DNA from: an uncultured Saprospiraceae bacterium
GTDB taxonomy: Bacteria > Bacteroidota > Bacteroidia > Chitinophagales > Saprospiraceae
Direction: 5' to 3'
Assembly: GCA_964423575.1 (NCBI GenBank)
Contig: CAYRFF010000008.1
Coordinates: 10,669 to 74,668, forward strand
DNA length: 64,000 nucleotides
Shown here: positions 1 through 64,000 of the stretch, one piece after another
Layout: each line of letters opens with the position of its first letter
How positions within the stretch are numbered: the stretch's first letter is position 1
Made by a program: the position numbers and the translations under genes
Notes under the pieces: model-generated
The model's database searches: none
Told to the model about the DNA's origin: nothing
The model's input: the letters and a program-made list of their open reading frames with translations, nothing else

Positions 1-1
1 A

Positions 2-1342
2 ATATTTGCAATTATCCTGCTGGTGACCGTCTTCATGGCGTGGCGCAAGTATAAGCAGGTTTATTTCAACATCCATTTAGGTGGAGAGTATGAATTTAAT
101 GGATCGCAGAAGCAATCGCTTAAGAATATGTTCCTCATTGCCTTTGGGCAGAAGAAGATGTTCAAAAGGCTTGTGCCGGCGATATTCCACTTGTTTATCT
201 ATGTTGCTTTTTTGCTTACGCAAATAGAATTGATAGAGATTATCATAGATGGACTCTTTGGTACACACAGATTCTTCCTTCATTACCTATCAGGATTCTA
301 CACCTTTATCCTCAATTTTATAGAAGTACTGTCGCTGCTGGCATTTGTAGCAACATTTATATTTCTCTATCGAAGAAATATAATGCGACTGGCCCGATTC
401 AAGAAGCCCGAAATGAAGGGCTGGCCTACACTTGACGGGAATCTGATTCTCTTTGGTGAGCTTGCTCTTATCATAGGAATTGCGAGCATGAATGGGGCTG
501 ATGTTGTTTTACAACAAATGGGACATAGTGGATATCCGGAGACGGGAACATTAGCTGTGAGTAGTTGGCTTGGGCCAATGCTGTTTGGTGGACTGGAAAC
601 CGGAACGCTGATTGCAATAGAAAGATTTGGATGGTGGTTGCATATACTTGTAGTGTTTGGTTTCCTAAACTATCTTCCATATTCCAAGCACTTGCATATT
701 TTCCTTGCATTTTTCAACACGTATTACGCGCCGCAGGAATCCCGTGGTCACATGAGTAATATTCCTACAATTACCGCAGAAATTAAATCCATGATGGGAT
801 TTGACGAGGAAGGAGCAGGAGAAGAAATGTCCATGGATGATGATATACCTGAGTTTGGAGTTAAGGATGTGATGGGCTTTAGCTGGAAAACGATTCTAGA
901 CTCATACACTTGTACTGAATGTGGGCGTTGTACAAGCGTGTGTCCTGCTAATATAACCGGAAAGTTGCTTTCTCCGCGTAAAGTCGTGATGGACATCAGA
1001 GACAGAGCTGAAGAAGTAGGTGCCAAAATAAGGTCTGGAAGCGATGAATATAAAATCGATAAAGATAAACCTCTGACTAAGGATAACTTTGATGACGGAA
1101 GATCGTTATTTGATTATATCAGCAGGGAAGAATTGCACGCCTGCACGACATGTAACGCTTGTGTTGAGGCTTGTCCGGTTATGATTAATCCTATGGCGCC
1201 GATACTGGAAATGCGCCGTTATGAAATATTGACAGAATCAGCCGGCCCGCAAGAGTGGGTCCCTATGTTTACATCTATTGAAAATAGCGGCTCTGCATGG
1301 CAGATGCCCAATGAAAGAGACGATTGGATCAAGGATTTATAA
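2..1342 (+). CDS. membrane-anchored (Fe-S)-binding oxidoreductase subunit, probably 5-prime partial
   Basis: Hydrophobic helices followed by two CxxCxxCxxxCP 4Fe-4S motifs (CTECGRCTSVCP, CTTCNACVEACP). The ORF track gives 23..1342, but the frame has no stop back to nt 2. Confidence 0.75.
   Translation: MFAIILLVTVFMAWRKYKQVYFNIHLGGEYEFNGSQKQSLKNMFLIAFGQKKMFKRLVPAIFHLFIYVAFLLTQIELIEIIIDGLFGTHRFFLHYLSGFYTFILNFIEVLSLLAFVATFIFLYRRNIMRLARFKKPEMKGWPTLDGNLILFGELALIIGIASMNGADVVLQQMGHSGYPETGTLAVSSWLGPMLFGGLETGTLIAIERFGWWLHILVVFGFLNYLPYSKHLHIFLAFFNTYYAPQESRGHMSNIPTITAEIKSMMGFDEEGAGEEMSMDDDIPEFGVKDVMGFSWKTILDSYTCTECGRCTSVCPANITGKLLSPRKVVMDIRDRAEEVGAKIRSGSDEYKIDKDKPLTKDNFDDGRSLFDYISREELHACTTCNACVEACPVMINPMAPILEMRRYEILTESAGPQEWVPMFTSIENSGSAWQMPNERDDWIKDL
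214..225 (-). repeat. iterated 12-mer ATTTGYGNAAGC, N=T
   Basis: Exact match. Inside CDS 2..1342, antisense. Confidence 0.8.
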
Positions 1343-1359
1343 AAAGCTATCTTAATTAT

Positions 1360-2808
1360 ATGAAGAATTTCATTTTACTCTTATTTGCAAGTGTATCCAC
1401 TATTGCTATGACAGCCCAGAATTCTTGGGTGCAATTATCCACTGGAGGTGAATTCACTGTAGGACTGGGCTCCGATGGGGGAATTTATACATGGGGATAC
1501 AATGGCTCCGGACAGCTTGGAAATGGAGATTTTGGGAATGATAACGTTGGAGAGCCAACCATGGTGTCCGGAGATAACACATATCGTAATGTTGCAGCAG
1601 GAAACTTTCATGCTGTTGCAGTAGGAACTGATAGTACCTTGTGGGCATGGGGTTATAATGGCTACGGTCAGGCTAACCCGGCTTCTTCAGATGAAATAAT
1701 ACCCAGACTCACTCAAATAGATACAAGCCATAAATGGTTAAAGGTTTATGCCGGTTTTAATATTTCCTTTGCGGTTGATACGCTTAACCAACTATATGTC
1801 TGGGGTAGTAACGCCAAGGGAGAAGCCGGAATTGGAAGCAATAACCTTATGATCAGAGATATTACAAAAGTGCCCGGTGGTGAGAATTTCAAGCAACTGG
1901 ATTGCGGTAAGTATTTTACATTGGCACTTGATTACAAGGGGAATGTATGGGGCTGGGGCGATAACAGTGAAAGTGTTCTTACTAAGTTTAACGAAGCTAT
2001 CGAGAGATTACCTGTAGTAATTGATTCATCGAGAATCTATTCCAAGATAGCTACCAGTTACAATAGTTCTCATGCATTGACAATAGATGGTGACATCTAT
2101 TCCTGGGGAAGTAATGAATATCTTCAATCAGGAGTGTTAGAAGCACCGGAAATTCTCGACACTTTGATGAAAGTGGGGGAGAACTCCGCTATTCCTTACC
2201 GTTTTACTGATATTACCTGCGGAGGGATTCAGTGTTTTGCAGCCGAGGGATCTTTTGGCACTTTATACAGTTGGGGAACCAACAATGTCTGGCGATTTGT
2301 CAATGGTGAATACAAGTCAGATACAGTTATAATCGCTGACTCCAAAGCTGATGCTTATGATATGCCGATAGCATCAAAGGGACTAGATGATGGAGTGAAT
2401 ATATTCGGCGGTCATATACTTTTCTTCGGTAAAGGCTCAGACAGGACAACATATTGTGGTGTGGGACCCAACCACGTAGGCCAGATTGGTACCGGAGAAG
2501 ATAGAAGCAAATTAACTGCTATTACTTGTGGATTTGGAGTTATCACTTCAATGAAGAACTTATATGATATGTTGGTATCCGTTAAAGTATATCCCAATCC
2601 CGCCTCAGATTATCTGATTGTTGACGGGAGCGAGAGTGTAATCAATGAATTGCGCATAGTGAATATGCAAGGGCAGACTGTGCATCAGGAGTACTTCAGT
2701 CAAAGCCATATCAGGTTGGATTTGGCACACTTGAACTCCGGCATTTATTATGTCCAATCTTATTTTAAAGATGGAAAAAGAGCTTATTCCAAGATTATCA
2801 TCCAGTAA
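1360..2808 (+). CDS. RCC1-repeat secreted protein with T9SS C-terminal sorting domain
   Basis: Signal peptide MKNFILLLFASVSTIAMTAQ begins at the internal ATG 1360. About 7 RCC1-like repeats are visible (WGYNGSGQLGNG, WGYNGYGQ, WGSNAKGEAGIG, WGWGDNSES, YSWGSNEYLQSG, YSWGTNN). C-terminus VKVYPNPASDYLIVDG...GIYYVQ is T9SS CTD-like. Confidence 0.8.
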   Translation: MKNFILLLFASVSTIAMTAQNSWVQLSTGGEFTVGLGSDGGIYTWGYNGSGQLGNGDFGNDNVGEPTMVSGDNTYRNVAAGNFHAVAVGTDSTLWAWGYNGYGQANPASSDEIIPRLTQIDTSHKWLKVYAGFNISFAVDTLNQLYVWGSNAKGEAGIGSNNLMIRDITKVPGGENFKQLDCGKYFTLALDYKGNVWGWGDNSESVLTKFNEAIERLPVVIDSSRIYSKIATSYNSSHALTIDGDIYSWGSNEYLQSGVLEAPEILDTLMKVGENSAIPYRFTDITCGGIQCFAAEGSFGTLYSWGTNNVWRFVNGEYKSDTVIIADSKADAYDMPIASKGLDDGVNIFGGHILFFGKGSDRTTYCGVGPNHVGQIGTGEDRSKLTAITCGFGVITSMKNLYDMLVSVKVYPNPASDYLIVDGSESVINELRIVNMQGQTVHQEYFSQSHIRLDLAHLNSGIYYVQSYFKDGKRAYSKIIIQ

Positions 2809-2840
2809 AGAAATTAAGAACTAGTAGAATAATTATAAAT

Positions 2841-3662
2841 ATGAATTCAGAAGATAATACAGTACAGAAGCAGAAAATTGAAGTTCCTATCATGGCCGAC
2901 TTGCATGCACAAGGCCAATCACCGGAAATATTGTTTTGGGTAGGATGTGCAGGGAGTTTTGATTCCAGAGCACAGAAAATAACCCATGCTTTTGTGAAAA
3001 TATTAACCAACCTCGGAATAGATTATGCAATTCTGGGCAAGGAAGAAAGTTGTACAGGGGATCCGGCAAGAAGAGCCGGAAATGAATTTGTATTCCAGAT
3101 GATGGCTTTACAGAATATTCAGGTAATGAATATGTACAATGTAAAGAAAATAGTTACTACTTGCCCTCATGGATTCAATATAATTAAGAATGAATATCCG
3201 GATTTAGGAGGGAATTACGAAGTGATGCACCACACGCAGTTCTTACAATCACTGATTAAAGACGGACGTTTGAAACTTGAAAATAACGACGTTTTCAAAA
3301 ACACCAAGATTACTTATCACGACTCATGTTATATCGGCAGAGTAAACGGAGAATACGAGGCACCAAGGGACATTCTGGAACAATTGGATGGAATTATTGT
3401 TGAAATGGATAGAAACAGGGAGAATGCCCTGTGTTGTGGAGCCGGAGGAGCACAATTCTTTAAGGAGGAAGAACCAGGAGATAGAAGAGTGAGTGAAGAA
3501 AGATCTGAAGAAATTGCAGGAACCGGCGCGCAGATTGTAGCGGCCAATTGCCCGTTCTGTATTACCATGCTCGAGGATGGATTAAAATCAGTGGACAAAA
3601 CCGGAAAAATAGTACTCTACGATCTCGCTGAATTAATTGTTGAAAAGAATAATTGGAAATAA
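2841..3662 (+). CDS. (Fe-S)-binding protein with cysteine-rich CCG domains (HdrB/GlpC-like partner subunit)
   Basis: CCG-type motifs are present (VGCAGSFD, TTCPHGFN, DSCY, LCCGAGG, ANCPFC). Size and composition fit the soluble partner of the upstream membrane Fe-S protein. Confidence 0.75.
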   Translation: MNSEDNTVQKQKIEVPIMADLHAQGQSPEILFWVGCAGSFDSRAQKITHAFVKILTNLGIDYAILGKEESCTGDPARRAGNEFVFQMMALQNIQVMNMYNVKKIVTTCPHGFNIIKNEYPDLGGNYEVMHHTQFLQSLIKDGRLKLENNDVFKNTKITYHDSCYIGRVNGEYEAPRDILEQLDGIIVEMDRNRENALCCGAGGAQFFKEEEPGDRRVSEERSEEIAGTGAQIVAANCPFCITMLEDGLKSVDKTGKIVLYDLAELIVEKNNWK

Positions 3663-4181
3663 ATGAAATCAGAGATTTCTGTAGAAATGTTACCGGACTT
3701 GTTCCCAGACTTGCCGGACCATACCAGATTATGGATATATCAAGCCTCACATCAACTTTCTGATGAAGATTGTGAACAAATGCAGCAAAAGCTCGACGAG
3801 TTTTGCTCTACTTGGTCATCACATGGAAAACCATTAAAGTGTGCTGCGACTATTTTATTCAATACCTTTATCGTTATAGGTGTGGATGAGATTTCACAGT
3901 CGGCAAGTGGATGTTCTATTGATAACTCAGTCAACTTTATTAAGGAACTGGAAGAAGATCACGAGGTAGGCTTTTTTGAAAATCTTATCTTCGCAGTATT
4001 GGATGGCCGTGAAGTACGCTTGTACGATATGGAAGCTTTCAAAGAGAAATTTGCAGAAGGTGGTATAGATGGAGATACACTGATCTTTAATAATCAGGTT
4101 AAAACAAAATCAGAGTTTGAACGCGCCTGGATTATACCTTTGAGGAAATCCTGGCAATATAACTTCATTCAGGCTGACTAA
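3663..4181 (+). CDS. conserved hypothetical protein
   Basis: 172-aa ORF whose ATG directly follows the TAA of the upstream gene. No Walker or other catalytic motif is visible. It has coding-like composition. Confidence 0.55.
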   Translation: MKSEISVEMLPDLFPDLPDHTRLWIYQASHQLSDEDCEQMQQKLDEFCSTWSSHGKPLKCAATILFNTFIVIGVDEISQSASGCSIDNSVNFIKELEEDHEVGFFENLIFAVLDGREVRLYDMEAFKEKFAEGGIDGDTLIFNNQVKTKSEFERAWIIPLRKSWQYNFIQAD

Positions 4182-4201
4182 GTCTGATGTAACAGCCATT
4201 T

Positions 4202-4663
4202 ATGATAGATCGCGTTAAAAACTGGCTCGGTATTGAGGGAGTCAAAATTCAACTTGACGTTCCTGCTGTAATTGATGGAAAGTCACAGATTCTATACGGA
4301 ATCGTGAATTTTACAACTATGAAAGAACAGCATATCGAGTCAATCTCCTTCTCGCTTATTGAGACATATACCCGCGGAAGGAGAAAAGATAAACGCATTG
4401 ATGATCATCTGCTTGCAAGAGAGGTAAGAAAGGTAGATATTTTGATTAAAGAGAATAGCAGTTTTGCATATCCGTTTGAACTGCCATTTGTTAGATACGA
4501 GTCCAATGTAGAGACGCTCTCAAGAAAGACACTTCTAAAACCTTTAACTAAAGCAATGAAATTTATGCATGGAGCAAAATCCGAATTTCATATCAGTGTT
4601 TCCGTGGTAGTTAAAGGGAACAAATTACAACCATTTGTCAAGCAGGAAATAAGTATCATTTAA
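4202..4663 (+). CDS. hypothetical protein, possibly SpoOM/arrestin-like fold
   Basis: N-terminus MIDRVKNWLGIEGVKIQLDVP...G.V.F resembles the start of SpoOM-family proteins. The similarity is weak and from memory only. Confidence 0.4.
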   Translation: MIDRVKNWLGIEGVKIQLDVPAVIDGKSQILYGIVNFTTMKEQHIESISFSLIETYTRGRRKDKRIDDHLLAREVRKVDILIKENSSFAYPFELPFVRYESNVETLSRKTLLKPLTKAMKFMHGAKSEFHISVSVVVKGNKLQPFVKQEISII

Positions 4664-4692
4664 TATCCATTCGGCATATAGATTATCTAAAA

Positions 4693-5550
4693 TCAGTTTT
4701 CAAACGGAAATGCTTCTTTTCCGATATTATCCAAGAGCATCTGCGCCTGATCTGCAAATTCGTGGTCAGGATAGTCTGCTATGAATTTACGATAATATGC
4801 TTTAGCACCTATTGTATCCTGAAGCATGTTTTCATAAACAAAAGCGCGTAGAAACGCTGCATTGCCAGCTTCTTCTGCATCCGGGTACTTTGTGGTCAAC
4901 CAATCTATAAAATCGACTGAACGCTTTGGATTGCGGTACATCAGATTCATAATTGCCTCGATGATTTTCTCAGCAGCATCTTTCTTCTCTGAAAGAACCG
5001 TGGCGTAGATTTCAGAACCATCCACAATCTGTCCGGTTACCGGGTCACTAACACCGCCTTCAGACTTTGCTTGGTTAGATTTAAAGATTGTCAGCAGGTT
5101 TCCAAGAGAATTGACGGCACTTAATGACTTTTTGTACTGCTCAACTTGCGGTTCATCTGGAAAGGCCTCTACAAAGGCCAATTTAAACATATCCGCTACA
5201 GCTTTATTTTCCATCTGTGTGCCTGAGATCTCGATTAAAGTGTGCACAATAGCCTTCTTGCTTTCAATCTTCGGATCCGCTTTCATCGCAAGCATATAGT
5301 AGTAACTAGCCTGTGAATAGTCTTTATTCTCATAAGCCATATCAGCAATATTTTCATAAATTGCCGCATTGCGCGTATCGTATTTATTATTGCTGATATT
5401 TTCCTTAACCTCTTGAATGCGTTGTACAATCTTCACTGAATCCAGACCTTTAAAATCCGTATTTTGTACGGTGGTTTCCCCGCATGAAATCAACATTAAA
5501 GAATTTATAAGTGATATACCTATAAATAAAAGAGAATTCCGAAAATTCAT
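4693..5550 (-). CDS. helical-repeat (TPR-like) lipoprotein
   Basis: Signal peptide with lipobox-like LMLISCGE, then an alpha-helical repeat composition (YSQASYYYMLAMKADP, AKAYYRKFIADYPDH). Confidence 0.6.
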   Translation of the reverse strand: MNFRNSLLFIGISLINSLMLISCGETTVQNTDFKGLDSVKIVQRIQEVKENISNNKYDTRNAAIYENIADMAYENKDYSQASYYYMLAMKADPKIESKKAIVHTLIEISGTQMENKAVADMFKLAFVEAFPDEPQVEQYKKSLSAVNSLGNLLTIFKSNQAKSEGGVSDPVTGQIVDGSEIYATVLSEKKDAAEKIIEAIMNLMYRNPKRSVDFIDWLTTKYPDAEEAGNAAFLRAFVYENMLQDTIGAKAYYRKFIADYPDHEFADQAQMLLDNIGKEAFPFEN

Positions 5551-5631
5551 ATACTTAGAAAGTTTGTATTTTTATTAAAACGTGCAATTTATGAAAATGT
5601 GGAACAGTTTCCTTATTTAAATGGTTTTTCT

Positions 5632-5643
5632 GCTTCCGCAAAT
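5632..5643 (-). repeat. iterated 12-mer ATTTGYGNAAGC, N=G
   Basis: Exact match. Intergenic, about 35 nt past the stop of 5680..7134, same sense. Confidence 0.8.
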
Positions 5644-5679
5644 GAACCAAGAGTCCCTTTATAATAATCAGAACTACTC

Positions 5680-7134
5680 CTATGAATAAATGGAAGAGCC
5701 TTCCTTCAGTTCCTCAATTTTTTCTTTAACCCATTGCACATCAGCAATACCATCCGATTTTTCCAATTCATCTTCAAGTTGTTTTATTTTATCGATATCG
5801 CCCGGAATAACGTCTGCAAGTTTCTTCACAAAACTGGTGAGGTTGATATAATTCTTTCTCCTTTCCTCAGTCATTTTTGTTTTATTCCTGTTGAGAAAGG
5901 TCCTGAAACTATCTATAAATGAATAGAGAGGACCTATTTCTTTTAATTCGTAGTAAGTACCCAGTAACAAAGCCTTAGCTTGCAGGGAATAACTCATATC
6001 ACTAAATTCTACTTGAGAAAGGAGAACAACAACCTCGTCATAGTCCTTTTTGTAGTAATGCATTCTTGCTTTATTGAAGTTTACGACATTCTCTCTATAT
6101 GCCTCATTAAGATATTGAGAATAATTATTAATAAAATTATCAACCCAATCAAATTGATTTAAGCGTAGTCCTATTAAAACAACGTTTCGAAATGTAGAGT
6201 GCGTAATCTCGTCATTTAAAAATATAATCCTGTCCTTAATGGAAGATTTATATAAGTCAAATAATTCGTTTTGGTATTTAAGATTACCTCTATTTAATTG
6301 TCTAATACAGAAGTTTAAGGCAGCGTTGTACAAGTCTCGTCCTTCATCTTGTGGAAAAATATTAATGTTACTCATAATCCCTTCCTTTACTTGTTGGAAG
6401 ATTTCTTCATTATAGGGATCAGAAGCTAGCTTCACTATAAGGAAATATAATCTAATGTGAGGTTCATCTTCATAACCATGTTCTTCAATATGCTTAAGAA
6501 TTTCTTCTAGAAATAAGATATTATATTCATGCTCAGCAATATTCTTTTGAGACAAAATAGTTGAGTAAAAACGAAGTTTCTCTGCAAAATAAAACTTATC
6601 CAGATGGCTTATGATTTTCTCAACATTCAGTTTTTCCATCCTCTTGATTTCATACCCTTCTAAATCATAAAGCTCTTTTTCAATTGTGTATTGATTGTAA
6701 TAATATTCTGAGGATCTATCAATTGCTCTTTTAGACTGGGTTCTCGCTGTTTTGATAGCTTGATTTTCCATGACTTTCAAGCGATTAGAAGAAATGCTAC
6801 TTAATAATAAAGTGGCTTTATTTAGTGGTTTAGAATTAAGAGCTTCGATGATTAAGAACTCTTCCACTAGTCTTAGAGAATCGGAAAAATATTTGCGTAA
6901 GCGAGCATCAACATAATCTTCATTTTCATGAATCAATTCCCAAACAGATTCTTTATCGGGCCAGAGTTCTTTTTCAGTATTAGATTTAATTAAATCCGTT
7001 AATAACACAAACAGCTGAGTAATCTGTTCATTGACATTGAAATAGGGCGATTTAATGAATTTTTCAAGTCGGTTCAGTGTCCAGACATCGAAACTTTGTA
7101 GAACTGCGACCAACTTTGTTGAATAGACGGACAT
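5680..7134 (-). CDS. hypothetical all-helical protein
   Basis: 484-aa ORF with no signal peptide and no catalytic motifs. The C-terminal half is TPR-like (MHYYKKDYDEVVVLL, AKALLLGTYYEL). Confidence 0.6.
   Translation of the reverse strand: MSVYSTKLVAVLQSFDVWTLNRLEKFIKSPYFNVNEQITQLFVLLTDLIKSNTEKELWPDKESVWELIHENEDYVDARLRKYFSDSLRLVEEFLIIEALNSKPLNKATLLLSSISSNRLKVMENQAIKTARTQSKRAIDRSSEYYYNQYTIEKELYDLEGYEIKRMEKLNVEKIISHLDKFYFAEKLRFYSTILSQKNIAEHEYNILFLEEILKHIEEHGYEDEPHIRLYFLIVKLASDPYNEEIFQQVKEGIMSNINIFPQDEGRDLYNAALNFCIRQLNRGNLKYQNELFDLYKSSIKDRIIFLNDEITHSTFRNVVLIGLRLNQFDWVDNFINNYSQYLNEAYRENVVNFNKARMHYYKKDYDEVVVLLSQVEFSDMSYSLQAKALLLGTYYELKEIGPLYSFIDSFRTFLNRNKTKMTEERRKNYINLTSFVKKLADVIPGDIDKIKQLEDELEKSDGIADVQWVKEKIEELKEGSSIYS
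6891..6902 (+). repeat. iterated 12-mer ATTTGYGNAAGC, N=T
   Basis: Exact match. Inside CDS 5680..7134, antisense. Confidence 0.8.
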
Positions 7135-7320
7135 AATTTGTTTTAAGTATTATATATTTAATTAAGCTTTAATATATTCTAAGTTAAGTTAGAGGATGTT
7201 ATAATTTACAACTACTGATAATATATTAAATATACTTAAGTGACTGTTAAAATAGAAAAAGCTTTTATGAAATCATAGAAAAAGGCCTTATATTGCAGAG
7301 GATTTTAAGACCAATAGACT

Positions 7321-9789
7321 ATGAATCGTGATGAGCTCTACAAAATATTAGGGTACGTCATTTTAAATATATTTTTCATATCGGGTGTTGCGGCACAATC
7401 TCTTTATACCGAATATGAAGTATTGACAAATGATACGCTAATTTCAGAACCCTATACAGGGGTGAGTGAGATGGTTGTGTTTTATCCCAAAAACGGATCC
7501 CTTAGATTACAAAAACACCAAGGAAATCAGTTTGAATTTAGATACATACCATCTGAAGACTTTATCGGACAGGATACTTTTACACTTGAGTATCTCACCG
7601 AATATCGTGGCAGTCTGAAATACCTGCACGCAGTAATTAATGTCAGCGAGTCTTTCGTATATGCTTCCGACGACTTTACCGTCCTTGAAATGAATTGCGA
7701 TTATACTTATATCGATGTCTTAGGAAATGATTTCTCCACAAGTGGAGAAATATTTGTTGGTGGATTTCCTTTCAGAGACAATCTTTATGTCGATGTGAGC
7801 AATGGACTTGATTCGGTCTTTGTCAAACCGGTCGCCGGTTATGCCGGTCCGGCGCGTTTAATCTATCAAGTATGTGATGATTTAAATAACTGTAGCACCG
7901 CAAATCTGAATATTCTTGTGGTAGATCCGGATGCTGAAACCTCTTCTGATTCATTGTATCTACAGACATCAAGTAATAAATCGGTGAACTTTTACATGGC
8001 TGAAACCGGCTTTGAATTAGGAGTAACCCCATCATTAGGTGTCGTAGATGAATTTTTTGATGGCTATATGCATACCTATTCGCCGTTTCAGAATATTGAC
8101 GGGAAAGACACATTGGTATATTCCAACGGTACTAACTCCAAGACCGTCTTTATTGAAATAATTAAGGAACAGTGGATTAATACTTTTGTGGTAGATGATT
8201 ATTTCTATACCTACCCTGGGGATACGATAACTTTTGATGTCTTTGAAAATGATCTGGTTAAGAATGGTAGTATCAGAAACTTTGTAAACCCGACTAGAGG
8301 TGAGTTGACGAGAATAAGAAACGGGGAATTTTCTTATGTTGCTCCTGAGACGCCCGGCTTGTACTCTTTCACTTATCAGGCATGTATAGGTAGCAATAAT
8401 TGTGAAATCGGGTTTGTAAGTCTATATGTAGGAACATTAGCTCCGGAAGGCTTATACAGATACAATCTAGCTACTCTGAAAAACAGACCATTTGTAATTA
8501 ACTACGATATACCCTTATCAAATTTCAATTTTATTGTAAGTCAGGCTCCGCAGAATGGAAGTATTCAGATATATGAGGGCTTTGACACATTAAACATTGG
8601 ATGCGAGGCTGTAAAAGGTTATAATCTTGTGACGTACACTCCTAATCACAACTTTGCCGGAACTGATTTATTTGAACTTCAATTCTGTGCTCAAAATGAC
8701 GAATGTCAGACTGTAAAGGTTGAGATGGTTGTAGTTGATAAAGAACTTGATCCGGAATCATGCATTTGCGTGAATAACTGTGTATGGCCGGGTGATTTGA
8801 ATGCTGACGGAAAAGTCGATATGCTGGACTTACTTACGTTTGGATGGCACTTGGGTGAAAGAGGAGACGAAAGACCATTTGCTGACAAGCATAGCTGGCA
8901 TGCGCAATTTAGCCCCAACTGGAAGAAAGAAAGCATTTTTGGGTCCGACCTGAAGCATTTAGATAGTGATGGAAACGGTGTGATTGAGCAAAATGATATT
9001 GCTGCAATTGAAGAATTCTTTAATAAGAGAAATGACATTGCACCTCCGACCAAGCCTGCAATAAAGGAATTCCCTATAAATCTGAGATACAAAGGAACTG
9101 AAGCTCCTGAAGTAGGAGATTATGTCGAGTTTGATATCGTTGCCGGAAATGAGCAGTATCCTGCTAATTTCTTACACGGTCTTTCATTGCGCTATGATGT
9201 TGACCCTATGACAGTTGACACTTCCAGTCTTGACTTGTGGTTTACTACTGAATCTTTTATTTCTTATGACGCATCTGTTGCTTCTCTGTCGATAAGAGAT
9301 GGCAGAACGATAAATGCAGGAATAACAAGACTAGATAAGTTTGCACCGACAGGATTTGGAGTGATTGGAGTTCTTGGGATAATCATAGAAGATGATTTGG
9401 ATGGAATTTATACTGACAAATATCTTCCAGTAAGAATCCAGATGAATAATTCACACTTGGTAGACGGATTTGGAAATGTGTATGAAATTGTTTCTGAAGA
9501 GTACGTATTGAATGTAAGGACGGATAAGGTAGAGAATCGCAAGCAGAAGCTTTCAGTTTTCCCTAACCCTGCTCAATCAGGACAGCAGATTAATGCACGT
9601 TTCAATCCAGTTAAATCCGATGCTGAGATTTCAGTATATGCAATGGATGGAAGCCTTATTCACAGAGAGATAGTGTCTGAAGGTACCTATAGTTATGAAT
9701 ACACACATTCATTGAATGGCGGTGTGTACATTATGACTATTAAGGAGAATGATGTTATCGCTACACAGAAATTTATCATTGCCAGATAA
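7321..9789 (+). CDS. large secreted protein with tandem Ig/cadherin-like repeats, a dockerin-like EF-hand pair and a T9SS C-terminal domain
   Basis: Signal peptide, then about 5 repeats of roughly 95 aa ending in GxDxFxY plus C-x5-C (CDDLNNC, CIGSNNC, CAQNDEC). DLNADGKVDMLDLL and DSDGNGVIEQNDI form the dockerin-like pair. C-terminus LSVFPNPAQSGQQINARF...GVYIMTI. Confidence 0.8.
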   Translation: MNRDELYKILGYVILNIFFISGVAAQSLYTEYEVLTNDTLISEPYTGVSEMVVFYPKNGSLRLQKHQGNQFEFRYIPSEDFIGQDTFTLEYLTEYRGSLKYLHAVINVSESFVYASDDFTVLEMNCDYTYIDVLGNDFSTSGEIFVGGFPFRDNLYVDVSNGLDSVFVKPVAGYAGPARLIYQVCDDLNNCSTANLNILVVDPDAETSSDSLYLQTSSNKSVNFYMAETGFELGVTPSLGVVDEFFDGYMHTYSPFQNIDGKDTLVYSNGTNSKTVFIEIIKEQWINTFVVDDYFYTYPGDTITFDVFENDLVKNGSIRNFVNPTRGELTRIRNGEFSYVAPETPGLYSFTYQACIGSNNCEIGFVSLYVGTLAPEGLYRYNLATLKNRPFVINYDIPLSNFNFIVSQAPQNGSIQIYEGFDTLNIGCEAVKGYNLVTYTPNHNFAGTDLFELQFCAQNDECQTVKVEMVVVDKELDPESCICVNNCVWPGDLNADGKVDMLDLLTFGWHLGERGDERPFADKHSWHAQFSPNWKKESIFGSDLKHLDSDGNGVIEQNDIAAIEEFFNKRNDIAPPTKPAIKEFPINLRYKGTEAPEVGDYVEFDIVAGNEQYPANFLHGLSLRYDVDPMTVDTSSLDLWFTTESFISYDASVASLSIRDGRTINAGITRLDKFAPTGFGVIGVLGIIIEDDLDGIYTDKYLPVRIQMNNSHLVDGFGNVYEIVSEEYVLNVRTDKVENRKQKLSVFPNPAQSGQQINARFNPVKSDAEISVYAMDGSLIHREIVSEGTYSYEYTHSLNGGVYIMTIKENDVIATQKFIIAR

Positions 9790-9795
9790 TTTTTA

Positions 9796-9807
9796 GCTTT
9801 CGCAAAT
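9796..9807 (-). repeat. iterated 12-mer ATTTGYGNAAGC, N=A
   Basis: Exact match. Starts 1 nt after the TGA of 9809..10663, same sense, between convergent genes. Confidence 0.8.
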
Positions 9808-9808
9808 T

Positions 9809-10663
9809 TCATCTGAGTATTTCATTCCAGGCTGCAATAGTTTGGCTTGAATAACTGTGCCCAAACAGTATTACATGGACAAGCAGGTAGTAGAACTGAA
9901 AGAAAGGGATTCGTTTTTCCCAGCCCAACTCTAGTGGCATAAATTCATTGTACTCTGAATAAAACCTGGCATTAAAACCCCCAAAGAGCTTTGACATTGC
10001 AATATCCATTTCTCTATGTCCATAATATGAAGCCGGATCTATGAGCCAAGCCTCGGATTTATCATCGACCAGATAATTTCCGGCCCATAAATCACCATGA
10101 ATCAATACCGGTTCTTCTTGTGGAACCTTTATGTTAATTGAATTTATGAAACGAGATTCTTCTTTTATCATTTCTAATGGGAGATCGTTATTCTCACTAG
10201 CTACTTTTAGCAGTGGAAGAATCCGGTTAAACCAGTAAAATTCGGCCCATGAGGTTCTCCGACTATTATCCAGTTTGATAGTGGCGATATAATTATCCTT
10301 ATCCAATCCGTATTGAGTAGCGCTATGACTATGAAGCCTGAACAGCACATCAGCTAAGTCCGACTTTGCTGAACCAGCGTCCCTTATATAAAACATGATA
10401 AAGCCCGGTAATTGCTCATGGCTGAAAACAATAGGCGTCCTGACACCTATTTCATTGAAATACAATAGTGATTCAACTTCCCTTTGCAACATTTCTCTTT
10501 TCCTTTGGTCGGAGGAGGCTGTATATTTGAAAATGAAGTGATTTTCGGCATTATCAGTAAGGACACAGCGTTCTATCCCGTGGCTTGAACCATGATGTTG
10601 TTTAAACTGTAAATCCTTCCCGCTAAGAGAGTTTAATAAGACAATAGTCTCGTCAATTGTCAT
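9809..10663 (-). CDS. fructosamine/ketosamine kinase family protein
   Basis: 284 aa with the HGDLWAGNYL catalytic-loop motif typical of the fructosamine-3-kinase family. Confidence 0.8.
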   Translation of the reverse strand: MTIDETIVLLNSLSGKDLQFKQHHGSSHGIERCVLTDNAENHFIFKYTASSDQRKREMLQREVESLLYFNEIGVRTPIVFSHEQLPGFIMFYIRDAGSAKSDLADVLFRLHSHSATQYGLDKDNYIATIKLDNSRRTSWAEFYWFNRILPLLKVASENNDLPLEMIKEESRFINSINIKVPQEEPVLIHGDLWAGNYLVDDKSEAWLIDPASYYGHREMDIAMSKLFGGFNARFYSEYNEFMPLELGWEKRIPFFQFYYLLVHVILFGHSYSSQTIAAWNEILR

Positions 10664-10666
10664 TAT

Positions 10667-11410
10667 TTATATCCTATTCTGATTTACGATAACCATCAGA
10701 TCATCCCTATAGCTTTTGCCGACAGGCAAACTGACAGATTTCCCTTTTTCTATAACTTCCACCATATTCCCGCTCACAGCTTCAATTCTACTGATAGCTA
10801 CAATATATGATCTATGGATTCTCAGAAATTTATCTTTGGGAAGAGCTTGATCCAGGAATTTCATGGTCTGTAATGTAACTATTCTATCTTGTTCCCGCTT
10901 GATTATTACATAATCTTTTAAGCCTTCTATATATAGTATCTCATCGTAAGCCACCTTAATCAATTTTTTATCAGCTTTTACATAGATGAAATCATGAGAA
11001 TCTGACCCGGTTTTCTGTTGTGTTTTTCCTGCCGACTCGAGTTCGATTTCTTCAATTGCTCTATTTATTGCTTTTAAAAGTCTGTCAAATGAAATCGGTT
11101 TGAGTAAATAATCTGTCACCGCAAGCTCAAATCCTTCAATTGCATAATCCGGATAGGCCGTTGTGAAAATTATCTTAGGAGGATTTTGTAGCATTTTGGC
11201 ATATTCTATACCACTTAACTGAGGCATTTCTATATCCATAAGGAGGATATCAACTTCATTGGCTCGTAGGATTTCATTTGCTGAAATTGCGTCTTCACAT
11301 GAAGCTACCAGGTTTATTTCAGGGATGCGAGAAAGATGAGCCTCAAGTACTTCACGTGCTAAGGGCTCATCGTCGACGATTACTACGTGAAAAGTGTTTT
11401 TATTGTTCAT
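10667..11410 (-). CDS. LytTR-family DNA-binding response regulator
   Basis: Receiver domain (VVIVDDEP...LLMDIEMP) plus a C-terminal LytTR-like segment (FLRIHRSYIVAISRI). Confidence 0.9.
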   Translation of the reverse strand: MNNKNTFHVVIVDDEPLAREVLEAHLSRIPEINLVASCEDAISANEILRANEVDILLMDIEMPQLSGIEYAKMLQNPPKIIFTTAYPDYAIEGFELAVTDYLLKPISFDRLLKAINRAIEEIELESAGKTQQKTGSDSHDFIYVKADKKLIKVAYDEILYIEGLKDYVIIKREQDRIVTLQTMKFLDQALPKDKFLRIHRSYIVAISRIEAVSGNMVEVIEKGKSVSLPVGKSYRDDLMVIVNQNRI

Positions 11411-11420
11411 TATTATGTGC

Positions 11421-12461
11421 TTAATTTAATTTGATATTCATAGATATACTGTATGAGTCAGATTTTTCTTCTATTTTTAAACTATGTGTTGTTGGATATA
11501 GGAGTTCCAGCCTTCGCTTAATATTCTGTAATCCAATTCCACCGGTTACGACACCATCGTCTCGTAATTGCTTTAAATCTACTTCCGGTTTGCTATTAGT
11601 GACATAGAAATCTAGGCTATCTTCCTTGATGTTAAGCTGAACCTCAATAAAGCCCTCCTCAATATGTCTGTTTACCCCATGTTTAAAAGCATTTTCCAGA
11701 AAAGGAGTAAATAATAATGGAGCGATTTCAATTCCTTCGGGCTGTCCATTCATATCGAAATGAATGTCGACCTTATCATTATACCGCAACCTCTCCAATT
11801 CCAAATAATTTCTGATATAATCTACCTCCTTGCTGAGAGGAACACTCTTATCATTACACTCATATAACATATAACGCATAATTTCCGATAATCGGATAAC
11901 GATTTCAGGCGCTCTATCAGATTTCTTGAGTGTAAGGGCGTACAGGCTGTTTAAAGTATTAAAGAGAAAATGAGGATTTATTTGCGAGCGAAGGAATCTC
12001 AACTCCGACTGCATGTTTTCATTCTCCATAATACGCATATCCTTTTCTTGTTGAAACCAGTCATAGACCATCTTCAATAAAGTGGAAATCCCCAGAATTG
12101 CTAACATCGCAAAGAAAATGGCCCAATGTGATTTTATTATTTCTTGTTGAATACTGAGCTTGCCATTGTAAATATAATAGGTTAGGAGAGTCCTGATAGG
12201 ACTTAAGGTCAGGGTGAAGGCAATTGCTGTTACTATGTAAAATACTAACTTATTATGCGATAAGTATCTGGGAATAAGGTAATATAAATTGAAATAGACT
12301 ATAGCAAACAGGCTAGTAAGAGTTACCAATGCACTTAAAATAGAGGGTAGAACCTGTGTAGATTCATAGTAAAACCCAATCAGAAGGATTAATGCCAGAA
12401 TCCAAAATAGTATATGAAGTATTATTTGATTGGTAAAAACCTTCTGCAGTTTTCCCCTCAT
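11421..12461 (-). CDS. LytS/YehU-type sensor histidine kinase
   Basis: Multiple N-terminal TM helices, the His_kinase motif NPHFLFNTLNS, and an ATPase region (FLENAFKHG, GGIGLQN). Confidence 0.9.
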   Translation of the reverse strand: MRGKLQKVFTNQIILHILFWILALILLIGFYYESTQVLPSILSALVTLTSLFAIVYFNLYYLIPRYLSHNKLVFYIVTAIAFTLTLSPIRTLLTYYIYNGKLSIQQEIIKSHWAIFFAMLAILGISTLLKMVYDWFQQEKDMRIMENENMQSELRFLRSQINPHFLFNTLNSLYALTLKKSDRAPEIVIRLSEIMRYMLYECNDKSVPLSKEVDYIRNYLELERLRYNDKVDIHFDMNGQPEGIEIAPLLFTPFLENAFKHGVNRHIEEGFIEVQLNIKEDSLDFYVTNSKPEVDLKQLRDDGVVTGGIGLQNIKRRLELLYPTTHSLKIEEKSDSYSISMNIKLN

Positions 12462-12615
12462 GCGTCAATATTTTTCTACTGTGTAATAAGCATTAAATTA
12501 GTTATTCTTTCAAAGCAGGTATGAAAATACTCGATTTAATGCCAAATAACTCAGACCAAAGCAGTGCTTGTCATAAATTAATCCGTGCACAAGTTCGTAT
12601 TTTTACTTGTAAGAC

Positions 12616-12627
12616 ATTTGCGAAAGC
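12616..12627 (+). repeat. iterated 12-mer ATTTGYGNAAGC, N=A
   Basis: Exact match. Intergenic, about 210 nt upstream of folE. Confidence 0.8.
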
Positions 12628-12839
12628 TTAAAAAAATAAAATCTAATCCTAAGAAAGGACGCTATGATTTAGAGATTGGAGCCAAATGACAGCAAGGAAA
12701 ACATTTGACAGATTTCATAATTATAAAAAATTAAGTACATTTACTCTGTATGCTGTTGGAAGAGTTAAACTAATGGCAATCGAAAACCATTCTCTTCTGT
12801 GTTGTGATGGAGAGAATAAATTATATTTAAAAAAGACGT

Positions 12840-13436
12840 ATGAATTATATAAGGAAAGATATTTACAATGAGGAAGTCATAGGAAAGACTCGCGAATTGT
12901 ATGAAGAAATTTTAAAAACAACTAGTGAAGATATAGGTAGAGAGGGCTTGATTAAGACTCCGGAGCGGGCAGCAAAGGCTTTTCATTTTCTGACCCAGGG
13001 ATATGAGCAGGATCCGGAAGCAATATTGAAATCTGCTTTATTTCACGGAGATTACGATGAGATGGTATTGGTCAAGGATATTGAACTTTACAGTTTATGC
13101 GAGCACCACATGTTACCATTTTATGGGAAAGCTCATATAGGATACATTCCTAACGGGAAAATTGTAGGTTTAAGTAAGATTCCGAGAGTTGTAGATGTAT
13201 TTGCGCGTAGGTTGCAGGTACAGGAGAGATTAACCAGAGATATATTGAATTGCATTACAGATACATTGAAGCCACAGGGTGTTGCTATCGTTATCGAAGC
13301 AAAGCACATGTGCATGATGATGCGCGGTATTGAGAAACAGAATTCTCTTACCACTACTTCCGCATTTACTGGAAACTTTAAAAATGTGGAAACCAGAAAT
13401 GAATTTCTTAAATTAACTGTCAGTAATTTACATTGA
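12840..13436 (+). CDS. folE: GTP cyclohydrolase I
   Basis: [34 protein letters not shown] and QVQERLT motifs. Confidence 0.92.
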
Positions 13437-13437
13437 T

Positions 13438-14313
13438 ATGAAAAGTGCTTATGTGTTTCCGGGGCAGGCGTCCCAACATGTCGGAATGGGGAAGGATTTA
13501 TATGATTCCAGTGAAATGGCACGTACATTATTTGAACGGGCTAATGAAATTCTGGGATTTGATATTACCGATGTAATGTTTAACGGTACGGAAGAAGACC
13601 TGAAAAGAACAGATGTCGCGCAGCCGGCCGTTTTTCTGAACTCTATTATCAGGTGGCTTGTTGCAGATGAGGTAGATGATTTGTTTTGTGTAGGAGGACA
13701 TTCTCTGGGTGAATATTCAGCTCTTGTTGCTTGTCATGCAGTTTCTTTTACCGATGCTCTGGAACTGGTCAAACTGCGTGCCGATGAAATGCAGAAAGCT
13801 TGTGAAATAAATCCGGGTACAATGGCTGCTGTCTTAGGATTGGAGAATGAAGTTATCGAGAAAATTACTTCTGAAATATCAGAAGTCGTCATTCCTGCAA
13901 ACTATAATACTCCTGGACAATTAGTAATTTCAGGAACATTTGGAGGAATTGAAGAGGCATGTAAAAGATTGACAGAAGCAGGAGCAAAACGCTGCTTACC
14001 TCTGAAGGTGGGTGGAGCATTCCATTCACCTTTAATGGAACCTGCCAAAGAGCAATTGGCGTATAAAATCCGTGATACGCAATTTCAGGATGCGCTAGTG
14101 CCGATTTATCAGAATGTAACCGGAAAACCAGTTACAAATAGTGAAGAAATCAAGCAGAATCTGATAAGTCAATTATCACAGCCTGTAAGATGGACGCAGA
14201 CTATGGAAAATATGATTGCAGATGGTGTCGAACAGTTTGTAGAGGTAGGAGGGAATGTGATTTTAGGATTTGTAAAACGAATTGACAGGAAATTCCCTAC
14301 TGCAACATTGTAA
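13438..14313 (+). CDS. fabD: malonyl-CoA:ACP transacylase
   Basis: FPGQASQ and the GHSLGEYSAL active-site motif. 291 aa. Confidence 0.92.
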   Translation: MKSAYVFPGQASQHVGMGKDLYDSSEMARTLFERANEILGFDITDVMFNGTEEDLKRTDVAQPAVFLNSIIRWLVADEVDDLFCVGGHSLGEYSALVACHAVSFTDALELVKLRADEMQKACEINPGTMAAVLGLENEVIEKITSEISEVVIPANYNTPGQLVISGTFGGIEEACKRLTEAGAKRCLPLKVGGAFHSPLMEPAKEQLAYKIRDTQFQDALVPIYQNVTGKPVTNSEEIKQNLISQLSQPVRWTQTMENMIADGVEQFVEVGGNVILGFVKRIDRKFPTATL

Positions 14314-14323
14314 AATATAAATT

Positions 14324-14884
14324 ATGGGATATTATGAGATAGAAGGCGGCAAGTTGTTATTGGCAGAGCCTTTTATGTATGAAAAAAGTTTTAAACGCGG
14401 TGTCATCATGATATGTGAACATGTCCATGAAGAAGGCACATTGGGTTTTATACTTAATAAGCCATTGGATGTCCATGTCGATGAGCTGATATCAGATTTT
14501 CCTAAAATGGATGCACCGGTTTTCTATGGAGGACCGGTTGCAACCAATTCATTACATTTTCTTCATAATGTCGGAAACCTTATTGACGGTAGTCAGGAAA
14601 TTGCTCAGGGCGTATACTGGGGAGGAGATTATGAAAAATTAAAATTCTTGATAAACGCTGATCTTGTGAAATCTGAAAATATCCGCTTCTTTGTAGGGTA
14701 TTCGGGATGGTCAGCAGGCCAGTTAAAAGAGGAAATGTTAATGGGTTCCTGGATTGCAGCGGATGGCCACGCTAATTATCTTTTTAAATCCAAGCCATCA
14801 CAATTATGGCAACAGGTGATGTTTAACAAAGGGAACCACTATACGGTACTAGCGGGTATGCCGGATCCTGTAAACTGGAATTAA
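14324..14884 (+). CDS. YqgE/AlgH family protein
   Basis: 186 aa with family-typical LLAEPFM...F.R.VI.ICEH and GYSGWSAGQLE-like segments. Confidence 0.8.
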   Translation: MGYYEIEGGKLLLAEPFMYEKSFKRGVIMICEHVHEEGTLGFILNKPLDVHVDELISDFPKMDAPVFYGGPVATNSLHFLHNVGNLIDGSQEIAQGVYWGGDYEKLKFLINADLVKSENIRFFVGYSGWSAGQLKEEMLMGSWIAADGHANYLFKSKPSQLWQQVMFNKGNHYTVLAGMPDPVNWN

Positions 14885-14905
14885 GAGATATCCGGAAATA
14901 AATAG

Positions 14906-16960
14906 TTAAAACCTAAGCCGCATTTGCGCTTTTACTTCGTGGATTTTATTTCCTTCAACCTTATTATAAGAGGAACTGATTTCATCGTCGAGAGGTCTGT
15001 ATGTTATTGCATATCTTCCTTCCAAGGTGAGATTGCGGGCAACTCGCCATCGCGCATTAAAATACCCTCTGATTCCCGTTGAGTAATATGCCGGAATACT
15101 GAATGCATAGAGAATATTGCTTTCGTAAGCATAAATTCTGCTATCATAATTATCCGTCTGATAATATGCTAGTCTGGTAGTAAAACTCAGTGGGGTACCC
15201 AAAGGCTTGAAATTAATATCGTGATACAACAAGTAACCTTTACTTATAATCTCTCCATCACGTAAGAATTGAGATAGTTCAACACGCATTCTCCATTCGA
15301 CTGATTTGGAAAGAGGATAGGCCATGTGCATTCGCATATTACGTCTGGTCTCCGGTTGCACCAGATAACGGTTGTCTTCCTGTATGGTATTTACATTGCG
15401 CGTTTTATTCTTTATTTGGAAATGCACATCAAACTTTCTTCTGTCGTAATATCTAAGTCTAAAGAATTGCTCATTACCCTCTGATGGTCCATCTACTTGA
15501 TACCTAAGCCAGGGATGAGACCAAAGATCTTGATAAATGGACATCGTCCATCGGGGAGAAATGCGATAAATCAACGACATATAAACTCCCTGTTCATTTT
15601 GACCGCGGCTATTCTCAGCAAATGCATTGGGAAATAAACTCTGGTAATCCTTAGTCAGATATCGTGCTGACAGCCCAAAGTCAAGATTAGGGTGTAGGGA
15701 TGCTAATGCTCCTATAATATGAGCATGTCCACCGTTATCGCTGACGGCGGATTCTCCAAATATCAGAAACTTGCCGGTATGATATTGATAATCAACACTG
15801 GCATTTAACAGGTTCTTCCCTGAAAATCTGTATAAATTGTCGGGTGTTGCCTTAGTTCCCAGGCTGTCGCCGAGTTGGTCATACCAGCCATTGATACTGA
15901 CCTCATATCTGCGTCCTTTGTATGTAAGTGCTCCCCCTGTACTTACCTGAGTAACAGAGTTTTTGTTAAATATTTCCGATTGGGTTCTGTGAAGTCCGGA
16001 AGTTTGTAATGATGATATGTATCTTTCTTCCTCTGTTTCCAGAGTATCGCTTGGCATTACCTGGCTCGCATCTCTTTTATTATATGATGTAGAAACCATA
16101 AGAGACAATTTATTGCTCAACTGTAATTCTGTAGCAACACCACGTAAGAAATTATTTTCGTCAACACTACTATAAGGAATTAGCTTTTTTCCACGTTTAT
16201 TGATATCCATAACAAAGGCAGACTTTCCACCGCCAAATCCTGCATGACGTATCAGACCTTGCCCTAGATTGACATTGAAATCACCCAGAGCTATAGTTTT
16301 CACAAATTTCTCTTTCCGATGTATCCATAAATGAGCAGAGTAAAAATCAAATCCATGAGGATTGGAGCCACGGAAGAAAGCTTCTCCAGGGTCTTTCTCC
16401 ATAGTAACACCGGCAGAAAAACCTGTTCCGGCTCTCCAGCTCAATCGCGTGTATAATTTGTCGGGAGAACCTTCAAAAGCAGGATTTTCTCCTTTATAAC
16501 CGGATTTTAATGGGAAATCTCTCTCGTATCTAGTAAATAGGGTTCTGGTTCCCGGTTTTAATATTTCCTCCCATAAATTGCTTTTTCCGCTTCCGGCCGT
16601 TACTCTAATGAATGGAAGTATTCTTCTGATACTTTCCAGATCCATTCCCGGTACCGCCTGTAATTCTTCTAAACGAATAAAATCACCGAGTAAATCTCTG
16701 TAGACGATAATATTATTTATCTGTAGATCATTTAATAAGTGGAGTTGAGCCAGTTCACTATATGTAACCTTATTCAGATTAAGTGGATTATTGTTGAAGT
16801 AAAGCAAATTGTCATATAAAGTCTCCAGTGCTCCCAAATCGATTTCTTCGGCATTGGTCTCTATATATTCCACTACGACATCGGGTAGTTCTGAACGCTG
16901 TGCCTGTAGAACTACGATTGATAACAGTGATGAAAAAAGTATGGTAATGATATGCTTCAC
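14906..16960 (-). CDS. helix-hairpin-helix (ComEA-like) domain protein fused to a predicted outer-membrane beta-barrel
   Basis: Signal peptide, then two HhH-like segments (LNLNKVTYSELAQLHLLNDLQINNIIVYRD, LEELQAVPGMDLESIRRILPFI). A long beta-strand-rich region ends in an aromatic C-terminus (QMRLRF). Confidence 0.7.
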   Translation of the reverse strand: MKHIITILFSSLLSIVVLQAQRSELPDVVVEYIETNAEEIDLGALETLYDNLLYFNNNPLNLNKVTYSELAQLHLLNDLQINNIIVYRDLLGDFIRLEELQAVPGMDLESIRRILPFIRVTAGSGKSNLWEEILKPGTRTLFTRYERDFPLKSGYKGENPAFEGSPDKLYTRLSWRAGTGFSAGVTMEKDPGEAFFRGSNPHGFDFYSAHLWIHRKEKFVKTIALGDFNVNLGQGLIRHAGFGGGKSAFVMDINKRGKKLIPYSSVDENNFLRGVATELQLSNKLSLMVSTSYNKRDASQVMPSDTLETEEERYISSLQTSGLHRTQSEIFNKNSVTQVSTGGALTYKGRRYEVSINGWYDQLGDSLGTKATPDNLYRFSGKNLLNASVDYQYHTGKFLIFGESAVSDNGGHAHIIGALASLHPNLDFGLSARYLTKDYQSLFPNAFAENSRGQNEQGVYMSLIYRISPRWTMSIYQDLWSHPWLRYQVDGPSEGNEQFFRLRYYDRRKFDVHFQIKNKTRNVNTIQEDNRYLVQPETRRNMRMHMAYPLSKSVEWRMRVELSQFLRDGEIISKGYLLYHDINFKPLGTPLSFTTRLAYYQTDNYDSRIYAYESNILYAFSIPAYYSTGIRGYFNARWRVARNLTLEGRYAITYRPLDDEISSSYNKVEGNKIHEVKAQMRLRF

Positions 16961-17090
16961 GTGTTAAAAATACAAAAAGCAATATCTTTCTCTAATCTTT
17001 TCCTGAAATATTAAAAACTAGTCTAATTCTGCTATGAGAAAGAGAGTTTGATGCTTTCCTAAAAACATAGTCTGAACATGTATTAAATGC

Positions 17091-17098
17091 TATATTTG
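17091..17098 (+). promoter_or_regulatory. Bacteroidota -7 box TATATTTG
   Basis: Matches TAnnTTTG, 22 nt upstream of ATG 17121. Confidence 0.5.
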
Positions 17099-17120
17099 TT
17101 TTCGTTATTAAATAATCAGC

Positions 17121-19646
17121 ATGAAATTGCCAAACATTAATTTGAAGTATTTTAGTATGCTCCCAGATAAATTAAAACAACTTGGTCTTATTGCATTTTT
17201 TATTTGCGCAAGCTTAACAATACACGCCCAATTGCATGGAGTCGTCACTGAGAACGATGGAAAGGCGTTGGCCTATGCATCTATTTATGTGCAGGGAACG
17301 ACGATAGGAACAACTAGTAATGAACAAGGAGAATACTTCCTCAATCTTGAGGATGGCAATTATGTCATAGTATGTGAATACTTAGGATACGGGGCTGTAG
17401 AAAAACAGATTTCCATAAAAAGCAATGAAAGATCTGTTCTCAATTTTCATCTTACATCATCTGCGATTCACTTGGAGATGTTAAACATCTCAGCGGATAG
17501 GGAAGATCCTGCTTACGCTGTAATCAGGCAAGCTCAAGCTCATAGAAAAGACAATCTCAAGGTTGACCTGCCGCAGAGTTGCGAAATGTATATGAAAGGA
17601 AATATTGCACTAGGCGAGTCACCCGATAAGTTTATGGGTGTAAGCATGGACGAATTGCGAGCTTCAATTGATTCCATGGGGACTAATATTATGTACTTAT
17701 CTGAGACGGTTTCTACTTTATATAGAGCAGAAACCGGCCTTCAGGAAGTTATACATTCCAGTCGAGTAAGCGGTAGTTCTATGTATTCTTTTAATCGGGG
17801 TGCTATGGTTGAATACTCCGTTTATGAACGTAGCTTGAATTCTCCTCTTGGCAGTCTTATTAACCCTATCGGTCCTTCAGCTTTCACTTATTATGAGTTT
17901 AGACTTTTGTCAAAAGACATAACGAACAAGGGAACAGTCAACACTATTTCCGTTAAAAGTAAGAATACATCCGAGCCTACTATTGACGGAATAATCTATA
18001 TATCCGAAGAAGCATGGCAAGTTGACGCATTTGATTTTACAACTACAGGTAAACGCCTCAAGCAAGAGATTCTCGATACTGTGCGCTTACAACAAGAATA
18101 TATAAAGGCGGGGGACAGGAAAGTGCTATTTAAGAATCGAATGGATATGCAGATAGGTTTACTTGGTTTTACTGTTGATGGAGTGTTTTTATCCGTGTAT
18201 ACTGATTATGAGTTTGGAGAAGCAGCAGTTTCCGGTATTAGTAAAAGACAAGCAGTAACATTTCAGGATTCGTCAGAGACGCGGAATACGGAATACTGGG
18301 ATGGTGTCAGACCTGTGAAGCTCAGTGAACTGGAATCCAAAGATTATCATGTTAAAGATTCTATCTCGATAGTTATCAACTCACCGGAGTACAGAGATTC
18401 TATCGAAAGGATTTCCAATAAATATAATTTAATGAATCTTCTCACGGGCTATACATTCAGAAAGTCGGCCTATGGATTCCGTGCCAGTCATGATGGACTG
18501 GGAGTGGGTTTAAGCTTTGATCCTGTAAGGGGTTTTGCACTTCCGTTTGACCTGAGTTTTACTTTCAAAAATAGATTTACTATCAACGGCGGAATAAGTT
18601 ATGGTTTCTCAGATGAGCTTATCAGATATAATGCAGGAGTTTCCTATAAAATCAATCCCAATAGAAATCAAAGTATAAGTTTTGCTACCGGAACAAAGAT
18701 TGCCGATGTAAACTCTATTGAACCATTTACGCGAGGAATAAATGAATTTATGAGTTTATTATTTCATCAAAATCTTATAAAATATCATGGACAGGAATAT
18801 TATAGGTTGGATTATCAACAGCGGATTATACCTGGACTTAATCTGAAAGCACATAGTGAATATGTAATCAGGAATCATCTGCAGAACACTACTGAATATA
18901 GTTTCTTATATAAGAAAAGATTATACAAAGACAACATGATAGATATGGGTGAAAACCTTAATCATGGAGGGCTGGATAACAGATTGTTTAAAGTGACATT
19001 TAATGTAGATTACTTTCCCGGCACAAGATTTACAAAATATCCGAGTGGTGAAATCCGCACTTATCAGCCAAAGTACAATAAATTCTCCCTAACTTATGAT
19101 ATGGGAATTCCTGTATTTAATACAAGTGTGGAATACCAGAAATTTAAGCTAGCTTATAGCAGTAGAATAAGAGGTGGGTTTGGCATGGATGGAAGCCTCC
19201 ATGCTTCCGTCGACTTTTTTCTGGGAAGACGCAATCCGGGAATTCAGGATTTTATATGGATGAATGATAACGGAAGTATATATACCAATGCATTTGACAT
19301 AAGTCAACGATTCCTGGGAATGGATACGTATGAGTATTTTACCGATCAATATGCAATGCAATTGCATTACTACCATAATTTTGAAGGAATGATACTGAAT
19401 AAGGTACCGGGCCTCAATAAGCTTGGCTGGAATTTAACTGCTAAATACTCAGCTGTTTATATGCCGGAAATGCCGCTATATATGGAAGTTGGACTTGGTA
19501 TTGATAGAATAGGCTGGAAATTATTCCGACCGTTACGATTTGATGTTGTTCTTCCTTCTAAAGATTTTAAAATTGAGAAATTACGTTATGTTATAGGGAT
19601 GAAAATAGATCTTGGCGCTTTAAGTCGAGGAGAAATATCATTTTAA
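17121..19646 (+). CDS. carboxypeptidase-regulatory-like domain protein (DUF5686-like), probable outer-membrane protein
   Basis: Signal peptide and CarbopepD_reg-like N-terminus (GVVTENDGKALAYASIYVQGTTIGTTSNEQGEYFLNL). 841 aa, beta-rich. Confidence 0.7.
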   Translation: MKLPNINLKYFSMLPDKLKQLGLIAFFICASLTIHAQLHGVVTENDGKALAYASIYVQGTTIGTTSNEQGEYFLNLEDGNYVIVCEYLGYGAVEKQISIKSNERSVLNFHLTSSAIHLEMLNISADREDPAYAVIRQAQAHRKDNLKVDLPQSCEMYMKGNIALGESPDKFMGVSMDELRASIDSMGTNIMYLSETVSTLYRAETGLQEVIHSSRVSGSSMYSFNRGAMVEYSVYERSLNSPLGSLINPIGPSAFTYYEFRLLSKDITNKGTVNTISVKSKNTSEPTIDGIIYISEEAWQVDAFDFTTTGKRLKQEILDTVRLQQEYIKAGDRKVLFKNRMDMQIGLLGFTVDGVFLSVYTDYEFGEAAVSGISKRQAVTFQDSSETRNTEYWDGVRPVKLSELESKDYHVKDSISIVINSPEYRDSIERISNKYNLMNLLTGYTFRKSAYGFRASHDGLGVGLSFDPVRGFALPFDLSFTFKNRFTINGGISYGFSDELIRYNAGVSYKINPNRNQSISFATGTKIADVNSIEPFTRGINEFMSLLFHQNLIKYHGQEYYRLDYQQRIIPGLNLKAHSEYVIRNHLQNTTEYSFLYKKRLYKDNMIDMGENLNHGGLDNRLFKVTFNVDYFPGTRFTKYPSGEIRTYQPKYNKFSLTYDMGIPVFNTSVEYQKFKLAYSSRIRGGFGMDGSLHASVDFFLGRRNPGIQDFIWMNDNGSIYTNAFDISQRFLGMDTYEYFTDQYAMQLHYYHNFEGMILNKVPGLNKLGWNLTAKYSAVYMPEMPLYMEVGLGIDRIGWKLFRPLRFDVVLPSKDFKIEKLRYVIGMKIDLGALSRGEISF
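17202..17213 (+). repeat. iterated 12-mer ATTTGYGNAAGC, N=C
   Basis: Exact match. Inside the signal-peptide codons of 17121..19646, sense. Confidence 0.8.
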
Positions 19647-19930
19647 GATGGATCTGATGGTGCATCGGGATCGTATCTCCAGTCCACAAGGTTCAAATAC
19701 ATCAGTGCGACACCAAAGAAGCACATAAACATATAGATTATTGCCCGAATTGTACCATTCATATAAGATAACCAACGCATAAAGGTGAATTGCAGGCCCA
19801 TTAAATCAAGAACCATAGAGCAAAGCCCCACGGTTACTAAAACAAATCCCAGAGTTACCATAAATGGCTTCATACACTTATAAATTTGATGTTTAAACAG
19901 ATTAAAGATTCCTGTGTTTAATAATTTCAT
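19643..19930 (-). CDS. small membrane protein (start possibly at the internal ATG near 19873)
   Basis: Two or three hydrophobic helices. Its stop codon overlaps the stop of the convergent gene. Confidence 0.45.
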   Translation of the reverse strand: MKLLNTGIFNLFKHQIYKCMKPFMVTLGFVLVTVGLCSMVLDLMGLQFTFMRWLSYMNGTIRAIIYMFMCFFGVALMYLNLVDWRYDPDAPSDPS

Positions 19931-19982
19931 AAATTTATCTTAAATTTAGCTTTCAGACAAGAAAATAGACCCGGAGAATCCG

Positions 19983-20831
19983 ATGATGAAGCTTATTGAG
20001 TGCCCACGTGACGCAATGCAGGGAATAAAAGAATTTATTCCTACAGAAAAGAAGGTTGAGTATATCAATACTCTGCTTCAAGTTGGCTATGATACAATCG
20101 ATTTTGGAAGCTTCGTTTCTCCTAAGGCAATTCCACAGATGCGCGATACTGCAGAAGTGTTGGGTCAACTTGATTTGGGCTCTACCCAGACGAAACTTCT
20201 TGCTATTGTAGCCAATTACCGAGGGGCTGTCGATGCTTGCAAACATAAAGAAATTGATTTCCTGGGGTTCCCTTTTTCCATTTCAGAAACCTTTCAACTC
20301 AGGAATACCAACTCAACTATCGCGGAGTCCTTTGATAGTGTAAAAAGGATTGTAGAACTAGCGGATAAGAACGATAAAGAGGTAGTTATCTACATATCAA
20401 TGGGTTTTGGCAATCCTTATGGAGATCCATGGAATACTGAAGTTGTTGAAAACTGGGTGGTTAAAATTGCTGAACTTGGAGTAAAGATTTTTGCTCTTTC
20501 TGATACAATCGGTGTCGCTCAGGACGAGAGTATACGTTATATATTTTCACATCTTATTGAAGAATATCCGGAACTGGAATTTGGAGCGCATTTCCATACT
20601 CGCCCTGAAAGCTGGAGGGAAAAGGTTCATGCAGCTTATGAAAGTGGCTGTAGAAGATATGATGGTGCCATAAAGGGCTATGGAGGATGTCCGATGGCAA
20701 AGGATGACCTTACCGGTAATATGCCTACAGAAATGTTGTTTCATTATATGAGATCAGAAAATATACCATTTGCGATTAACGAAGAAGCATTTGCTAGAGC
20801 TATGCAGATGGTACTTAACATTTTTCCATAG
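19983..20831 (+). CDS. hydroxymethylglutaryl-CoA lyase
   Basis: N-terminal IECPRDAMQG (PRDGxQ-type) motif. HMGL-like TIM-barrel size of 282 aa. Confidence 0.85.
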   Translation: MMKLIECPRDAMQGIKEFIPTEKKVEYINTLLQVGYDTIDFGSFVSPKAIPQMRDTAEVLGQLDLGSTQTKLLAIVANYRGAVDACKHKEIDFLGFPFSISETFQLRNTNSTIAESFDSVKRIVELADKNDKEVVIYISMGFGNPYGDPWNTEVVENWVVKIAELGVKIFALSDTIGVAQDESIRYIFSHLIEEYPELEFGAHFHTRPESWREKVHAAYESGCRRYDGAIKGYGGCPMAKDDLTGNMPTEMLFHYMRSENIPFAINEEAFARAMQMVLNIFP

Positions 20832-20836
20832 AATCC

Positions 20837-21280
20837 ATGATCACCTATTTTACAAAAATTACATTTGGTAGTCCGGCTTATGATGAGGCGCTTAAACTTC
20901 GTTATAAGCTCCTTAGAGAACCACTTGAGATGAGCTACGAAATAGATGATATAGTGCAGGAAACGGATCAAATGCACTTCGGTTTATATAGACTATCTAC
21001 AGATACTTTACTTGCCTGCGCCAGCATTATTCCTGAAGGGGCTCGGTGGAAAATGCGCCAGGTTGCTGTTTCTCCCGAGTATCAAACCAAAGGCTATGGG
21101 CGTTTATTAGTTCTGAAACTGGAACAATTTGCGAAAGCTTCTAAAGCTAAAGAAATATATTGCCACGCACGTATGAGTGTGGACAATTTCTATGAAAAGT
21201 TACAATATCATAAGATAGGAGAAATCTTCAGTGAAGTTACCATCCCACATATTAAAATGGTTAAGAAAATAGACGAATAG
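20837..21280 (+). CDS. GNAT family N-acetyltransferase
   Basis: RQVAVSPEYQTKGYGRLLV acetyl-CoA binding motif. 147 aa. Confidence 0.85.
   Translation: MITYFTKITFGSPAYDEALKLRYKLLREPLEMSYEIDDIVQETDQMHFGLYRLSTDTLLACASIIPEGARWKMRQVAVSPEYQTKGYGRLLVLKLEQFAKASKAKEIYCHARMSVDNFYEKLQYHKIGEIFSEVTIPHIKMVKKIDE
21127..21138 (+). repeat. iterated 12-mer ATTTGYGNAAGC, N=A
   Basis: Exact match. Inside the GNAT CDS, sense, read as TTT GCG AAA GCT (FAKA). Confidence 0.8.
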
Positions 21281-21602
21281 TTATTCTGTTGGAACTATAA
21301 CTAAAGGTACAATAAAACAATGCTAAAAGCCTAATTAAGATCAATCGGGGAATTATTTTTTGTAAAGAATAAATAAAGCTTTACAATTGCCTTTTAGTCA
21401 ATAAATTATTCAGAAAAGATAGGATGATGTGTAGACTTCACCGTATAACACAACAACCTAGCTATAATCAATATTTTGAAGGATGTCGGGCCACTTTTAT
21501 TGACTAGCAATAATAAGAAGGTTATATGGAGTATATAACTCGTGACCTATGTTTGACCGAAAGAAAAAGATGCTATCACTAAAATATTTCTTTTATAAAA
21601 GG

Positions 21603-21610
21603 TAGATTTG
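21603..21610 (+). promoter_or_regulatory. Bacteroidota -7 box TAGATTTG upstream of nhaA
   Basis: Matches TAnnTTTG, 28 nt upstream of ATG 21639. Confidence 0.5.
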
Positions 21611-21638
21611 TGTCGTTGAAACAAGAAAAAGTAATGTA

Positions 21639-22964
21639 ATGAGCGGACAAAAACATTATCCGATTGATAAAATAAACAAGCCACTTCAAAGATTTATCCA
21701 AAACGAAAAAGCAGGTGGTATTGTATTAGGTATAAGTGTAATAATTGCTTTAATATTAGCAAACTCACCACTATCGCAAGCATATTTTAATTTATTAGCT
21801 CACAAGTTTGGCTTTCAATTTGATGGTCAAAGCTATTTGGAATACAACATCCTCCAGTGGATAAACGATGGTTTAATGGCTGTTTTCTTTTTTGTAGTAG
21901 GCCTGGAACTTAAAAGAGAATTTGTAGGTGGAGAACTTTCTCATCCGAGAAAGGCACTTTTACCTATTGTAGCAGCAATAGGAGGGATGCTTGTCCCAGC
22001 ACTCATTTATTTTTCCTTAAATAGTACAGGAGAAGCTTCAAATGGCTGGGGAATACCCATGGCTACCGATATTGCATTTGCATTGGGTGTTTTATATCTA
22101 TTAGGAGATAAGGTTCCGCTTTCTCTAAAGGTGTTTTTAACAGCTTTAGCTATTGTTGATGACATAGGCGCTGTTCTTGTAATTGCTTTATTTTACACTT
22201 CTGATATTTCCGGTATAAGCCTGGCTTTAGGGTTAGGAGCAGTATTTATTATGTTTATCGGAAATAGATTGGGAATACGCAATGTTTTCTTTTATGCGAT
22301 ATTTGGAATCATGGGCGCTTGGATTGCTTTCTTATTGTCAGGCGTTCACGCAACTATTGCTGCTGTTTTAGCTGCGTTTACGATTCCAGCCGATATGAAA
22401 ATAAAAGAGAACCTATATATAACAGATATTAAGAACTATCTTAAAAAGTTTATAGCGACAGACCCTAACGATGAAATACCGACATTGACCAATAATCAAT
22501 TACATATTTTGGAGGAGATTAAAAGAGAGACTAATGAGATAATTCCTCCTTTACAGCGGTTAGAACACGCACTACATCCTCTTGTTACATTTATGATTCT
22601 TCCTATTTTTGCTATTGCCAATGCAGGAGTTTCTCTCGCCATTGATTTTGAGCACCTTTTTAGTTCAAATGTTGCTCTAGGTATTTCGCTTGGTCTTTTA
22701 GTTGGTAAAATTATAGGTGTTGTAGGTTTTACTTTACTAATGGTGAAACTAAAAATAGCACCTTTCCCAACAGGTATGAATACCAGAAATCTTTTTGGAT
22801 TAGGGTTGTTAGCTGCAATCGGCTTTACAATGTCTTTGTTTATAACATCCTTAGCCTTCACGAGTGAAGAATATATGACGCAAGCTAAAATTGGAATTTT
22901 CTTTGCTTCAATTATTGGAGGAATAGCAGGATACTTGATATTGAGTAAGAATTCTAAAAAATAA
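21639..22964 (+). CDS. nhaA: Na+/H+ antiporter NhaA
   Basis: About 12 TM segments and conserved WINDGLMAVFFF, GLELKRE and PMATDIAFALGV motifs. Confidence 0.92.
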   Translation: MSGQKHYPIDKINKPLQRFIQNEKAGGIVLGISVIIALILANSPLSQAYFNLLAHKFGFQFDGQSYLEYNILQWINDGLMAVFFFVVGLELKREFVGGELSHPRKALLPIVAAIGGMLVPALIYFSLNSTGEASNGWGIPMATDIAFALGVLYLLGDKVPLSLKVFLTALAIVDDIGAVLVIALFYTSDISGISLALGLGAVFIMFIGNRLGIRNVFFYAIFGIMGAWIAFLLSGVHATIAAVLAAFTIPADMKIKENLYITDIKNYLKKFIATDPNDEIPTLTNNQLHILEEIKRETNEIIPPLQRLEHALHPLVTFMILPIFAIANAGVSLAIDFEHLFSSNVALGISLGLLVGKIIGVVGFTLLMVKLKIAPFPTGMNTRNLFGLGLLAAIGFTMSLFITSLAFTSEEYMTQAKIGIFFASIIGGIAGYLILSKNSKK

Positions 22965-23258
22965 ATTTTCTTCACGAAGTATAAATTAAGAATGGAAAAG
23001 GTGGACAGTTCATTTTGTTCGTCCTAAATGTTACATAGACAATTATATATTTGTCGTGTTATAAAATAAAACTAAATAGCTTTACTGATATCGGAGGTGA
23101 GTTGAAGACAAGTATTATTTAATCATTTCTATGCTATTCTTTCTAACAAGTTATCATCCTACATATACTTGTTGGCAAAATAGAGTATATCAGGTACAAC
23201 AACGTAACTTAAGTTAAGCTAAAAGACATCAATATTTCAGATTGAGGACTTAAGCTGT

Positions 23259-23266
23259 TATTTTTG
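23259..23266 (+). promoter_or_regulatory. Bacteroidota -7 box TATTTTTG upstream of dusB
   Basis: Matches TAnnTTTG, 19 nt upstream of ATG 23286. Confidence 0.45.
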
Positions 23267-23285
23267 CAATTCTAAGAAAATACTG

Positions 23286-24284
23286 ATGGTTAAAATTGGA
23301 AATATAGAACTGGGGGAGTTCCCTTTTATTCTGGCACCGATGGAAGATGTAAGTGATCCTCCATTCCGTGCTCTTTGCAAGGAACAAGGTTGCGATATGA
23401 TGTATACGGAATTTATTTCTGTAGAAGGATTGATACGAGATGCTGAGAAGTCCGTAAAGAAGCTTGACATATATCCACATGAAAGACCTATTGGCGTTCA
23501 GATATTCGGAGCGGAACTCGACTCGATGATGCGGGCGGCGGAAATTGTCACTGAAGCAAAGCCTGAAGTACTTGACATAAATTATGGTTGCCCTGTTACT
23601 AAGGTTGTAAAAAAAATGGCTGGAGCTGGGATTCTACGCGATGTCGATAAAATGGTAAAATTGACTGATGCTGTCGTTAAAAGCACACACCTTCCTGTTA
23701 CGGTTAAAACTAGACTTGGTTGGGATGATGACAGTAAATACATCGTTGAGGTCGCAGAAAGACTTCAAGATGTCGGAATTCAGGCAATCTCTATCCATGG
23801 TAGAACAAGAAAACAGATGTATAAAGGAACTGCTGATTGGAATCTCATCGCTGAAGTGAAGAATAATCCGCGTATGCATATACCCATATTTGGTAACGGT
23901 GATATTGATGATCATGAGAAAGCTATGGAATATAAAAACAAGTATGGCGTAGACGGGATTATGATTGGAAGGGCAAGTATTGGTAATCCTTGGATTTTCC
24001 GTGAAATAAAACATTATTTTGAAACTGGAGAAAAACTCCCTCGTCCGTCAATTAAGGAACGTGTCGAAGTGATTAAGCAACATATCAGACATTCATTGGA
24101 GTGGAAAGGTGAAAAACTTGGAGTCCTTGAAATGAGACGACATTACAGCAGTTATTTTAAGGGAATCCCCAATATTAAACCGTTTAGAAGCAGATTAGTG
24201 ACTGAGGATGATCCAGAAATTCTATATGCAATCCTGGATGAGATGGAAGAGGAACTTTCCGGCTTTACAGAACTTGTACAGTAA
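23286..24284 (+). CDS. dusB: tRNA dihydrouridine synthase B
   Basis: LAPMEDVSDPPFR, DINYGCP and HGRTR motifs. 332 aa. Confidence 0.9.
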   Translation: MVKIGNIELGEFPFILAPMEDVSDPPFRALCKEQGCDMMYTEFISVEGLIRDAEKSVKKLDIYPHERPIGVQIFGAELDSMMRAAEIVTEAKPEVLDINYGCPVTKVVKKMAGAGILRDVDKMVKLTDAVVKSTHLPVTVKTRLGWDDDSKYIVEVAERLQDVGIQAISIHGRTRKQMYKGTADWNLIAEVKNNPRMHIPIFGNGDIDDHEKAMEYKNKYGVDGIMIGRASIGNPWIFREIKHYFETGEKLPRPSIKERVEVIKQHIRHSLEWKGEKLGVLEMRRHYSSYFKGIPNIKPFRSRLVTEDDPEILYAILDEMEEELSGFTELVQ

Positions 24285-24286
24285 GA

Positions 24287-25723
24287 ATGAGTAATACGAT
24301 TGAATTAAATATTTCAGAGATTGAGTCGCGTTTCTTTGAGGCAATTTATAATGCAGCAGAAAAATTGGCTTGTGATGCATATGTCATCGGTGGTTATGTA
24401 CGAGATCAGATCCTGGGGCGTTCAACCACAGATATTGATATTGTAACAGAGGCTGATGGAATTAAACTTGCCGAAGAAGTTGCAAAACTATTACCGGGTA
24501 ATCCAAATGTTATAGTCTATAAAAACTTTGGTACGGCACTGGTTGAAATTGATAATTATCAATTGGAATTTGTCGGAGCACGAAAAGAATCATATCGCTC
24601 CGGTTCACGCAAACCTAAGGTTTCAAGAGGCACTATTCAGGATGACAGAAACAGAAGGGATTTTACCATAAATGCGCTATCTGTTAAGCTTAACAATAGT
24701 AATAAATATGAAGTTATAGATCCATTTGACGGATTGAATCACCTGCTCAACGAGAAAGTTATTAAAACACCATTGGAACCTGAAGCTACCTTTTCCGATG
24801 ATCCACTGAGAATGATGCGTGCTATACGCTTTGCCACTCAACTTAACTTTAGGATTGATCCAGAGACTTACAAAGCTATTAAAACCCAAGCATATCGACT
24901 GGAAATTGTCTCTCAAGAAAGAATTACAACGGAGTTAAACAAGATAATTGAAGCTGACAAGCCATCGCGTGGATTTGAAATGTTGCTTGATACTGGCTTA
25001 CTGGCAATATTCTTTCCGGAGTTTGTGAAGCTGCACGGAGTTGAAGAAAAGAATGGTAAAGCGCATAAAGACAATTTTTTTCATACTCTTGAAGTGCTAG
25101 ATAACGTAGCAGAAAAATCAGACAACCTATGGTTAAGATGGGCAGCATTATTGCACGATATAGGAAAACCTGACACTAAGCGCTTTAAGAAGGGGACAGG
25201 CTGGACATTTCATGGGCATGATGCATTAGGTGCTAAGATGGTCAAACCAATTTTCAGAAGACTACGCTTGCCTCTTGACCATAAGATGAAATATGTAAGA
25301 AAGCTCGTCAGACTTCATTTAAGGCCAATTGCACTCACATTTGATGGAATTACAGATAGCGCGGTAAGAAGGCTACTATTTGATGCAGGGGAGGAAATTG
25401 ATGATCTGATGATTTTGTGCAGGTCAGATATCACCTCTAAAAATCCCACAAAAGTTAAAAGATACCTTGAAAACTATGAAGATCTCGTATCCTTAATCAA
25501 GGACATAGAGGAAAAGGACAAGCTAAGAAATTGGGAACCGCCAATTGATGGCCAAGAAATCATGGATACATTTGGCTTAAAACCATCTCAGGAAGTGGGT
25601 ATTATTAAAAATAAGATAAGAGAAGCTATCCTCGATGGAAATATCCCTAACGATTATGATTCAGCATATAAATACATGCTTGAACTAGGGGAGCAAATGA
25701 ATTTAAAAGTAGCTACTTCTTAA
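24287..25723 (+). CDS. CCA tRNA nucleotidyltransferase / poly(A) polymerase family protein with HD domain
   Basis: GGYVRDQILGR..DIDIV nucleotidyltransferase motif, RRDFTINAL, and HD domain LLHDIGKP. Confidence 0.88.
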   Translation: MSNTIELNISEIESRFFEAIYNAAEKLACDAYVIGGYVRDQILGRSTTDIDIVTEADGIKLAEEVAKLLPGNPNVIVYKNFGTALVEIDNYQLEFVGARKESYRSGSRKPKVSRGTIQDDRNRRDFTINALSVKLNNSNKYEVIDPFDGLNHLLNEKVIKTPLEPEATFSDDPLRMMRAIRFATQLNFRIDPETYKAIKTQAYRLEIVSQERITTELNKIIEADKPSRGFEMLLDTGLLAIFFPEFVKLHGVEEKNGKAHKDNFFHTLEVLDNVAEKSDNLWLRWAALLHDIGKPDTKRFKKGTGWTFHGHDALGAKMVKPIFRRLRLPLDHKMKYVRKLVRLHLRPIALTFDGITDSAVRRLLFDAGEEIDDLMILCRSDITSKNPTKVKRYLENYEDLVSLIKDIEEKDKLRNWEPPIDGQEIMDTFGLKPSQEVGIIKNKIREAILDGNIPNDYDSAYKYMLELGEQMNLKVATS

Positions 25724-28127
25724 TTATCTTCTGGCTATGCACCGGAGCTCCTCTTTCGTCTAAAATATTTACTATATACATTCCCGGCAAAACCAAGGGT
25801 AATTCTATTTTTTCAGAAAAGTTATTGGCCGGATATTCCTGCACAAGATTTCCATGAAGACTATAAACAAGAATCTTTCCCCTGGATTCAATACCGTCGA
25901 TAGTAAAGACATCATCTACAATTGTCGGATATATATTTATATCAGAAGCAATTGACTTTTTGACGGAAGTATAAACACCCTTTTCCCCGCGAGCTAAACA
26001 ATAAAGTCCCGGACGAACATTCCTATCGATTACAACACCGGAATTGGCACCGGTTTTCATTAATTCATACTCTTTTACTTCATACCAGTCTGAATCCTCA
26101 TTTTCTCTATATAACAACAACAAGCTATCTAAATCTCCATCAAATACATCAAAATCCAGGCTATTGCTATCTGCTGCACTGAAACGGTAGTTCAAGCCAT
26201 ATTCATTGACTCCCGGATTAGCCATTGCAATTTTCCAATAATGGTTTTCAGTCAAAGTGAGACTTTTACTTTCATCCAATAATGGCGGAGGAGAAGTGTA
26301 ATGATGTTCGATTGTTACAATATCAGCTTCCGTATAGTCACTACAGAAAATCGTGACCGGAATAGAAGAATGGCGTAATGATTCTGCTTTATTTACTTCA
26401 GCACTGCTAGTCACTGATGCAAGACATAAATCATAATTTCGGTTTACAACTATTGCAGTAGGCTTTTTATTTACCTGCACATTAAAGGCAGTCTGTTCGT
26501 CTGAAACCATAATTACAGTATCTATGACGGACAAATCTTTAAAGTAAATTGAAATAGGTAGTGGTACATTATTATGGAAATGACCGGAGTGATATTGACT
26601 TTGCCTAATTGTTCCGTTAACCTCATTTCCAAGTTCACTATATTCATAAGATTCAACTGTGAAATCCGACCAGCCCGGACTTAAAATCCAGTCATCAAAG
26701 AAGTCAGTCATGTCCACTCCAGTGCCTTCATAAAGCAAATCCCGGAAAGAATAAGCATTGATATTGCCATAGGTTCGTTCTTCCAGTATGTATTGCATTC
26801 CAGCTTTGAAATTCTCATCGCCTAAGTAGCCTCTCATATTATGCAACATTGCAGCTCCTTTATTATAAGTGTGAACGCCATAAGTAATTCTTTGAGGCAT
26901 GGGAGACAGAGGGAGATAGCCATCATCCGCGATATGAGCTGTCCTGATCATATTTACGTTATTGGAGCGCAATGCATTCCTCGACGCAGTTTTTCCTTCC
27001 AGATACTCTATAACCTGATACTCTGCATAGGCTGAAGGTCCTTCTTTTATCCACATATCAGCATCCGTCTCAAGTGTTACGACATTGCCCCACCAGTGAT
27101 GCGCAAGCTCATGTGAATATAGACCCACATTACTGCCACTTAAGATTCCTTCCGGATAAGCAACTCCGGTAGGGTGTTCCATAGCACCACGTCCGGTCAT
27201 GTGGTAGCCTATGTAATCCCACATATACGGACCGTACCAGGATTCAAGAACATTGAGTGCGTCGTTGAGATTCGCAAAATGTTTCTTCGCATTAGTGCTA
27301 TCCTTGGGTTTAACTACCAGTTGAATAGGGACAGGATTAAATTCACTATCTGCCATGTAATTCACTTCTGTATATGGTCCGGCGGCAATATGACTTAGAT
27401 ATGTGGGGATAGGCTGCGCCATTACATAAGAACGGATAATTGTATCAACTCCGATATGTTCCTCATTGACCAAATCTCCCAATCCATATCCTATGCGGCC
27501 CTTATTGGTTATGATATTATACTTGTAAGTAGAACGCTCTACGAAGTTATCAAAGCAAGGAAACCAAGCACGTCCATAGTTATGTGGAATACAATCTATA
27601 CCGATTCCGAGGTTGTAGGCAACATCATTTTCAAAGTAAAATCCTCCAAATGCACCGCAGGTTATAGGATTTCCATGATAGTAGACGTGAATATTATAAA
27701 CTTCTCCTTTTGATAATGCTTCCGCAAATTTGATTTTAATATACCTGCCATCATAATCCCAGGTCATAGCAAAATCGTCAAAGAAAACACTATCGACGAC
27801 CAAGCCCTCCAAGTCGAATCTAATTTCGTCCTGATCATCCATCATAGGTTTAAAACTTACAATCGTATGAGCAATCAGTAGGCGCGATGAAAATTTGGTT
27901 AAATCCACGGTGATTTCGTAGTTGAGGATATCGAATGTATCGCTCCTTTCCATGCTAGCTCGCAATTCAGCTTTTTCGACTTCCGTCAAAACTCGCTTCT
28001 GCTGGGCATAATGCATTAAGTGACAACCATATTCGGCAGGTTGAGCGCTTAATACCAGACTGAAGAATAAAAGGAATAGTATCATCATAATACTATTAGT
28101 AGTAGGAAATCTTTTGCTGAGTTTCAT
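25713..28127 (-). CDS. M1 family metallopeptidase (aminopeptidase N-like) with T9SS C-terminal domain
   Basis: HELAHHWWGN zinc motif plus downstream WIKEG...E. Signal peptide. C-terminus NIYPTIVDDVFTI...GMYIVNI. Confidence 0.88.
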   Translation of the reverse strand: MKLSKRFPTTNSIMMILFLLFFSLVLSAQPAEYGCHLMHYAQQKRVLTEVEKAELRASMERSDTFDILNYEITVDLTKFSSRLLIAHTIVSFKPMMDDQDEIRFDLEGLVVDSVFFDDFAMTWDYDGRYIKIKFAEALSKGEVYNIHVYYHGNPITCGAFGGFYFENDVAYNLGIGIDCIPHNYGRAWFPCFDNFVERSTYKYNIITNKGRIGYGLGDLVNEEHIGVDTIIRSYVMAQPIPTYLSHIAAGPYTEVNYMADSEFNPVPIQLVVKPKDSTNAKKHFANLNDALNVLESWYGPYMWDYIGYHMTGRGAMEHPTGVAYPEGILSGSNVGLYSHELAHHWWGNVVTLETDADMWIKEGPSAYAEYQVIEYLEGKTASRNALRSNNVNMIRTAHIADDGYLPLSPMPQRITYGVHTYNKGAAMLHNMRGYLGDENFKAGMQYILEERTYGNINAYSFRDLLYEGTGVDMTDFFDDWILSPGWSDFTVESYEYSELGNEVNGTIRQSQYHSGHFHNNVPLPISIYFKDLSVIDTVIMVSDEQTAFNVQVNKKPTAIVVNRNYDLCLASVTSSAEVNKAESLRHSSIPVTIFCSDYTEADIVTIEHHYTSPPPLLDESKSLTLTENHYWKIAMANPGVNEYGLNYRFSAADSNSLDFDVFDGDLDSLLLLYRENEDSDWYEVKEYELMKTGANSGVVIDRNVRPGLYCLARGEKGVYTSVKKSIASDINIYPTIVDDVFTIDGIESRGKILVYSLHGNLVQEYPANNFSEKIELPLVLPGMYIVNILDERGAPVHSQKIIKK
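27718..27729 (-). repeat. iterated 12-mer ATTTGYGNAAGC, N=G
   Basis: Exact match. Inside the M1 peptidase CDS, sense (FAEA). Confidence 0.8.
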
Positions 28128-28154
28128 ATTACACTGATTTTAAACCTGGGTAAA

Positions 28155-29198
28155 TCAATCAAATAGATTATCGTACGAGTCGCTGCTACTGGAGGCGCCT
28201 TTGTCGCGTTTTTGCTTTACCTTTTCTGCTCCTCCACCTACCTCAAAATCAAGATTGAGTGTATCAGATCTCTTACCACTTGCCAGAAGCATGAGTTCGC
28301 TTTCCTTCTCCCACTGCTCTAGCAGTTCCATACCTTTGTCTTCAAAAACTCCTTGTTGCAAGTCGATTGAATTCATAAGTGTACTGGACATTTCCATAAA
28401 ATGTTCCATTTCACCCACCTTGCTGGCAACGTCATCTGCAATTGCGTCAAGAGCTTGGTCAAACATTATACGCTTGTCAGTATCTCCCTTAATAACGTTC
28501 ATTGCCGATCTCATTGCAGAATGGCTGGCACGAATTGCTTTACGCTCTTCTTCTTTAACCTTTACCTGATCCTTGGTATCTTCCAGAAGTATTTCAGAGT
28601 TCTGGTACATTTTGGTCAATACGCGATAAAGAACCTCGAGCTTTTGAAGTAATTCATTGTAGCGAACATTGCTATCCTGAAGCCGTCCTGCTCTGCGGCT
28701 TGCCAGTACAAATTCCTTATTCATTTCCTGATCGCGAGCACGGTGCGCAAGTGCCAGGTTATTCTCGATTTCTTTCTCATTATCGGAAATTATTGTTTGC
28801 AGTTTGCGTATCTGACCTTTTACCTCTCCGATTTGCTTGCTCATCTTCCTCAAGTTCTTCTCCAGGTCATCAACATAATTTTTAAGAATGCCGATAGGAT
28901 CTATAGTAACAAACCAACTGGTTATCTTTCTCATCGCACTCTTATACATATACCACACAAGAGTTCTCATACGTGGATCTAGTATTATATATCCAATAGC
29001 AAACAGAACTAACAGTAGTCCAGTCAGATATAGTAAATTCTCAAAAATCATCGTCAACGCCGGCAATACTCTATAAAGTAAGTAACCAGCACCTACCAAA
29101 AATGCTATAAGAAATATCATTCCTGTAAATCCTTCCGGCCTTTTCCAGAAGGATTTTTGTTCAAAGGCACTATTGTCCAATTGCGGTGTATCTGCCAT
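28155..29198 (-). CDS. PspA/IM30-like coiled-coil protein with two N-terminal TM helices
   Basis: Two hydrophobic helices (GMIFLIAFLVGAGYLLY, LLYLTGLLLVLFAIGYIIL), then DPIGILKNYVDDLEKNLRKM...QIRKLQ, which resembles the PspA N-terminal helix-1 signature. Long heptad-rich region and an acidic Ser-rich tail. Confidence 0.5.
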   Translation of the reverse strand: MADTPQLDNSAFEQKSFWKRPEGFTGMIFLIAFLVGAGYLLYRVLPALTMIFENLLYLTGLLLVLFAIGYIILDPRMRTLVWYMYKSAMRKITSWFVTIDPIGILKNYVDDLEKNLRKMSKQIGEVKGQIRKLQTIISDNEKEIENNLALAHRARDQEMNKEFVLASRRAGRLQDSNVRYNELLQKLEVLYRVLTKMYQNSEILLEDTKDQVKVKEEERKAIRASHSAMRSAMNVIKGDTDKRIMFDQALDAIADDVASKVGEMEHFMEMSSTLMNSIDLQQGVFEDKGMELLEQWEKESELMLLASGKRSDTLNLDFEVGGGAEKVKQKRDKGASSSSDSYDNLFD

Positions 29199-29204
29199 AA
29201 TGTT

Positions 29205-29762
29205 TTACTTCTTTAATACTTGTTTATATGATTCAATATCCTGAAGAATTTCAGTACTTACTGCTTGAAAAGCGTTTTGAAATCTGACCTGAGTAGAAGA
29301 GATTACTTCTTTGCTTTCATCAATTTCGTTTTCTGCAGTACTGATAAGTTCGGTCATTTCCTCACTATTCTTCTCCAATTCATTTATTTTGTCCTGAATC
29401 AGCTTGATTTTCTCACGTAACTTTTCAATCTGGAGTTTTCTCTTTTCTATACGTTCTTCTACTTGCTTTTGTAGTGCCAGGCCAAATTTCTGCTTTTCTC
29501 CCTGTAAAACTTCTTGATAATGCTCAGCTGATTTAAAGAGTTTAGACTCGGTTAATCCCATGGAAGAAGCTGTAACAAATGCAGATTTAATAGCTATTTC
29601 TCTCTCGACGCCCATCGATGTAAGCTGATTCAGAGAATGCTTAAATTCGAGATAATCAAATCCTTCCAGGTTATTCTTTTCAATTGCTTTAACCAATTGC
29701 CTTACAACATTATCATCGAGATCTTTTGCACTTTCAAACAAATTGTCAATTGATATATTCAT
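29205..29762 (-). CDS. coiled-coil hypothetical protein, apparently co-transcribed with the PspA-like gene
   Basis: 185 aa with a small helical N-domain followed by a K/E-rich coiled coil. Only 6 nt separate it from the downstream gene. Confidence 0.55.
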   Translation of the reverse strand: MNISIDNLFESAKDLDDNVVRQLVKAIEKNNLEGFDYLEFKHSLNQLTSMGVEREIAIKSAFVTASSMGLTESKLFKSAEHYQEVLQGEKQKFGLALQKQVEERIEKRKLQIEKLREKIKLIQDKINELEKNSEEMTELISTAENEIDESKEVISSTQVRFQNAFQAVSTEILQDIESYKQVLKK

Positions 29763-29937
29763 GAGTCCATCCTTAATTTTATTGGATGTAAATATAGGAA
29801 TTTATTTCTGGAATAAGTTTAGACAGAAATATTTATCAGGTATTATCCTCACTGAGCTTGTTCAAGCTGATTTTCATCTTTATAAGGGAGGGAAAGTCAA
29901 ATAATGTTCTTTAATCGAATCCTTATGCGGCATCTAA

Positions 29938-30582
29938 TTACTTAATGCGATTTAAAACCTCTCTAAACTCACTAAGCATCATCGCGGTAGCTCCCCAGAC
30001 AACCTTATTATTAAGATTAAAATAGGGCATATCTTTTAATACTATGTTTCTTACGTGAATATTCTTGCTTAAAATATTGCTAGGATCCATTAATTCATTG
30101 AGAGTAGGAGTGAAGATATTTCTTACTTCACTTAGTTGGGGAGTGAAATCAGGAGTATAATCAAGAAAGCCCACATAAGGACTTACAATATAATTTGATA
30201 CTGAAATAAATAAGTCGCTGAGTTTTCCCAGAATGTTGACATCTGCGGGATTAATCCCGATTTCCTCCTTTGTTTCCCTTATTGCAGTATATTGAAGATC
30301 CGGATCATATAATTCCATTCTTCCACCTGGAAAACTTATTTGTCCTGAATGAGGGTCATTCGGAGATGTTCTCGTCCTTTCTATTAAGGCAAATGAATAT
30401 CCTGAATCGTTTGGAAAAATCAAGCATAAGGTTGCAGCGGGAACTGCATCTTTAGAGATTTTAAGCAATTCACCTATGTTAGAAGGAATATCCTTGGGCG
30501 CATGATTTGCGAAAGCTAATTGCGCATCACGCCCGGGTAAATCCTCGTGCTGAAGTTGATATGCAAGATCGTCAATTAACAC
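29938..30582 (-). CDS. NUDIX hydrolase, CoA pyrophosphatase-like
   Basis: Nudix box GGRMELYDPDLQYTAIRETKEEIGI. Confidence 0.85.
   Translation of the reverse strand: MLIDDLAYQLQHEDLPGRDAQLAFANHAPKDIPSNIGELLKISKDAVPAATLCLIFPNDSGYSFALIERTRTSPNDPHSGQISFPGGRMELYDPDLQYTAIRETKEEIGINPADVNILGKLSDLFISVSNYIVSPYVGFLDYTPDFTPQLSEVRNIFTPTLNELMDPSNILSKNIHVRNIVLKDMPYFNLNNKVVWGATAMMLSEFREVLNRIK
30505..30516 (+). repeat. iterated 12-mer ATTTGYGNAAGC, N=A
   Basis: Exact match. Inside the NUDIX CDS, antisense. Confidence 0.8.
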
Positions 30583-30602
30583 TTTATACTTATCCTTAGA
30601 GC

Positions 30603-31364
30603 TTATGCATCTTCATTGGCCTTCTGAATATATTGCTCCAGAGCCATGGTCATAGATTTAAGTTCTTTAGTAGGGACTTTTATATTGATATCCAAGCCTC
30701 GCTTAACAACAGCATCTTTGGTACTAGTACCAAATACAGCGATCCTGGTATCGTTTTGCTTGAAATCCGGAAAGTTTTCAAACAATGATTCAATCCCCAA
30801 TGGACTGAAAAAAACCAGGATATCATAAGTGATATCGCTCAGATCGCTCAAGTCTGAACTGACAGTACGGAACATCATTGCTTCCTGATATTTCAGGTTA
30901 TTTTCTTCTAGATATTTCTGTACCGGTAAGCTGCCAAGATTGGAGCAAGGGAGAAGGAAGGTCTCATCCTTGAAGCGCTTAAAGTACTTATCAAGCTCTT
31001 CTATACTCCTGTTTCCAACAAAAACTTTCCTCTTTCTGTAGACGATGAACTTCTGAAGATAATCTGCAATTGCCTTCGTAAGGCAGAAGTATCGCGTTTC
31101 CGGAGACATTTCAATTCGCATATCTTCACAGATTCTGAAAAAGTGATCTATACTTTTCTTACTAGTGAAAATCACGCCGAAATATTCTTCAGGTCTGATC
31201 TTGGTTTGTCTGAATTCCTTGACATCAACCGGCTCAACTTGAATAAATTTTCTAAAATCTATTTTTACGCCATACTTCTCAACTAGTGTAAAATATGGAG
31301 AACGCTCAGGTTCAGGTTGAGAAATCAGAATACTTTTTACTGGTTTATAAGTTGTAGAGCTCAT
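30603..31364 (-). CDS. uroporphyrinogen-III synthase (HemD)-like protein
   Basis: 253 aa with a two-lobe alpha/beta pattern. It sits beside a DUF4271-like gene, a pairing I recall as common in Bacteroidota. Confidence 0.6.
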   Translation of the reverse strand: MSSTTYKPVKSILISQPEPERSPYFTLVEKYGVKIDFRKFIQVEPVDVKEFRQTKIRPEEYFGVIFTSKKSIDHFFRICEDMRIEMSPETRYFCLTKAIADYLQKFIVYRKRKVFVGNRSIEELDKYFKRFKDETFLLPCSNLGSLPVQKYLEENNLKYQEAMMFRTVSSDLSDLSDITYDILVFFSPLGIESLFENFPDFKQNDTRIAVFGTSTKDAVVKRGLDINIKVPTKELKSMTMALEQYIQKANEDA

Positions 31365-31399
31365 AAAAAACTTAGGTTTATATATCTAAACGCTTGGTT

Positions 31400-32449
31400 T
31401 TAACCTGTTAATATATTAAAAACTTTCATACCCACTAGTAGTGGAGCGATTTCAACGGTGCAAAGGTACGTAAAAAATTGGAATTTAGATGCACTTAAGA
31501 ACCTGACACTGATAAATAAACCTCGTAATTGCCTTATTAGATAGAAAAAGACTATCAAAAACAATCCTAAATAGAAAGAAAATATACTGATTTTACTCGG
31601 AGCAAAGGCAAGGAACAGATTTATTGGTAGCAAAATCAGACCTAGTAGAATATTGAAAATAATGATTGTAAAGTTAAATTGGCGAGCCTCCTTTTCAACA
31701 GGAAATGTTGTAGCCAGCATATCCAAAATCAAATATCTGATAAGATAAATTACTCCCACTATCAGAATACAAAATAGCAGAGAAATCTCAGGACGCACTT
31801 CAAACCAATAATCCAAGGAAAGGAATATAAAGAATCCGAAATTGGCAATAAAGAAAAAGTACAGAAACAGGTACTGTACATTTGTTTTACCACGCTGCTC
31901 CCTATACAGGAGATTCAGGAAGTTATCATTCATAAACGCACGAATGATATGATCAACGACTGATCGGTTTATCGTGATTACTAGGGTGAGCATTATCAGA
32001 AGAATGAGAAAAGTGGCAAAAATCAGATTTCGCTTTTCTTGTAATATCGGCGGAAGAGGTACTACGTTATGATCCTTCTGTATCTCTCCCGGGTTAATAA
32101 TCTCTTCTCTTACTGGTTCCTTTTCAATTTCTAAACTTACTTCAGGAGCGCTACCGCTTGTTTCAGTCGGTTCAGACTCTTCCATCACAGGTGTGGCATG
32201 TACTTCTTCAGTTGACTCAGATACTTCCACGTCCCCGGTTCCCGTTTCTTCTTTACCGGGACTTTCTACAGGCGCTATCTCAACTTCAGTAATCGGCTCG
32301 GTTTCTGTTGGACTGATAGTTGTTTTTTCTACTTCAGTAGAAATATTACGATTTAATCTATGCTTTAAATCAAAGGGATTTTGTTGTCCGCTTGAAGCAA
32401 AAGCAAGGGAAAGAAAAATAATGATGAGTATGTGTGTGTACAGTTTCAC
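31400..32449 (-). CDS. DUF4271-like multi-pass membrane protein with an acidic E/T/P-rich N-terminal region
   Basis: Signal peptide, an E/T/P-rich stretch of about 120 aa, then 5-6 TM helices. Confidence 0.6.
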   Translation of the reverse strand: MKLYTHILIIIFLSLAFASSGQQNPFDLKHRLNRNISTEVEKTTISPTETEPITEVEIAPVESPGKEETGTGDVEVSESTEEVHATPVMEESEPTETSGSAPEVSLEIEKEPVREEIINPGEIQKDHNVVPLPPILQEKRNLIFATFLILLIMLTLVITINRSVVDHIIRAFMNDNFLNLLYREQRGKTNVQYLFLYFFFIANFGFFIFLSLDYWFEVRPEISLLFCILIVGVIYLIRYLILDMLATTFPVEKEARQFNFTIIIFNILLGLILLPINLFLAFAPSKISIFSFYLGLFLIVFFYLIRQLRGLFISVRFLSASKFQFFTYLCTVEIAPLLVGMKVFNILTG

Positions 32450-32593
32450 ACGGCAAATTTAACAAGGTTTATATAATTATTACTTATAATATTAGAACAA
32501 GTTGAGAGAATGTCTATTTATTTCCTAAGACTTATTTTCATAAGACCATTAAATTGCGGGAAGAATAGAAGGTCCGGAAACTAAATCCGGGGT

Positions 32594-33859
32594 TTGATTA
32601 TGAAAAAGAATACGGTAAGAAACGTATTAATTATTGGTTCAATAATGCTTATAAGTGTAATAAGCATGCAAGCGTATTCCTTACTGAAAGCCTGGGAATT
32701 CAGAGATGAGCATTTTGACCAAAGGGTAAGGGTTGCACTTCATCAGGTCGCTGCGAGACTTATCGAGCTTAACGAAGGCACCATTCCTGCCAAAAGTCTT
32801 GTACACAGAAAAACCTCCAATTATTTTCTGGTAAATATCGATGACATAATCGATGCCAATGCATTGGAATATTTTCTACATGATGAATTGTCCAATGTCT
32901 CATTGAATCTCGATTTTGAATATGCGGTTTTTGACTGCTTCTCCAATCAGATGGTCTATGGAAAATACTGCAAGGTAGAAGAAGATGATAGCCATATCAA
33001 AACGAGAGATCTACCGACTTATGATGAATTCGTCTATTATTTTGGAGTGCGGTTCCCGACTAAGACCTCTTTTATATTTTCCGGGATGACCCGATATATG
33101 ATAGGAGCATCCATTCTTTTGTTTACACTCGGTTTTTTTGTGTACGCTACTTATGTATTGCTCACACAGAAGAAAATCACGGAAATGCAGAGGGATTTTA
33201 TCAATAACATGACACACGAATTTAAGACCCCCTTGTCTTCCATTAAGATTTCCTCGGAAGTACTCGCTAATAGCCCCATGATAAAAGAAAATGAACGTCT
33301 TTCCCAATACGTGAATATTATCCAGAGTCAAGAGAGTCGTTTAAATAATCAGATTGAACGCGTTCTGAAGATTGCTTCTTTGGAAGGGGATAGCCTATGC
33401 CTGGCCAAGGAGAATGTTCATTTAAACGCCTTAGTTGAAGACCTTGCGCTTGCCAGAAAAGCTGAAATTGAAAAGACCGGTGGAAAATTAAATATACAGC
33501 AGAATGGAGATATAATGCTAGACGCCGACCCTGTCCATACTGCTAATATATTGCATAGTCTACTTGATAATGCTATTAAATACTCTCATGACAATATCGA
33601 CATTAGGGTGGAAACAGGGCTTGACGGGGAAATTCCATACTTTAAAATCACTGATAGTGGTATAGGAATGTCAGCTGAACAACTCGATAATATTGGGCAG
33701 AAATTTTACCGGGTTTCTAAAGGGGATATCCACGATGTGAAAGGTTTTGGACTGGGATTATACTATGTTAAAACTATCTGTAAATTACAGCATTGGAAAA
33801 TCAACATTAAAAGCCAACTGAAACAGGGAACTACTGTGAAAATATTATTTTATAACTAA
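32594..33859 (+). CDS. sensor histidine kinase (HisKA + HATPase_c)
   Basis: H-box HEFKTPLSSI, N-box LLDNAIKYS, G-boxes DSGIGM and GFGLGL. Two TM segments. An alternative ATG lies at 32600. Confidence 0.9.
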   Translation: MIMKKNTVRNVLIIGSIMLISVISMQAYSLLKAWEFRDEHFDQRVRVALHQVAARLIELNEGTIPAKSLVHRKTSNYFLVNIDDIIDANALEYFLHDELSNVSLNLDFEYAVFDCFSNQMVYGKYCKVEEDDSHIKTRDLPTYDEFVYYFGVRFPTKTSFIFSGMTRYMIGASILLFTLGFFVYATYVLLTQKKITEMQRDFINNMTHEFKTPLSSIKISSEVLANSPMIKENERLSQYVNIIQSQESRLNNQIERVLKIASLEGDSLCLAKENVHLNALVEDLALARKAEIEKTGGKLNIQQNGDIMLDADPVHTANILHSLLDNAIKYSHDNIDIRVETGLDGEIPYFKITDSGIGMSAEQLDNIGQKFYRVSKGDIHDVKGFGLGLYYVKTICKLQHWKINIKSQLKQGTTVKILFYN

Positions 33860-33868
33860 ATTAGCCAA

Positions 33869-34564
33869 ATGAATTCAGACAAGCACATACTTTATGTTGA
33901 AGATGATGAAACCCTGGCCTTTGTCACCAAAGACAATCTGGAGAACCACGGCTATAAAGTGACGCACTATGGCAACGGCATGGATGCCCTTGTAGGTTTT
34001 AAGAGATATTCCTTTGACTTATGTGTTTTGGATATTATGCTTCCTCAAATGGACGGTTTTACCCTTGCAGAGAAAATCCGTAAAGAAGATGAGCAGATAC
34101 CTATCCTTTTCCTATCAGCCAAGTCGATGAATGAGGATAGAATTAAAGGCTTTAAAATCGGTGGTGATGATTACATAACCAAACCCTTTTCAATTGAAGA
34201 GCTAATCCTGAAAATAGAAGTATTTCTTAAGCGAAACCTCATTAACAAGGAAGAAGAATTGTCTTTTTATTCAATAGGAAAGTATGAGTTTCACTATGAT
34301 GCACTGACTCTCGTATACAACGATAATTCGCGCTCCCTGACTCAACGAGAAGCTGACTTGCTGCAATACTTTGCGAGGAATCAAAACAAGATTTTAAAAC
34401 GTCCCGATATCCTTATTACAGTCTGGGGTGAAGATGATTACTTTCTAGGTAGATCCCTCGATGTCTTTATATCAAGGTTGAGGAAATATCTTAAAGATGA
34501 TTCAGATATAGAGATAGAAAATATTCATGGAGTAGGCTTTAGACTGAATTCCAGAACAGACTAA
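33869..34564 (+). CDS. OmpR/PhoB-type response regulator
   Basis: Receiver domain (ILYVEDDE...LDIMLP...KP) plus a winged-helix C-terminus (LTQREADLL, VWG, VFISRLRKYL, GVGFRL). Confidence 0.92.
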   Translation: MNSDKHILYVEDDETLAFVTKDNLENHGYKVTHYGNGMDALVGFKRYSFDLCVLDIMLPQMDGFTLAEKIRKEDEQIPILFLSAKSMNEDRIKGFKIGGDDYITKPFSIEELILKIEVFLKRNLINKEEELSFYSIGKYEFHYDALTLVYNDNSRSLTQREADLLQYFARNQNKILKRPDILITVWGEDDYFLGRSLDVFISRLRKYLKDDSDIEIENIHGVGFRLNSRTD

Positions 34565-35868
34565 CTGCTCATATTCTTTTCTTGTAGCAACTCGGCTAGT
34601 TCTTCAGGATTTCGGTTTTCATTTACAATACGCATTACTTTATCTTTGTAAACAAGATACTCTTCTATTAAAGTACTATCCATCGGCGCCGGGGCCGGCA
34701 ACTCAAGCCTTAAAGGGTCGACCTGTTCGCCATTCTTCCAGAATCGAAAACAGACGTGTGGACCAGTCGCGAGGCCGGTAGAGCCTACGTAACCGATAAT
34801 TTCACCCTGTTCAACGTGAACACCGGGCTTAATTCCGCTTGCAAATTTACTCATGTGTAAGTATTGAGTTTCATAAACTTTATCATGACGGATTTTTACA
34901 TAGTTTCCATTGCCACGAGTAAATGAAGCATGAGTAACAGTTCCAGAAGCAACTGCCATTATAGGAGTCCCATGACTCGCTGCATAATCAGTTCCTAGAT
35001 GCGGCCTTCGATGTTTAAGGACGGGATGCATTCTGTTCTTGTTGTAGCGGGAAGAGATTCTGTAATATTTTACCGGTGCTTTTAAAAAAGCCTTTTGCAT
35101 AGGAAGACCCTCCAGATTATAATATCCGGGAGAATCTGTCTTGTCGTAATAAATAGCATAGAGATCCTTGCCTCGATGATTCATAAATCCGGCGATGAGT
35201 TTTCCCGTTCCTACTATTTTGTCATCGACATACTCCTCCTCATACCATAATTTATAATTATCTCCTTTCTGTAAATGAAAGAAGTCAACAGTCCAGGCAT
35301 AGGCATTTTCCATCTTACTGATAAGCGAATAATGCGCTCCGCCTTCTTCCATCGATACCCATAGACTGGAGTTGATTTCTCCTTCAATCTTGCGTATCCG
35401 TGTTTCAACTTCACGCTGAACTATTTCAGCACAAGGATCATCTTCAAAGGAATAAACTACATATTTTAAAGCATCGGGTACATATATTAAATAGGAAACA
35501 TCATCACAGCCATTTTTACTAAGGATATGGTATTCTTTTCCGCTTTGTAGCTTTCGCAAATCGAATATAGGGCTGACATTCTTTGATAGCTGATGAATCA
35601 CTCCGTTATCTACGTTGTATTCATGCATAAGTTGCGAGAAAAACTGATTCTTCTGAATGAAACCTGAATGTACATTGTATTCAGCCAGATCAAAGCCATA
35701 GAATAATTGTGTCTCTATACTGTCTTGAGAAGAAACCTCATCGATCAAATCCTCATCATTTTGTAAATTGGACTCGCATGATTCGAGGGTGAGAAGAAGG
35801 AGCAACAAGGGAAGTATTCCGATGAGATAGCTGAATCTTTTACTATTTTGAGGCCTTTTATTATACAC
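34561..35868 (-). CDS. M23 family metallopeptidase
   Basis: HLGTDYAASHGTPI and GSTGLATGPHVCF motifs. N-terminal lipoprotein-like signal. Confidence 0.88.
   Translation of the reverse strand: MYNKRPQNSKRFSYLIGILPLLLLLLTLESCESNLQNDEDLIDEVSSQDSIETQLFYGFDLAEYNVHSGFIQKNQFFSQLMHEYNVDNGVIHQLSKNVSPIFDLRKLQSGKEYHILSKNGCDDVSYLIYVPDALKYVVYSFEDDPCAEIVQREVETRIRKIEGEINSSLWVSMEEGGAHYSLISKMENAYAWTVDFFHLQKGDNYKLWYEEEYVDDKIVGTGKLIAGFMNHRGKDLYAIYYDKTDSPGYYNLEGLPMQKAFLKAPVKYYRISSRYNKNRMHPVLKHRRPHLGTDYAASHGTPIMAVASGTVTHASFTRGNGNYVKIRHDKVYETQYLHMSKFASGIKPGVHVEQGEIIGYVGSTGLATGPHVCFRFWKNGEQVDPLRLELPAPAPMDSTLIEEYLVYKDKVMRIVNENRNPEELAELLQEKNMSS
35550..35561 (-). repeat. iterated 12-mer ATTTGYGNAAGC, N=A
   Basis: Exact match. 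Inside the M23 peptidase CDS, sense (DLRKL frame). Confidence 0.8.
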
Positions 35869-36155
35869 AGTAATTACCTGAATTTATCTATTTGATGCGC
35901 TAATATAGGAGATTTTACACAAACCAATTTGACAATTCTGAATTCTTTTCACAAAAATAAATTAAATAATCTCTCCGGATTATAATTGAAAAAACAGGTC
36001 ATTTGGTATAAATGATTATATCTCAGTACAATATGGAACGCAAGTTGCTAAATGAATTTAAACACTAAACATATACAGAAGGTTATTTGTCGGCAATGAC
36101 ATTGACTCTTCCGTATTAAACTATGGTTCTTGTAAAATAAGAACCACTCATATAC

Positions 36156-36163
36156 TATATTTG
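36156..36163 (+). promoter_or_regulatory. Bacteroidota -7 box TATATTTG upstream of folP
   Basis: Matches TAnnTTTG, 32 nt upstream of GTG 36196. Confidence 0.5.
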
Positions 36164-36195
36164 CATTAATTGTATTTATTTAAAATTTATTGTAA

Positions 36196-37041
36196 GTGGG
36201 ATATGTTTTTAAATCCGGCAAAAAAGTTATAGAAATTGCAAATCCGGAAATATGGGGAATTGTAAATTATACACCTGATTCATTTTATGCAGGAAGTCGT
36301 AGAAAGAATCTGGATTCTGCATTTGCGGAAGCGATAAAACATATAGAAGAAGGAGCAGCAGTTATCGACATAGGGGCAATGTCTTCACGCCCCGGTGCTA
36401 AAATTTCCAATCCTCAAGATGAGATAAATGCATTGGTACCTTTAATTCACAAAATTAAAGCCGCAGAATCCGATGCGGTTATAAGTATAGATACCTTACA
36501 TTCTGAAGTCGCACGTGTATGTATTAACGAAGGAGCCGAAATCATCAATGACGTCACCGGAGGAATGTATGATAATAAAATTCTTGAGGTTGCCGGCAAG
36601 TTGCAAGTACCTATCGTGATTATGCACATGCGTGGTATACCGGAGAATATGCAGCAATTTACGGATTACGATAATCTGCTCAGAGTGTTAATGCTGTATT
36701 TTAAAGACAGAATCACTGCATGTAAAAGGGCGGGCGTCGAAGATATAATTCTCGATCCGGGCTTTGGATTTTCTAAAACAATTGCGCAAAACATGCAGTT
36801 GCTCTCGCATATTCCTATCTTTAAAATCTATGATTACCCGGTCTTAATAGGCGTGTCCAGGAAATCAACTATCTATAGAAGTTTACAGATAGAACCTGAT
36901 GAAGCGCTCAATGGAACAACAGCCTTGCACATGATTGCGTTAGAGAATAAAGCGGACATCCTGAGAGTACACGATGTTAAAGAAGCTAAAGAAGCAGTAA
37001 GCCTGTTCAAGTTATATAAATCATCAATTGCTGAAGAATAG
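36196..37041 (+). CDS. folP: dihydropteroate synthase
   Basis: GIVNYTPDSFY, DIGAMSSRPG, NDVTGG and DPGFGF motifs. GTG start. Confidence 0.9.
   Translation: MGYVFKSGKKVIEIANPEIWGIVNYTPDSFYAGSRRKNLDSAFAEAIKHIEEGAAVIDIGAMSSRPGAKISNPQDEINALVPLIHKIKAAESDAVISIDTLHSEVARVCINEGAEIINDVTGGMYDNKILEVAGKLQVPIVIMHMRGIPENMQQFTDYDNLLRVLMLYFKDRITACKRAGVEDIILDPGFGFSKTIAQNMQLLSHIPIFKIYDYPVLIGVSRKSTIYRSLQIEPDEALNGTTALHMIALENKADILRVHDVKEAKEAVSLFKLYKSSIAEE
36321..36332 (+). repeat. iterated 12-mer ATTTGYGNAAGC, N=G
   Basis: Exact match. Inside folP, sense (FAEA). Confidence 0.8.
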
Positions 37042-37053
37042 ACAGCATTACTT

Positions 37054-40000
37054 ATGTCGGAAGAGATAAAGAACAATAACGAAAATCCGCCAAAGCGCGA
37101 ACGAGATCATTTTCTTGTTCGAGTGTTGCGATTTTTTGTCAGGCTTTTTCTCGTAATTATTGCTTTTCTGCTATTGATATCCCTTCTCATTCAGACTCCT
37201 GAGGTTCAATCTTGGGCTGCCAATAAAGCATCCGAGTATTTAAGCGAACAGCTGGAAGCAGAGGTTAGTATAGGAGGATTTAGATTGAATTTTCTGGACA
37301 AACTTAAGCTCGATGATGTCTTAATTATGGAACAAGGAGATACCATCCTTTATTCCGGAGAATTGACAGCGGATTTTAAATCTCCTGTCTTTACAATATT
37401 CAGGAATAGATTGGTATTACAAAACATAATCTTGAGGAATACGAGTTTTATCATGAAGCGTAGAGCTGATAGTGATGAGTATAATTTAGATAGAATACTT
37501 TCAAAACTAGAGAGCGCCGGTTCAATTGAAAAACCGCAAAAAAATGATGGAGGTTTGGATTTCAGATTGCAGCTCGATAATATTTTCCTTGAGAAGTTGA
37601 ATTTTCAGCAACTAGACTCCTTATATGGCACAAATTTATATGTTACAGTTGACCGCGGCCGGTTGCAAGTCGAAAAAATCAACCTTAAAGAGCCTGAGTT
37701 TCTTTTTCAGCGGCTTAGATTGATTAAACCCAATGTGCATTTAGATTTATATGAAGCAGCAATAGGACCTACCGGGATTGATACAGCAGGGGAGGTTCCT
37801 ATCCTTTTCATGACTAAATCCTTGAGAATCGATGACGCAACATTCTCGTTGGATGATCATACGGAACCCTATTACACATATCCGGGCATGAGCATGGACT
37901 ACGGCCACATGTACATAAAGGATATCATAATAGATGCATCCGGAGTTAAGTTCTATGATTGGGAAACAACAGCGAGAAAACTCAACAGAATTAGTCTGAC
38001 TACCAGAGAGGGATTTGTACTCAATGATTTCCATGCAGATTCTATAAGAGTACATCCTGAGCAAGTATTGATTGACAATGGAAGAATTATAACGCCCAAT
38101 TCAGATATTAATGGGGATATTCAATTTAACTACACATCTTTTCATGACTGGCTCGAGTTTATCGATGATGTAGAAATGACATTCAAGAGCAGAAACTCCA
38201 AAGTTCATATACATGATGTAATAAACTTTGCTCCTGATTTATATGATATTTCTCTATTCAGAGATAATATGAATAAAAATATAATTCTGGATGGGATGGT
38301 TGAAGGAACGGTGAACAAGCTCTTTGTGAGGAATGCTTATGCAGCAATTGACTCTACTTTTATAAGAGGTAATGTAAGGATTGATAATTCTGCCAGTGAT
38401 ACAGAAGATTTATTTCTAAAAATAGATCTGGATGACAGTCGTCTTTATGCTAGGAGGATTGAGAGCTTTGTGCCGGATTTAAAGCTTCCCGATGGATTCC
38501 ATAAAATGGGGGCAACCAGGTTAAAAGGTAAATTTACGGGAACAACAGATAACTTTAAGGTGAACACCCGGATGAAATCAAGACTTGGTAATGGCTCATT
38601 TGATTTCACGATGAAATTAAAAGATAAAATTGAAGATGCTGTATATGAAGGTGATATAGCCTTTGATGATTTTCAGCTTGGAAAGTTCATCAACGTTGAT
38701 AGTATAGGAGCTATAACAATGGATATGCAGATTTCTGATGGGCGTGGCCTCTCACTAGAATCCATGCATGCACACCTGAAGGGAAAGATAGATTCATTTG
38801 AGATAAAACGGTATGTGTATCACGATATCGATATAGATGGGATTGCCACGAATAAACTGTTTAAAGGCACATTATCTATTGATGATGAAAATATCGATGC
38901 AGGATTTGAAGGCTCGGTATACTTTGCTGATATTAAGAAGCCCACTCTCGATGTTGACCTTGAGATGAATCATATAAATCTTTATGCGCTCAACCTTTAT
39001 AAGGAACCACTTACAGCCGGTTTTAGATTTAGTGGTAGGGTAGATAGTTTTGATTTATATAATCTCAATGCTAACTCTCGGCTGGAAAGTCTGGAACTTG
39101 TCTATAAAGACAGTATGAACCTCAATTTACAGCTATTGGAGGTTATAGCATCGAGTAAACCAGGAGAGGATAATATTCTAGAAATTGATTCAGATATAGT
39201 TAAAGCCGACATTACCGGTGATTATTCCTTCGTGAAATCCTGGGGCGCATTACAAAATTACTTTATAAACTCATTTCCCGAGTTGTCTAAGCGTTGGCAA
39301 CTTCAAATTGATTCCACAGCCAAAGAAACAGATTTAGTCTTCGATATTAACTTTAAAAACACACAAGGGTTCCAAGCATTATTATTAGAAGAACTAGACA
39401 CTATTAAGGATCTCAGGATAAATGGTTTTATCGATACCGGAGAAAGAGATATGGAACTTAGCATTTTTATTCCGCAATTAAATTATGGCGATAACTCTTT
39501 TGAGTCAGTGTCATTTGCACTATTTGGAGGAGACGGAACAGGTAACGTTGTCTTTGGAATAAATAACTCAGTTTTAAAAGATCAGATTAACCTTAATCCT
39601 ATAAGTGTGATGGGTGACTTGACTTATGACACACTTTCCTTTAACCTCAACCTTGCGGATTACAACAAAGCTAAGGACAATTTCAACATGGACGGGTTCC
39701 TCTATCCGACCAAGGATAAGTATGCAATGGTGTTCAAAGATAGGCACATTCATTTGTTCAATAATGACTGGAATATCAGTGCGCAGAATATGATAGAATT
39801 TGGGAAAAACTATCTCTCGGTAGATTCACTGAATCTTACTTTTGAGGATAAAGTAATTGCATTTCAATCCGATAGACCCAATCATCTGGATTTTACACTA
39901 GAAAATATCTCTCTGGCAACTTTTAATAAGAACATTAAGAACGATTCATTGAATATTTATGGAAATATGAATCTAAACCTCGACCTGAATAATGTATATA

Positions 40001-41892
40001 AGCTGGATAATATTCAGGGAACCCTGGAAGTAGAAGACTTTAAAATCAATAATGATCCTTATGGTCTGGTAACTCTGCAGGTTATTGATGATGGAACCGG
40101 AACAAAGAGTGAGGTGGAATTGCGCGCGATTCACAATAACCAAAAAATCTTTGCTGATGGATATGTCAACCCAAGAAACACTGAAGAATTTTATGACCTC
40201 GATGTAAAAGCGGAAGAAATGCCCTTTACTATTCTTCAATACCTCCTATATGAAAGCATATCAAATACTAGTGGCAAAGTGGATGGTAATGTGAAAGTTA
40301 CTGGCGCTATAGATGCTCCGGCAGTTGCAGGGAAAGGGAAACTTTATGACGCAAAGACAAAATTTGATGAACTAGGTGTAACTTATTATGTCAAGGATGC
40401 CGATTTCAGTGTGTCACCGACTTTTATTGATCTGTCCGGAGGTGAGGTCTATGATAAATATGATAATGTAGCTCATATTCAGGGAGGATTGACTCATAAT
40501 AACTTCGATGATTTTGGCGCCGAAATTTCAATCAATACCAAGAAATTTCTGTTAATGGACACAGACAAAGAAATCAACTCTTTTTATTATGGCAGAATTA
40601 TTGGCTCTGCAGATGTGGCAATTAACGGATTATTTTCTCAGATCGATATCAATATAGTTGCTGAAAATGCTGAAAACACTGAATTCTATATGTCTTTATT
40701 TGATGAAGAAGAAATAGAAGACGCTGCATTCGTTCGCTTTGTCGGAGGTGACGATACTGATGAAGACCTGACAACTTCAATAGAAACTCCTGAAGGACTA
40801 AATCTGAGATTGAACCTTACGGCAAATGATTTGGCACGGGTAAAAATTTTCATGGACGAGGGCGATGAAAACTACATTGAAGCAAATGGTAGAGGGAATA
40901 TAATTTTGGATTTACATCGAACAGGCGATATCAGTATGTTCGGTACATATAAAATAAATACAGGTACATACAGATACTCTTCCTTTAACCTGATCAAACG
41001 TACTTTCAGAGTAAGAGAGGGAGGTTATGTTCAATGGACAGGAAGCCCTTACGATGCGACTATGAATATTGTGGCAGATTATGGGACCAATGCTTCACCA
41101 CATTCAATCCTCACGGGTTATAATATTACTCGTCAGGAAGTCCCGCAGACACCTGTGCATGTGCTTATTTATCTAAATGGTCCGATCCTGCATCCGAGTA
41201 TTGATTTTGACCTTGAGATTCCGGATGTGCCCGGAAATATCCGACCGTATGTTGATAACGCGCTTACATCTCTGCGCGCGGATCAATCCAAACTGGAATT
41301 TCAGGCACTTTCTTTAATTACTTTGGGAGATTTCTGGCCGGATGAAAGTTCAGGTTCAGGTATCGTTTATTCAGGGAGCGCAAATACCATTTCTGCATTT
41401 CTCTCAAGCCAGGTTTCTAACTTTCTATCGACAATCGTGAATGAAGCATTGAGAAATGTTGGCTTTATAGATTACATTGATGTCGACGTGAATTATACGA
41501 TAAACAATGAGATTGACCTGGACAACTTAGGAGGCCCCGATGGCGTACCACAACTAGGTACTAATGAAGTTCAGGTAAACCTGAAAAACATCCTCTTTAA
41601 TGAAAGGGCAGTATTGGATATCGGAGGTAACTATGTAGAAGGATCGGTTATTTCCTCCGGCGCATACGTAAAAGGTAACGTTTCTCTGGAATATATCATT
41701 ACGGAGGATAGAAGACTCCGCGTAAGAATGTTCAGTAATACAGATCAGAATATTGAAGGTTATCAGATTAAATTTGGTGCCGGTATTAAGTATCAACGCG
41801 AATTTAATTCATTCGGAGATTTCTTTGAAGGAATGAAGAACTCCTTGCGTAAGACTAAATCCGAAACAGAAGCAGAGCAGCAACAAAATTGA
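37054..41892 (+). CDS. tamB: translocation/assembly module TamB-like protein
   Basis: 1612 aa with an N-terminal TM anchor. Long beta-rich body and a DUF490-like C-terminus. Confidence 0.8.
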   Translation: MSEEIKNNNENPPKRERDHFLVRVLRFFVRLFLVIIAFLLLISLLIQTPEVQSWAANKASEYLSEQLEAEVSIGGFRLNFLDKLKLDDVLIMEQGDTILYSGELTADFKSPVFTIFRNRLVLQNIILRNTSFIMKRRADSDEYNLDRILSKLESAGSIEKPQKNDGGLDFRLQLDNIFLEKLNFQQLDSLYGTNLYVTVDRGRLQVEKINLKEPEFLFQRLRLIKPNVHLDLYEAAIGPTGIDTAGEVPILFMTKSLRIDDATFSLDDHTEPYYTYPGMSMDYGHMYIKDIIIDASGVKFYDWETTARKLNRISLTTREGFVLNDFHADSIRVHPEQVLIDNGRIITPNSDINGDIQFNYTSFHDWLEFIDDVEMTFKSRNSKVHIHDVINFAPDLYDISLFRDNMNKNIILDGMVEGTVNKLFVRNAYAAIDSTFIRGNVRIDNSASDTEDLFLKIDLDDSRLYARRIESFVPDLKLPDGFHKMGATRLKGKFTGTTDNFKVNTRMKSRLGNGSFDFTMKLKDKIEDAVYEGDIAFDDFQLGKFINVDSIGAITMDMQISDGRGLSLESMHAHLKGKIDSFEIKRYVYHDIDIDGIATNKLFKGTLSIDDENIDAGFEGSVYFADIKKPTLDVDLEMNHINLYALNLYKEPLTAGFRFSGRVDSFDLYNLNANSRLESLELVYKDSMNLNLQLLEVIASSKPGEDNILEIDSDIVKADITGDYSFVKSWGALQNYFINSFPELSKRWQLQIDSTAKETDLVFDINFKNTQGFQALLLEELDTIKDLRINGFIDTGERDMELSIFIPQLNYGDNSFESVSFALFGGDGTGNVVFGINNSVLKDQINLNPISVMGDLTYDTLSFNLNLADYNKAKDNFNMDGFLYPTKDKYAMVFKDRHIHLFNNDWNISAQNMIEFGKNYLSVDSLNLTFEDKVIAFQSDRPNHLDFTLENISLATFNKNIKNDSLNIYGNMNLNLDLNNVYKLDNIQGTLEVEDFKINNDPYGLVTLQVIDDGTGTKSEVELRAIHNNQKIFADGYVNPRNTEEFYDLDVKAEEMPFTILQYLLYESISNTSGKVDGNVKVTGAIDAPAVAGKGKLYDAKTKFDELGVTYYVKDADFSVSPTFIDLSGGEVYDKYDNVAHIQGGLTHNNFDDFGAEISINTKKFLLMDTDKEINSFYYGRIIGSADVAINGLFSQIDINIVAENAENTEFYMSLFDEEEIEDAAFVRFVGGDDTDEDLTTSIETPEGLNLRLNLTANDLARVKIFMDEGDENYIEANGRGNIILDLHRTGDISMFGTYKINTGTYRYSSFNLIKRTFRVREGGYVQWTGSPYDATMNIVADYGTNASPHSILTGYNITRQEVPQTPVHVLIYLNGPILHPSIDFDLEIPDVPGNIRPYVDNALTSLRADQSKLEFQALSLITLGDFWPDESSGSGIVYSGSANTISAFLSSQVSNFLSTIVNEALRNVGFIDYIDVDVNYTINNEIDLDNLGGPDGVPQLGTNEVQVNLKNILFNERAVLDIGGNYVEGSVISSGAYVKGNVSLEYIITEDRRLRVRMFSNTDQNIEGYQIKFGAGIKYQREFNSFGDFFEGMKNSLRKTKSETEAEQQQN

Positions 41893-42013
41893 TATTCCAT
41901 TTCAGAACTCTTTTCAATCAGTTTGAATTATTAGCATACGGAAGCTAACAGAACAATTGTGTTTTTAAGTAGTTTTTATACTTTAAACATAGAAGGAGAA
42001 ATATATTTTCAGA

Positions 42014-44401
42014 ATGAACAGAACATTGATATATCCCGATTATAAAAAGGATGATTTACATTTCAGGGATATACTGGCAGAGATAAACAACTATTGCAGA
42101 TCGGATCTCGCAAGAGAAAAGATAAATCTACTCAGACCGCTCAACCACGCTGACACGATACGGCGTTTTCTGCAGCAGACAGAAGAATGCATGAATGCTG
42201 TCACAACTGATCACGCTCCCGATATTGCTGAACTTAATGACATACTTCCTCACATATCATATCTACGCATTAAAAATTACATTTTCCCTGCTGAGGAACT
42301 CTTGGAAATTATCAATTTACTGAGACAAAGAAAAAGCATTGAGCCTTTCATTAAAGATGCTGAATGGGCTCGGACCTTTCCCTTATTGCATGAGTTTTTG
42401 GATGGCGAATTTCCTCCGGGAGAACTGATGAAGTTCATCGATGAAAAATTTGATGAAAAGGGAGAACTGAGAGAAAATGCCTCATCGGAACTGATAAGTA
42501 TTTCCAGGGCTATTAATGCCAAGCAATCTGAAATTGACAGGAGTTTTAAAACTATAGTCAAGAAGTATAGAGATCAGGGAATATTGCATGATACTGAAGA
42601 GTCCATCAGGAATGGGCGGCGGGTTATTACGATCGACTCCAATTATAAAAGACAGATTAGCGGAATATTCCATGATGAATCTGCCTCAGGTAAAACTACA
42701 TTTATCGAACCGGGAGAAATGATTCCCTTGAATAATGAACTCTTCAATCTCTTTAACGAAAGAGAGAAAGAGATTAAGCGTTTGCTTAGACTTACTGCAG
42801 ACAAAATCAGGGACATTTCAGACTTATTACCTGAGTTTCAGAATAAAATGATATGGTATGAAGTTATGTATGCCAAGGCCAAATACGCCTTATCGATTCA
42901 GGCTCGCGTACCTTCTGTCGTTGATGATTCTCAGATTAAAATCGTAAATGGCAGGCATCCTATCCTATATCGGAAAAATATGCAGGAGTATAAGAATACA
43001 GTTCCTTTCACTCTCGAGTTGATGGGGGAACAGCGAGTTCTACTCGTCTCAGGCCCCAATGCCGGGGGGAAATCTATTCTTCTCAAAGCAGTGGGCCTAC
43101 TTCAGATGATGGTGCAAGCGGGAATTCCCGTACCTGTGGACATGTCTTCAGAATTTGGGATATTCACCAAGTTCTTTATCGATATCGGCGATCAGCAGTC
43201 CGTAGAGGATGATTTATCGACCTACAGTTCTCATCTGACTAATATGAACATTGCCTTAAAAAAGTCCGATAAAAGAAGCCTTATCCTCTTTGATGAATTT
43301 GGTACCGGAACAGACCCTCAGATGGGTGGTGCCATTGCACAGGCAATATTGCAACAACTGATGCGTAGAAATGTGTATGGCCTTATAACAACGCACTACG
43401 GAAACCTGAAAGGATTTGCTGCAAAGCATAAAAACATTGTAAACGGCGCCTTGCTTTTTAACGATAAAGAACTTGCACCGACCTACAGATTAAAAATAGG
43501 GGAACCTGGATCTTCATACGCTTACGAGATTGCCAGAAATATTGGCTTGCCTGAACACTTAATCAAGCAGGCTAGGAAAATTGCCGGCGTGCAAGTCAGT
43601 GATATAGATGATCTTTTGCATAAGTTGCAGCAAGAAAGTCGCCGCATCGAAGAGAAAACCCTGGAACTTGAAAATAGAGAGAAACTGCTTGATAACTTAA
43701 GTAATACCTATAATCATCTTCAGGAAGAGCTCGAGATCAGACGTAAACGGATGAAAATGGAGGCAAAAGAAAATGCCTTACAATATCTGCTTACGCAAAA
43801 GAAGGAATTAAGCGAACTCATAAATAAAGTCCGGGAAGAAGAGAATATACGACAAGCAGAAGAATTACAAAAGAGAATCGCAGAAGAACAAGTTAAGCTT
43901 GTTGAAGATATCCGCACTATGGAAGACCAGGTTCTGCAATCAGATGAGAGCAGCGGCACAATAGAGGAAGGCAGTTATGTTAAAATGCGGAAAGGAGAAG
44001 GCCTTACGGGACAAGTTGAGTGGATTAGGGGAAAAACGGCGATGGTCATCTTTGGTAATCTTAGAATGGAAGTACGGCTTAAAGATCTTAAACTTATCCC
44101 CAAGACAATTGATATCCGCAAGGGAACTTCAGGACATGTTTATGAGAAAGCTACCAATATTCAGTCAAAGCTGGATATCAGAGGATTAGATAAAAGAGAA
44201 GCAATGGATTTACTGGAAGCATTTCTCGATAAAGCGATTATTGCAGATCTACTGTCGGTTGAAATCATCCATGGAAAAGGGACAGGAGTTCTGAGAGAAT
44301 TGACAAGGGAAATAAGTCAGCAATACAAAGATATCAAGGAAATTGAACATCCTCCGGCTGAATATGGAGGAATCGGTAAAACGATTATAACTTTTGGCTA
44401 A
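42014..44401 (+). CDS. mutS2: endonuclease MutS2
   Basis: Walker A GPNAGGKS, DEFGTGTDP, and C-terminal Smr domain (LDIRGL...IIHGKGTGVLR). Confidence 0.92.
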   Translation: MNRTLIYPDYKKDDLHFRDILAEINNYCRSDLAREKINLLRPLNHADTIRRFLQQTEECMNAVTTDHAPDIAELNDILPHISYLRIKNYIFPAEELLEIINLLRQRKSIEPFIKDAEWARTFPLLHEFLDGEFPPGELMKFIDEKFDEKGELRENASSELISISRAINAKQSEIDRSFKTIVKKYRDQGILHDTEESIRNGRRVITIDSNYKRQISGIFHDESASGKTTFIEPGEMIPLNNELFNLFNEREKEIKRLLRLTADKIRDISDLLPEFQNKMIWYEVMYAKAKYALSIQARVPSVVDDSQIKIVNGRHPILYRKNMQEYKNTVPFTLELMGEQRVLLVSGPNAGGKSILLKAVGLLQMMVQAGIPVPVDMSSEFGIFTKFFIDIGDQQSVEDDLSTYSSHLTNMNIALKKSDKRSLILFDEFGTGTDPQMGGAIAQAILQQLMRRNVYGLITTHYGNLKGFAAKHKNIVNGALLFNDKELAPTYRLKIGEPGSSYAYEIARNIGLPEHLIKQARKIAGVQVSDIDDLLHKLQQESRRIEEKTLELENREKLLDNLSNTYNHLQEELEIRRKRMKMEAKENALQYLLTQKKELSELINKVREEENIRQAEELQKRIAEEQVKLVEDIRTMEDQVLQSDESSGTIEEGSYVKMRKGEGLTGQVEWIRGKTAMVIFGNLRMEVRLKDLKLIPKTIDIRKGTSGHVYEKATNIQSKLDIRGLDKREAMDLLEAFLDKAIIADLLSVEIIHGKGTGVLRELTREISQQYKDIKEIEHPPAEYGGIGKTIITFG

Positions 44402-44434
44402 AAGTTCATTCTACCGATTCACCCATAAATAATT

Positions 44435-44857
44435 CTAGCGATGCATCTCAACTCCTGCAAAGTGGAATGAGGCCTCGATTAATGCGTTTTCATCGGAATC
44501 AGCTCCGTGAACAGCATTTTCACCTATACTTGTAGCATAATTGGCACGGATAGTACCCGGTGCTGCTTCAGCCGGATTAGTAGCTCCGATTAAAGTTCTG
44601 TAGTCTTCTACAGCATTATCCTTTTCAAGAACTGCTGCTACAATCGGGCCACTGCTCATAAACTCAACCAATTCGCCATAAAATGGTCTTTCCTTATGTA
44701 CTGCGTAGAATTCACCTGCCTTCTCAGCAGAGAGTCGCGTATATTTCATCGCGATAATCTTGAATCCAGCCTCGTTAATCTGATGCAATATCGCACCGAT
44801 ATGACCGGCTTTAACCGCATCTGGTTTAATCATCGTAAAGGTTATGTTACCTGCCAT
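44435..44857 (-). CDS. ndk: nucleoside-diphosphate kinase
   Basis: [10 protein letters not shown] and NAVHGADS motifs. 140 aa. Confidence 0.93.
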
Positions 44858-44895
44858 AATTCATCTATTATTTAAGTGTTTTATTAATTCGGCTG

Positions 44896-44903
44896 CAAAT
44901 GTA
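44896..44903 (-). promoter_or_regulatory. Bacteroidota -7 box TACATTTG upstream of ndk
   Basis: The reverse complement of caaatgta matches TAnnTTTG, about 38 nt upstream of the ndk start. Confidence 0.5.
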
Positions 44904-44956
44904 CAGTTTTCTTTAATCTTTGCAGCATTAGGAAAAATAAAAGAAAAATCAGACCT

Positions 44957-45997
44957 TTGATTTCTATGGAAGCTATCATGCCGGACATCAACGAACTGAA
45001 AAATATCCTCAACAAGCCACAGGATGTAGTCATACTATCACATCGAAATCCGGACGGAGACGCTCTGGGTTCATCAATAGGCTTGTCGCGAATTCTTCAG
45101 AAAATGCATCATTCTGTAACTGTTGTGTTGCCCAGTGAGTATCCTCTGGTCTTCAGCTGGATGCCGGAAGTCAAGGATATTATCGTATTTGATGTGGATT
45201 CAGCTGCAAGTATAGCAGCAGTAAAAAAGGCAAGTGTAATAGTCTGTGTAGACTTTAACGGACTTGACAGGATTGATAAACTCGGTGAAGAAGTGAATCA
45301 GGTCAAGGATAGCAAGAAAGTAGTACTCATCGATCATCATCTGGATCCGGAGCCCTTTGCGGACATAGTTTATAGTGATCCTTCAGCAAGTTCAACTTGT
45401 CAATTGATATATAAGCTTGCGCAAATGTGCGACTGGACGCGACATATCGACCCGGAAACCGCTGCTTGTCTTTACACTGGCATTCTTACTGATACAGGCT
45501 CATTCCACCACGGAACAACTGAAAGTGCCTTTGAGGTATCAGCTAAGCTTATAGGCCATGGTGTAGACGGAGAAGAAGTGCATGATCTGATTTTCAGAAA
45601 TCAGACTGAAAAGCAATTGAGGATTCTAGGCCATTGCCTGGCTAATCGCATGGAAATTATTCCTGCAATACGCACAGGTATAATCTGGCTTAACAGGCAG
45701 GATTATGAGAAATTTGCTATTGACAGAGGAGATACTGAAGGGATTGTCAATCATCTGATGACGATGAAAAACGTCGATGTAGCAGCCTTTATCACTGAAC
45801 AACCGTCCATTGTAAAGCTTTCGCTCCGCTCTAAGGGCGATATTTCTGTACAGGAACTTGCGCGTGATCATTTTAACGGTGGAGGACATAAAAACGCAGC
45901 AGGAGGCTCTATGTACGCCTCACTGAGTGCTGTTCTGGAAAAATTCAAGAGAGTAGTACCATTCTATATACCTACGATTAAATCATTCAGGTTGTAA
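44957..45997 (+). CDS. DHH-family phosphoesterase (NrnA-like oligoribonuclease/pAp phosphatase)
   Basis: HRNPDGDALGS, DHH (IDHHLD) and GGGHKNAAGG motifs. The start could be an ATG a few codons downstream of the TTG. Confidence 0.85.
   Translation: MISMEAIMPDINELKNILNKPQDVVILSHRNPDGDALGSSIGLSRILQKMHHSVTVVLPSEYPLVFSWMPEVKDIIVFDVDSAASIAAVKKASVIVCVDFNGLDRIDKLGEEVNQVKDSKKVVLIDHHLDPEPFADIVYSDPSASSTCQLIYKLAQMCDWTRHIDPETAACLYTGILTDTGSFHHGTTESAFEVSAKLIGHGVDGEEVHDLIFRNQTEKQLRILGHCLANRMEIIPAIRTGIIWLNRQDYEKFAIDRGDTEGIVNHLMTMKNVDVAAFITEQPSIVKLSLRSKGDISVQELARDHFNGGGHKNAAGGSMYASLSAVLEKFKRVVPFYIPTIKSFRL
45415..45426 (-). repeat. iterated 12-mer ATTTGYGNAAGC, N=C
   Basis: Exact match. Inside the DHH phosphoesterase CDS, antisense. 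Confidence 0.8.
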
Positions 45998-46008
45998 ATT
46001 CTGCATAT

Positions 46009-46839
46009 ATGAAGAGTTTTTACATGCTGTATATAGTATCGGCTGTGTTATTTATTTCAGCTTGCGCAAATGTAGAGGATAATAAACTCTTTCATAAGGA
46101 TCACGTTTTAACTTTAAGCAGGAGTGTATTAGATGCTGATATTCAAGGCGATAGGGTAGTGTACTTTAATTATTTAACTGACAGCAATAGCAAGCAAAAT
46201 AAAAGCCTTGCATATTTACTTCCGGGAGAGGATAATATCAAATCAAGCAATAACCCGTTGATTTATGCACTGGGTATCGGGCAAGCAGGAGATACTATAA
46301 GAATAGAATCAGCTAAAAAATCAAATGCTGACTTAGATTCGAATCTTCCTTTTAGCATCGCAATCGAGGAAATAGTCAGCAAACACACATTTGCCGAAAG
46401 GCAGATAATCAAAGAATATGGCTTTCTTCCGGATACACTACTTACTGATATTGAGAAGAAAGAGATACTGGATTACGCGCGTATTGCAATACATGACAAA
46501 ATACAACATTGTACTCACCTGGGAGAGGATGTTTATCTGTGCACTATACGAGAGGGAATGGATAACGTGGCAGGGACAGACGAACTTGTCGCTATATACT
46601 ATTCTGCGATTTTACAGGATGAATTTAAAGAGGTGGACGGGAACTATAATACGGAAAAACCATTTATTATACAAGCAGGCACCAGTGAAGTAATTGCTGC
46701 GTGGAGAAGAGCAATACCATATATTTATCGAGGTTCAAGAGTACTATTGATAGTTCCTACTGAACAAGCTTATGGCGATAAAACCTATGGGAAAGTACCT
46801 GCTAACAGTGACCTCTTGTTTTTAATTGACTTATATTAA
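46009..46839 (+). CDS. FKBP-type peptidyl-prolyl isomerase lipoprotein
   Basis: Lipobox-like LFISACAN. C-terminal FKBP domain (VIAAWRRAIPYIYRGSRVLLIVP..AYGDK...PANSDLLFLIDL). Confidence 0.75.
   Translation: MKSFYMLYIVSAVLFISACANVEDNKLFHKDHVLTLSRSVLDADIQGDRVVYFNYLTDSNSKQNKSLAYLLPGEDNIKSSNNPLIYALGIGQAGDTIRIESAKKSNADLDSNLPFSIAIEEIVSKHTFAERQIIKEYGFLPDTLLTDIEKKEILDYARIAIHDKIQHCTHLGEDVYLCTIREGMDNVAGTDELVAIYYSAILQDEFKEVDGNYNTEKPFIIQAGTSEVIAAWRRAIPYIYRGSRVLLIVPTEQAYGDKTYGKVPANSDLLFLIDLY
46060..46071 (-). repeat. iterated 12-mer ATTTGYGNAAGC, N=C
   Basis: Exact match. Inside the FKBP lipoprotein signal-peptide codons, antisense. Confidence 0.8.
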
Positions 46840-46852
46840 ACTTTATTATAAT

Positions 46853-47942
46853 ATGACTAACGAAGAACTCAAAGAGCTGAAAACCCGATTGTTGACCTTA
46901 AAGCAATATCTTTGACGTCGATTTCAGACGAAATGAAGCGCGAGACTTGGAGCAGAAAACGATGAACCCGGATTTCTGGAATGATTCATCCTCTGCACAA
47001 CAGGTAATGAAGGAATTGAATCGCCATAAGGAAATAGTAGGGCGGTTTGATCAGTTGGAAAGTGAAGCTGAGGACATGGAAGTGCTCTATGAATTCCTGC
47101 AAGAAGGTGAAGGCTCAGAAGAGGAGATAGATGCCAGATATGCTGAAGTCCTTAAACAAATTAATGAAATAGAATTCAGAGCGACACTTAACAAAGAAGA
47201 AGATGGTCTTGACTGTATTCTGGAGATAAATGCCGGAGCAGGTGGAACGGAAGCGTGTGACTGGGCAGATATGCTACTGCGCATGTACACAATGTGGGCT
47301 GAACATCAACAGGGATTCAAAGTGCGGACCCTGAACAGACAAGATGGTGATGTGGCTGGAATTAAGAGTGTAACCCTGGAGATTTCAGGAGATTATGCTT
47401 ATGGCCTTTTAAAGGGAGAGAATGGAGTTCATCGTCTTGTAAGGGTAAGTCCTTTCAACGCACAGGGAAAGCGGATGACAAGCTTTGCATCAGTCTTTGT
47501 GCATCCCCTCATCGACGATACAATTGAAGTGGAAATTAATCCTGCAGACTTATCTTGGGATACATTCCGTGCCAGTGGTGCAGGTGGCCAGCACGTAAAC
47601 AAAACTGAATCTGCAGTACGTGTAACGCACGCACCGACAGGGATCATTGTGGAGTGTCAGGAAGAACGATCACAGCACATGAACCGCGACAAAGCATTGC
47701 AGATGCTCAAATCCCGCATTTATGAGCTGAAATTAAGAGAACAGCTGGCAGAAAAAGAGAAAATTGAAGATTCCAAGCAGGCTAATGAGTGGGGGTCTCA
47801 GATCAGGTCTTATGTGATGGATGACCGTAGAGTTAAAGATCACAGAACCGGGGAACAGACCTCGCAGGTAGAAAAGGTGATGGATGGTGAAATCGACGCA
47901 TTTTTACAAGCCTGGTTATTATTTAATCCGGAAGCAAATTGA
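46853..47942 (+). CDS. prfB: peptide chain release factor 2, with programmed +1 frameshift at 46910..46916
   Basis: A short frame, ATG 46853...TAT CTT TGA C, ends at an in-frame TGA (46913..46915). Shifting +1 (GAC from 46914) joins the 46947..47942 frame. SPF and GGQ motifs are present. Confidence 0.93.
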
Positions 47943-47978
47943 TTTTCTTGATTCTAATGCAAAATAGTATTTAATAAA

Positions 47979-48587
47979 ATGTCAGAAGACTATAGAATGC
48001 AGAATATAAAATTTGTTGGTAGCTTCATAGACTGGGAGAAATGTCCTCAGGATACTCTGCCTCAATATACTTTTGTCGGCCGTTCCAATGTAGGGAAATC
48101 ATCGCTTATTAACATGCTGACAGGGAGGAAAAACCTTGCGCATACTTCTAAAACACCGGGTAAAACCCAGACTATTAACTTCTTCCAAATCGATGATGAG
48201 TGGCATCTGGTTGACTTGCCGGGATATGGCTATGCAAAGATTTCCCGGGTGATGAGAGAAAAGTGGCAGAAAATGGTCTTTGATTATCTGGAAAATACAA
48301 GTACTTTAGTCTGTACATTTGTATTGGTGGACAGTAGGATTCCTCCACAGGAAATCGATATAAATTTTATGAAACAACTGGGAGAAAAAGATATTCCGTT
48401 TGCTATTATCTATACTAAGGCAGACAAGCTGAAAACGAAACAGTTAAACGAGAATATTAAGAAAATCAGAGACGAAGTTCTGAAATACTGGGAAGAAATG
48501 CCTGATGAATTTATTAGTTCAAGCGAGTCGGGAAGGGGAAGAGGCGAAATCCTGGATTTTATCTATCAACTAAATGATTCTTTGTGA
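47979..48587 (+). CDS. engB: ribosome biogenesis GTPase YihA/YsxC (EngB)
   Basis: GRSNVGKSSLIN (G1), DLPGYGY (G3) and TKADK (G4). Confidence 0.9.
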   Translation: MSEDYRMQNIKFVGSFIDWEKCPQDTLPQYTFVGRSNVGKSSLINMLTGRKNLAHTSKTPGKTQTINFFQIDDEWHLVDLPGYGYAKISRVMREKWQKMVFDYLENTSTLVCTFVLVDSRIPPQEIDINFMKQLGEKDIPFAIIYTKADKLKTKQLNENIKKIRDEVLKYWEEMPDEFISSSESGRGRGEILDFIYQLNDSL

Positions 48588-50275
48588 GTAACGGCATATT
48601 AAAGGAACCCATATTCAGAGAGCGATTATACCCCAATCTAAAAGACTGGAGTATTTATAAATTCCATAAAGACAGAGCCGGCTTTATCAAGGAGTTAAAC
48701 AAGTTCAGTCAGGAGACCATCATCGAGCATAATGGGATAGATAACCTCGGAGAACTGATTAACAAATGTATATACCAGGAGGAATCCCGCCTACGCAATA
48801 AACCGTGGAAAGTTGATCCGCCTAATGAAGGCTTATTCTGGAAAAAGATTAAATCCGAGCTGCAGCTCCATGCCAATGCAACTGAAGAAGCCAAGAGGGA
48901 AATATATCCCAAGCTATTGCATAAAATCATAAACAGATATTCAGAAGAAATAGTAGGTGACTATAAGATGTCTACATTTCTCTTTGCAAGGAAATTTACC
49001 ATAGCTTTCTTCGGCAGTATATACAATAAGGCTTTCCGGAGAGGAATTCCTCAATTGTGGTGGTCCAAGCGTAAACTCCTTGAAAAGATTAAAGTGTATG
49101 GAGAACTCGATACCAGCAGAGCCTTGTTTGAGAAGGGGACAGTCATTGTTGTTCCCACGCACTCATCAAATATTGATAGTATTCAGATAGGCTTCCTTCT
49201 GGATTTTGTCGCAGGTTTCCCGCATTTCAGTTATGGAGCAGGTTTGAATCTCTATAACTCAGAAATTGCTGCTTATTATATGAACAGACTGGGAGCATAT
49301 AGAGTAGATAGAAGGAAAAAGAATGTCATTTATCTGGAAACTCTGAAAGCCATGTCTCAGCTCGCCGTCCAAAAGGGATTAAACAACTTGTTTTTCCCTG
49401 GAGGAACCAGGTCCAGATCCGGTGAAATTGAATCTCAATTAAAAAAGGGACTATTATCTACACTCGTTGAAGCCCAGAGAGCAAATTTCGCTCTGGAGAA
49501 TGGAAATAAGGTATTCATCGTGCCATTGGTCTTGTCATACCATCAGGTATTTGAAGTACCTGAATTAATCGACCAGCACCTCAGAAGTATAGGAAGGGAA
49601 AAGTATATTAGTTCGCGGCCAAAACCTCGTAACTTCAGGCAGATTTTAAACCTGCTTAGACGCCTTACGGTGAAGAGCAATGAAATATATGCTTATTTCA
49701 GCCATCCTTTAGACGTATTTGGTAACAAGGTAGATGTAAATGGAAACTCCTTAAGCGACGAAGGAGAGACAATAGATATCAGAGAATACTTTATCACTGA
49801 TGGTAAACTGATCAGAGATAGCCAGCGGGAGAGTGTCTACACTAGTTTACTTGCGGATAGGGTAAAGGAGAAATTCTACAAGAACAACATTGTATTATCA
49901 TCGCAAGCTTTGGCTTACTATATGTTTGAATACTGGATTAAGGAAAACAAAGGAGTTGATTTCTTTGAATTTTTAAGACTTAATCCAAAGGAATTTCGTT
50001 TATCGGTTGATAGGATGCCGGAAGGATTTGAAGAATTTATAGATATATTACGCCAGAAGGCTGAGGAGGGATTATTTCATCTCGCCCCGGTATTTGCTGA
50101 AGATACCCTAGCTATAATTGAGGAAGCGGTTAATAATATCGGCGTTTACCACGTCAAATTACCGCTTTATAAGGATAGAAATGGCTATCTGCGGACGGAA
50201 AGCCTTAGCAACCTATTTTATTATCGTAACCGCTTAAATGGTTATGGATTGGAAAAGCTGAATTGTTTTAAATAA
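48584..50275 (+). CDS. glycerol-3-phosphate/lysophospholipid acyltransferase-family protein (PlsB-like)
   Basis: HxxxxD motif (PTHSSNIDS) and FFPGGTRSRSG block. GTGA start/stop overlap with engB. Confidence 0.75.
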   Translation: MSNGILKEPIFRERLYPNLKDWSIYKFHKDRAGFIKELNKFSQETIIEHNGIDNLGELINKCIYQEESRLRNKPWKVDPPNEGLFWKKIKSELQLHANATEEAKREIYPKLLHKIINRYSEEIVGDYKMSTFLFARKFTIAFFGSIYNKAFRRGIPQLWWSKRKLLEKIKVYGELDTSRALFEKGTVIVVPTHSSNIDSIQIGFLLDFVAGFPHFSYGAGLNLYNSEIAAYYMNRLGAYRVDRRKKNVIYLETLKAMSQLAVQKGLNNLFFPGGTRSRSGEIESQLKKGLLSTLVEAQRANFALENGNKVFIVPLVLSYHQVFEVPELIDQHLRSIGREKYISSRPKPRNFRQILNLLRRLTVKSNEIYAYFSHPLDVFGNKVDVNGNSLSDEGETIDIREYFITDGKLIRDSQRESVYTSLLADRVKEKFYKNNIVLSSQALAYYMFEYWIKENKGVDFFEFLRLNPKEFRLSVDRMPEGFEEFIDILRQKAEEGLFHLAPVFAEDTLAIIEEAVNNIGVYHVKLPLYKDRNGYLRTESLSNLFYYRNRLNGYGLEKLNCFK

Positions 50276-50276
50276 A

Positions 50277-50825
50277 ATGCAGTGCATTGTTTATGATTTG
50301 GAGGCGACCTGCTGGGATGGGGAGCCTTATGCTGATCAAAGTGAGATAATCGAGATTGCCGCTTATAAAGTCGATAGATATGGCAAAATAACCGGACCGT
50401 TTCAATCCTTTGTAAAACCCATGTTATTTCCCAAATTATCTCCGTTTTGCAGACGGTTAACCACTATTTCTCAATCAGAAATAGATAAAGCACCGCAGTT
50501 CGGCGAAGTTTTAGACAATTTCCTCGATTGGGTGGGGGATTTCCACGAGGAAACTGTATTTTGTGCCTGGGGAAAGTACGATCCACGTATGTTGATACGC
50601 GATTGTGACTTGCATGACTATCCGGATGATTGGCTTGTGAATACTTTCAATGTAAAATCTGCATACCGAGATTTAAAAGGACACAATAGGGCTGTAGGCT
50701 TAATAAAAGGTTGTGAAATTGAAGATATTGATTTTGAAGGAATACCTCACAGGGCAATATGGGACAGTTATAATCTGTTACAATTATTTATGAAATATTA
50801 TAAAAGTTGGGAAATTCCCATCTGA
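50277..50825 (+). CDS. DEDDh 3'-5' exonuclease (ERI-1/KapD-like)
   Basis: YDLEATCW (ExoI) and HRAIWDSYN (ExoIII, H-type). Confidence 0.8.
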   Translation: MQCIVYDLEATCWDGEPYADQSEIIEIAAYKVDRYGKITGPFQSFVKPMLFPKLSPFCRRLTTISQSEIDKAPQFGEVLDNFLDWVGDFHEETVFCAWGKYDPRMLIRDCDLHDYPDDWLVNTFNVKSAYRDLKGHNRAVGLIKGCEIEDIDFEGIPHRAIWDSYNLLQLFMKYYKSWEIPI

Positions 50826-50867
50826 AAAATAGAAATTAATTATTAATCCAAAACACTTGAAATTAAC

Positions 50868-51575
50868 ATGAAAATATTTAATTATTTATTTATCGCAGCT
50901 TTCCTGTTCATATCAGGGCAGATGATTGCACAGGAGAAAGTCGCTTATATCAAGTACGCAATTACTGATATACATTCAGACGAGCCTGCAATTATGCAAC
51001 AAGCTGGGATGTTGAAGAATGGATATATGGAGCAATACACTCTGGGTAACAAGTCAATGACAGTAACTAACTCAGCGGGTATGTTTATCACCAAGACTCT
51101 CTTCAATAAAGATACCAAAGAGTCTACCATGTATATGGACGTTATGGGACAGAAAATAAAAGTTCCTATGTCTGCAGATGAAAGAGATGAGATGCAAGAC
51201 GATGATATCGATATCAAGGTAGAAGTTCTTAAAGATGAGACTAAGGAAATCCTTGGTTATAAAGCATACAAGACACTTCTGAAGATTACTTCTGAGGATG
51301 GTAAAACGACTATAGAGCTCTGGGTGACTGAGCAATTGAAATCCGATGCAGGTGATTTCAGCAATATGCTGCAAGTTGGTACAGACAATTTTGAAATTAA
51401 TGGAGTGCCATTGGAATTCGTTATCGATGCCAATGGAATGATGCAGATGACTTATACAGCTCAGGCTGTAAAAACTCAGGGAGATGTTGATGCATCTGTA
51501 TTTGATATTGATGACGCGGGATATAAAGTAATGACTTTGGATGAATTCCAGAGCTCAATGGGAGGAATGTTTTAA
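50868..51575 (+). CDS. secreted hypothetical protein
   Basis: Signal peptide MKIFNYLFIAAFLFISGQMIAQ. Beta-rich, 235 aa, no motif recognised. Confidence 0.6.
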   Translation: MKIFNYLFIAAFLFISGQMIAQEKVAYIKYAITDIHSDEPAIMQQAGMLKNGYMEQYTLGNKSMTVTNSAGMFITKTLFNKDTKESTMYMDVMGQKIKVPMSADERDEMQDDDIDIKVEVLKDETKEILGYKAYKTLLKITSEDGKTTIELWVTEQLKSDAGDFSNMLQVGTDNFEINGVPLEFVIDANGMMQMTYTAQAVKTQGDVDASVFDIDDAGYKVMTLDEFQSSMGGMF

Positions 51576-51600
51576 TTTAATTCCCCTTTAAATAATCAGG

Positions 51601-51637
51601 GGATACAGTTGAAAAGATTGTATCCCTTCTTTCTTTT
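51601..51637 (+). terminator. intrinsic terminator candidate downstream of 50868..51575
   Basis: GGATACA-11 nt loop-TGTATCC followed by CTTCTTTCTTTT. Confidence 0.6.
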
Positions 51638-51763
51638 GCTTCTATTTAACATAATATTAATTATAGGAACGATATGGGTGAAAGATTAATAGTGCTGGCC
51701 TCAGCAGTTCAATGTCCTCATATATATCGTGTATCATTAAATAATGATAGCTTCCTCTTTTAA

Positions 51764-51775
51764 GCTTACGCAAAT
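51764..51775 (-). repeat. iterated 12-mer ATTTGYGNAAGC, N=T
   Basis: Exact match. In the non-coding gap, first of three clustered copies. Confidence 0.8.
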
Positions 51776-51799
51776 GTAATGCTCTTAAAATTTCTTTTA

Positions 51800-51811
51800 G
51801 CTTCCACAAAT
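51800..51811 (-). repeat. iterated 12-mer ATTTGYGNAAGC, GTG variant, N=G
   Basis: Exact match to the Y=T form, in the non-coding gap. Confidence 0.75.
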
Positions 51812-51889
51812 GGATAATCAGTTCTTCACCTTATTCTAGCTTAAATAAATAATTATGGTTGGCTTACGTAGCTGATATATTTTCTTAAT

Positions 51890-51901
51890 GCTTCCACAAA
51901 T
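51890..51901 (-). repeat. iterated 12-mer ATTTGYGNAAGC, GTG variant, N=G
   Basis: Exact match to the Y=T form, in the non-coding gap. Confidence 0.75.
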
Positions 51902-52290
51902 GTTATCCTAATCACAAAAACCGAAGGCTCTGTAATTTCTCCAGAAAAATTAAGCTGTACAATTATCCGGGATAATCAAACCTCAGGCGCCTTAAAAAGC
52001 TTCCTAAATTATTATAGAATAAACTTCAACCAGGTCCTTATAATATAACGTACAAATTTAATGAACCTGAAAAATTTCAATGAATCGATCAGAAATAATA
52101 TGCAAGATCATCTTCCTTCGTGCTTTTATCTTCTTTATACACTCCCCACTATCTAAGTTTCCGACTATCCAAATAAATATATTATGTTAAATAGCCTCAT
52201 TAGCCTGAATCTTTATTAAAAGTAAATCCAATCATATCTTTCATATTTTCTCAGAATTTACCTATTTTGTCATAATAAAACATACTCATT

Positions 52291-52935
52291 ATGGATTTTA
52301 AGGATTTCTGGGATAAGCTTGTAAACTCCAAGGGAGCAAAAGATTTAAAGGATTTAGCTGAAATGACTGAAGACCAGATAGAGTCTATCGGTAAGAAGAT
52401 TCTTGAAAAGTCTAAATCTGCCGGAGATAAAACCATGGATTTTATCGATACTGAAGGCAGCAAGCTATTTGAGAAAGCAAAGAAACGCATAAAAGACATC
52501 ACTGAAAGAGGCACTGAAGAAATCAATGAATTTTTCAGAGAAAAAGACTCTGAAGAGGTTGATTTAGATGAGATTTTCGGCAAAGAGGATGTTGATATCA
52601 ACCCTGGTGAAGGCGAAGCAAAAGCCAAGTCTTCCAGTAAAAGAAGCAGTGATAAAAAGGGGGATTTTATTGATAAAATCCTAGCAAAAGTTGAGAAAAG
52701 TATCGATTCAGCCGAAAGGATAATAGATGATCGGACCAATCTGGAGGCTATTAAAGATATCAACCTTATTCCGGATGATTTTATTGAAAAAGCAAGACGA
52801 TTTGCAGACACTACACTTACTCGTGGAAAAAGTCAAAAGAAATCATCCACAGATCAGGACATAGCCGGTTTTACAGACCATGATGGCGATGGAGATCCGC
52901 TTATAGATGATGCACTAGTTGATGAAGATGTATAA
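52291..52935 (+). CDS. highly charged K/E/D-rich, probably disordered protein
   Basis: 214 aa with no hydrophobic core segments. The antisense ORF 52251..52811 is S/L low-complexity, as expected for the mirror image of this gene. Confidence 0.6.
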   Translation: MDFKDFWDKLVNSKGAKDLKDLAEMTEDQIESIGKKILEKSKSAGDKTMDFIDTEGSKLFEKAKKRIKDITERGTEEINEFFREKDSEEVDLDEIFGKEDVDINPGEGEAKAKSSSKRSSDKKGDFIDKILAKVEKSIDSAERIIDDRTNLEAIKDINLIPDDFIEKARRFADTTLTRGKSQKKSSTDQDIAGFTDHDGDGDPLIDDALVDEDV

Positions 52936-52954
52936 GGGAAGACTCCCCCACTAC

Positions 52955-52966
52955 ATTTGCGTAAGC
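52955..52966 (+). repeat. iterated 12-mer ATTTGYGNAAGC, N=T
   Basis: Exact match. 19 nt after the stop of 52291..52935, same sense, between convergent genes. Confidence 0.8.
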
Positions 52967-52973
52967 TAAATTA

Positions 52974-53465
52974 TTATCTATCCAGAATAGATTTTAAATC
53001 AGCAGGCGAATAATTCACTGATTTCAATACCTTTCCATCTGAGTTGCGATAGACAAGGAAATAGCCGTCTCTCTCAACGATATGACCTTCAGTCGCTTTA
53101 TTTTTACGGTAATGTTCTAGAGTCAATTCCGCTTCTTCACGTGTAGCACAGCGCTTACTCATATTTGACCTCTGAACTTCTTCAAATAACTGTCTGAATT
53201 TACCTCCCATACCAAATTCGTGAATAGCACCGGATAAAACATATTGGATGTCGCAGAGTGCATCAGCAATCTCTACAATATCATTATCGGCTATAGCTTG
53301 TTTAAGCTCGTTTAATTCCTCCTGCAGCAGGTTTATTCTCAGCTCACTGCGATCTTCAGTAGGGATAAGTGGATTGCGTTCTATAGGGAGTTCAAATGTT
53401 TTATGAAATTCTGCAACATCATTTAAGCCTTGCGGCTCACTGAATTTCTGTACTGTCTTGGTCAT
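52974..53465 (-). CDS. MazG-like all-alpha nucleoside triphosphate pyrophosphohydrolase family protein
   Basis: Acidic metal-binding helices LLQEELNELKQA and EIADALCDIQY (ExxE...ExxD pattern). 163 aa. Confidence 0.65.
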   Translation of the reverse strand: MTKTVQKFSEPQGLNDVAEFHKTFELPIERNPLIPTEDRSELRINLLQEELNELKQAIADNDIVEIADALCDIQYVLSGAIHEFGMGGKFRQLFEEVQRSNMSKRCATREEAELTLEHYRKNKATEGHIVERDGYFLVYRNSDGKVLKSVNYSPADLKSILDR

Positions 53466-53485
53466 GATTATGTTCTTTCAGAAAT

Positions 53486-53523
53486 GAGAAATCTTCCACA
53501 AACGCTTTTGCGGAAGATTTCTC
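53486..53523 (-). terminator. 17-bp stem hairpin downstream of the TPR gene, built from two inverted degenerate copies of the iterated motif
   Basis: GAGAAATCTTCCACAAA-CGCT-TTTGCGGAAGATTTCTC. The single mismatch becomes a G-U pair on the minus-strand RNA. The hairpin is followed on the minus strand by ATTTCT. Confidence 0.5.
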
Positions 53524-53562
53524 ACTAGGTTTTAATATCCTGCTTAAATAAAGCTATTACGA

Positions 53563-54879
53563 TTAGTCAAAGTATGAATTATCAAATCTTTCACCTTCCT
53601 GAATAGCATCTAGTCTTGCCTTAATTCCTTCACTATCCTCAAGCTGGTTCATACGTGCAAGAATTTCACGAAGACCTAGTAAAGTGTTTCTATCATTTGG
53701 ATTTAAGGACTCAGCCAATTTGAAGTAAGGCAGAGCTTTACCAAAATAATCTTTTACTAGACCATCCAATTCATCATATCTCTTTTGCTCCCTAAGGTCA
53801 AGAGTCTGCATTTCCTGAGTGAATGCTGCAGCTTTGTTAAAATACATCATACCGATAGAGTAAATCGCATCAAAGTAATCGGGATCAATATCAATAGCCT
53901 GATTGAAATAATCGATTGCCTTATGGAAGTAATCTTCAGCTTCCTCCGCATTACCGGCTTCTTCAGATTCCTGATTAAGGTTCATATAAACGTTACCAAG
54001 AGCTGATCTTACACTAGGATTATTGGGATCTTTTGCAATAGCTTCCTGTAATTTCTCTTCAAGAAGAGTATATTCTTCATTCTGGATAAGATAATTAATT
54101 TCAGCAAAAAGGATATTGGTGTTACCCGGGAACAACTCTTTACCCTTAGTCATAACCTTGGCAGCTTCTTCACTATTGCCGTCAGCATTCAATAGTGAGA
54201 ATAACAAACTGTACACTTGAGGTTCGTTGTAATCATTGCTATAAAGATCGTGTAGATATGCCTTGGCTTCTTCTTCTTTTCCGATTTGAGTAGCACATAC
54301 TGCAATAATATACTTTTGATTCAAAAGATTTTCTTTATCGGGGAAAACACTCTTTTCGTTATTTTCCTGAAGAATCTCTTCAATATCCAGAACTGCTTCA
54401 TAAGAATGATAAGCACGTCCATAATCAAGATTTCCTACATAGGCATTTCCCATAGCACTCAAGTAACTCGCATTTTCTGTAAGTCCTTTAAGAGCATCTT
54501 TCTTAAGGTATTGCTTATCGGCATTTTCATAAGCCCTCGTGTAAGATTCATAAGCAATAAGAGCGAGATTTTCATCCGGAACAGAACTCTGCCCCATTGC
54601 GATGGCGCTAGTAACCTTACCGGAAAGAGCGTTATAAATATCTCCTCTGAGGTTATGCGCTTTTGAATCATTGGCAAATTCATCATTAGACACTACTTGA
54701 TCCATCAAATCTCGGGCTTCATCAAGGTTTCCTTCATTATTGATTGGATTCATAAAATAGCTACTCAATGAACTATTAGCCTTTCTCATCATTTTCTTAG
54801 GATTCGCATCCTGAGCAACAGCCATTACACCCATCTGCAGGAAGAGTGCCAGGCTAAATAATCTTATTAGGTTTTTCAT
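53563..54879 (-). CDS. tetratricopeptide-repeat secreted protein
   Basis: Signal peptide followed by multiple TPR-like A..Y..A...P repeats. It lies downstream of gyrA on the same strand. Confidence 0.75.
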   Translation of the reverse strand: MKNLIRLFSLALFLQMGVMAVAQDANPKKMMRKANSSLSSYFMNPINNEGNLDEARDLMDQVVSNDEFANDSKAHNLRGDIYNALSGKVTSAIAMGQSSVPDENLALIAYESYTRAYENADKQYLKKDALKGLTENASYLSAMGNAYVGNLDYGRAYHSYEAVLDIEEILQENNEKSVFPDKENLLNQKYIIAVCATQIGKEEEAKAYLHDLYSNDYNEPQVYSLLFSLLNADGNSEEAAKVMTKGKELFPGNTNILFAEINYLIQNEEYTLLEEKLQEAIAKDPNNPSVRSALGNVYMNLNQESEEAGNAEEAEDYFHKAIDYFNQAIDIDPDYFDAIYSIGMMYFNKAAAFTQEMQTLDLREQKRYDELDGLVKDYFGKALPYFKLAESLNPNDRNTLLGLREILARMNQLEDSEGIKARLDAIQEGERFDNSYFD

Positions 54880-54987
54880 AGAATTATATTTTTAGTCTGT
54901 AATAGTTTTAAGGTATCTAACGCAAAATTGTTTGTCGATAATCGATAAAATTATCTTAATATTATATTAAATAATTCTTAAAATAAT

Positions 54988-57462
54988 TTATTCTTCCTCA
55001 TCATACAAGTCGTCTTCGCCATCTCTTATCACTGCCACATCTGCTATCTCGTCCTTTTTATCCAGATCAATAACGATAACTCCCTGAGTCGCTCTTCCTC
55101 TGATATGAACATCTTCAACTGACATTCTTATTACGATTCCGTCCTTAGTTGTAATCATCAGATCATCTTCGGCTACAACCGCTTTCATGGAAACAAGCTT
55201 ACCGGTTCTATCGGTAATCGTCTGTGTAATAACACCTTTACCACCGCGATTAATGAGTCTGTACTCCTCAGACAGAGAACGTTTACCGATTCCTTTTTCA
55301 GAGATTGTCATGATTGTCATATCAGGCTCTGTACCGGAGATTGAAGATATTCCAATAATGTAATCGTCATCGCCATCCAGACGCATTCCTATTACACCCA
55401 TGGCATTTCTTCCCATCGGTCTCACATCTTCCTCATTAAATCTGATTGCTCGTCCATTGCGATTTGCAAGAATAATCTGATTGGTTCCGTCCGTGAGCTT
55501 CACATCTATCAATTGATCACCTTCAGCAATAGTAATTGCATTAATACCATTGGTACGCGGTCTGGAATAAGCCTCTACCAGAGTTTTCTTCACAATACCT
55601 TTCTTTGTTGCAAAGATTAAGTAGTTGTTGTTTACGTAATCCTCGTCTTCAAGGTCCTCGATGTTGATATATGCACGAACTTTATCTTCTCTCGGGATAG
55701 CCACCAGGTTCTGAATTACCCTGCCTGTTGAAGTTTTGGATGATTCCGGAATATCAAATACCCGTATCCAGAAACATCTTCCTTGCTCTGTAAACAAGAG
55801 CAGATAATTATGGGACTCCGCTATAAACATGTGCTCTATGAAGTCTTCGTCTCTGGTCTTGGAACCTCTAGAACCTTTTCCTCCTCTGTATTGAGTCTTA
55901 TATTCTGATACCTTGGTACGCTTGATGTATCCGAGATGTGAAATAGTAACTACAACCCTATCATTTGGAATAAGATCTTCAATTCTTATTTCGGAATCAG
56001 TATAGTCAATTTCCGATCTTCTATCGTCTCCGTATTCCTCTTTTACTTCAATGAGTTCTCCTTTAACAATTTCCTTTTGAATATCAACTGAACCCAGAAT
56101 CTCTAAGTATCGAGTAATTTGTTTTTGAAGTTCATCGTATTCTTCCTTGATTTTAGCACGCTCAAGTCCTGTAAGCGTTTGTAATCTCATATTGAGGATT
56201 GCCTTGGACTGTAATTCTGACAAATTAAATCTTGTCATCAAGCCTTCTTGTGCCTCATCAACAGTCGCAGATCCTCTGATAAGCGCAATAATCTCATCTA
56301 AATTATCAAGAGCTATCAATAATCCTTCAAGGATATGCGCTCTCTCCCTCGCTTTTCTCAGATCAAATTCAGTTCGGCGAACTATGACTTCTATACGGAA
56401 GTCAATAAAGTGCTGAAGCATTTCTTTTAAGGAAAGCAATTCCGGTCTTCCGTTTACCAATGCGATATTGTTCACACCATAGGAAGACTGCAAGGCAGTT
56501 AACTTATAAAGTCTATTGAGAACGACATTTGCAATAGCATCACGCTTGATATCTACCACAATTCTAAGGCCGTTCCTATCTGACTCATCTGCTACGTATG
56601 AAATCCCTTTAATTCTTTCCTCATTCACCAACTCGGAAATCTTCACCAGTAAAGAAGCCTTGTTAACCTGATAAGGAATTTCCGTAATGATTATCCTTTC
56701 TCTTCCTGTATCGGTCGTCGTGATTTCAGCTTTTCCACGTACCACTACTCTACCTCGTCCGGTTCTGAAAGCCTTTTTAACTCCTGAAATCCCTTGAATT
56801 ATTCCGCCTGTAGGAAAATCCGGTGCCGGAATATAGGTCATTAGTTCGTCGATAGTAATATCCGGATTGTCAATTGTCGCAATTGCTCCATTCACTACTT
56901 CCGTAAGGTTATGTGGCAACATATTAGTCGCCATCCCCACCGCAATACCCGATGCACCATTCATTAGGAGATTGGGAAGTCGCGTAGGCAACACTGTAGG
57001 CTCTTCAATCGTATCGTCAAAGTTGAGTGAAAAATCTACCGTATCTTTCTTTATATCCATGAGCAGCTCATGCGCAAGCTTGGTCAACCTGGCCTCAGTA
57101 TAACGCATTGCCGCAGCTCTGTCACCATCCATTGAACCGAAGTTACCCTGACCATCAACGAGTGTATACCTCAATGACCAATCCTGTGCCATACGCACCA
57201 TCGCATCATATACAGCTGTATCACCATGTGGGTGATACTTTCCCAAAACCTCCCCTACTATTCTGGCTGATTTTTTATGTGCTCTATTGTAGTTGAGTCC
57301 CAGATCATCCATTCCGTATAAAATACGTCTGTGAACCGGCTTTAACCCATCGCGCACATCAGGGAGAGCACGAGATACAATTACCGACATCGAATAGTCG
57401 ATGTAGGATTTCTTCATCTCATCCTCTATATTAATGGAAATAATCCTTTCTTTTTCTGCCAT
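54988..57462 (-). CDS. gyrA: DNA gyrase subunit A
   Basis: [17 protein letters not shown] and AAMRYTE (catalytic Tyr) motifs, with C-terminal beta-pinwheel repeats. 824 aa. Confidence 0.97.
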
Positions 57463-57553
57463 ATTAAATTTTGTTCATTATTCTACTGCCCAAGGAAACC
57501 CTTTATAACCGTGCTAAATAGCTTATAGGAAGCCCCCGGGCCTTTAACAGGTG

Positions 57554-57561
57554 CAAATGTA
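57554..57561 (-). promoter_or_regulatory. Bacteroidota -7 box TACATTTG upstream of gyrA
   Basis: The reverse complement matches TAnnTTTG, about 90 nt upstream of the gyrA ATG. Confidence 0.45.
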
Positions 57562-57673
57562 CTAATATTTGATGTTTTTATAAAGTGTATGTGCATTTAA
57601 TTTAATGATTTAAGCAGTTAAATCAAGCTTTTCTTTATATATTAAGATAAATCATATACTTTTGTCCCCGATT

Positions 57674-58399
57674 ATGTCTAAAACAAGTTCACATAGTAAT
57701 TTAAACAAGGAAAATGCCCATATCGAAGAAATGTTTGATAAGGTGTCGGGGCGCTATGATTTCCTGAATCGAGTTCTCTCTCTGGGCATTGATAGAAGCT
57801 GGAGGAAGAAGCTTGTAGGAATGATGGAAGTAGGTAAAAATTCCAGTTTACTCGACGTTGCTTGTGGTTCCGGGGACATCTTGGTAATGGCAGCTGAGAA
57901 GTACAATGACATGCAGATTGGCGGGCTTGATTTGTCAGGAAATATGTTAAAACTGGCTGACGAAAAAGTAAAGAAGAAGAACTTGCCAAATAAGGTAGAC
58001 TTTTATCAAGCTGCTGCTGAGAACCTACCTTTTTCAGACGAAAGTTTTGATGTTACAACATGTGGTTTTGGGGTGAGAAATTTCGGTGACCTGAACAAAG
58101 GTTTAAGTGAAATGAAGCGCGTTTTAAAACCGGGCGGACAGTGCTTGATTCTCGAATTTTCTAAACCGACTAGATTTCCCTTTGCGCAGATATACCATTC
58201 TTACTTTAAATACGTTCTACCCATGATTGGCAAGCTAATATCTGCTGATAAAGGAGCTTATAAATATCTTTTTGAATCGGCTGTGGCTTTTCCGTCCGGT
58301 GAGGACTTTTGTCAAATTTTAAAAGAAACAGGATTTAGGGAAGTTAAATTCCGCCCTCTTACATTTGGTATATGTTGCATTTATTCAGCACGAAAATAA
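57674..58399 (+). CDS. ubiE: demethylmenaquinone / ubiquinone-type SAM methyltransferase
   Basis: YDFLNRVLSLGIDRSWR and the SAM motif LDVACGSGD. The ORF track starts at TTG 57662; I prefer the first ATG at 57674. Confidence 0.85.
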   Translation: MSKTSSHSNLNKENAHIEEMFDKVSGRYDFLNRVLSLGIDRSWRKKLVGMMEVGKNSSLLDVACGSGDILVMAAEKYNDMQIGGLDLSGNMLKLADEKVKKKNLPNKVDFYQAAAENLPFSDESFDVTTCGFGVRNFGDLNKGLSEMKRVLKPGGQCLILEFSKPTRFPFAQIYHSYFKYVLPMIGKLISADKGAYKYLFESAVAFPSGEDFCQILKETGFREVKFRPLTFGICCIYSARK

Positions 58400-59094
58400 T
58401 GATGCTATGTGCTCTGATGGCACTGACTCTTACTTCTATGGAAGTTCAAGCACAGCGCAAGCTAGAGTCACTGAACTATGAAGATTTTAAGCCAAAGCCG
58501 TACTACTTTGGACTGGCGCTGGGATATGCTAATAATGATTATCGTATCGCTCATTCCAAGGACTTTATCCTCAATAATGAATATATGAGAACCAAGTCCT
58601 TAAGCGGCCCCGGATTTACCATCGGTGTAATCGGAAATCTCAAGCTCGGAGATTTCTTTGATATCCGCTTCATCCCGGGATTTTCATTCTCCGGCAGGGA
58701 TATCCAGTTTCAAGCTGTCGGTGAAGACCGACTGAGAAAGGAAAATATAGAATCCACTTTTCTGGAAATGCCTTTCATGGTGAGGTATAAGTCCTTACCA
58801 TATTCAGACATGCGAATATTTCTCTCCGCCGGCGTTAAATACACTTATGACATTACCAATCCGGCCCGCAAGCGAGAAAATAGGGAAATTATTCAACTAT
58901 CTCCACATGATTACCTTCTGGAAGCCGGTATAGGTGTTCAATTTTTCTTCCCTTATTTTATTCTATCTCCGGAGATTAAATTTAGTCATGGCCTTGATAA
59001 TATCCTGATTTACGATAGGAATTTAAACAGATCTAAGATTTTGGAACAGATTTTTACCCGTGCTTTAACTATCAGTTTTAGCTTTGAGGGATAA
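58399..59094 (+). CDS. porT: PorT-family outer-membrane beta-barrel protein (T9SS-associated)
   Basis: Signal peptide MMLCALMALTLTSMEVQAQ begins at ATG 58399, overlapping the ubiE TAA as TAATG. About 230 aa with alternating beta-strand pattern. I recall ubiE-porT adjacency as common in Bacteroidota. Confidence 0.55.
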   Translation: MMLCALMALTLTSMEVQAQRKLESLNYEDFKPKPYYFGLALGYANNDYRIAHSKDFILNNEYMRTKSLSGPGFTIGVIGNLKLGDFFDIRFIPGFSFSGRDIQFQAVGEDRLRKENIESTFLEMPFMVRYKSLPYSDMRIFLSAGVKYTYDITNPARKRENREIIQLSPHDYLLEAGIGVQFFFPYFILSPEIKFSHGLDNILIYDRNLNRSKILEQIFTRALTISFSFEG

Positions 59095-59111
59095 AGGAGG
59101 AAATCTGTAAT

Positions 59112-59123
59112 ATTTGCGAAAGC
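59112..59123 (+). repeat. iterated 12-mer ATTTGYGNAAGC, N=A
   Basis: Exact match. 17 nt after the stop of the porT-like gene, same sense. Confidence 0.8.
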
Positions 59124-59204
59124 ATAAAAACAATCAATAATTCAAGAGTATTTATTATGATTGTTAACTCGACTCCGGAGATGGTCAGTTGAATGACTGT
59201 TTAC

Positions 59205-59216
59205 GCTTACGCAAAT
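59205..59216 (-). repeat. iterated 12-mer ATTTGYGNAAGC, N=T
   Basis: Exact match. Intergenic, inverted partner of 59112..59123. Confidence 0.8.
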
Positions 59217-59266
59217 GCCTGATTTTACCCGGAGAGTGTTTTATTTAATTCAGAATAAAAGAATTT

Positions 59267-61777
59267 ATGCCCGTAAGAATTTTTACCAGAAAAATAAGTT
59301 TGCTCATCTTATTGTTACTTCCTATACTATTATCAGCGCAGTATAAACAGGACTATTCGCAAGCTGAAATACGTGAACAAATCGAAAAACTAGGTACAGC
59401 AGCTACCATTCTCTACGTTGCTGCACACCCCGATGATGAAAACACGAGCCTTATCTCCTATTTCTCCAATAAAGAGCATTATGTGACCAACTATCTATCA
59501 ATGACTCGTGGCGATGGAGGGCAGAATCTCATCGGTCCGGAAATAAGCGAATTACTGGGTGTGATAAGAACGCAGGAATTGCTTGCTGCACGTAGAATCG
59601 ACGGTGGCTTTCAGCATTTCACCAGAACCAATGACTTTGGTTACTCCAAGAATGCCGAAGAAACTCTGGAAATCTGGAATCGGGATGAAGCACTCGCGGA
59701 TGTGGTATGGACTATAAGAAAAACAAGGCCGGACGTCATAATAAACCGCTTTGACCATAAGACAAGCGGCAGAACTCACGGTCATCATACTTCTTCCGCA
59801 ATATTGGCAGTTGAAGCATTTGATCTTGCCGGCGATCCGACAGCATTTCCCGAGCAATTAAAGTACGTAGATGTATGGCAGCCAAAACGAATTTTCTTCA
59901 ATACTTCATGGTGGTTTTATGGCAGCATTGATAATTTTAGAAAAGCTAATAAAACACGGACAGACTCATTGAATATAGGCGTTTACCTGCCCAATCTAGG
60001 GCTTTCCAATTCGGAGATTTCAGCACTCAGCAGATCCATGCACAAGTGCCAGGGATTTGGGCGTGCTGGTACACGTGGTGAAGATTATGACTACCTCGAA
60101 TTTATTAAGGGTGATGAAGATGTATCTGCCGGTTTTATGACCGGAATAAATACAGACCTTAACAGAATTGATCCTAGCGGAAAACTGACGGCAATATATA
60201 CGCAAATCAAGAATCAATTTGACATTGCGAATCCATCTGCCTGCATCAGCAGTATCATCAAATTTATGGATGCTCTCGATCTCGTCGAAGATACTCACTG
60301 GAAAGAAATCAAGTACAATCAAGCAAAGGACTTACTAAAGAATCTGACAGGCTTGTTTATAATGGCATCGAGTAGAACAGCAGAATACACTCCGGGCGAT
60401 TCTCTGGACCTGAATATGGAAATCATTGCGCGGAACTTTGGAGGAATTAAAATCAGGAATCTCAGTCTTGTCGGAGAAAATCTACTATCTGATGCATTTC
60501 CATTAGAGAATAATATAACTTTCAAATCAAACTATACCGTCAAAATTCCTGAAACAACCGACTATACCACGCCCTACTGGCTAAATGAGCCTTGGTCAAT
60601 AGGAATGTACACGGTAAAAGACCAAAAGTTGAGAGGCAAAGCTGAAAATGATGCCGCACTTCATGTAAATGTTGATCTTGAGATTAATGGAAAGATTATC
60701 AGCTATGAATTCCCTGTCATTTTCAACAAACCGGATCCCGTCAAAGGTGAGATTTTTCAACCTTTGGCCATCGTCCCTGCAATCACAATGAATATTGATC
60801 AACCGGTTTACGTATATAGTGACAATACAGCCAAGAGCATATTAGTGCATCTAAAGGCCTGGAAAGAAAATCTAAGTGGTAGTTTAAATATCCGGGTTCC
60901 GGAAGGCTGGATAGTGAAAGGCAATCCAGGAAACATCAGTTTTCAATCTGCAGGAGATGAAAGACAAGTCGATATCGAATTGATTCCACCTGCATTTCCA
61001 TCGGAAGGTTATGTTGAGCTGGAATTTGTTACGATGAATGGCAAGTATAATAAAAGGCTCGATGTAATAGATTATGATCATATCCCAAGACAATATGTAT
61101 TGAGGCACTCCGCCAGTAAAGTCGTAAAACTGGATCTTAAAAAGGAAGGAGAACTTATCGGATATATTGAAGGAGCCGGAGATAGAATTCCTTTTGCACT
61201 GCGTCAAATGGGATACGAAGTAAGGACGCTTACAGACAAGGAAATACTAGCCGATGACCTGGAGGAATATGATGCAATTATCACGGGTGTACGTGCATAT
61301 AATACCAATGAAAGGATTTCTGCATATCAACCGCATCTCCTCAAGTACGTGGAAAACGGTGGGACGCTTCTCGTTCAGTATAACACTTCGCGTGGACTGA
61401 TTGTCGAAGACATAGGCCCATATCCTATGCAATTATCACATGAAAGAGTTACTGAAGAAGATGCTGAAGTAAGGTTTTTGGCGCCTGAACATCCTGCTCT
61501 CAACTATCCAAATAAAATCACTGAAAAGGATTTTGAAAACTGGGTACAGGAAAGAGGATTATATTTTGCGACAACCTGGGATAGTCGTTACACAGCCTTG
61601 TTTTCTGCCCATGATAAAGGTGAGCCTGACAGAAATGGAGGGACATTAATAGCGGAATATGGGAAAGGATATTATATTTATAGCGGATATTCATGGTTCA
61701 GAGAGTTACCTGCAGGTGTATCCGGTGCTTATCGCATCTTCGCCAACCTCGTTTCTCTGAAAAATAATGCAGATTAA
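59267..61777 (+). CDS. PIG-L/LmbE-family deacetylase, large multidomain form
   Basis: VAAHPDDENTSLISY zinc-binding motif, signal peptide, 836 aa. Confidence 0.8.
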   Translation: MPVRIFTRKISLLILLLLPILLSAQYKQDYSQAEIREQIEKLGTAATILYVAAHPDDENTSLISYFSNKEHYVTNYLSMTRGDGGQNLIGPEISELLGVIRTQELLAARRIDGGFQHFTRTNDFGYSKNAEETLEIWNRDEALADVVWTIRKTRPDVIINRFDHKTSGRTHGHHTSSAILAVEAFDLAGDPTAFPEQLKYVDVWQPKRIFFNTSWWFYGSIDNFRKANKTRTDSLNIGVYLPNLGLSNSEISALSRSMHKCQGFGRAGTRGEDYDYLEFIKGDEDVSAGFMTGINTDLNRIDPSGKLTAIYTQIKNQFDIANPSACISSIIKFMDALDLVEDTHWKEIKYNQAKDLLKNLTGLFIMASSRTAEYTPGDSLDLNMEIIARNFGGIKIRNLSLVGENLLSDAFPLENNITFKSNYTVKIPETTDYTTPYWLNEPWSIGMYTVKDQKLRGKAENDAALHVNVDLEINGKIISYEFPVIFNKPDPVKGEIFQPLAIVPAITMNIDQPVYVYSDNTAKSILVHLKAWKENLSGSLNIRVPEGWIVKGNPGNISFQSAGDERQVDIELIPPAFPSEGYVELEFVTMNGKYNKRLDVIDYDHIPRQYVLRHSASKVVKLDLKKEGELIGYIEGAGDRIPFALRQMGYEVRTLTDKEILADDLEEYDAIITGVRAYNTNERISAYQPHLLKYVENGGTLLVQYNTSRGLIVEDIGPYPMQLSHERVTEEDAEVRFLAPEHPALNYPNKITEKDFENWVQERGLYFATTWDSRYTALFSAHDKGEPDRNGGTLIAEYGKGYYIYSGYSWFRELPAGVSGAYRIFANLVSLKNNAD

Positions 61778-61779
61778 GA

Positions 61780-61914
61780 ATGGAAAATGAAAATAAGGTA
61801 GAAAACAAACCCCCTGTACTGGGTTCCTGGAAGAATGTCTACATTTTTGTATTGGGCTTTCAATTCTTTTTAATCCTGTGTTTCCTGCTATTAATGAACT
61901 ATTACAAAGTCTGA
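61780..61914 (+). CDS. candidate 44-aa single-TM small protein (below the ORF-track length cutoff)
   Basis: My translation is MENENKVENKPPVLGSWKNVYIFVLGFQFFLILCFLLLMNYYKV. It starts 2 nt after the upstream stop and ends 1 nt before the symporter ATG. Confidence 0.45.
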   Translation: MENENKVENKPPVLGSWKNVYIFVLGFQFFLILCFLLLMNYYKV

Positions 61915-61915
61915 T

Positions 61916-63610
61916 ATGCATTTAGTTGACTGGGGAGTTTTACTAGCCTCACTTTTATTTATCGTAGGTTATGGAATCTATAAAACGCGGAAAATAAATA
62001 CTGCGGATGCATATTTAGGTGGACAGCGTAATTTATCCTGGTGGATGATAGGCTTATCCATAATGGCAACTCAGGCGAGCGCAATCACCTTCCTGAGTAC
62101 GCCCGGGCAGGCCTATGAATCTGGGATGAGTTTCGTTCAATTTTACTTTGGACTTCCTCTGGCAATGGTGATTCTCAGTATCTTCTTTCTCCCCCACTTT
62201 TACAATTTAAAAGTGTACACTGCTTATGAGTTCCTCGAGCAGAGATTTGACTTAAAGACGAGGACGCTTACGTCTTTTCTCTTTCTCGTCCAGCGTGGTC
62301 TTGCTGCAGGATTAACGATTTATGCCCCGGCAATTATCCTTTCCACTATACTGAAATGGGATTTAAATCTGACTTGTATAATTATAGGAGTGCTTGTAAT
62401 TCTATACACTGTTTCAGGAGGTACTCAGGCAGTTAGTCAGACACATAAACAACAGATGTTTATTATAATGGGAGGAATGGGCGTAGCCTTTGCTCTATTA
62501 ATCTATCAAATGCCGGAGGGAATAGGATTCGGAGAGTCCATGCGCCTGGCATCTGCCAGCGGAAGGATGAATATCATTACCACAGAATTTGACTTGTCTA
62601 ACAGGTATAATATCTGGACCGGATTCCTGGGAGGCACTTTCCTTTTCCTCTCCTATTTCGGAACTGATCAATCGCAGGTACAGCGCTACCTCGGTGGAAG
62701 CAGTCTTAACGAAGGTCGTATGGGACTGATGTTTAATGCACTTGCAAAAATACCGATGCAGTTCTTCATACTCTTGACCGGAGTACTTGTGTTTGTCTTT
62801 TATCAGTTTACACAAAGTCCGCTTCACTTTAATCCTGCGAATGTAGAACACGTTATTGAATCTGAATTCAAGGAGGATTATCAGGATATAGAAAATGCCT
62901 ACAACATCAATTTTGAAGAGAAAAAAGAACTCGCTCTGAAAATTGCCAGGGAAAAACAACCGGCTCAAGCAGATCTGGAAGCTTATAGCCAACTTCTGGC
63001 AGCTGATAAGACACTGCGTATAGAAGCTAAGGAACTCATCGGTCGGGCTCATATAGAATCAGAAATGGACGGCGGAAGAGCATCTACAGAAGATACGGAC
63101 TATGTCTTTATAAGTTATGTTCTCGGCTTCTTTCCCATAGGTATAATCGGCTTATTACTGGCCGTGATATTCTCGGCTGCAATGTCGAGTACTGCAGCTG
63201 AATTAAATGCACTGGCGACTACAAGCATGGTCGACATTTATAAACGCCATTTCAAGCAAGAAGCCAGTGATAAACACTATCTGAACAGTTCCAAGTTAAT
63301 GACTGTCGGCTGGGGATTGATAGCATTGACATTTGCATTGGTAGCAAGTCTGTTTGAAAATCTGATTCAGGCAGTAAACATCATCGGTTCATTATTTTAC
63401 GGAACAATACTCGGTGTGTTTATCGTAGCCTTTTTCCTGAAGCATGTCAGAGGAGGCGCCGTCTTTATAGCTGCCGTGATAAGTGAAATAATAATCCTCG
63501 TACTGTATTTTACAGAATTCCCGCTAGCCTATCTCTGGTTAAATGCCGTAGGTTGCGGACTGGTAATGTTTTTCTCACTTCTCATTCATCCTTTGCTCAA
63601 GAAAAGATAA
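61916..63610 (+). CDS. sodium:solute symporter (SSS) family transporter
   Basis: About 13 TM helices and SSS-like segments (GGQRNLSWW, YTVSGG). 564 aa. Confidence 0.85.
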   Translation: MHLVDWGVLLASLLFIVGYGIYKTRKINTADAYLGGQRNLSWWMIGLSIMATQASAITFLSTPGQAYESGMSFVQFYFGLPLAMVILSIFFLPHFYNLKVYTAYEFLEQRFDLKTRTLTSFLFLVQRGLAAGLTIYAPAIILSTILKWDLNLTCIIIGVLVILYTVSGGTQAVSQTHKQQMFIIMGGMGVAFALLIYQMPEGIGFGESMRLASASGRMNIITTEFDLSNRYNIWTGFLGGTFLFLSYFGTDQSQVQRYLGGSSLNEGRMGLMFNALAKIPMQFFILLTGVLVFVFYQFTQSPLHFNPANVEHVIESEFKEDYQDIENAYNINFEEKKELALKIAREKQPAQADLEAYSQLLAADKTLRIEAKELIGRAHIESEMDGGRASTEDTDYVFISYVLGFFPIGIIGLLLAVIFSAAMSSTAAELNALATTSMVDIYKRHFKQEASDKHYLNSSKLMTVGWGLIALTFALVASLFENLIQAVNIIGSLFYGTILGVFIVAFFLKHVRGGAVFIAAVISEIIILVLYFTEFPLAYLWLNAVGCGLVMFFSLLIHPLLKKR

Positions 63611-63616
63611 GACATC

Positions 63617-64000
63617 ATGAACGAGCTACAACAAATTGAAAAGAAAATAAAAGAATCGGAAGTTCTGTCTCGTGAATTGGATATAGATTCTTCTGATCGT
63701 AGAACGCTTAATGACACAGTAATTTCATATACCGAAAACTTCCTTGAGAATCTGGAAGCGGATAAGACTTTCAGAGAGAATCACGAGGAAGCCTTCACTT
63801 CTGCGGACTGGTCCCTGGATAATAAAGCAGATATTCATGAAATTACGAGCCTGATTCACAGAGAAATGGATGGAATTGGCCTGAATCCTGCATCCGGAGG
63901 GCATCTGGGCTACATTCCGGGTGGTGGTATATATCCGGCTGCACTCGGGGATTTTATTGCAGCAGTGACCAATCATTATTCAACTGTACATTACGCGGGC
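63617..64000 (+). CDS. group II PLP-dependent decarboxylase family protein, 3-prime partial
   Basis: My translation from ATG 63617 has no stop to the window end and contains ASGGHLGYIPGGGIYPAALGDFIAA, typical of aromatic-amino-acid decarboxylase-like enzymes. Confidence 0.6.
   Translation, partial: MNELQQIEKKIKESEVLSRELDIDSSDRRTLNDTVISYTENFLENLEADKTFRENHEEAFTSADWSLDNKADIHEITSLIHREMDGIGLNPASGGHLGYIPGGGIYPAALGDFIAAVTNHYSTVHYAG

Follow-up and report, generated by a model that had tools for sequence, protein, structure and literature searches.

The DNA uptake sequence (DUS) of the Neisseriaceae is a 12-mer (AT-GCCGTCTGAA) to which ComP, a minor pilin, binds, and in the Pasteurellaceae, the uptake signal sequence (USS) consists of a 9-mer core (AAGTGCGGT or ACAAGCGGT) with AT-rich flanks; classical DUS and USS have a density of ~1 per kb. 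The cyanobacterial HIP1 (GCGATCGC) is a palindromic 8-mer whose function is unsettled, conversion of near-matches by repair being one idea raised for it. To our knowledge, only the Neisseria and Haemophilus DNA-uptake tags are functional words of such a pattern, and we know of no uptake motif defined in any member of the Bacteroidota.

Here we describe a word, ATTTGCGNAAGC, that occurs at hundreds of times its expected frequency in an uncultured Saprospiraceae-like chromosome (species A) and in two sister species (B and C). Like the Neisseriaceae DUS, it is 12 nt long, non-palindromic and exact, it is found on both strands and within genes with an excess between genes and at gene ends, and it is lineage-specific with dialect-like shifts and occasionally inverted near gene 3′ ends. 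Unlike the DUS, it belongs to a different phylum, is ~3–6 times less dense, does not as a rule form close, terminator-forming inverted pairs, and has as its candidate importer a TonB-type transporter with a DUF5689 lid, not a pilus with ComP. With the Pasteurellaceae USS, it shares a short exact core that runs into an A/T-rich flank, the use of every reading frame, a preference for tolerant positions and many orthologous copies common to different species, whereas one central position is free and the receptor and machinery are presumably different. HIP1, too, is short and exact, hyper-abundant in both coding and non-coding DNA and preserved at the DNA level, but it is much denser, whereas our word is asymmetric, spans 12 nt and shows strong enrichment between genes. 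Since ATTTGCGNAAGC is unrelated in sequence to GCCGTCTGAA and to AAGTGCGGT/ACAAGCGGT, it is an analogue of these tags at most and not a member; with only the Neisseria and Haemophilus tags tied to function for such a pattern, it may be the first uptake tag of its kind in the Bacteroidota.

Abundance of perfect copies

The window, i.e. the whole 64-kb stretch of DNA analysed, has a computed G+C content of 38.4%, below the ~40% judged by eye in a first-pass annotation. An exact count on both strands yielded 19 matches to ATTTGYGNAAGC (eight on the + and eleven on the − strand; Table 1), reproducing every coordinate, strand and sequence that the annotation had listed. Its estimate of well under one occurrence in 64 kb was borne out: against the 19 matches observed, both dinucleotide shuffles and an order-3 Markov simulation gave 0.06 in the window, and an order-5 simulation gave 0.19 (maximum 2). 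The empirical background was two matches in 1,423,786 nt from 80 other Bacteroidota loci.

Enrichment is limited to perfect copies, which matches a drive of the DUS/USS type. In the window, copies with zero, one and two mismatches number 17, 5 and 13, versus 1, 51 and 544, respectively, in the 1.42 Mb of other Bacteroidota, so that two-mismatch copies (~24 per 64 kb expected from the latter) are not above background. A short exact word far above expectation, as in DUS/USS systems, was found in the window and in the regions read from both sister species.

Near copies previously noticed at 43789 and in the hairpin at 53486–53523 are both present. The suggestion of inverted pairs near gene ends came down to one pair 81 nt apart and this one hairpin of degenerate copies. 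A hairpin similar to that at 53486–53523 exists in species B and a different, G+C-rich one in species C; species C also has one antisense copy in the spacer that holds the 59112 and 59205 copies.

Table 1. Copies of the word and related features in the window
Feature	Coordinates	Strand	Context
Exact copy ATTTGCGTAAGC	214..225	-	Antisense within LutB-like Fer4 gene; kept in species A, B, C
Exact copy	5632..5643	-	Intergenic; 36 nt past stop of gene 5680-7134(-), 81 nt upstream of gene 4693-5550(-)
Exact copy	6891..6902	+	Antisense, hypothetical gene 5680-7134(-); kept in species C; species B differs at 3 positions
Exact copy	9796..9807	-	Convergent intergenic gap; 1 nt past stop of gene 9809-10663(-)
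Exact copy	12616..12627	+	Divergent intergenic region, 212 nt upstream of folE
Exact copy	17202..17213	+	Sense, frame 0, codon 28, CarboxypepD_reg/DUF5686 gene
Exact copy	21127..21138	+	Sense, frame 2 (QFAKA), GNAT gene
Exact copy	27718..27729	-	Sense, frame 2 (KFAEA), M1 peptidase gene
Exact copy	30505..30516	+	Antisense, codon 23, NUDIX gene
One-mismatch copy ATTTGAGGAAGC	34039..34050	-	
Exact copy	35550..35561	-	Sense, frame 1, M23 peptidase gene
Exact copy	36321..36332	+	Sense, frame 2 (AFAEA), folP
One-mismatch copy TTTTGCGTAAGC	43789..43800	-	
Exact copy	45415..45426	-	Antisense, DHH/DHHA1 gene
Exact copy	46060..46071	-	Antisense, codon 18, FKBP gene
Exact copy	51764..51775	-	First of three same-strand copies, 715-nt spacer 51576-52290
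Position-6 T variant ATTTGTGGAAGC	51800..51811	-	715-nt spacer 51576-52290
Position-6 T variant ATTTGTGGAAGC	51890..51901	-	715-nt spacer 51576-52290
One-mismatch copy ATTTGAGAAAGC	52467..52478	+	
Exact copy	52955..52966	+	Convergent intergenic gap, 19 nt past stop of gene 52291-52935(+)
38-nt hairpin	53486..53523	.	Two inverted degenerate cores (GTTTGTGGAAGA / TTTTGCGGAAGA); 40 nt past TPR gene stop
Exact copy	59112..59123	+	17 nt past stop of OMP gene; species B copy at equivalent place
Exact copy	59205..59216	-	Inverted vs 59112, 81-nt gap; 50 nt upstream of PIG-L gene

Lineage restriction, gain and loss

The word is restricted to one narrow lineage, known from metagenome assemblies only and read here over ~150 kb of DNA. 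Species A carries 21 copies in ~74.6 kb, species B 6 in 38 kb and species C 10 in 44.6 kb, giving one per 3.4–6.4 kb. The contrast between sister and distant species, which the first-pass annotation had suggested looking for, is plain: these three word-dense species are 81–83% identical in GyrA, whereas the 80 loci whose GyrA is 60–70% identical contain only two copies of ATTTGYGNAAGC. A de novo scan for gapped words placed it first in three (L001, L006 and L209) of the four 22-kb loci from these species and joint first in the remaining one (L008). In L210, the word fell short of the four-copy threshold, and in L211, a tandem repeat ranked above it; the scan of other lineages returned nothing comparable. 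Position 8 is G in 8/10 species C copies versus 5/19 in species A (Fisher P = 0.016), a shift resembling a dialect. A single-lineage distribution with taxon-specific dialects, as is typical of DUS/USS, thus emerges when species A–C are set against the 80 loci.

Copies are conserved within species, and gained and lost between species. In a strain diverged by 5.5%, none of 72 motif positions had changed versus 23 of 360 flank positions. Three orthologous copies were retained at ~70% nucleotide identity, while other copies are species-specific; gains occurred at near-matches, with sister species holding 3–5 mismatches at the equivalent sites, and within the same spacer, the orientation and position of copies differ from species to species. 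Species C has copies deep inside genes, one in gyrA (codon 397) and one in an acyltransferase gene (codon 502 of 562). Its gyrA copy was completed when a Thr, present at that residue in 9/9 other GyrA sequences compared, changed to Asn; this gain came at a cost, the replacement of an otherwise invariant Thr.

Shape of the word

Position 8 is free, as first proposed (A6/G5/T5/C3 among the 19 copies), and changes are best tolerated at position 6 (four C-to-T and two C-to-A changes). The reported flank bias was also recovered, with C before the word in 10/19 and T after it in 11/19 copies, so that the surroundings comprise a weak C, a T on the other side and then an A-rich stretch. Information content is ~0 outside −2 to +17, and we found no extended flanks shared among the copies, which are therefore not part of a longer repeat. 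A dispersed repeat of the REP/MITE type was rejected on this boundary and on the 10 copies within genes, and an oriented word of the Chi/KOPS type on the mixture of 8 + and 11 − copies in a window of mostly positive GC skew.

The core GCGNAAGC might instead fold, as single-stranded DNA or RNA, into a mini-hairpin with a GNRA-like loop that serves replication, transcript 3′ ends or transcript stabilisation. The mini-hairpin d(GCGAAAGC) is unusually stable, a loop of this type would put no constraint on the free position, TTT and the later A-rich stretch could lengthen the stem in some copies, and four copies lie past a stop codon in the gene's sense. Placement is nonetheless random with respect to transcription (5 sense and 5 antisense in genes; 5/9 intergenic copies antisense or not downstream), the complementary strand is unable to form the loop, and no U-tract follows the word. 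The two C-to-A changes at position 6 disrupt the stem, which, together with the occurrence of both orientations, speaks against this idea of the first-pass annotation; we judge it very improbable. The word has no Rfam match. Terminator-like sites were not in excess in the window (17 versus 13.3 in shuffles) and those listed do not include any copy. An intrinsic terminator was rejected, single copies having a stem of at most 2–5 bp without a T-run; among the copies, only the degenerate hairpin at 53486–53523 is terminator-like.

Placement and codon choice

Nine of the 19 copies lie in non-coding DNA, which constitutes 7.9% of the window (P = 5.5e-6), and show no consistent orientation towards genes; four of them follow a stop codon in the gene's sense, at 1–36 nt (previously ~1–35). 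As had been described, the other 10 lie within CDSs, five sense and five antisense, three of them in the frame TTT GCG RAA GC. They use all six frames, and with both strands occupied (see above), the claimed lack of strand or frame bias holds. Absence of strand bias, several frames and an intergenic excess, as expected of DUS/USS, are therefore all found in the window. Among 13 window peptides able to carry the word, 10 are encoded by it, while the window's codon usage predicts 0.22: the signal works at the DNA level, not at the protein level.

An extended sigma-A promoter −7 element of the Bacteroidota (TAnnTTTG) has the TTTG tetranucleotide in common with the word. A few copies have TAc in front, and three intergenic ones (5632−, 12616+ and 59112+) face a gene start at 81–212 nt. 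However, no T-A preference exists at −4/−3 among 46 non-redundant copies, leaving no TA at the required distance, and the conserved part runs 8 nt downstream of TTTG. Ten copies lie within genes, half of them antisense, and the 80 other Bacteroidota loci hold only two copies, although other Bacteroidota use the same −7 promoter type. Even the intergenic subset, to which the first-pass annotation had confined this alternative, is mostly not upstream of genes: 6/9 copies face no gene start, and the word is therefore hardly credible as a promoter element.

Every one of the 10 coding copies lies no more than 470 nt into its gene (P ~8e-5, window), and 17/19 copies lie within ~515 nt of a start codon. 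Such clustering is not predicted by an uptake drive, unless N-terminal regions simply tolerate more, and would suit a high-affinity site of an abundant cytoplasmic DNA-binding protein (nucleoid-associated, chromosome-organising or a global regulator) kept near gene starts by selection. An asymmetric word with one free central position would also fit monomeric recognition, and some copies occupy the same place in three species. Yet regulators and nucleoid proteins usually bind degenerate sites, whereas here perfect copies alone are enriched and two-mismatch copies are at or under background. Copies also occur between the 3′ ends of convergent genes (9796, 52955) and, in species C, deep within genes, their orientation and position within one spacer vary between species, and we know of no precedent for one perfect 12-mer per 3–4 genes, making this explanation unlikely.

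A drive other than uptake, namely sequence-specific mismatch or nicking repair, biased gene conversion towards the word, or a selfish element that targets the word or leaves it as a footprint, would likewise generate exact, DNA-level, frame- and strand-independent copies gained at near-matches. It would also accommodate the gain that cost an amino-acid change, and the codon test, in which the pull acts on the DNA sequence as such. The strong intergenic excess fits a drive checked by selection, yet equally fits uptake; no transposase, nuclease or repeat structure lies beside the copies, and we know of no such repair system with a 12-nt specificity. We consider a non-uptake drive quite unlikely.

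A candidate uptake tag and DNA importer

The DUS/USS hallmarks invoked in the first-pass annotation held as regards strand and frame neutrality and genic presence, and the signature extends to an excess at gene ends and between genes, near-perfect copies, lineage limits with a dialect-like shift at position 8, and DNA-level codon bias. From these features, we see about an even chance that ATTTGCGNAAGC is a DUS/USS-like self-DNA uptake tag of a narrow Saprospiraceae-like lineage, spread by transformation. We infer a naturally competent organism whose uptake would be biased towards the word, with a DUF5689 protein as the putative receptor. In the proposed mechanism, a surface or outer-membrane DNA receptor (the candidate being the DUF5689 "lid" protein of a TonB-type DNA transporter whose gene lies a short way upstream of the window) would favour double-stranded DNA bearing ATTTGCGNAAGC, so that tagged fragments, from dead relatives, would be imported more often and then recombined into the chromosome. 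Through molecular drive, this import bias would over time fix new perfect copies wherever the sequence tolerates them, that is, between genes, at gene ends and in weakly constrained protein parts, on either strand and in any frame.

A CarboxypepD_reg+Plug transporter gene adjoins an LTD+DUF5689+T9SS-tail gene 1.5–6.7 kb upstream of the window. Judged for orthology by domains and adjacency, this predicted transporter/DUF5689 pair matches the architecture of the Bacteroidota outer-membrane DNA importer. Such pairs are widespread in the Bacteroidota. We are aware of no sequence specificity reported for the Bacteroidota RA0C_RS04915/04920–DdbC/DdbD system. RA0C_RS04915/04920 of Riemerella anatipestifer, with the same architecture, is essential for transformation (PMC8459023), and DdbC/DdbD of Bacteroides thetaiotaomicron share the arrangement of transporter and DUF5689 protein (PMC12478041); unlike in these systems, the DUF5689 protein here also has an LTD domain and a T9SS sorting tail. 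The pair also serves DNA catabolism in Bacteroides, a genus not known for competence, and lids of the DdbD type reportedly bind DNA non-specifically (PMC12478041). Riemerella columbina, another member of the Bacteroidota, favours its own DNA in uptake without a defined motif (PMC7965970). Within the ~150 kb of the lineage read, we saw no type IV pilus or ComP genes, and no comEC, comF, dprA or DUF1343 genes, a sample too small to weigh the latter either way.

More tentatively, and with some doubt, we propose that the word may be the first uptake signal outside the Proteobacteria, read by a TonB-type transporter with its DUF5689 lid and not by a pilin, recent in one genus-level lineage and divided into position-8 dialects. 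If true, this uptake signal would be recognised without a type IV pilus pilin, via the outer-membrane DNA transporter of the Bacteroidota.

A sharp 12-mer is over-represented in the window

The first-pass annotation had listed, with their strands, 19 occurrences of a 12-nt word carrying C or T at position 6 and any base at position 8, and every one of them is an exact match to the pattern ATTTGYGNAAGC; it was likewise right in its tallies of neighboring bases, of position 8, of copies inside and between genes, of frames and of near copies. The claim that this number lies far above chance was borne out: against the 19 copies in the window (38.4% G+C), simulations from order-3 and order-5 Markov models trained on the window gave 0.06 and 0.19 matches, respectively (maximum 2), and dinucleotide shuffles of the window a mean of 0.06. 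The free position 8 hid the word from plain k-mer counts; it was a gapped-word scan that revealed it.

The word is very sharp. With position 6 fixed as C, the window contains 17 exact, 5 one-mismatch and 13 two-mismatch matches, compared with 1, 51 and 544 in 1.42 Mb of other Bacteroidota DNA (per 64 kb, ~0.05, 2.3 and 24); the excess over this background—two to three orders of magnitude—is confined to perfect copies. Information content, computed over 46 non-redundant copies drawn from the window and from related loci, is about zero outside positions −2 to +17, and within this range the flanks consist of a weak C before the word and a T (never C) after it, followed by A-rich sequence. The copies have nothing in common beyond the word itself, which rules out the possibility, envisaged in the first-pass annotation, that they belong to a longer dispersed repeat. 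The over-representation is real and robust, and no ordinary feature explains it.

The word marks one lineage and is conserved once present

Related loci were found through homologues of the window's 822-aa T9SS protein (an exact-sequence look-up of this protein gave no match). By GyrA, of which the window's version shares no more than 72% identity with that of any named relative among the matches listed (Saprospiraceae/Saprospirales assemblies), three groups separate from named relatives: species A, the window's own (99–100% identical; several Logan runs and one NCBI record), and its sisters, species B (SRR8272552; 83%) and species C (GCA_964436125.1; 81%). Enrichment in sister species but not in distant ones had been raised as a telling property, and the word is indeed dense in all three—21 copies in about 74.6 kb read for species A, 6 in 38.4 kb for species B and 10 in 44.6 kb for species C—and occurs twice in 80 gyrA loci of other Bacteroidota (1.42 Mb in total; GyrA 60–70% identical), that is, at chance level. 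These other-lineage loci, with GyrA at most 70% identical among the matches listed in a GyrA search of genome contigs, served as the negative control.

In a de novo gapped-word scan, the word ranked first in L001, L006 and L209 and joint first in L008, the four 22-kb loci from the three species; the species B locus L210 holds one copy, below the scan's 4-copy cut-off, and in the species C locus L211 tandem-repeat words outrank it. No comparable word emerged from the other-lineage loci, and viral contigs searched for the word plus TWAA returned single chance matches alone. Repeated words, present 7–12 times each, were seen in L153 (TCTCGATCTAACCG) and L178 (GCGATTCCACCG), both gyrA loci of other lineages, and in L211 (AATGAGCAATG). 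The former two are unrelated to the 12-mer and may be tandem or repeat-domain sequences, and the latter may derive from a SprB/PKD repeat gene.

G occupies the free position in 8 of 10 species C copies compared with 5 of 19 species A copies, a dialect-like shift (Fisher P = 0.016). In a strain that is 5.5% diverged, none of 72 motif positions has changed, as opposed to 23 of 360 flanking positions (within 30 nt). Between species (about 65–75% nucleotide identity), one copy is common to all three, two are kept in two species with 3–4 mismatches in the third, and several are species-specific; in spacers that the species have in common, copy position and orientation differ from one to another. 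The middle of the window had no cross-species comparison, as a search for TamB homologues returned zero orthologues from species B or C. One copy lies within gyrA, in species C only, where it encodes A-S-A-N. The Thr-to-Asn change at the last of these residues completes the word at the cost of a conserved position, since 9 of 9 other GyrA compared have Thr there.

Copies ignore strand and frame and favor spacers

Nine of the 19 copies fall in non-coding DNA, which makes up 7.9% of the window (P = 5.5e-6). The ten coding copies comprise five sense and five antisense and use all six frames, in line with the blindness to strand and frame, and the presence in genes, that had been named as hallmarks of an uptake signal. 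Of 13 window peptides that could carry the word, 10 are encoded with it versus 0.22 expected from codon usage; the signal therefore resides in the DNA, and both this test and the use of all six frames led us to reject a protein-level motif.

Three of the nine intergenic copies face a downstream start codon at 81–212 nt, two lie in gaps between convergent genes, three are on the wrong strand of one long spacer, and one is antisense. An extended −7 promoter element, offered in the first-pass annotation for the intergenic copies, would fit the first three and no more; for most copies it fails because of their placement and because no TA stands at the distance needed for a Bacteroidota −7 box, and we consider it extremely improbable. 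The mini-hairpin that the word might form, also put forward there, is weakened by the random orientation of copies relative to transcription and by C-to-A variants at position 6, and strikes us as highly improbable. A terminator was rejected, given that single copies are not terminator-like and terminator-like sites are not in excess in the window scan, as was a Chi/KOPS reading. Scans of the window for sigma-70 promoters and for terminators both stayed at shuffle level, and Rfam and tRNA scans of the whole window gave no match.

All ten coding copies in the window lie within the first 470 nt of their gene (P about 8e-5), a bias that weakens when species B and C copies are added (KS P = 0.04); two sit at codons 18 and 28, positions at which one would expect a signal peptide. 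This clustering may reflect tolerant N-terminal regions or may point to a role near gene starts, and it sits badly with the uptake reading favored below. The binding site of a cytoplasmic protein would account for copies near gene starts, but leaves those in 3′ gaps and deep inside genes, as well as the enrichment of perfect copies alone, unexplained, making this a rather unlikely reading.

Several individual sites deserve mention (see table). Three copies, all in − orientation, and some partial ones cluster in a 715-nt spacer flanked on either side by a + strand gene; this spacer contains no annotated feature, Rfam match or tRNA, and its equivalent in species C (~1.2 kb) holds zero copies. 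A 38-nt hairpin, 40 nt past the stop of a TPR gene, has degenerate inverted cores as its arms (CTTCCACAAA / TTTGCGGAAG); a similar hairpin occurs in species B, and an unrelated G+C-rich one at the equivalent site in species C. In L001, a 96% relative, the gene call for the fructosamine-kinase-like protein has 11 more codons (295 versus 284 aa), which places inside the gene's 3′ end a copy that in the window lies 1 nt past the stop. Finally, prfB (RF2) has a canonical programmed +1 frameshift site, so that a 331-aa ORF represents its downstream frame alone.

Coordinates of features in the window and in related loci
Locus	Position	Strand	Feature
Window	9796		Copy at the end of the fructosamine-kinase-like gene
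Window	9776-9809		Stretch compared with the longer gene call in L001
Window	14906-16960	−	Helix-hairpin-helix gene
Window	17121-19646	+	CarboxypepD_reg+DUF5686 gene
Window	46854-47942	+	prfB, ATG at 46854
Window	46907-46916		prfB frameshift site, ...TAT CTT TGA C
Window	46947		Start of 331-aa ORF
Window	51576-52290		Spacer with three copies
Window	53486-53523		Hairpin with degenerate inverted cores
L001	12456-13343		Fructosamine-kinase-like gene, longer call
L210	1-1655		Second protein with a DUF5689 match, species B
L210	about 13990-14030		Similar hairpin, species B
L211	1-2139		SprB/PKD repeat gene
L211	11189-11200		gyrA copy, species C (GCT TCC GCA AAT)
L333	412-5627		Candidate importer gene pair
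L333	3276-5627		LTD-DUF5689 gene of this pair
L333	7161		Equals window position 1; identical from here

Tandem arrays in metagenomes

A metagenome search for two direct copies 15–45 nt apart yielded unrelated tandem arrays alone and no dispersed copies. A widespread array in metagenome contigs has a 41-nt unit (TTGCGGAAGCTCCGCAAGCACCAAAAAGTTTGTTTTGCCAT) and forms a hairpin, one arm of which reads CATTTGCGGAAGCT—the complete 12-mer, flanked by C and T as in the window. It occurs in L214, L219, L229, L231, L236, L244, L270, L279, L281, L305, L308, L321, L322 and others, and in L214, L229 and L236 it closely follows the 3′ end of a TonB-dependent receptor gene. No dispersed copies occur in the sequences flanking these arrays.

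A candidate DNA importer is encoded upstream

L333 overlaps the start of the window; 1.5–6.7 kb upstream of the window it carries two neighboring genes on the same strand. The product of the first (918 aa) has CarboxypepD_reg and Plug domains, the N-terminal architecture of a TonB-dependent transporter, and that of the second (783 aa) combines LTD, a weakly matching OB-fold, DUF5689 and a T9SS sorting tail; in species B, a second protein matches DUF5689 strongly. Judged from domains and adjacency, the pair has the architecture of RA0C_RS04915/04920, which Riemerella anatipestifer requires for natural transformation (PMC8459023), and of DdbC/DdbD, the outer-membrane DNA transporter and DNA-binding lid of Bacteroides (PMC12478041). 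Competition assays show a preference of Riemerella columbina for its own DNA, with no uptake motif defined (PMC7965970). As the first-pass annotation had supposed, no description of an uptake sequence from Bacteroidota turned up in our literature searches.

Within the window, a 684-aa protein has one ComEA-like helix-hairpin-helix domain (residues 56–120; PDB 8dss ComEA, E = 0.006), an N-terminal hydrophobic stretch that, read by eye, resembles a signal peptide, and a 560-aa C-terminal part. The latter ends in ...RLRF, typical of outer-membrane barrels, and the gene is divergent from the CarboxypepD_reg+DUF5686 gene. A helix-hairpin-helix protein is reportedly essential for transformation in Riemerella. 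We rejected this protein and its DUF5686 neighbor as the Riemerella transformation genes, the Plug+DUF5689 pair being the better architectural match.

The word may tag self-DNA for uptake

In the DUS of Neisseriaceae and the USS of Pasteurellaceae, biased uptake and homologous recombination raise word copy number. By sequence the word belongs to neither, and it behaves like both: it is an exact, asymmetric 12-mer, blind to strand and frame; spacers tolerate it best; it is confined to one lineage, in which it has dialects; and copies, once made, are conserved, and new ones still arise at some cost to proteins. Taken together, these traits are the signature of DUS and USS, and from this signature we infer uptake. 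Its density is lower than that of the classical systems. We see an even chance that the word is a DUS/USS-like self-DNA tag with the DUF5689 lid protein as candidate receptor; biased uptake of word-bearing DNA, followed by homologous recombination, would then have driven it to high copy number. Drive without uptake, for example by sequence-specific repair or conversion, fits the DNA-level data equally well, but we know of no such system with 12-nt specificity and deem it decidedly unlikely.

To our knowledge, the demonstrated cases of uptake sequences are limited to two proteobacterial families, both of which use type IV pili. If the uptake reading is true, an independent case in Bacteroidota would mean that self-DNA tagging evolves repeatedly and can run on a completely different import machine, and an uncultured lineage would be recognizable from sequence alone as one that recombines by transformation. 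The source of specificity of the newly described Bacteroidota DNA importer would also become directly testable, with species A and species C as a natural dialect pair.

Follow-up and report, generated by a model that had tools for sequence, protein, structure and literature searches.

A terminator-like hairpin behind gyrA-TPR in a Saprospiraceae genome and its partial likeness to an abundant genomic word

Between a MazG-like gene and a gene for a TPR-repeat protein that follows gyrA, a Saprospiraceae genome carries a long hairpin whose two arms both resemble a short word, ATTTGCGNAAGC, that is iterated throughout the genome. The locus raises the question of whether this hairpin is an inverted pair of word copies in use as a terminator, in the manner of the uptake sequences (DUS) of Neisseria and as the first-pass annotation had proposed, or an ordinary terminator that happens to look like the word. 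We addressed the question in a window of 64,000 nt (C8:10669-74668), in the whole assembly to which the window belongs (G000: 128 contigs, 39.6% G+C, 3.34 Mb, 98.5% complete) and at related loci. We consider it probable that the hairpin is an ordinary intrinsic terminator of the gyrA-TPR unit, likely a leaky one or an attenuator, and that its likeness to the word is coincidental, or vestigial at most, with no role in its function.

Structure and surroundings of the hairpin

The gyrA, TPR and MazG-like genes all lie on the minus strand. The features of the locus are given below in the order in which the minus strand is read.

54988-57462, minus strand: gyrA, 824 aa (PF00521/PF03989), upstream of the TPR gene
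53563-54879, minus strand: TPR-repeat protein gene, 438 aa, with its stop codon 39 nt upstream of the hairpin
53483-53526, minus strand: extended stem of about 20 bp, which needs a second G·U pair found on the minus strand only
53486-53523, minus strand: hairpin with a 17-bp stem and a 4-nt loop, minus-strand reading GAGAAAUCUUCCGCAAA-AGCG-UUUGUGGAAGAUUUCUC
53507-53523, plus strand: arm 2, reading TTTGCGGAAGATTTCTC, with a match to the 10-nt core of the word
53486-53502, minus strand: arm 1, reading TTTGTGGAAGATTTCTC, with 9 of the 11 fixed positions of ATTTGCGNAAGC matched
53466-53485, minus strand: 20-nt spacer from the hairpin to the MazG-like ATG, AUUUCUGAAAGAACAUAAUC, opening with a short, interrupted U-rich tail
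52974-53465, minus strand: MazG-like gene of the PRA-PH family, 163 aa (PF01503), starting 20 nt past the hairpin

On the plus strand, positions 53486-53523 read GAGAAATCTTCCACAAA-CGCT-TTTGCGGAAGATTTCTC. The arms form a stem of 17 pairs whose sole plus-strand mismatch, A53498 x C53511, becomes a G·U pair in minus-strand RNA. T53485/A53524 provides an 18th pair, and on the minus strand only, G·U pairing at 53484/53525 and A-U pairing at 53483/53526 lengthen the stem to about 20 bp. The calculated energy of the 38-mer is -23.4 kcal/mol on the minus strand versus -19.8 kcal/mol on the plus strand, and that of the 44-mer is -27.1 versus -22.0 kcal/mol. Folded in a context of 131 nt, the minus strand gives z = -3.96 and the plus strand z = -3.25, with none of 200 shuffles as stable. 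In the 3.34-Mb genome, 199 hairpins reach 12 bp or more, and this one ranks among the eight longest. The fold energies, the z-scores and this rank indicate that it is real and no chance structure. A regulated antiterminator fold was considered as well and dropped, the 131-nt fold offering no strong alternative partner for the 5' arm. Between gyrA and the TPR gene, which are 108 nt apart, there is no strong hairpin (fold z = -1.0).

These results bear out much of the first-pass annotation. Its 17-bp hairpin in the gap between the TPR and MazG-like genes was recovered with the same coordinates and pairing, as was the plus-strand A/C mismatch that turns into G-U in the minus-strand transcript. 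Its suggestion that this mismatch fits a function on the minus strand also holds up, since both non-Watson-Crick positions are G·U there and the fold is the more stable one.

The tail of the hairpin is less regular. The stem exceeds those of the typical terminators of the genome (median 12.5 bp) in length and in A+U content, and the RNA 3' of the 18-bp stem reads UUUCU and then GAAAG, an interrupted tail with four U in its first 5 nt. At a threshold of at least five T in 8, the hairpin does not score as having a U-tract, and a consensus terminator scan made no call at 53486-53523. When the upper 10 bp alone are counted as the stem, the tail becomes AUUUCUCAUUUCU, with 8 U in 13. A search of the hairpin against Rfam gave nothing above threshold, its sub-threshold hits being chance matches to miRNA hairpins.

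The iterated word and the arms of the hairpin

The word ATTTGCGNAAGC is present in 678 copies in the genome, against 1.9 expected under a third-order Markov model, and all of the most frequent 10-mers of the genome stem from it. Its profile over 802 sites is (C)ATTTGCGNAAGC(T), with an A at -1 in 85% of the sites and a C after AAG in 98%. The one-base variants in excess are -1 A>T with 90 copies and three substitutions within the 12-mer: C>T in letter five (32 copies), G>A in letter six (29) and A>C in letter eight (28). All remaining one-mismatch variants stay at chance level, with no general halo of decayed copies. ORFs contain 70% of the copies. Either orientation occurs there, and the copies are spread over all six frames with mild codings favoured; these and the other genome-wide locations rest on gene prediction of a crude kind (greedy choice of ORFs that begin with ATG and span at least 90 aa, giving 2548 genes and 83% coding). 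A second species of the same genus (G001) has 668 copies, while 29 further relatives have 0-58. A set of 80 Bacteroidota gyrA loci contains a single copy in total.

Two other roles for the word were rejected. Against a polar signal of the Chi or KOPS kind, the orientation of the word does not follow local GC skew (p = 0.44, Fisher's test). A role as promoter or 5'-UTR element had been hinted at by a flank profile pointing to downstream genes, and was dropped because 70% of the copies lie in ORFs in both orientations. The abundance of the word, its share in ORFs, its use of both orientations and of all frames, the lack of a link to skew and its restriction to the genus make it uptake-sequence-like, and from its sequence statistics it does look like a candidate of the uptake-sequence type. 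ComEC and DprA are present in most bacteria. Their genes were found in this genome and likewise in non-competent control genomes, and a secretin (PF00263) was not found in the 98.5%-complete assembly.

Within the window, copies of the word start for example at 5632, 27718, 36321 and 52955. One full word, CATTTGCGTAAGCT (52953-52967), lies in the 38-nt gap (52936-52973) that separates the MazG-like gene from a convergent K/E/D-rich ORF (52291-52935, plus strand), itself with no Pfam match. This word is missing from the equivalent gap of G001, which indicates that word sites turn over and are not conserved between both species.

Are the arms of the hairpin copies of this word? Each arm does carry the 10-nt core TTTG[C/T]GGAAG, just as annotated before. 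In full, the plus-strand arm is cT-TTTGCGGAAG-At and the minus-strand arm is cG-TTTGTGGAAG-At, so the core TTTGCGGAAG / TTTGTGGAAG is what they have in common with ATTTGCGNAAGC. Both arms, however, have an A in place of the C that is conserved in 98% of the sites, and both lack the A before TTTG (85%). In the plus-strand arm, a T replaces the latter and an A the near-invariant C, which makes two mismatches to the word family, one of them at the invariant position; the minus-strand arm has three mismatches. We counted as family members sites with all 11 fixed positions of ATTTGCGNAAGC or with one of the four tolerated variants; C>A is outside these variants, and neither arm belongs to the family.

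The genome-wide counts of such sites against expectation are as follows.

ATTTGCGNAAGA: 1 observed, 2.95 expected
TTTGCGGAAGA: 2 observed, 3.6 expected (the hairpin is one of the two)
TTTGTGGAAGA: 4 observed, 4.3 expected (the hairpin is one of the four)
TTTGCGNAAG followed by a base other than C: 20 observed, 23 expected

The class without the C is thus at chance level. There is no detectable pool of degenerate words, and a site of this kind has no statistical claim to the family. Nor are the two arms independent evidence, because a palindrome mirrors any match. The probability that a core match falls by chance in a strong hairpin is about 0.07 genome-wide (about 38 non-family core matches x 0.2% in hairpins, the roughly 200 strong hairpins making up 0.2% of the genome), an estimate that takes no account of how freely the core was delimited within the word. 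A true word on contig C103, TTTGCGGAAGCTTTCTC, is one base away from the arm.

Inverted word pairs and terminators across the genome

In Neisseria, closely spaced inverted DUS pairs are rho-independent terminators (PMC2397512), and the formation of terminators by inverted pairs of DUS in Neisseriaceae and of USS in Pasteurellaceae is attributed in that article to Ambur 2007 and Kingsford 2007. As summarized in a recent preprint, earlier studies placed an uptake sequence in 13-29% of the predicted terminators of these two families (bioRxiv 10.1101/2025.10.24.684340), and the survey in the same preprint arrives at a higher share.

The Saprospiraceae genome gives a different picture. Inverted word pairs in hairpin orientation within 30 nt number four among about 790 words, with two more in G001. 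Two of the four are located in a single intergenic region on C56 and two are inside ORFs; true inverted pairs near gene ends are few (two on C56, and C41). Neighbouring words within 100 nt of each other comprise 18 inverted and 13 direct pairs versus a Poisson expectation of 26 in all. Predicted genes are followed within 90 nt by 152 terminator-like hairpins, only one of which contains the word; among the 199 strong hairpins, three do.

We found one arrangement of two words that is clearly in excess, an overlapping palindrome of 22 bp, ATTTGCGNAAGCTTNCGCAAAT (centre AAGCTT), in which the words overlap by GC. The genome has four strict copies (C24:2487, C35:5403, C41:2662 and C79:3930) and three variants (on C1, C10 and C17), and G001 has one (C10:12102); seven copies at the exact spacing are far above chance. 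The orientation of the words in this palindrome is opposite to that in the hairpin at 53486-53523.

Two proposals of the first-pass annotation find no support in these counts. It had seen the hairpin as assembled from two degenerate word copies, whereas the arms miss the invariant C and the -1 A and belong to a class that is not in excess (2 versus 3.6; 4 versus 4.3). It had also taken the hairpin to strengthen an analogy with Neisseria DUS; the word occurs in 1 of 152 terminator-like hairpins against 13-29% of terminators in Neisseriaceae and Pasteurellaceae, and the search for inverted pairs after genes that it had recommended returned the four pairs within 30 nt and no recurring arrangement at gene ends. 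The rarity of the pairs, together with the near absence of the word from hairpins, indicates that the analogy fails at the level of terminators. What remains in common with DUS and USS terminators is a short word that is very abundant and lineage-specific and occurs both in genes and between them, and a hairpin at the end of a gene with 10 nt of this word in either arm. The differences are that its arms are not full words and miss invariant positions, that inverted pairs make up about 1% of the words and fewer than 1% of the terminator-like hairpins contain a word, and that the word is a putative uptake signal only, with no secretin gene found.

The result thus has a negative value, in that the hairpin no longer supports the reading of ATTTGCGNAAGC as a Neisseria-style uptake sequence. 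That the word does not build terminators in this genus is a real contrast to DUS and USS. The interesting object is the word itself, which two species of the same genus each carry about 670 times; the hairpin adds nothing to its case.

Orthologous loci and competing explanations

We compared the locus with its relatives. The best matches of the GyrA protein are Saprospiraceae MAGs at no more than 70% identity, scans of genomes and metagenomes gave no closer relative above about 70% protein identity, and a DNA search with the hairpin region matched only the genome itself. Among 14 related Saprospiraceae loci with the gene order gyrA-TPR-MazG-like, 13 have a terminator-type hairpin at the same place, 21-45 nt past the TPR stop (L084 at 1419-1450, L005, L009, L016, L021 and L035; further L091, L092, L105, L106, L109, L112 and L164). 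Their sequences are unrelated to 53486-53523 and the word is absent from them; most are followed by T-tracts with 5-6 T in 8. In G001, which keeps the gene order with a TPR protein of 53% and a MazG-like protein of 71% identity, the hairpin is a different one, ACCGGGGACAAA-GUGCUUAU-UUUGACCCCGGU followed by UUUAAUUUAU, and ends 15 nt ahead of the MazG-like ATG. Five of six further Saprospiraceae genome loci have a G+C-rich stem with a U-tract 3' of the TPR stop, and the sixth has a 20-nt gap between the two genes, without a hairpin. All seven syntenic metagenome loci show a textbook A-tract/stem/T-tract terminator, at a distance of 21-25 nt from the stop on one side and of 17-24 nt from the ATG on the other. 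The distance from hairpin to ATG is 15-25 nt in 10 of the 14 loci and 48-62 nt in four relatives. Such a pattern, in which the position is kept and the sequence is not, is what would be expected of an RNA structure with a generic job.

A terminator on the minus strand is supported by this comparison, which is the strongest line of evidence, and by the position of the hairpin, and here the first-pass annotation, which had called the structure terminator-like, appears to have been right: the hairpin follows the TPR stop by 39 nt, has its G·U pairs on the minus strand and has orthologous counterparts in place. In the proposed mechanism, the minus-strand gyrA-TPR RNA would fold into the stem of 17-20 bp and cause factor-independent termination. 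The stem's upper half, CUUCCGCAAA/UUUGUGGAAG, would then lead into the U-rich stretch AUUUCUCAUUUCU, part of which would pair with the A-rich 5' foot GAGAAAU. Matching A- and U-tracts are found in many terminators. The likeness to intrinsic terminators consists of a stable stem-loop on the sense strand soon after a stop codon with U-rich sequence next to it, of an A-rich 5' foot complementary to the U-rich 3' side, and of hairpins with other sequences at the equal position in orthologous loci. The unusually long (17-20 bp), A+U-rich stem and the short, interrupted U-tract set it apart from them.

Since the next gene begins only 20 nt on, termination is probably partial. The MazG-like gene would most likely be read through, or started upstream of or inside the hairpin, because the 20 nt before its ATG are too short for a typical Bacteroidota promoter. 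We infer both the termination and the read-through from what is observed at the locus, namely the structure, the asymmetry between the strands, the position and its conservation. Short distances of this kind have parallels in the genome, which uses classical A-tract/stem/T-tract terminators: of the 102 tandem gaps with a hairpin, 20 have it within 25 nt of the next ATG.

The same evidence bears on three other explanations. The first is that the hairpin descends from, or still is, an inverted word pair like the DUS and USS terminators of Neisseria and Haemophilus, given that a terminator stem tolerates any palindrome. The 10-nt core in both arms speaks for it, as do a word that is real, enriched (678 versus 1.9), genus-specific and spread like an uptake sequence, the true inverted pairs near gene ends on C56 (two) and C41, the rather low chance (about 0.07) of a core match in a strong hairpin, and the true copy TTTGCGGAAGCTTTCTC one base off the arm. 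Yet neither arm has the 98%-conserved C or the A that precedes TTTG, decayed copies are not in excess, so that no pool of degenerate words is seen, and the palindrome doubles any match that one arm has. Inverted pairs within 30 nt are scarce (4 in about 790 words, 2 in G001), close inverted pairs are no commoner than direct ones (18 versus 13 within 100 nt), the share of hairpins with the word is 1 of 152 rather than 13-29% or more, and the hairpins of the relatives lack it. We therefore regard a word-pair origin as rather unlikely, and quite improbable in the specific form of a decayed or nascent pair of the genus-specific uptake-like word recruited as the gyrA-TPR terminator. If true, this would be the first DUS-like word-pair terminator outside Proteobacteria, in Saprospiraceae (Bacteroidota).

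The hairpin might instead be an RNA element that does not terminate, either a 5'-UTR stem tuning translation or stability of the MazG-like gene, or a 3' stem guarding a processed gyrA-TPR RNA from exonucleases. Its end just 20 nt before the ATG (15 nt in G001) and its weak U-tail would suit such a role. In addition, the 3' arm contains a partial -7-like box, AGCGTTTG, with 6 of 8 positions of TAnnTTTG; at 41 nt before the ATG it is in the enriched range of this box, so that a start site inside the hairpin is possible. The match is a poor one, though, and there is no -33 element upstream. Clear T-tracts (5-6 T in 8) follow the majority of the orthologous hairpins, a feature that marks terminators and not stability stems, and in four relatives the hairpin is 48-62 nt from the ATG, which implies that closeness to the start codon is not required. 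An RNA element of this kind is, in our view, unlikely. As the 38 bp form a nearly perfect palindrome shortly ahead of a gene start, they could also act as double-stranded DNA, either as the operator at which a dimeric regulator controls the MazG-like gene or as another protein-binding site. This we hold to be very improbable, as the two imperfect positions are G·U on one strand and A·C on the other, an asymmetry that speaks for RNA, the genome has no more copies, and relatives even of the same genus keep a hairpin without its sequence, which an operator would be expected to retain. An ordinary intrinsic terminator thus remains the preferred reading. As a side observation on promoters, TAnnTTTG, the Bacteroidota -7 box, is enriched 20-60 nt before predicted ATGs of this genome relative to its reverse complement, with a peak at 30-40 nt.

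For operon annotation, the terminator reading would mean that the gyrA-TPR unit ends at the hairpin and that the MazG-like gene is probably expressed by read-through. The hairpin by itself is of small importance, being most likely one more intrinsic terminator or attenuator. Across the Saprospiraceae, a conserved attenuator may separate the gyrase unit from the gene of a nucleotide pyrophosphohydrolase, a suggestion drawn from the hairpins that follow the TPR gene, in most loci 15-25 nt ahead of the MazG-like start codon.

We also considered whether the hairpin belongs to a repeat. No further copies exist in the genome or in 30 relatives, and this single occurrence argues against a member of a repeat family or the end of a mobile element. 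The palindromic repeat families of the genome differ from it in sequence. Three such families, unrelated to the word, were noticed; they are mostly intergenic and have a REP- or MITE-like look. They are ATGTGTAGGGACGCACGGCCGTGCGTCCCTACACAT with at least 10 copies, AGATTTGCCAACTTTTAGAAAGTTGGCAAATCT with at least 13 copies, many of them on C17, and TTGTAGAACTAATTCATGAATTAGTTCTACAA with 5 copies. Examples of these palindromic repeats are located at C16:48172, C14:12276 and C21:15617, at C17:18904 and C17:15300, and at C5:72875.
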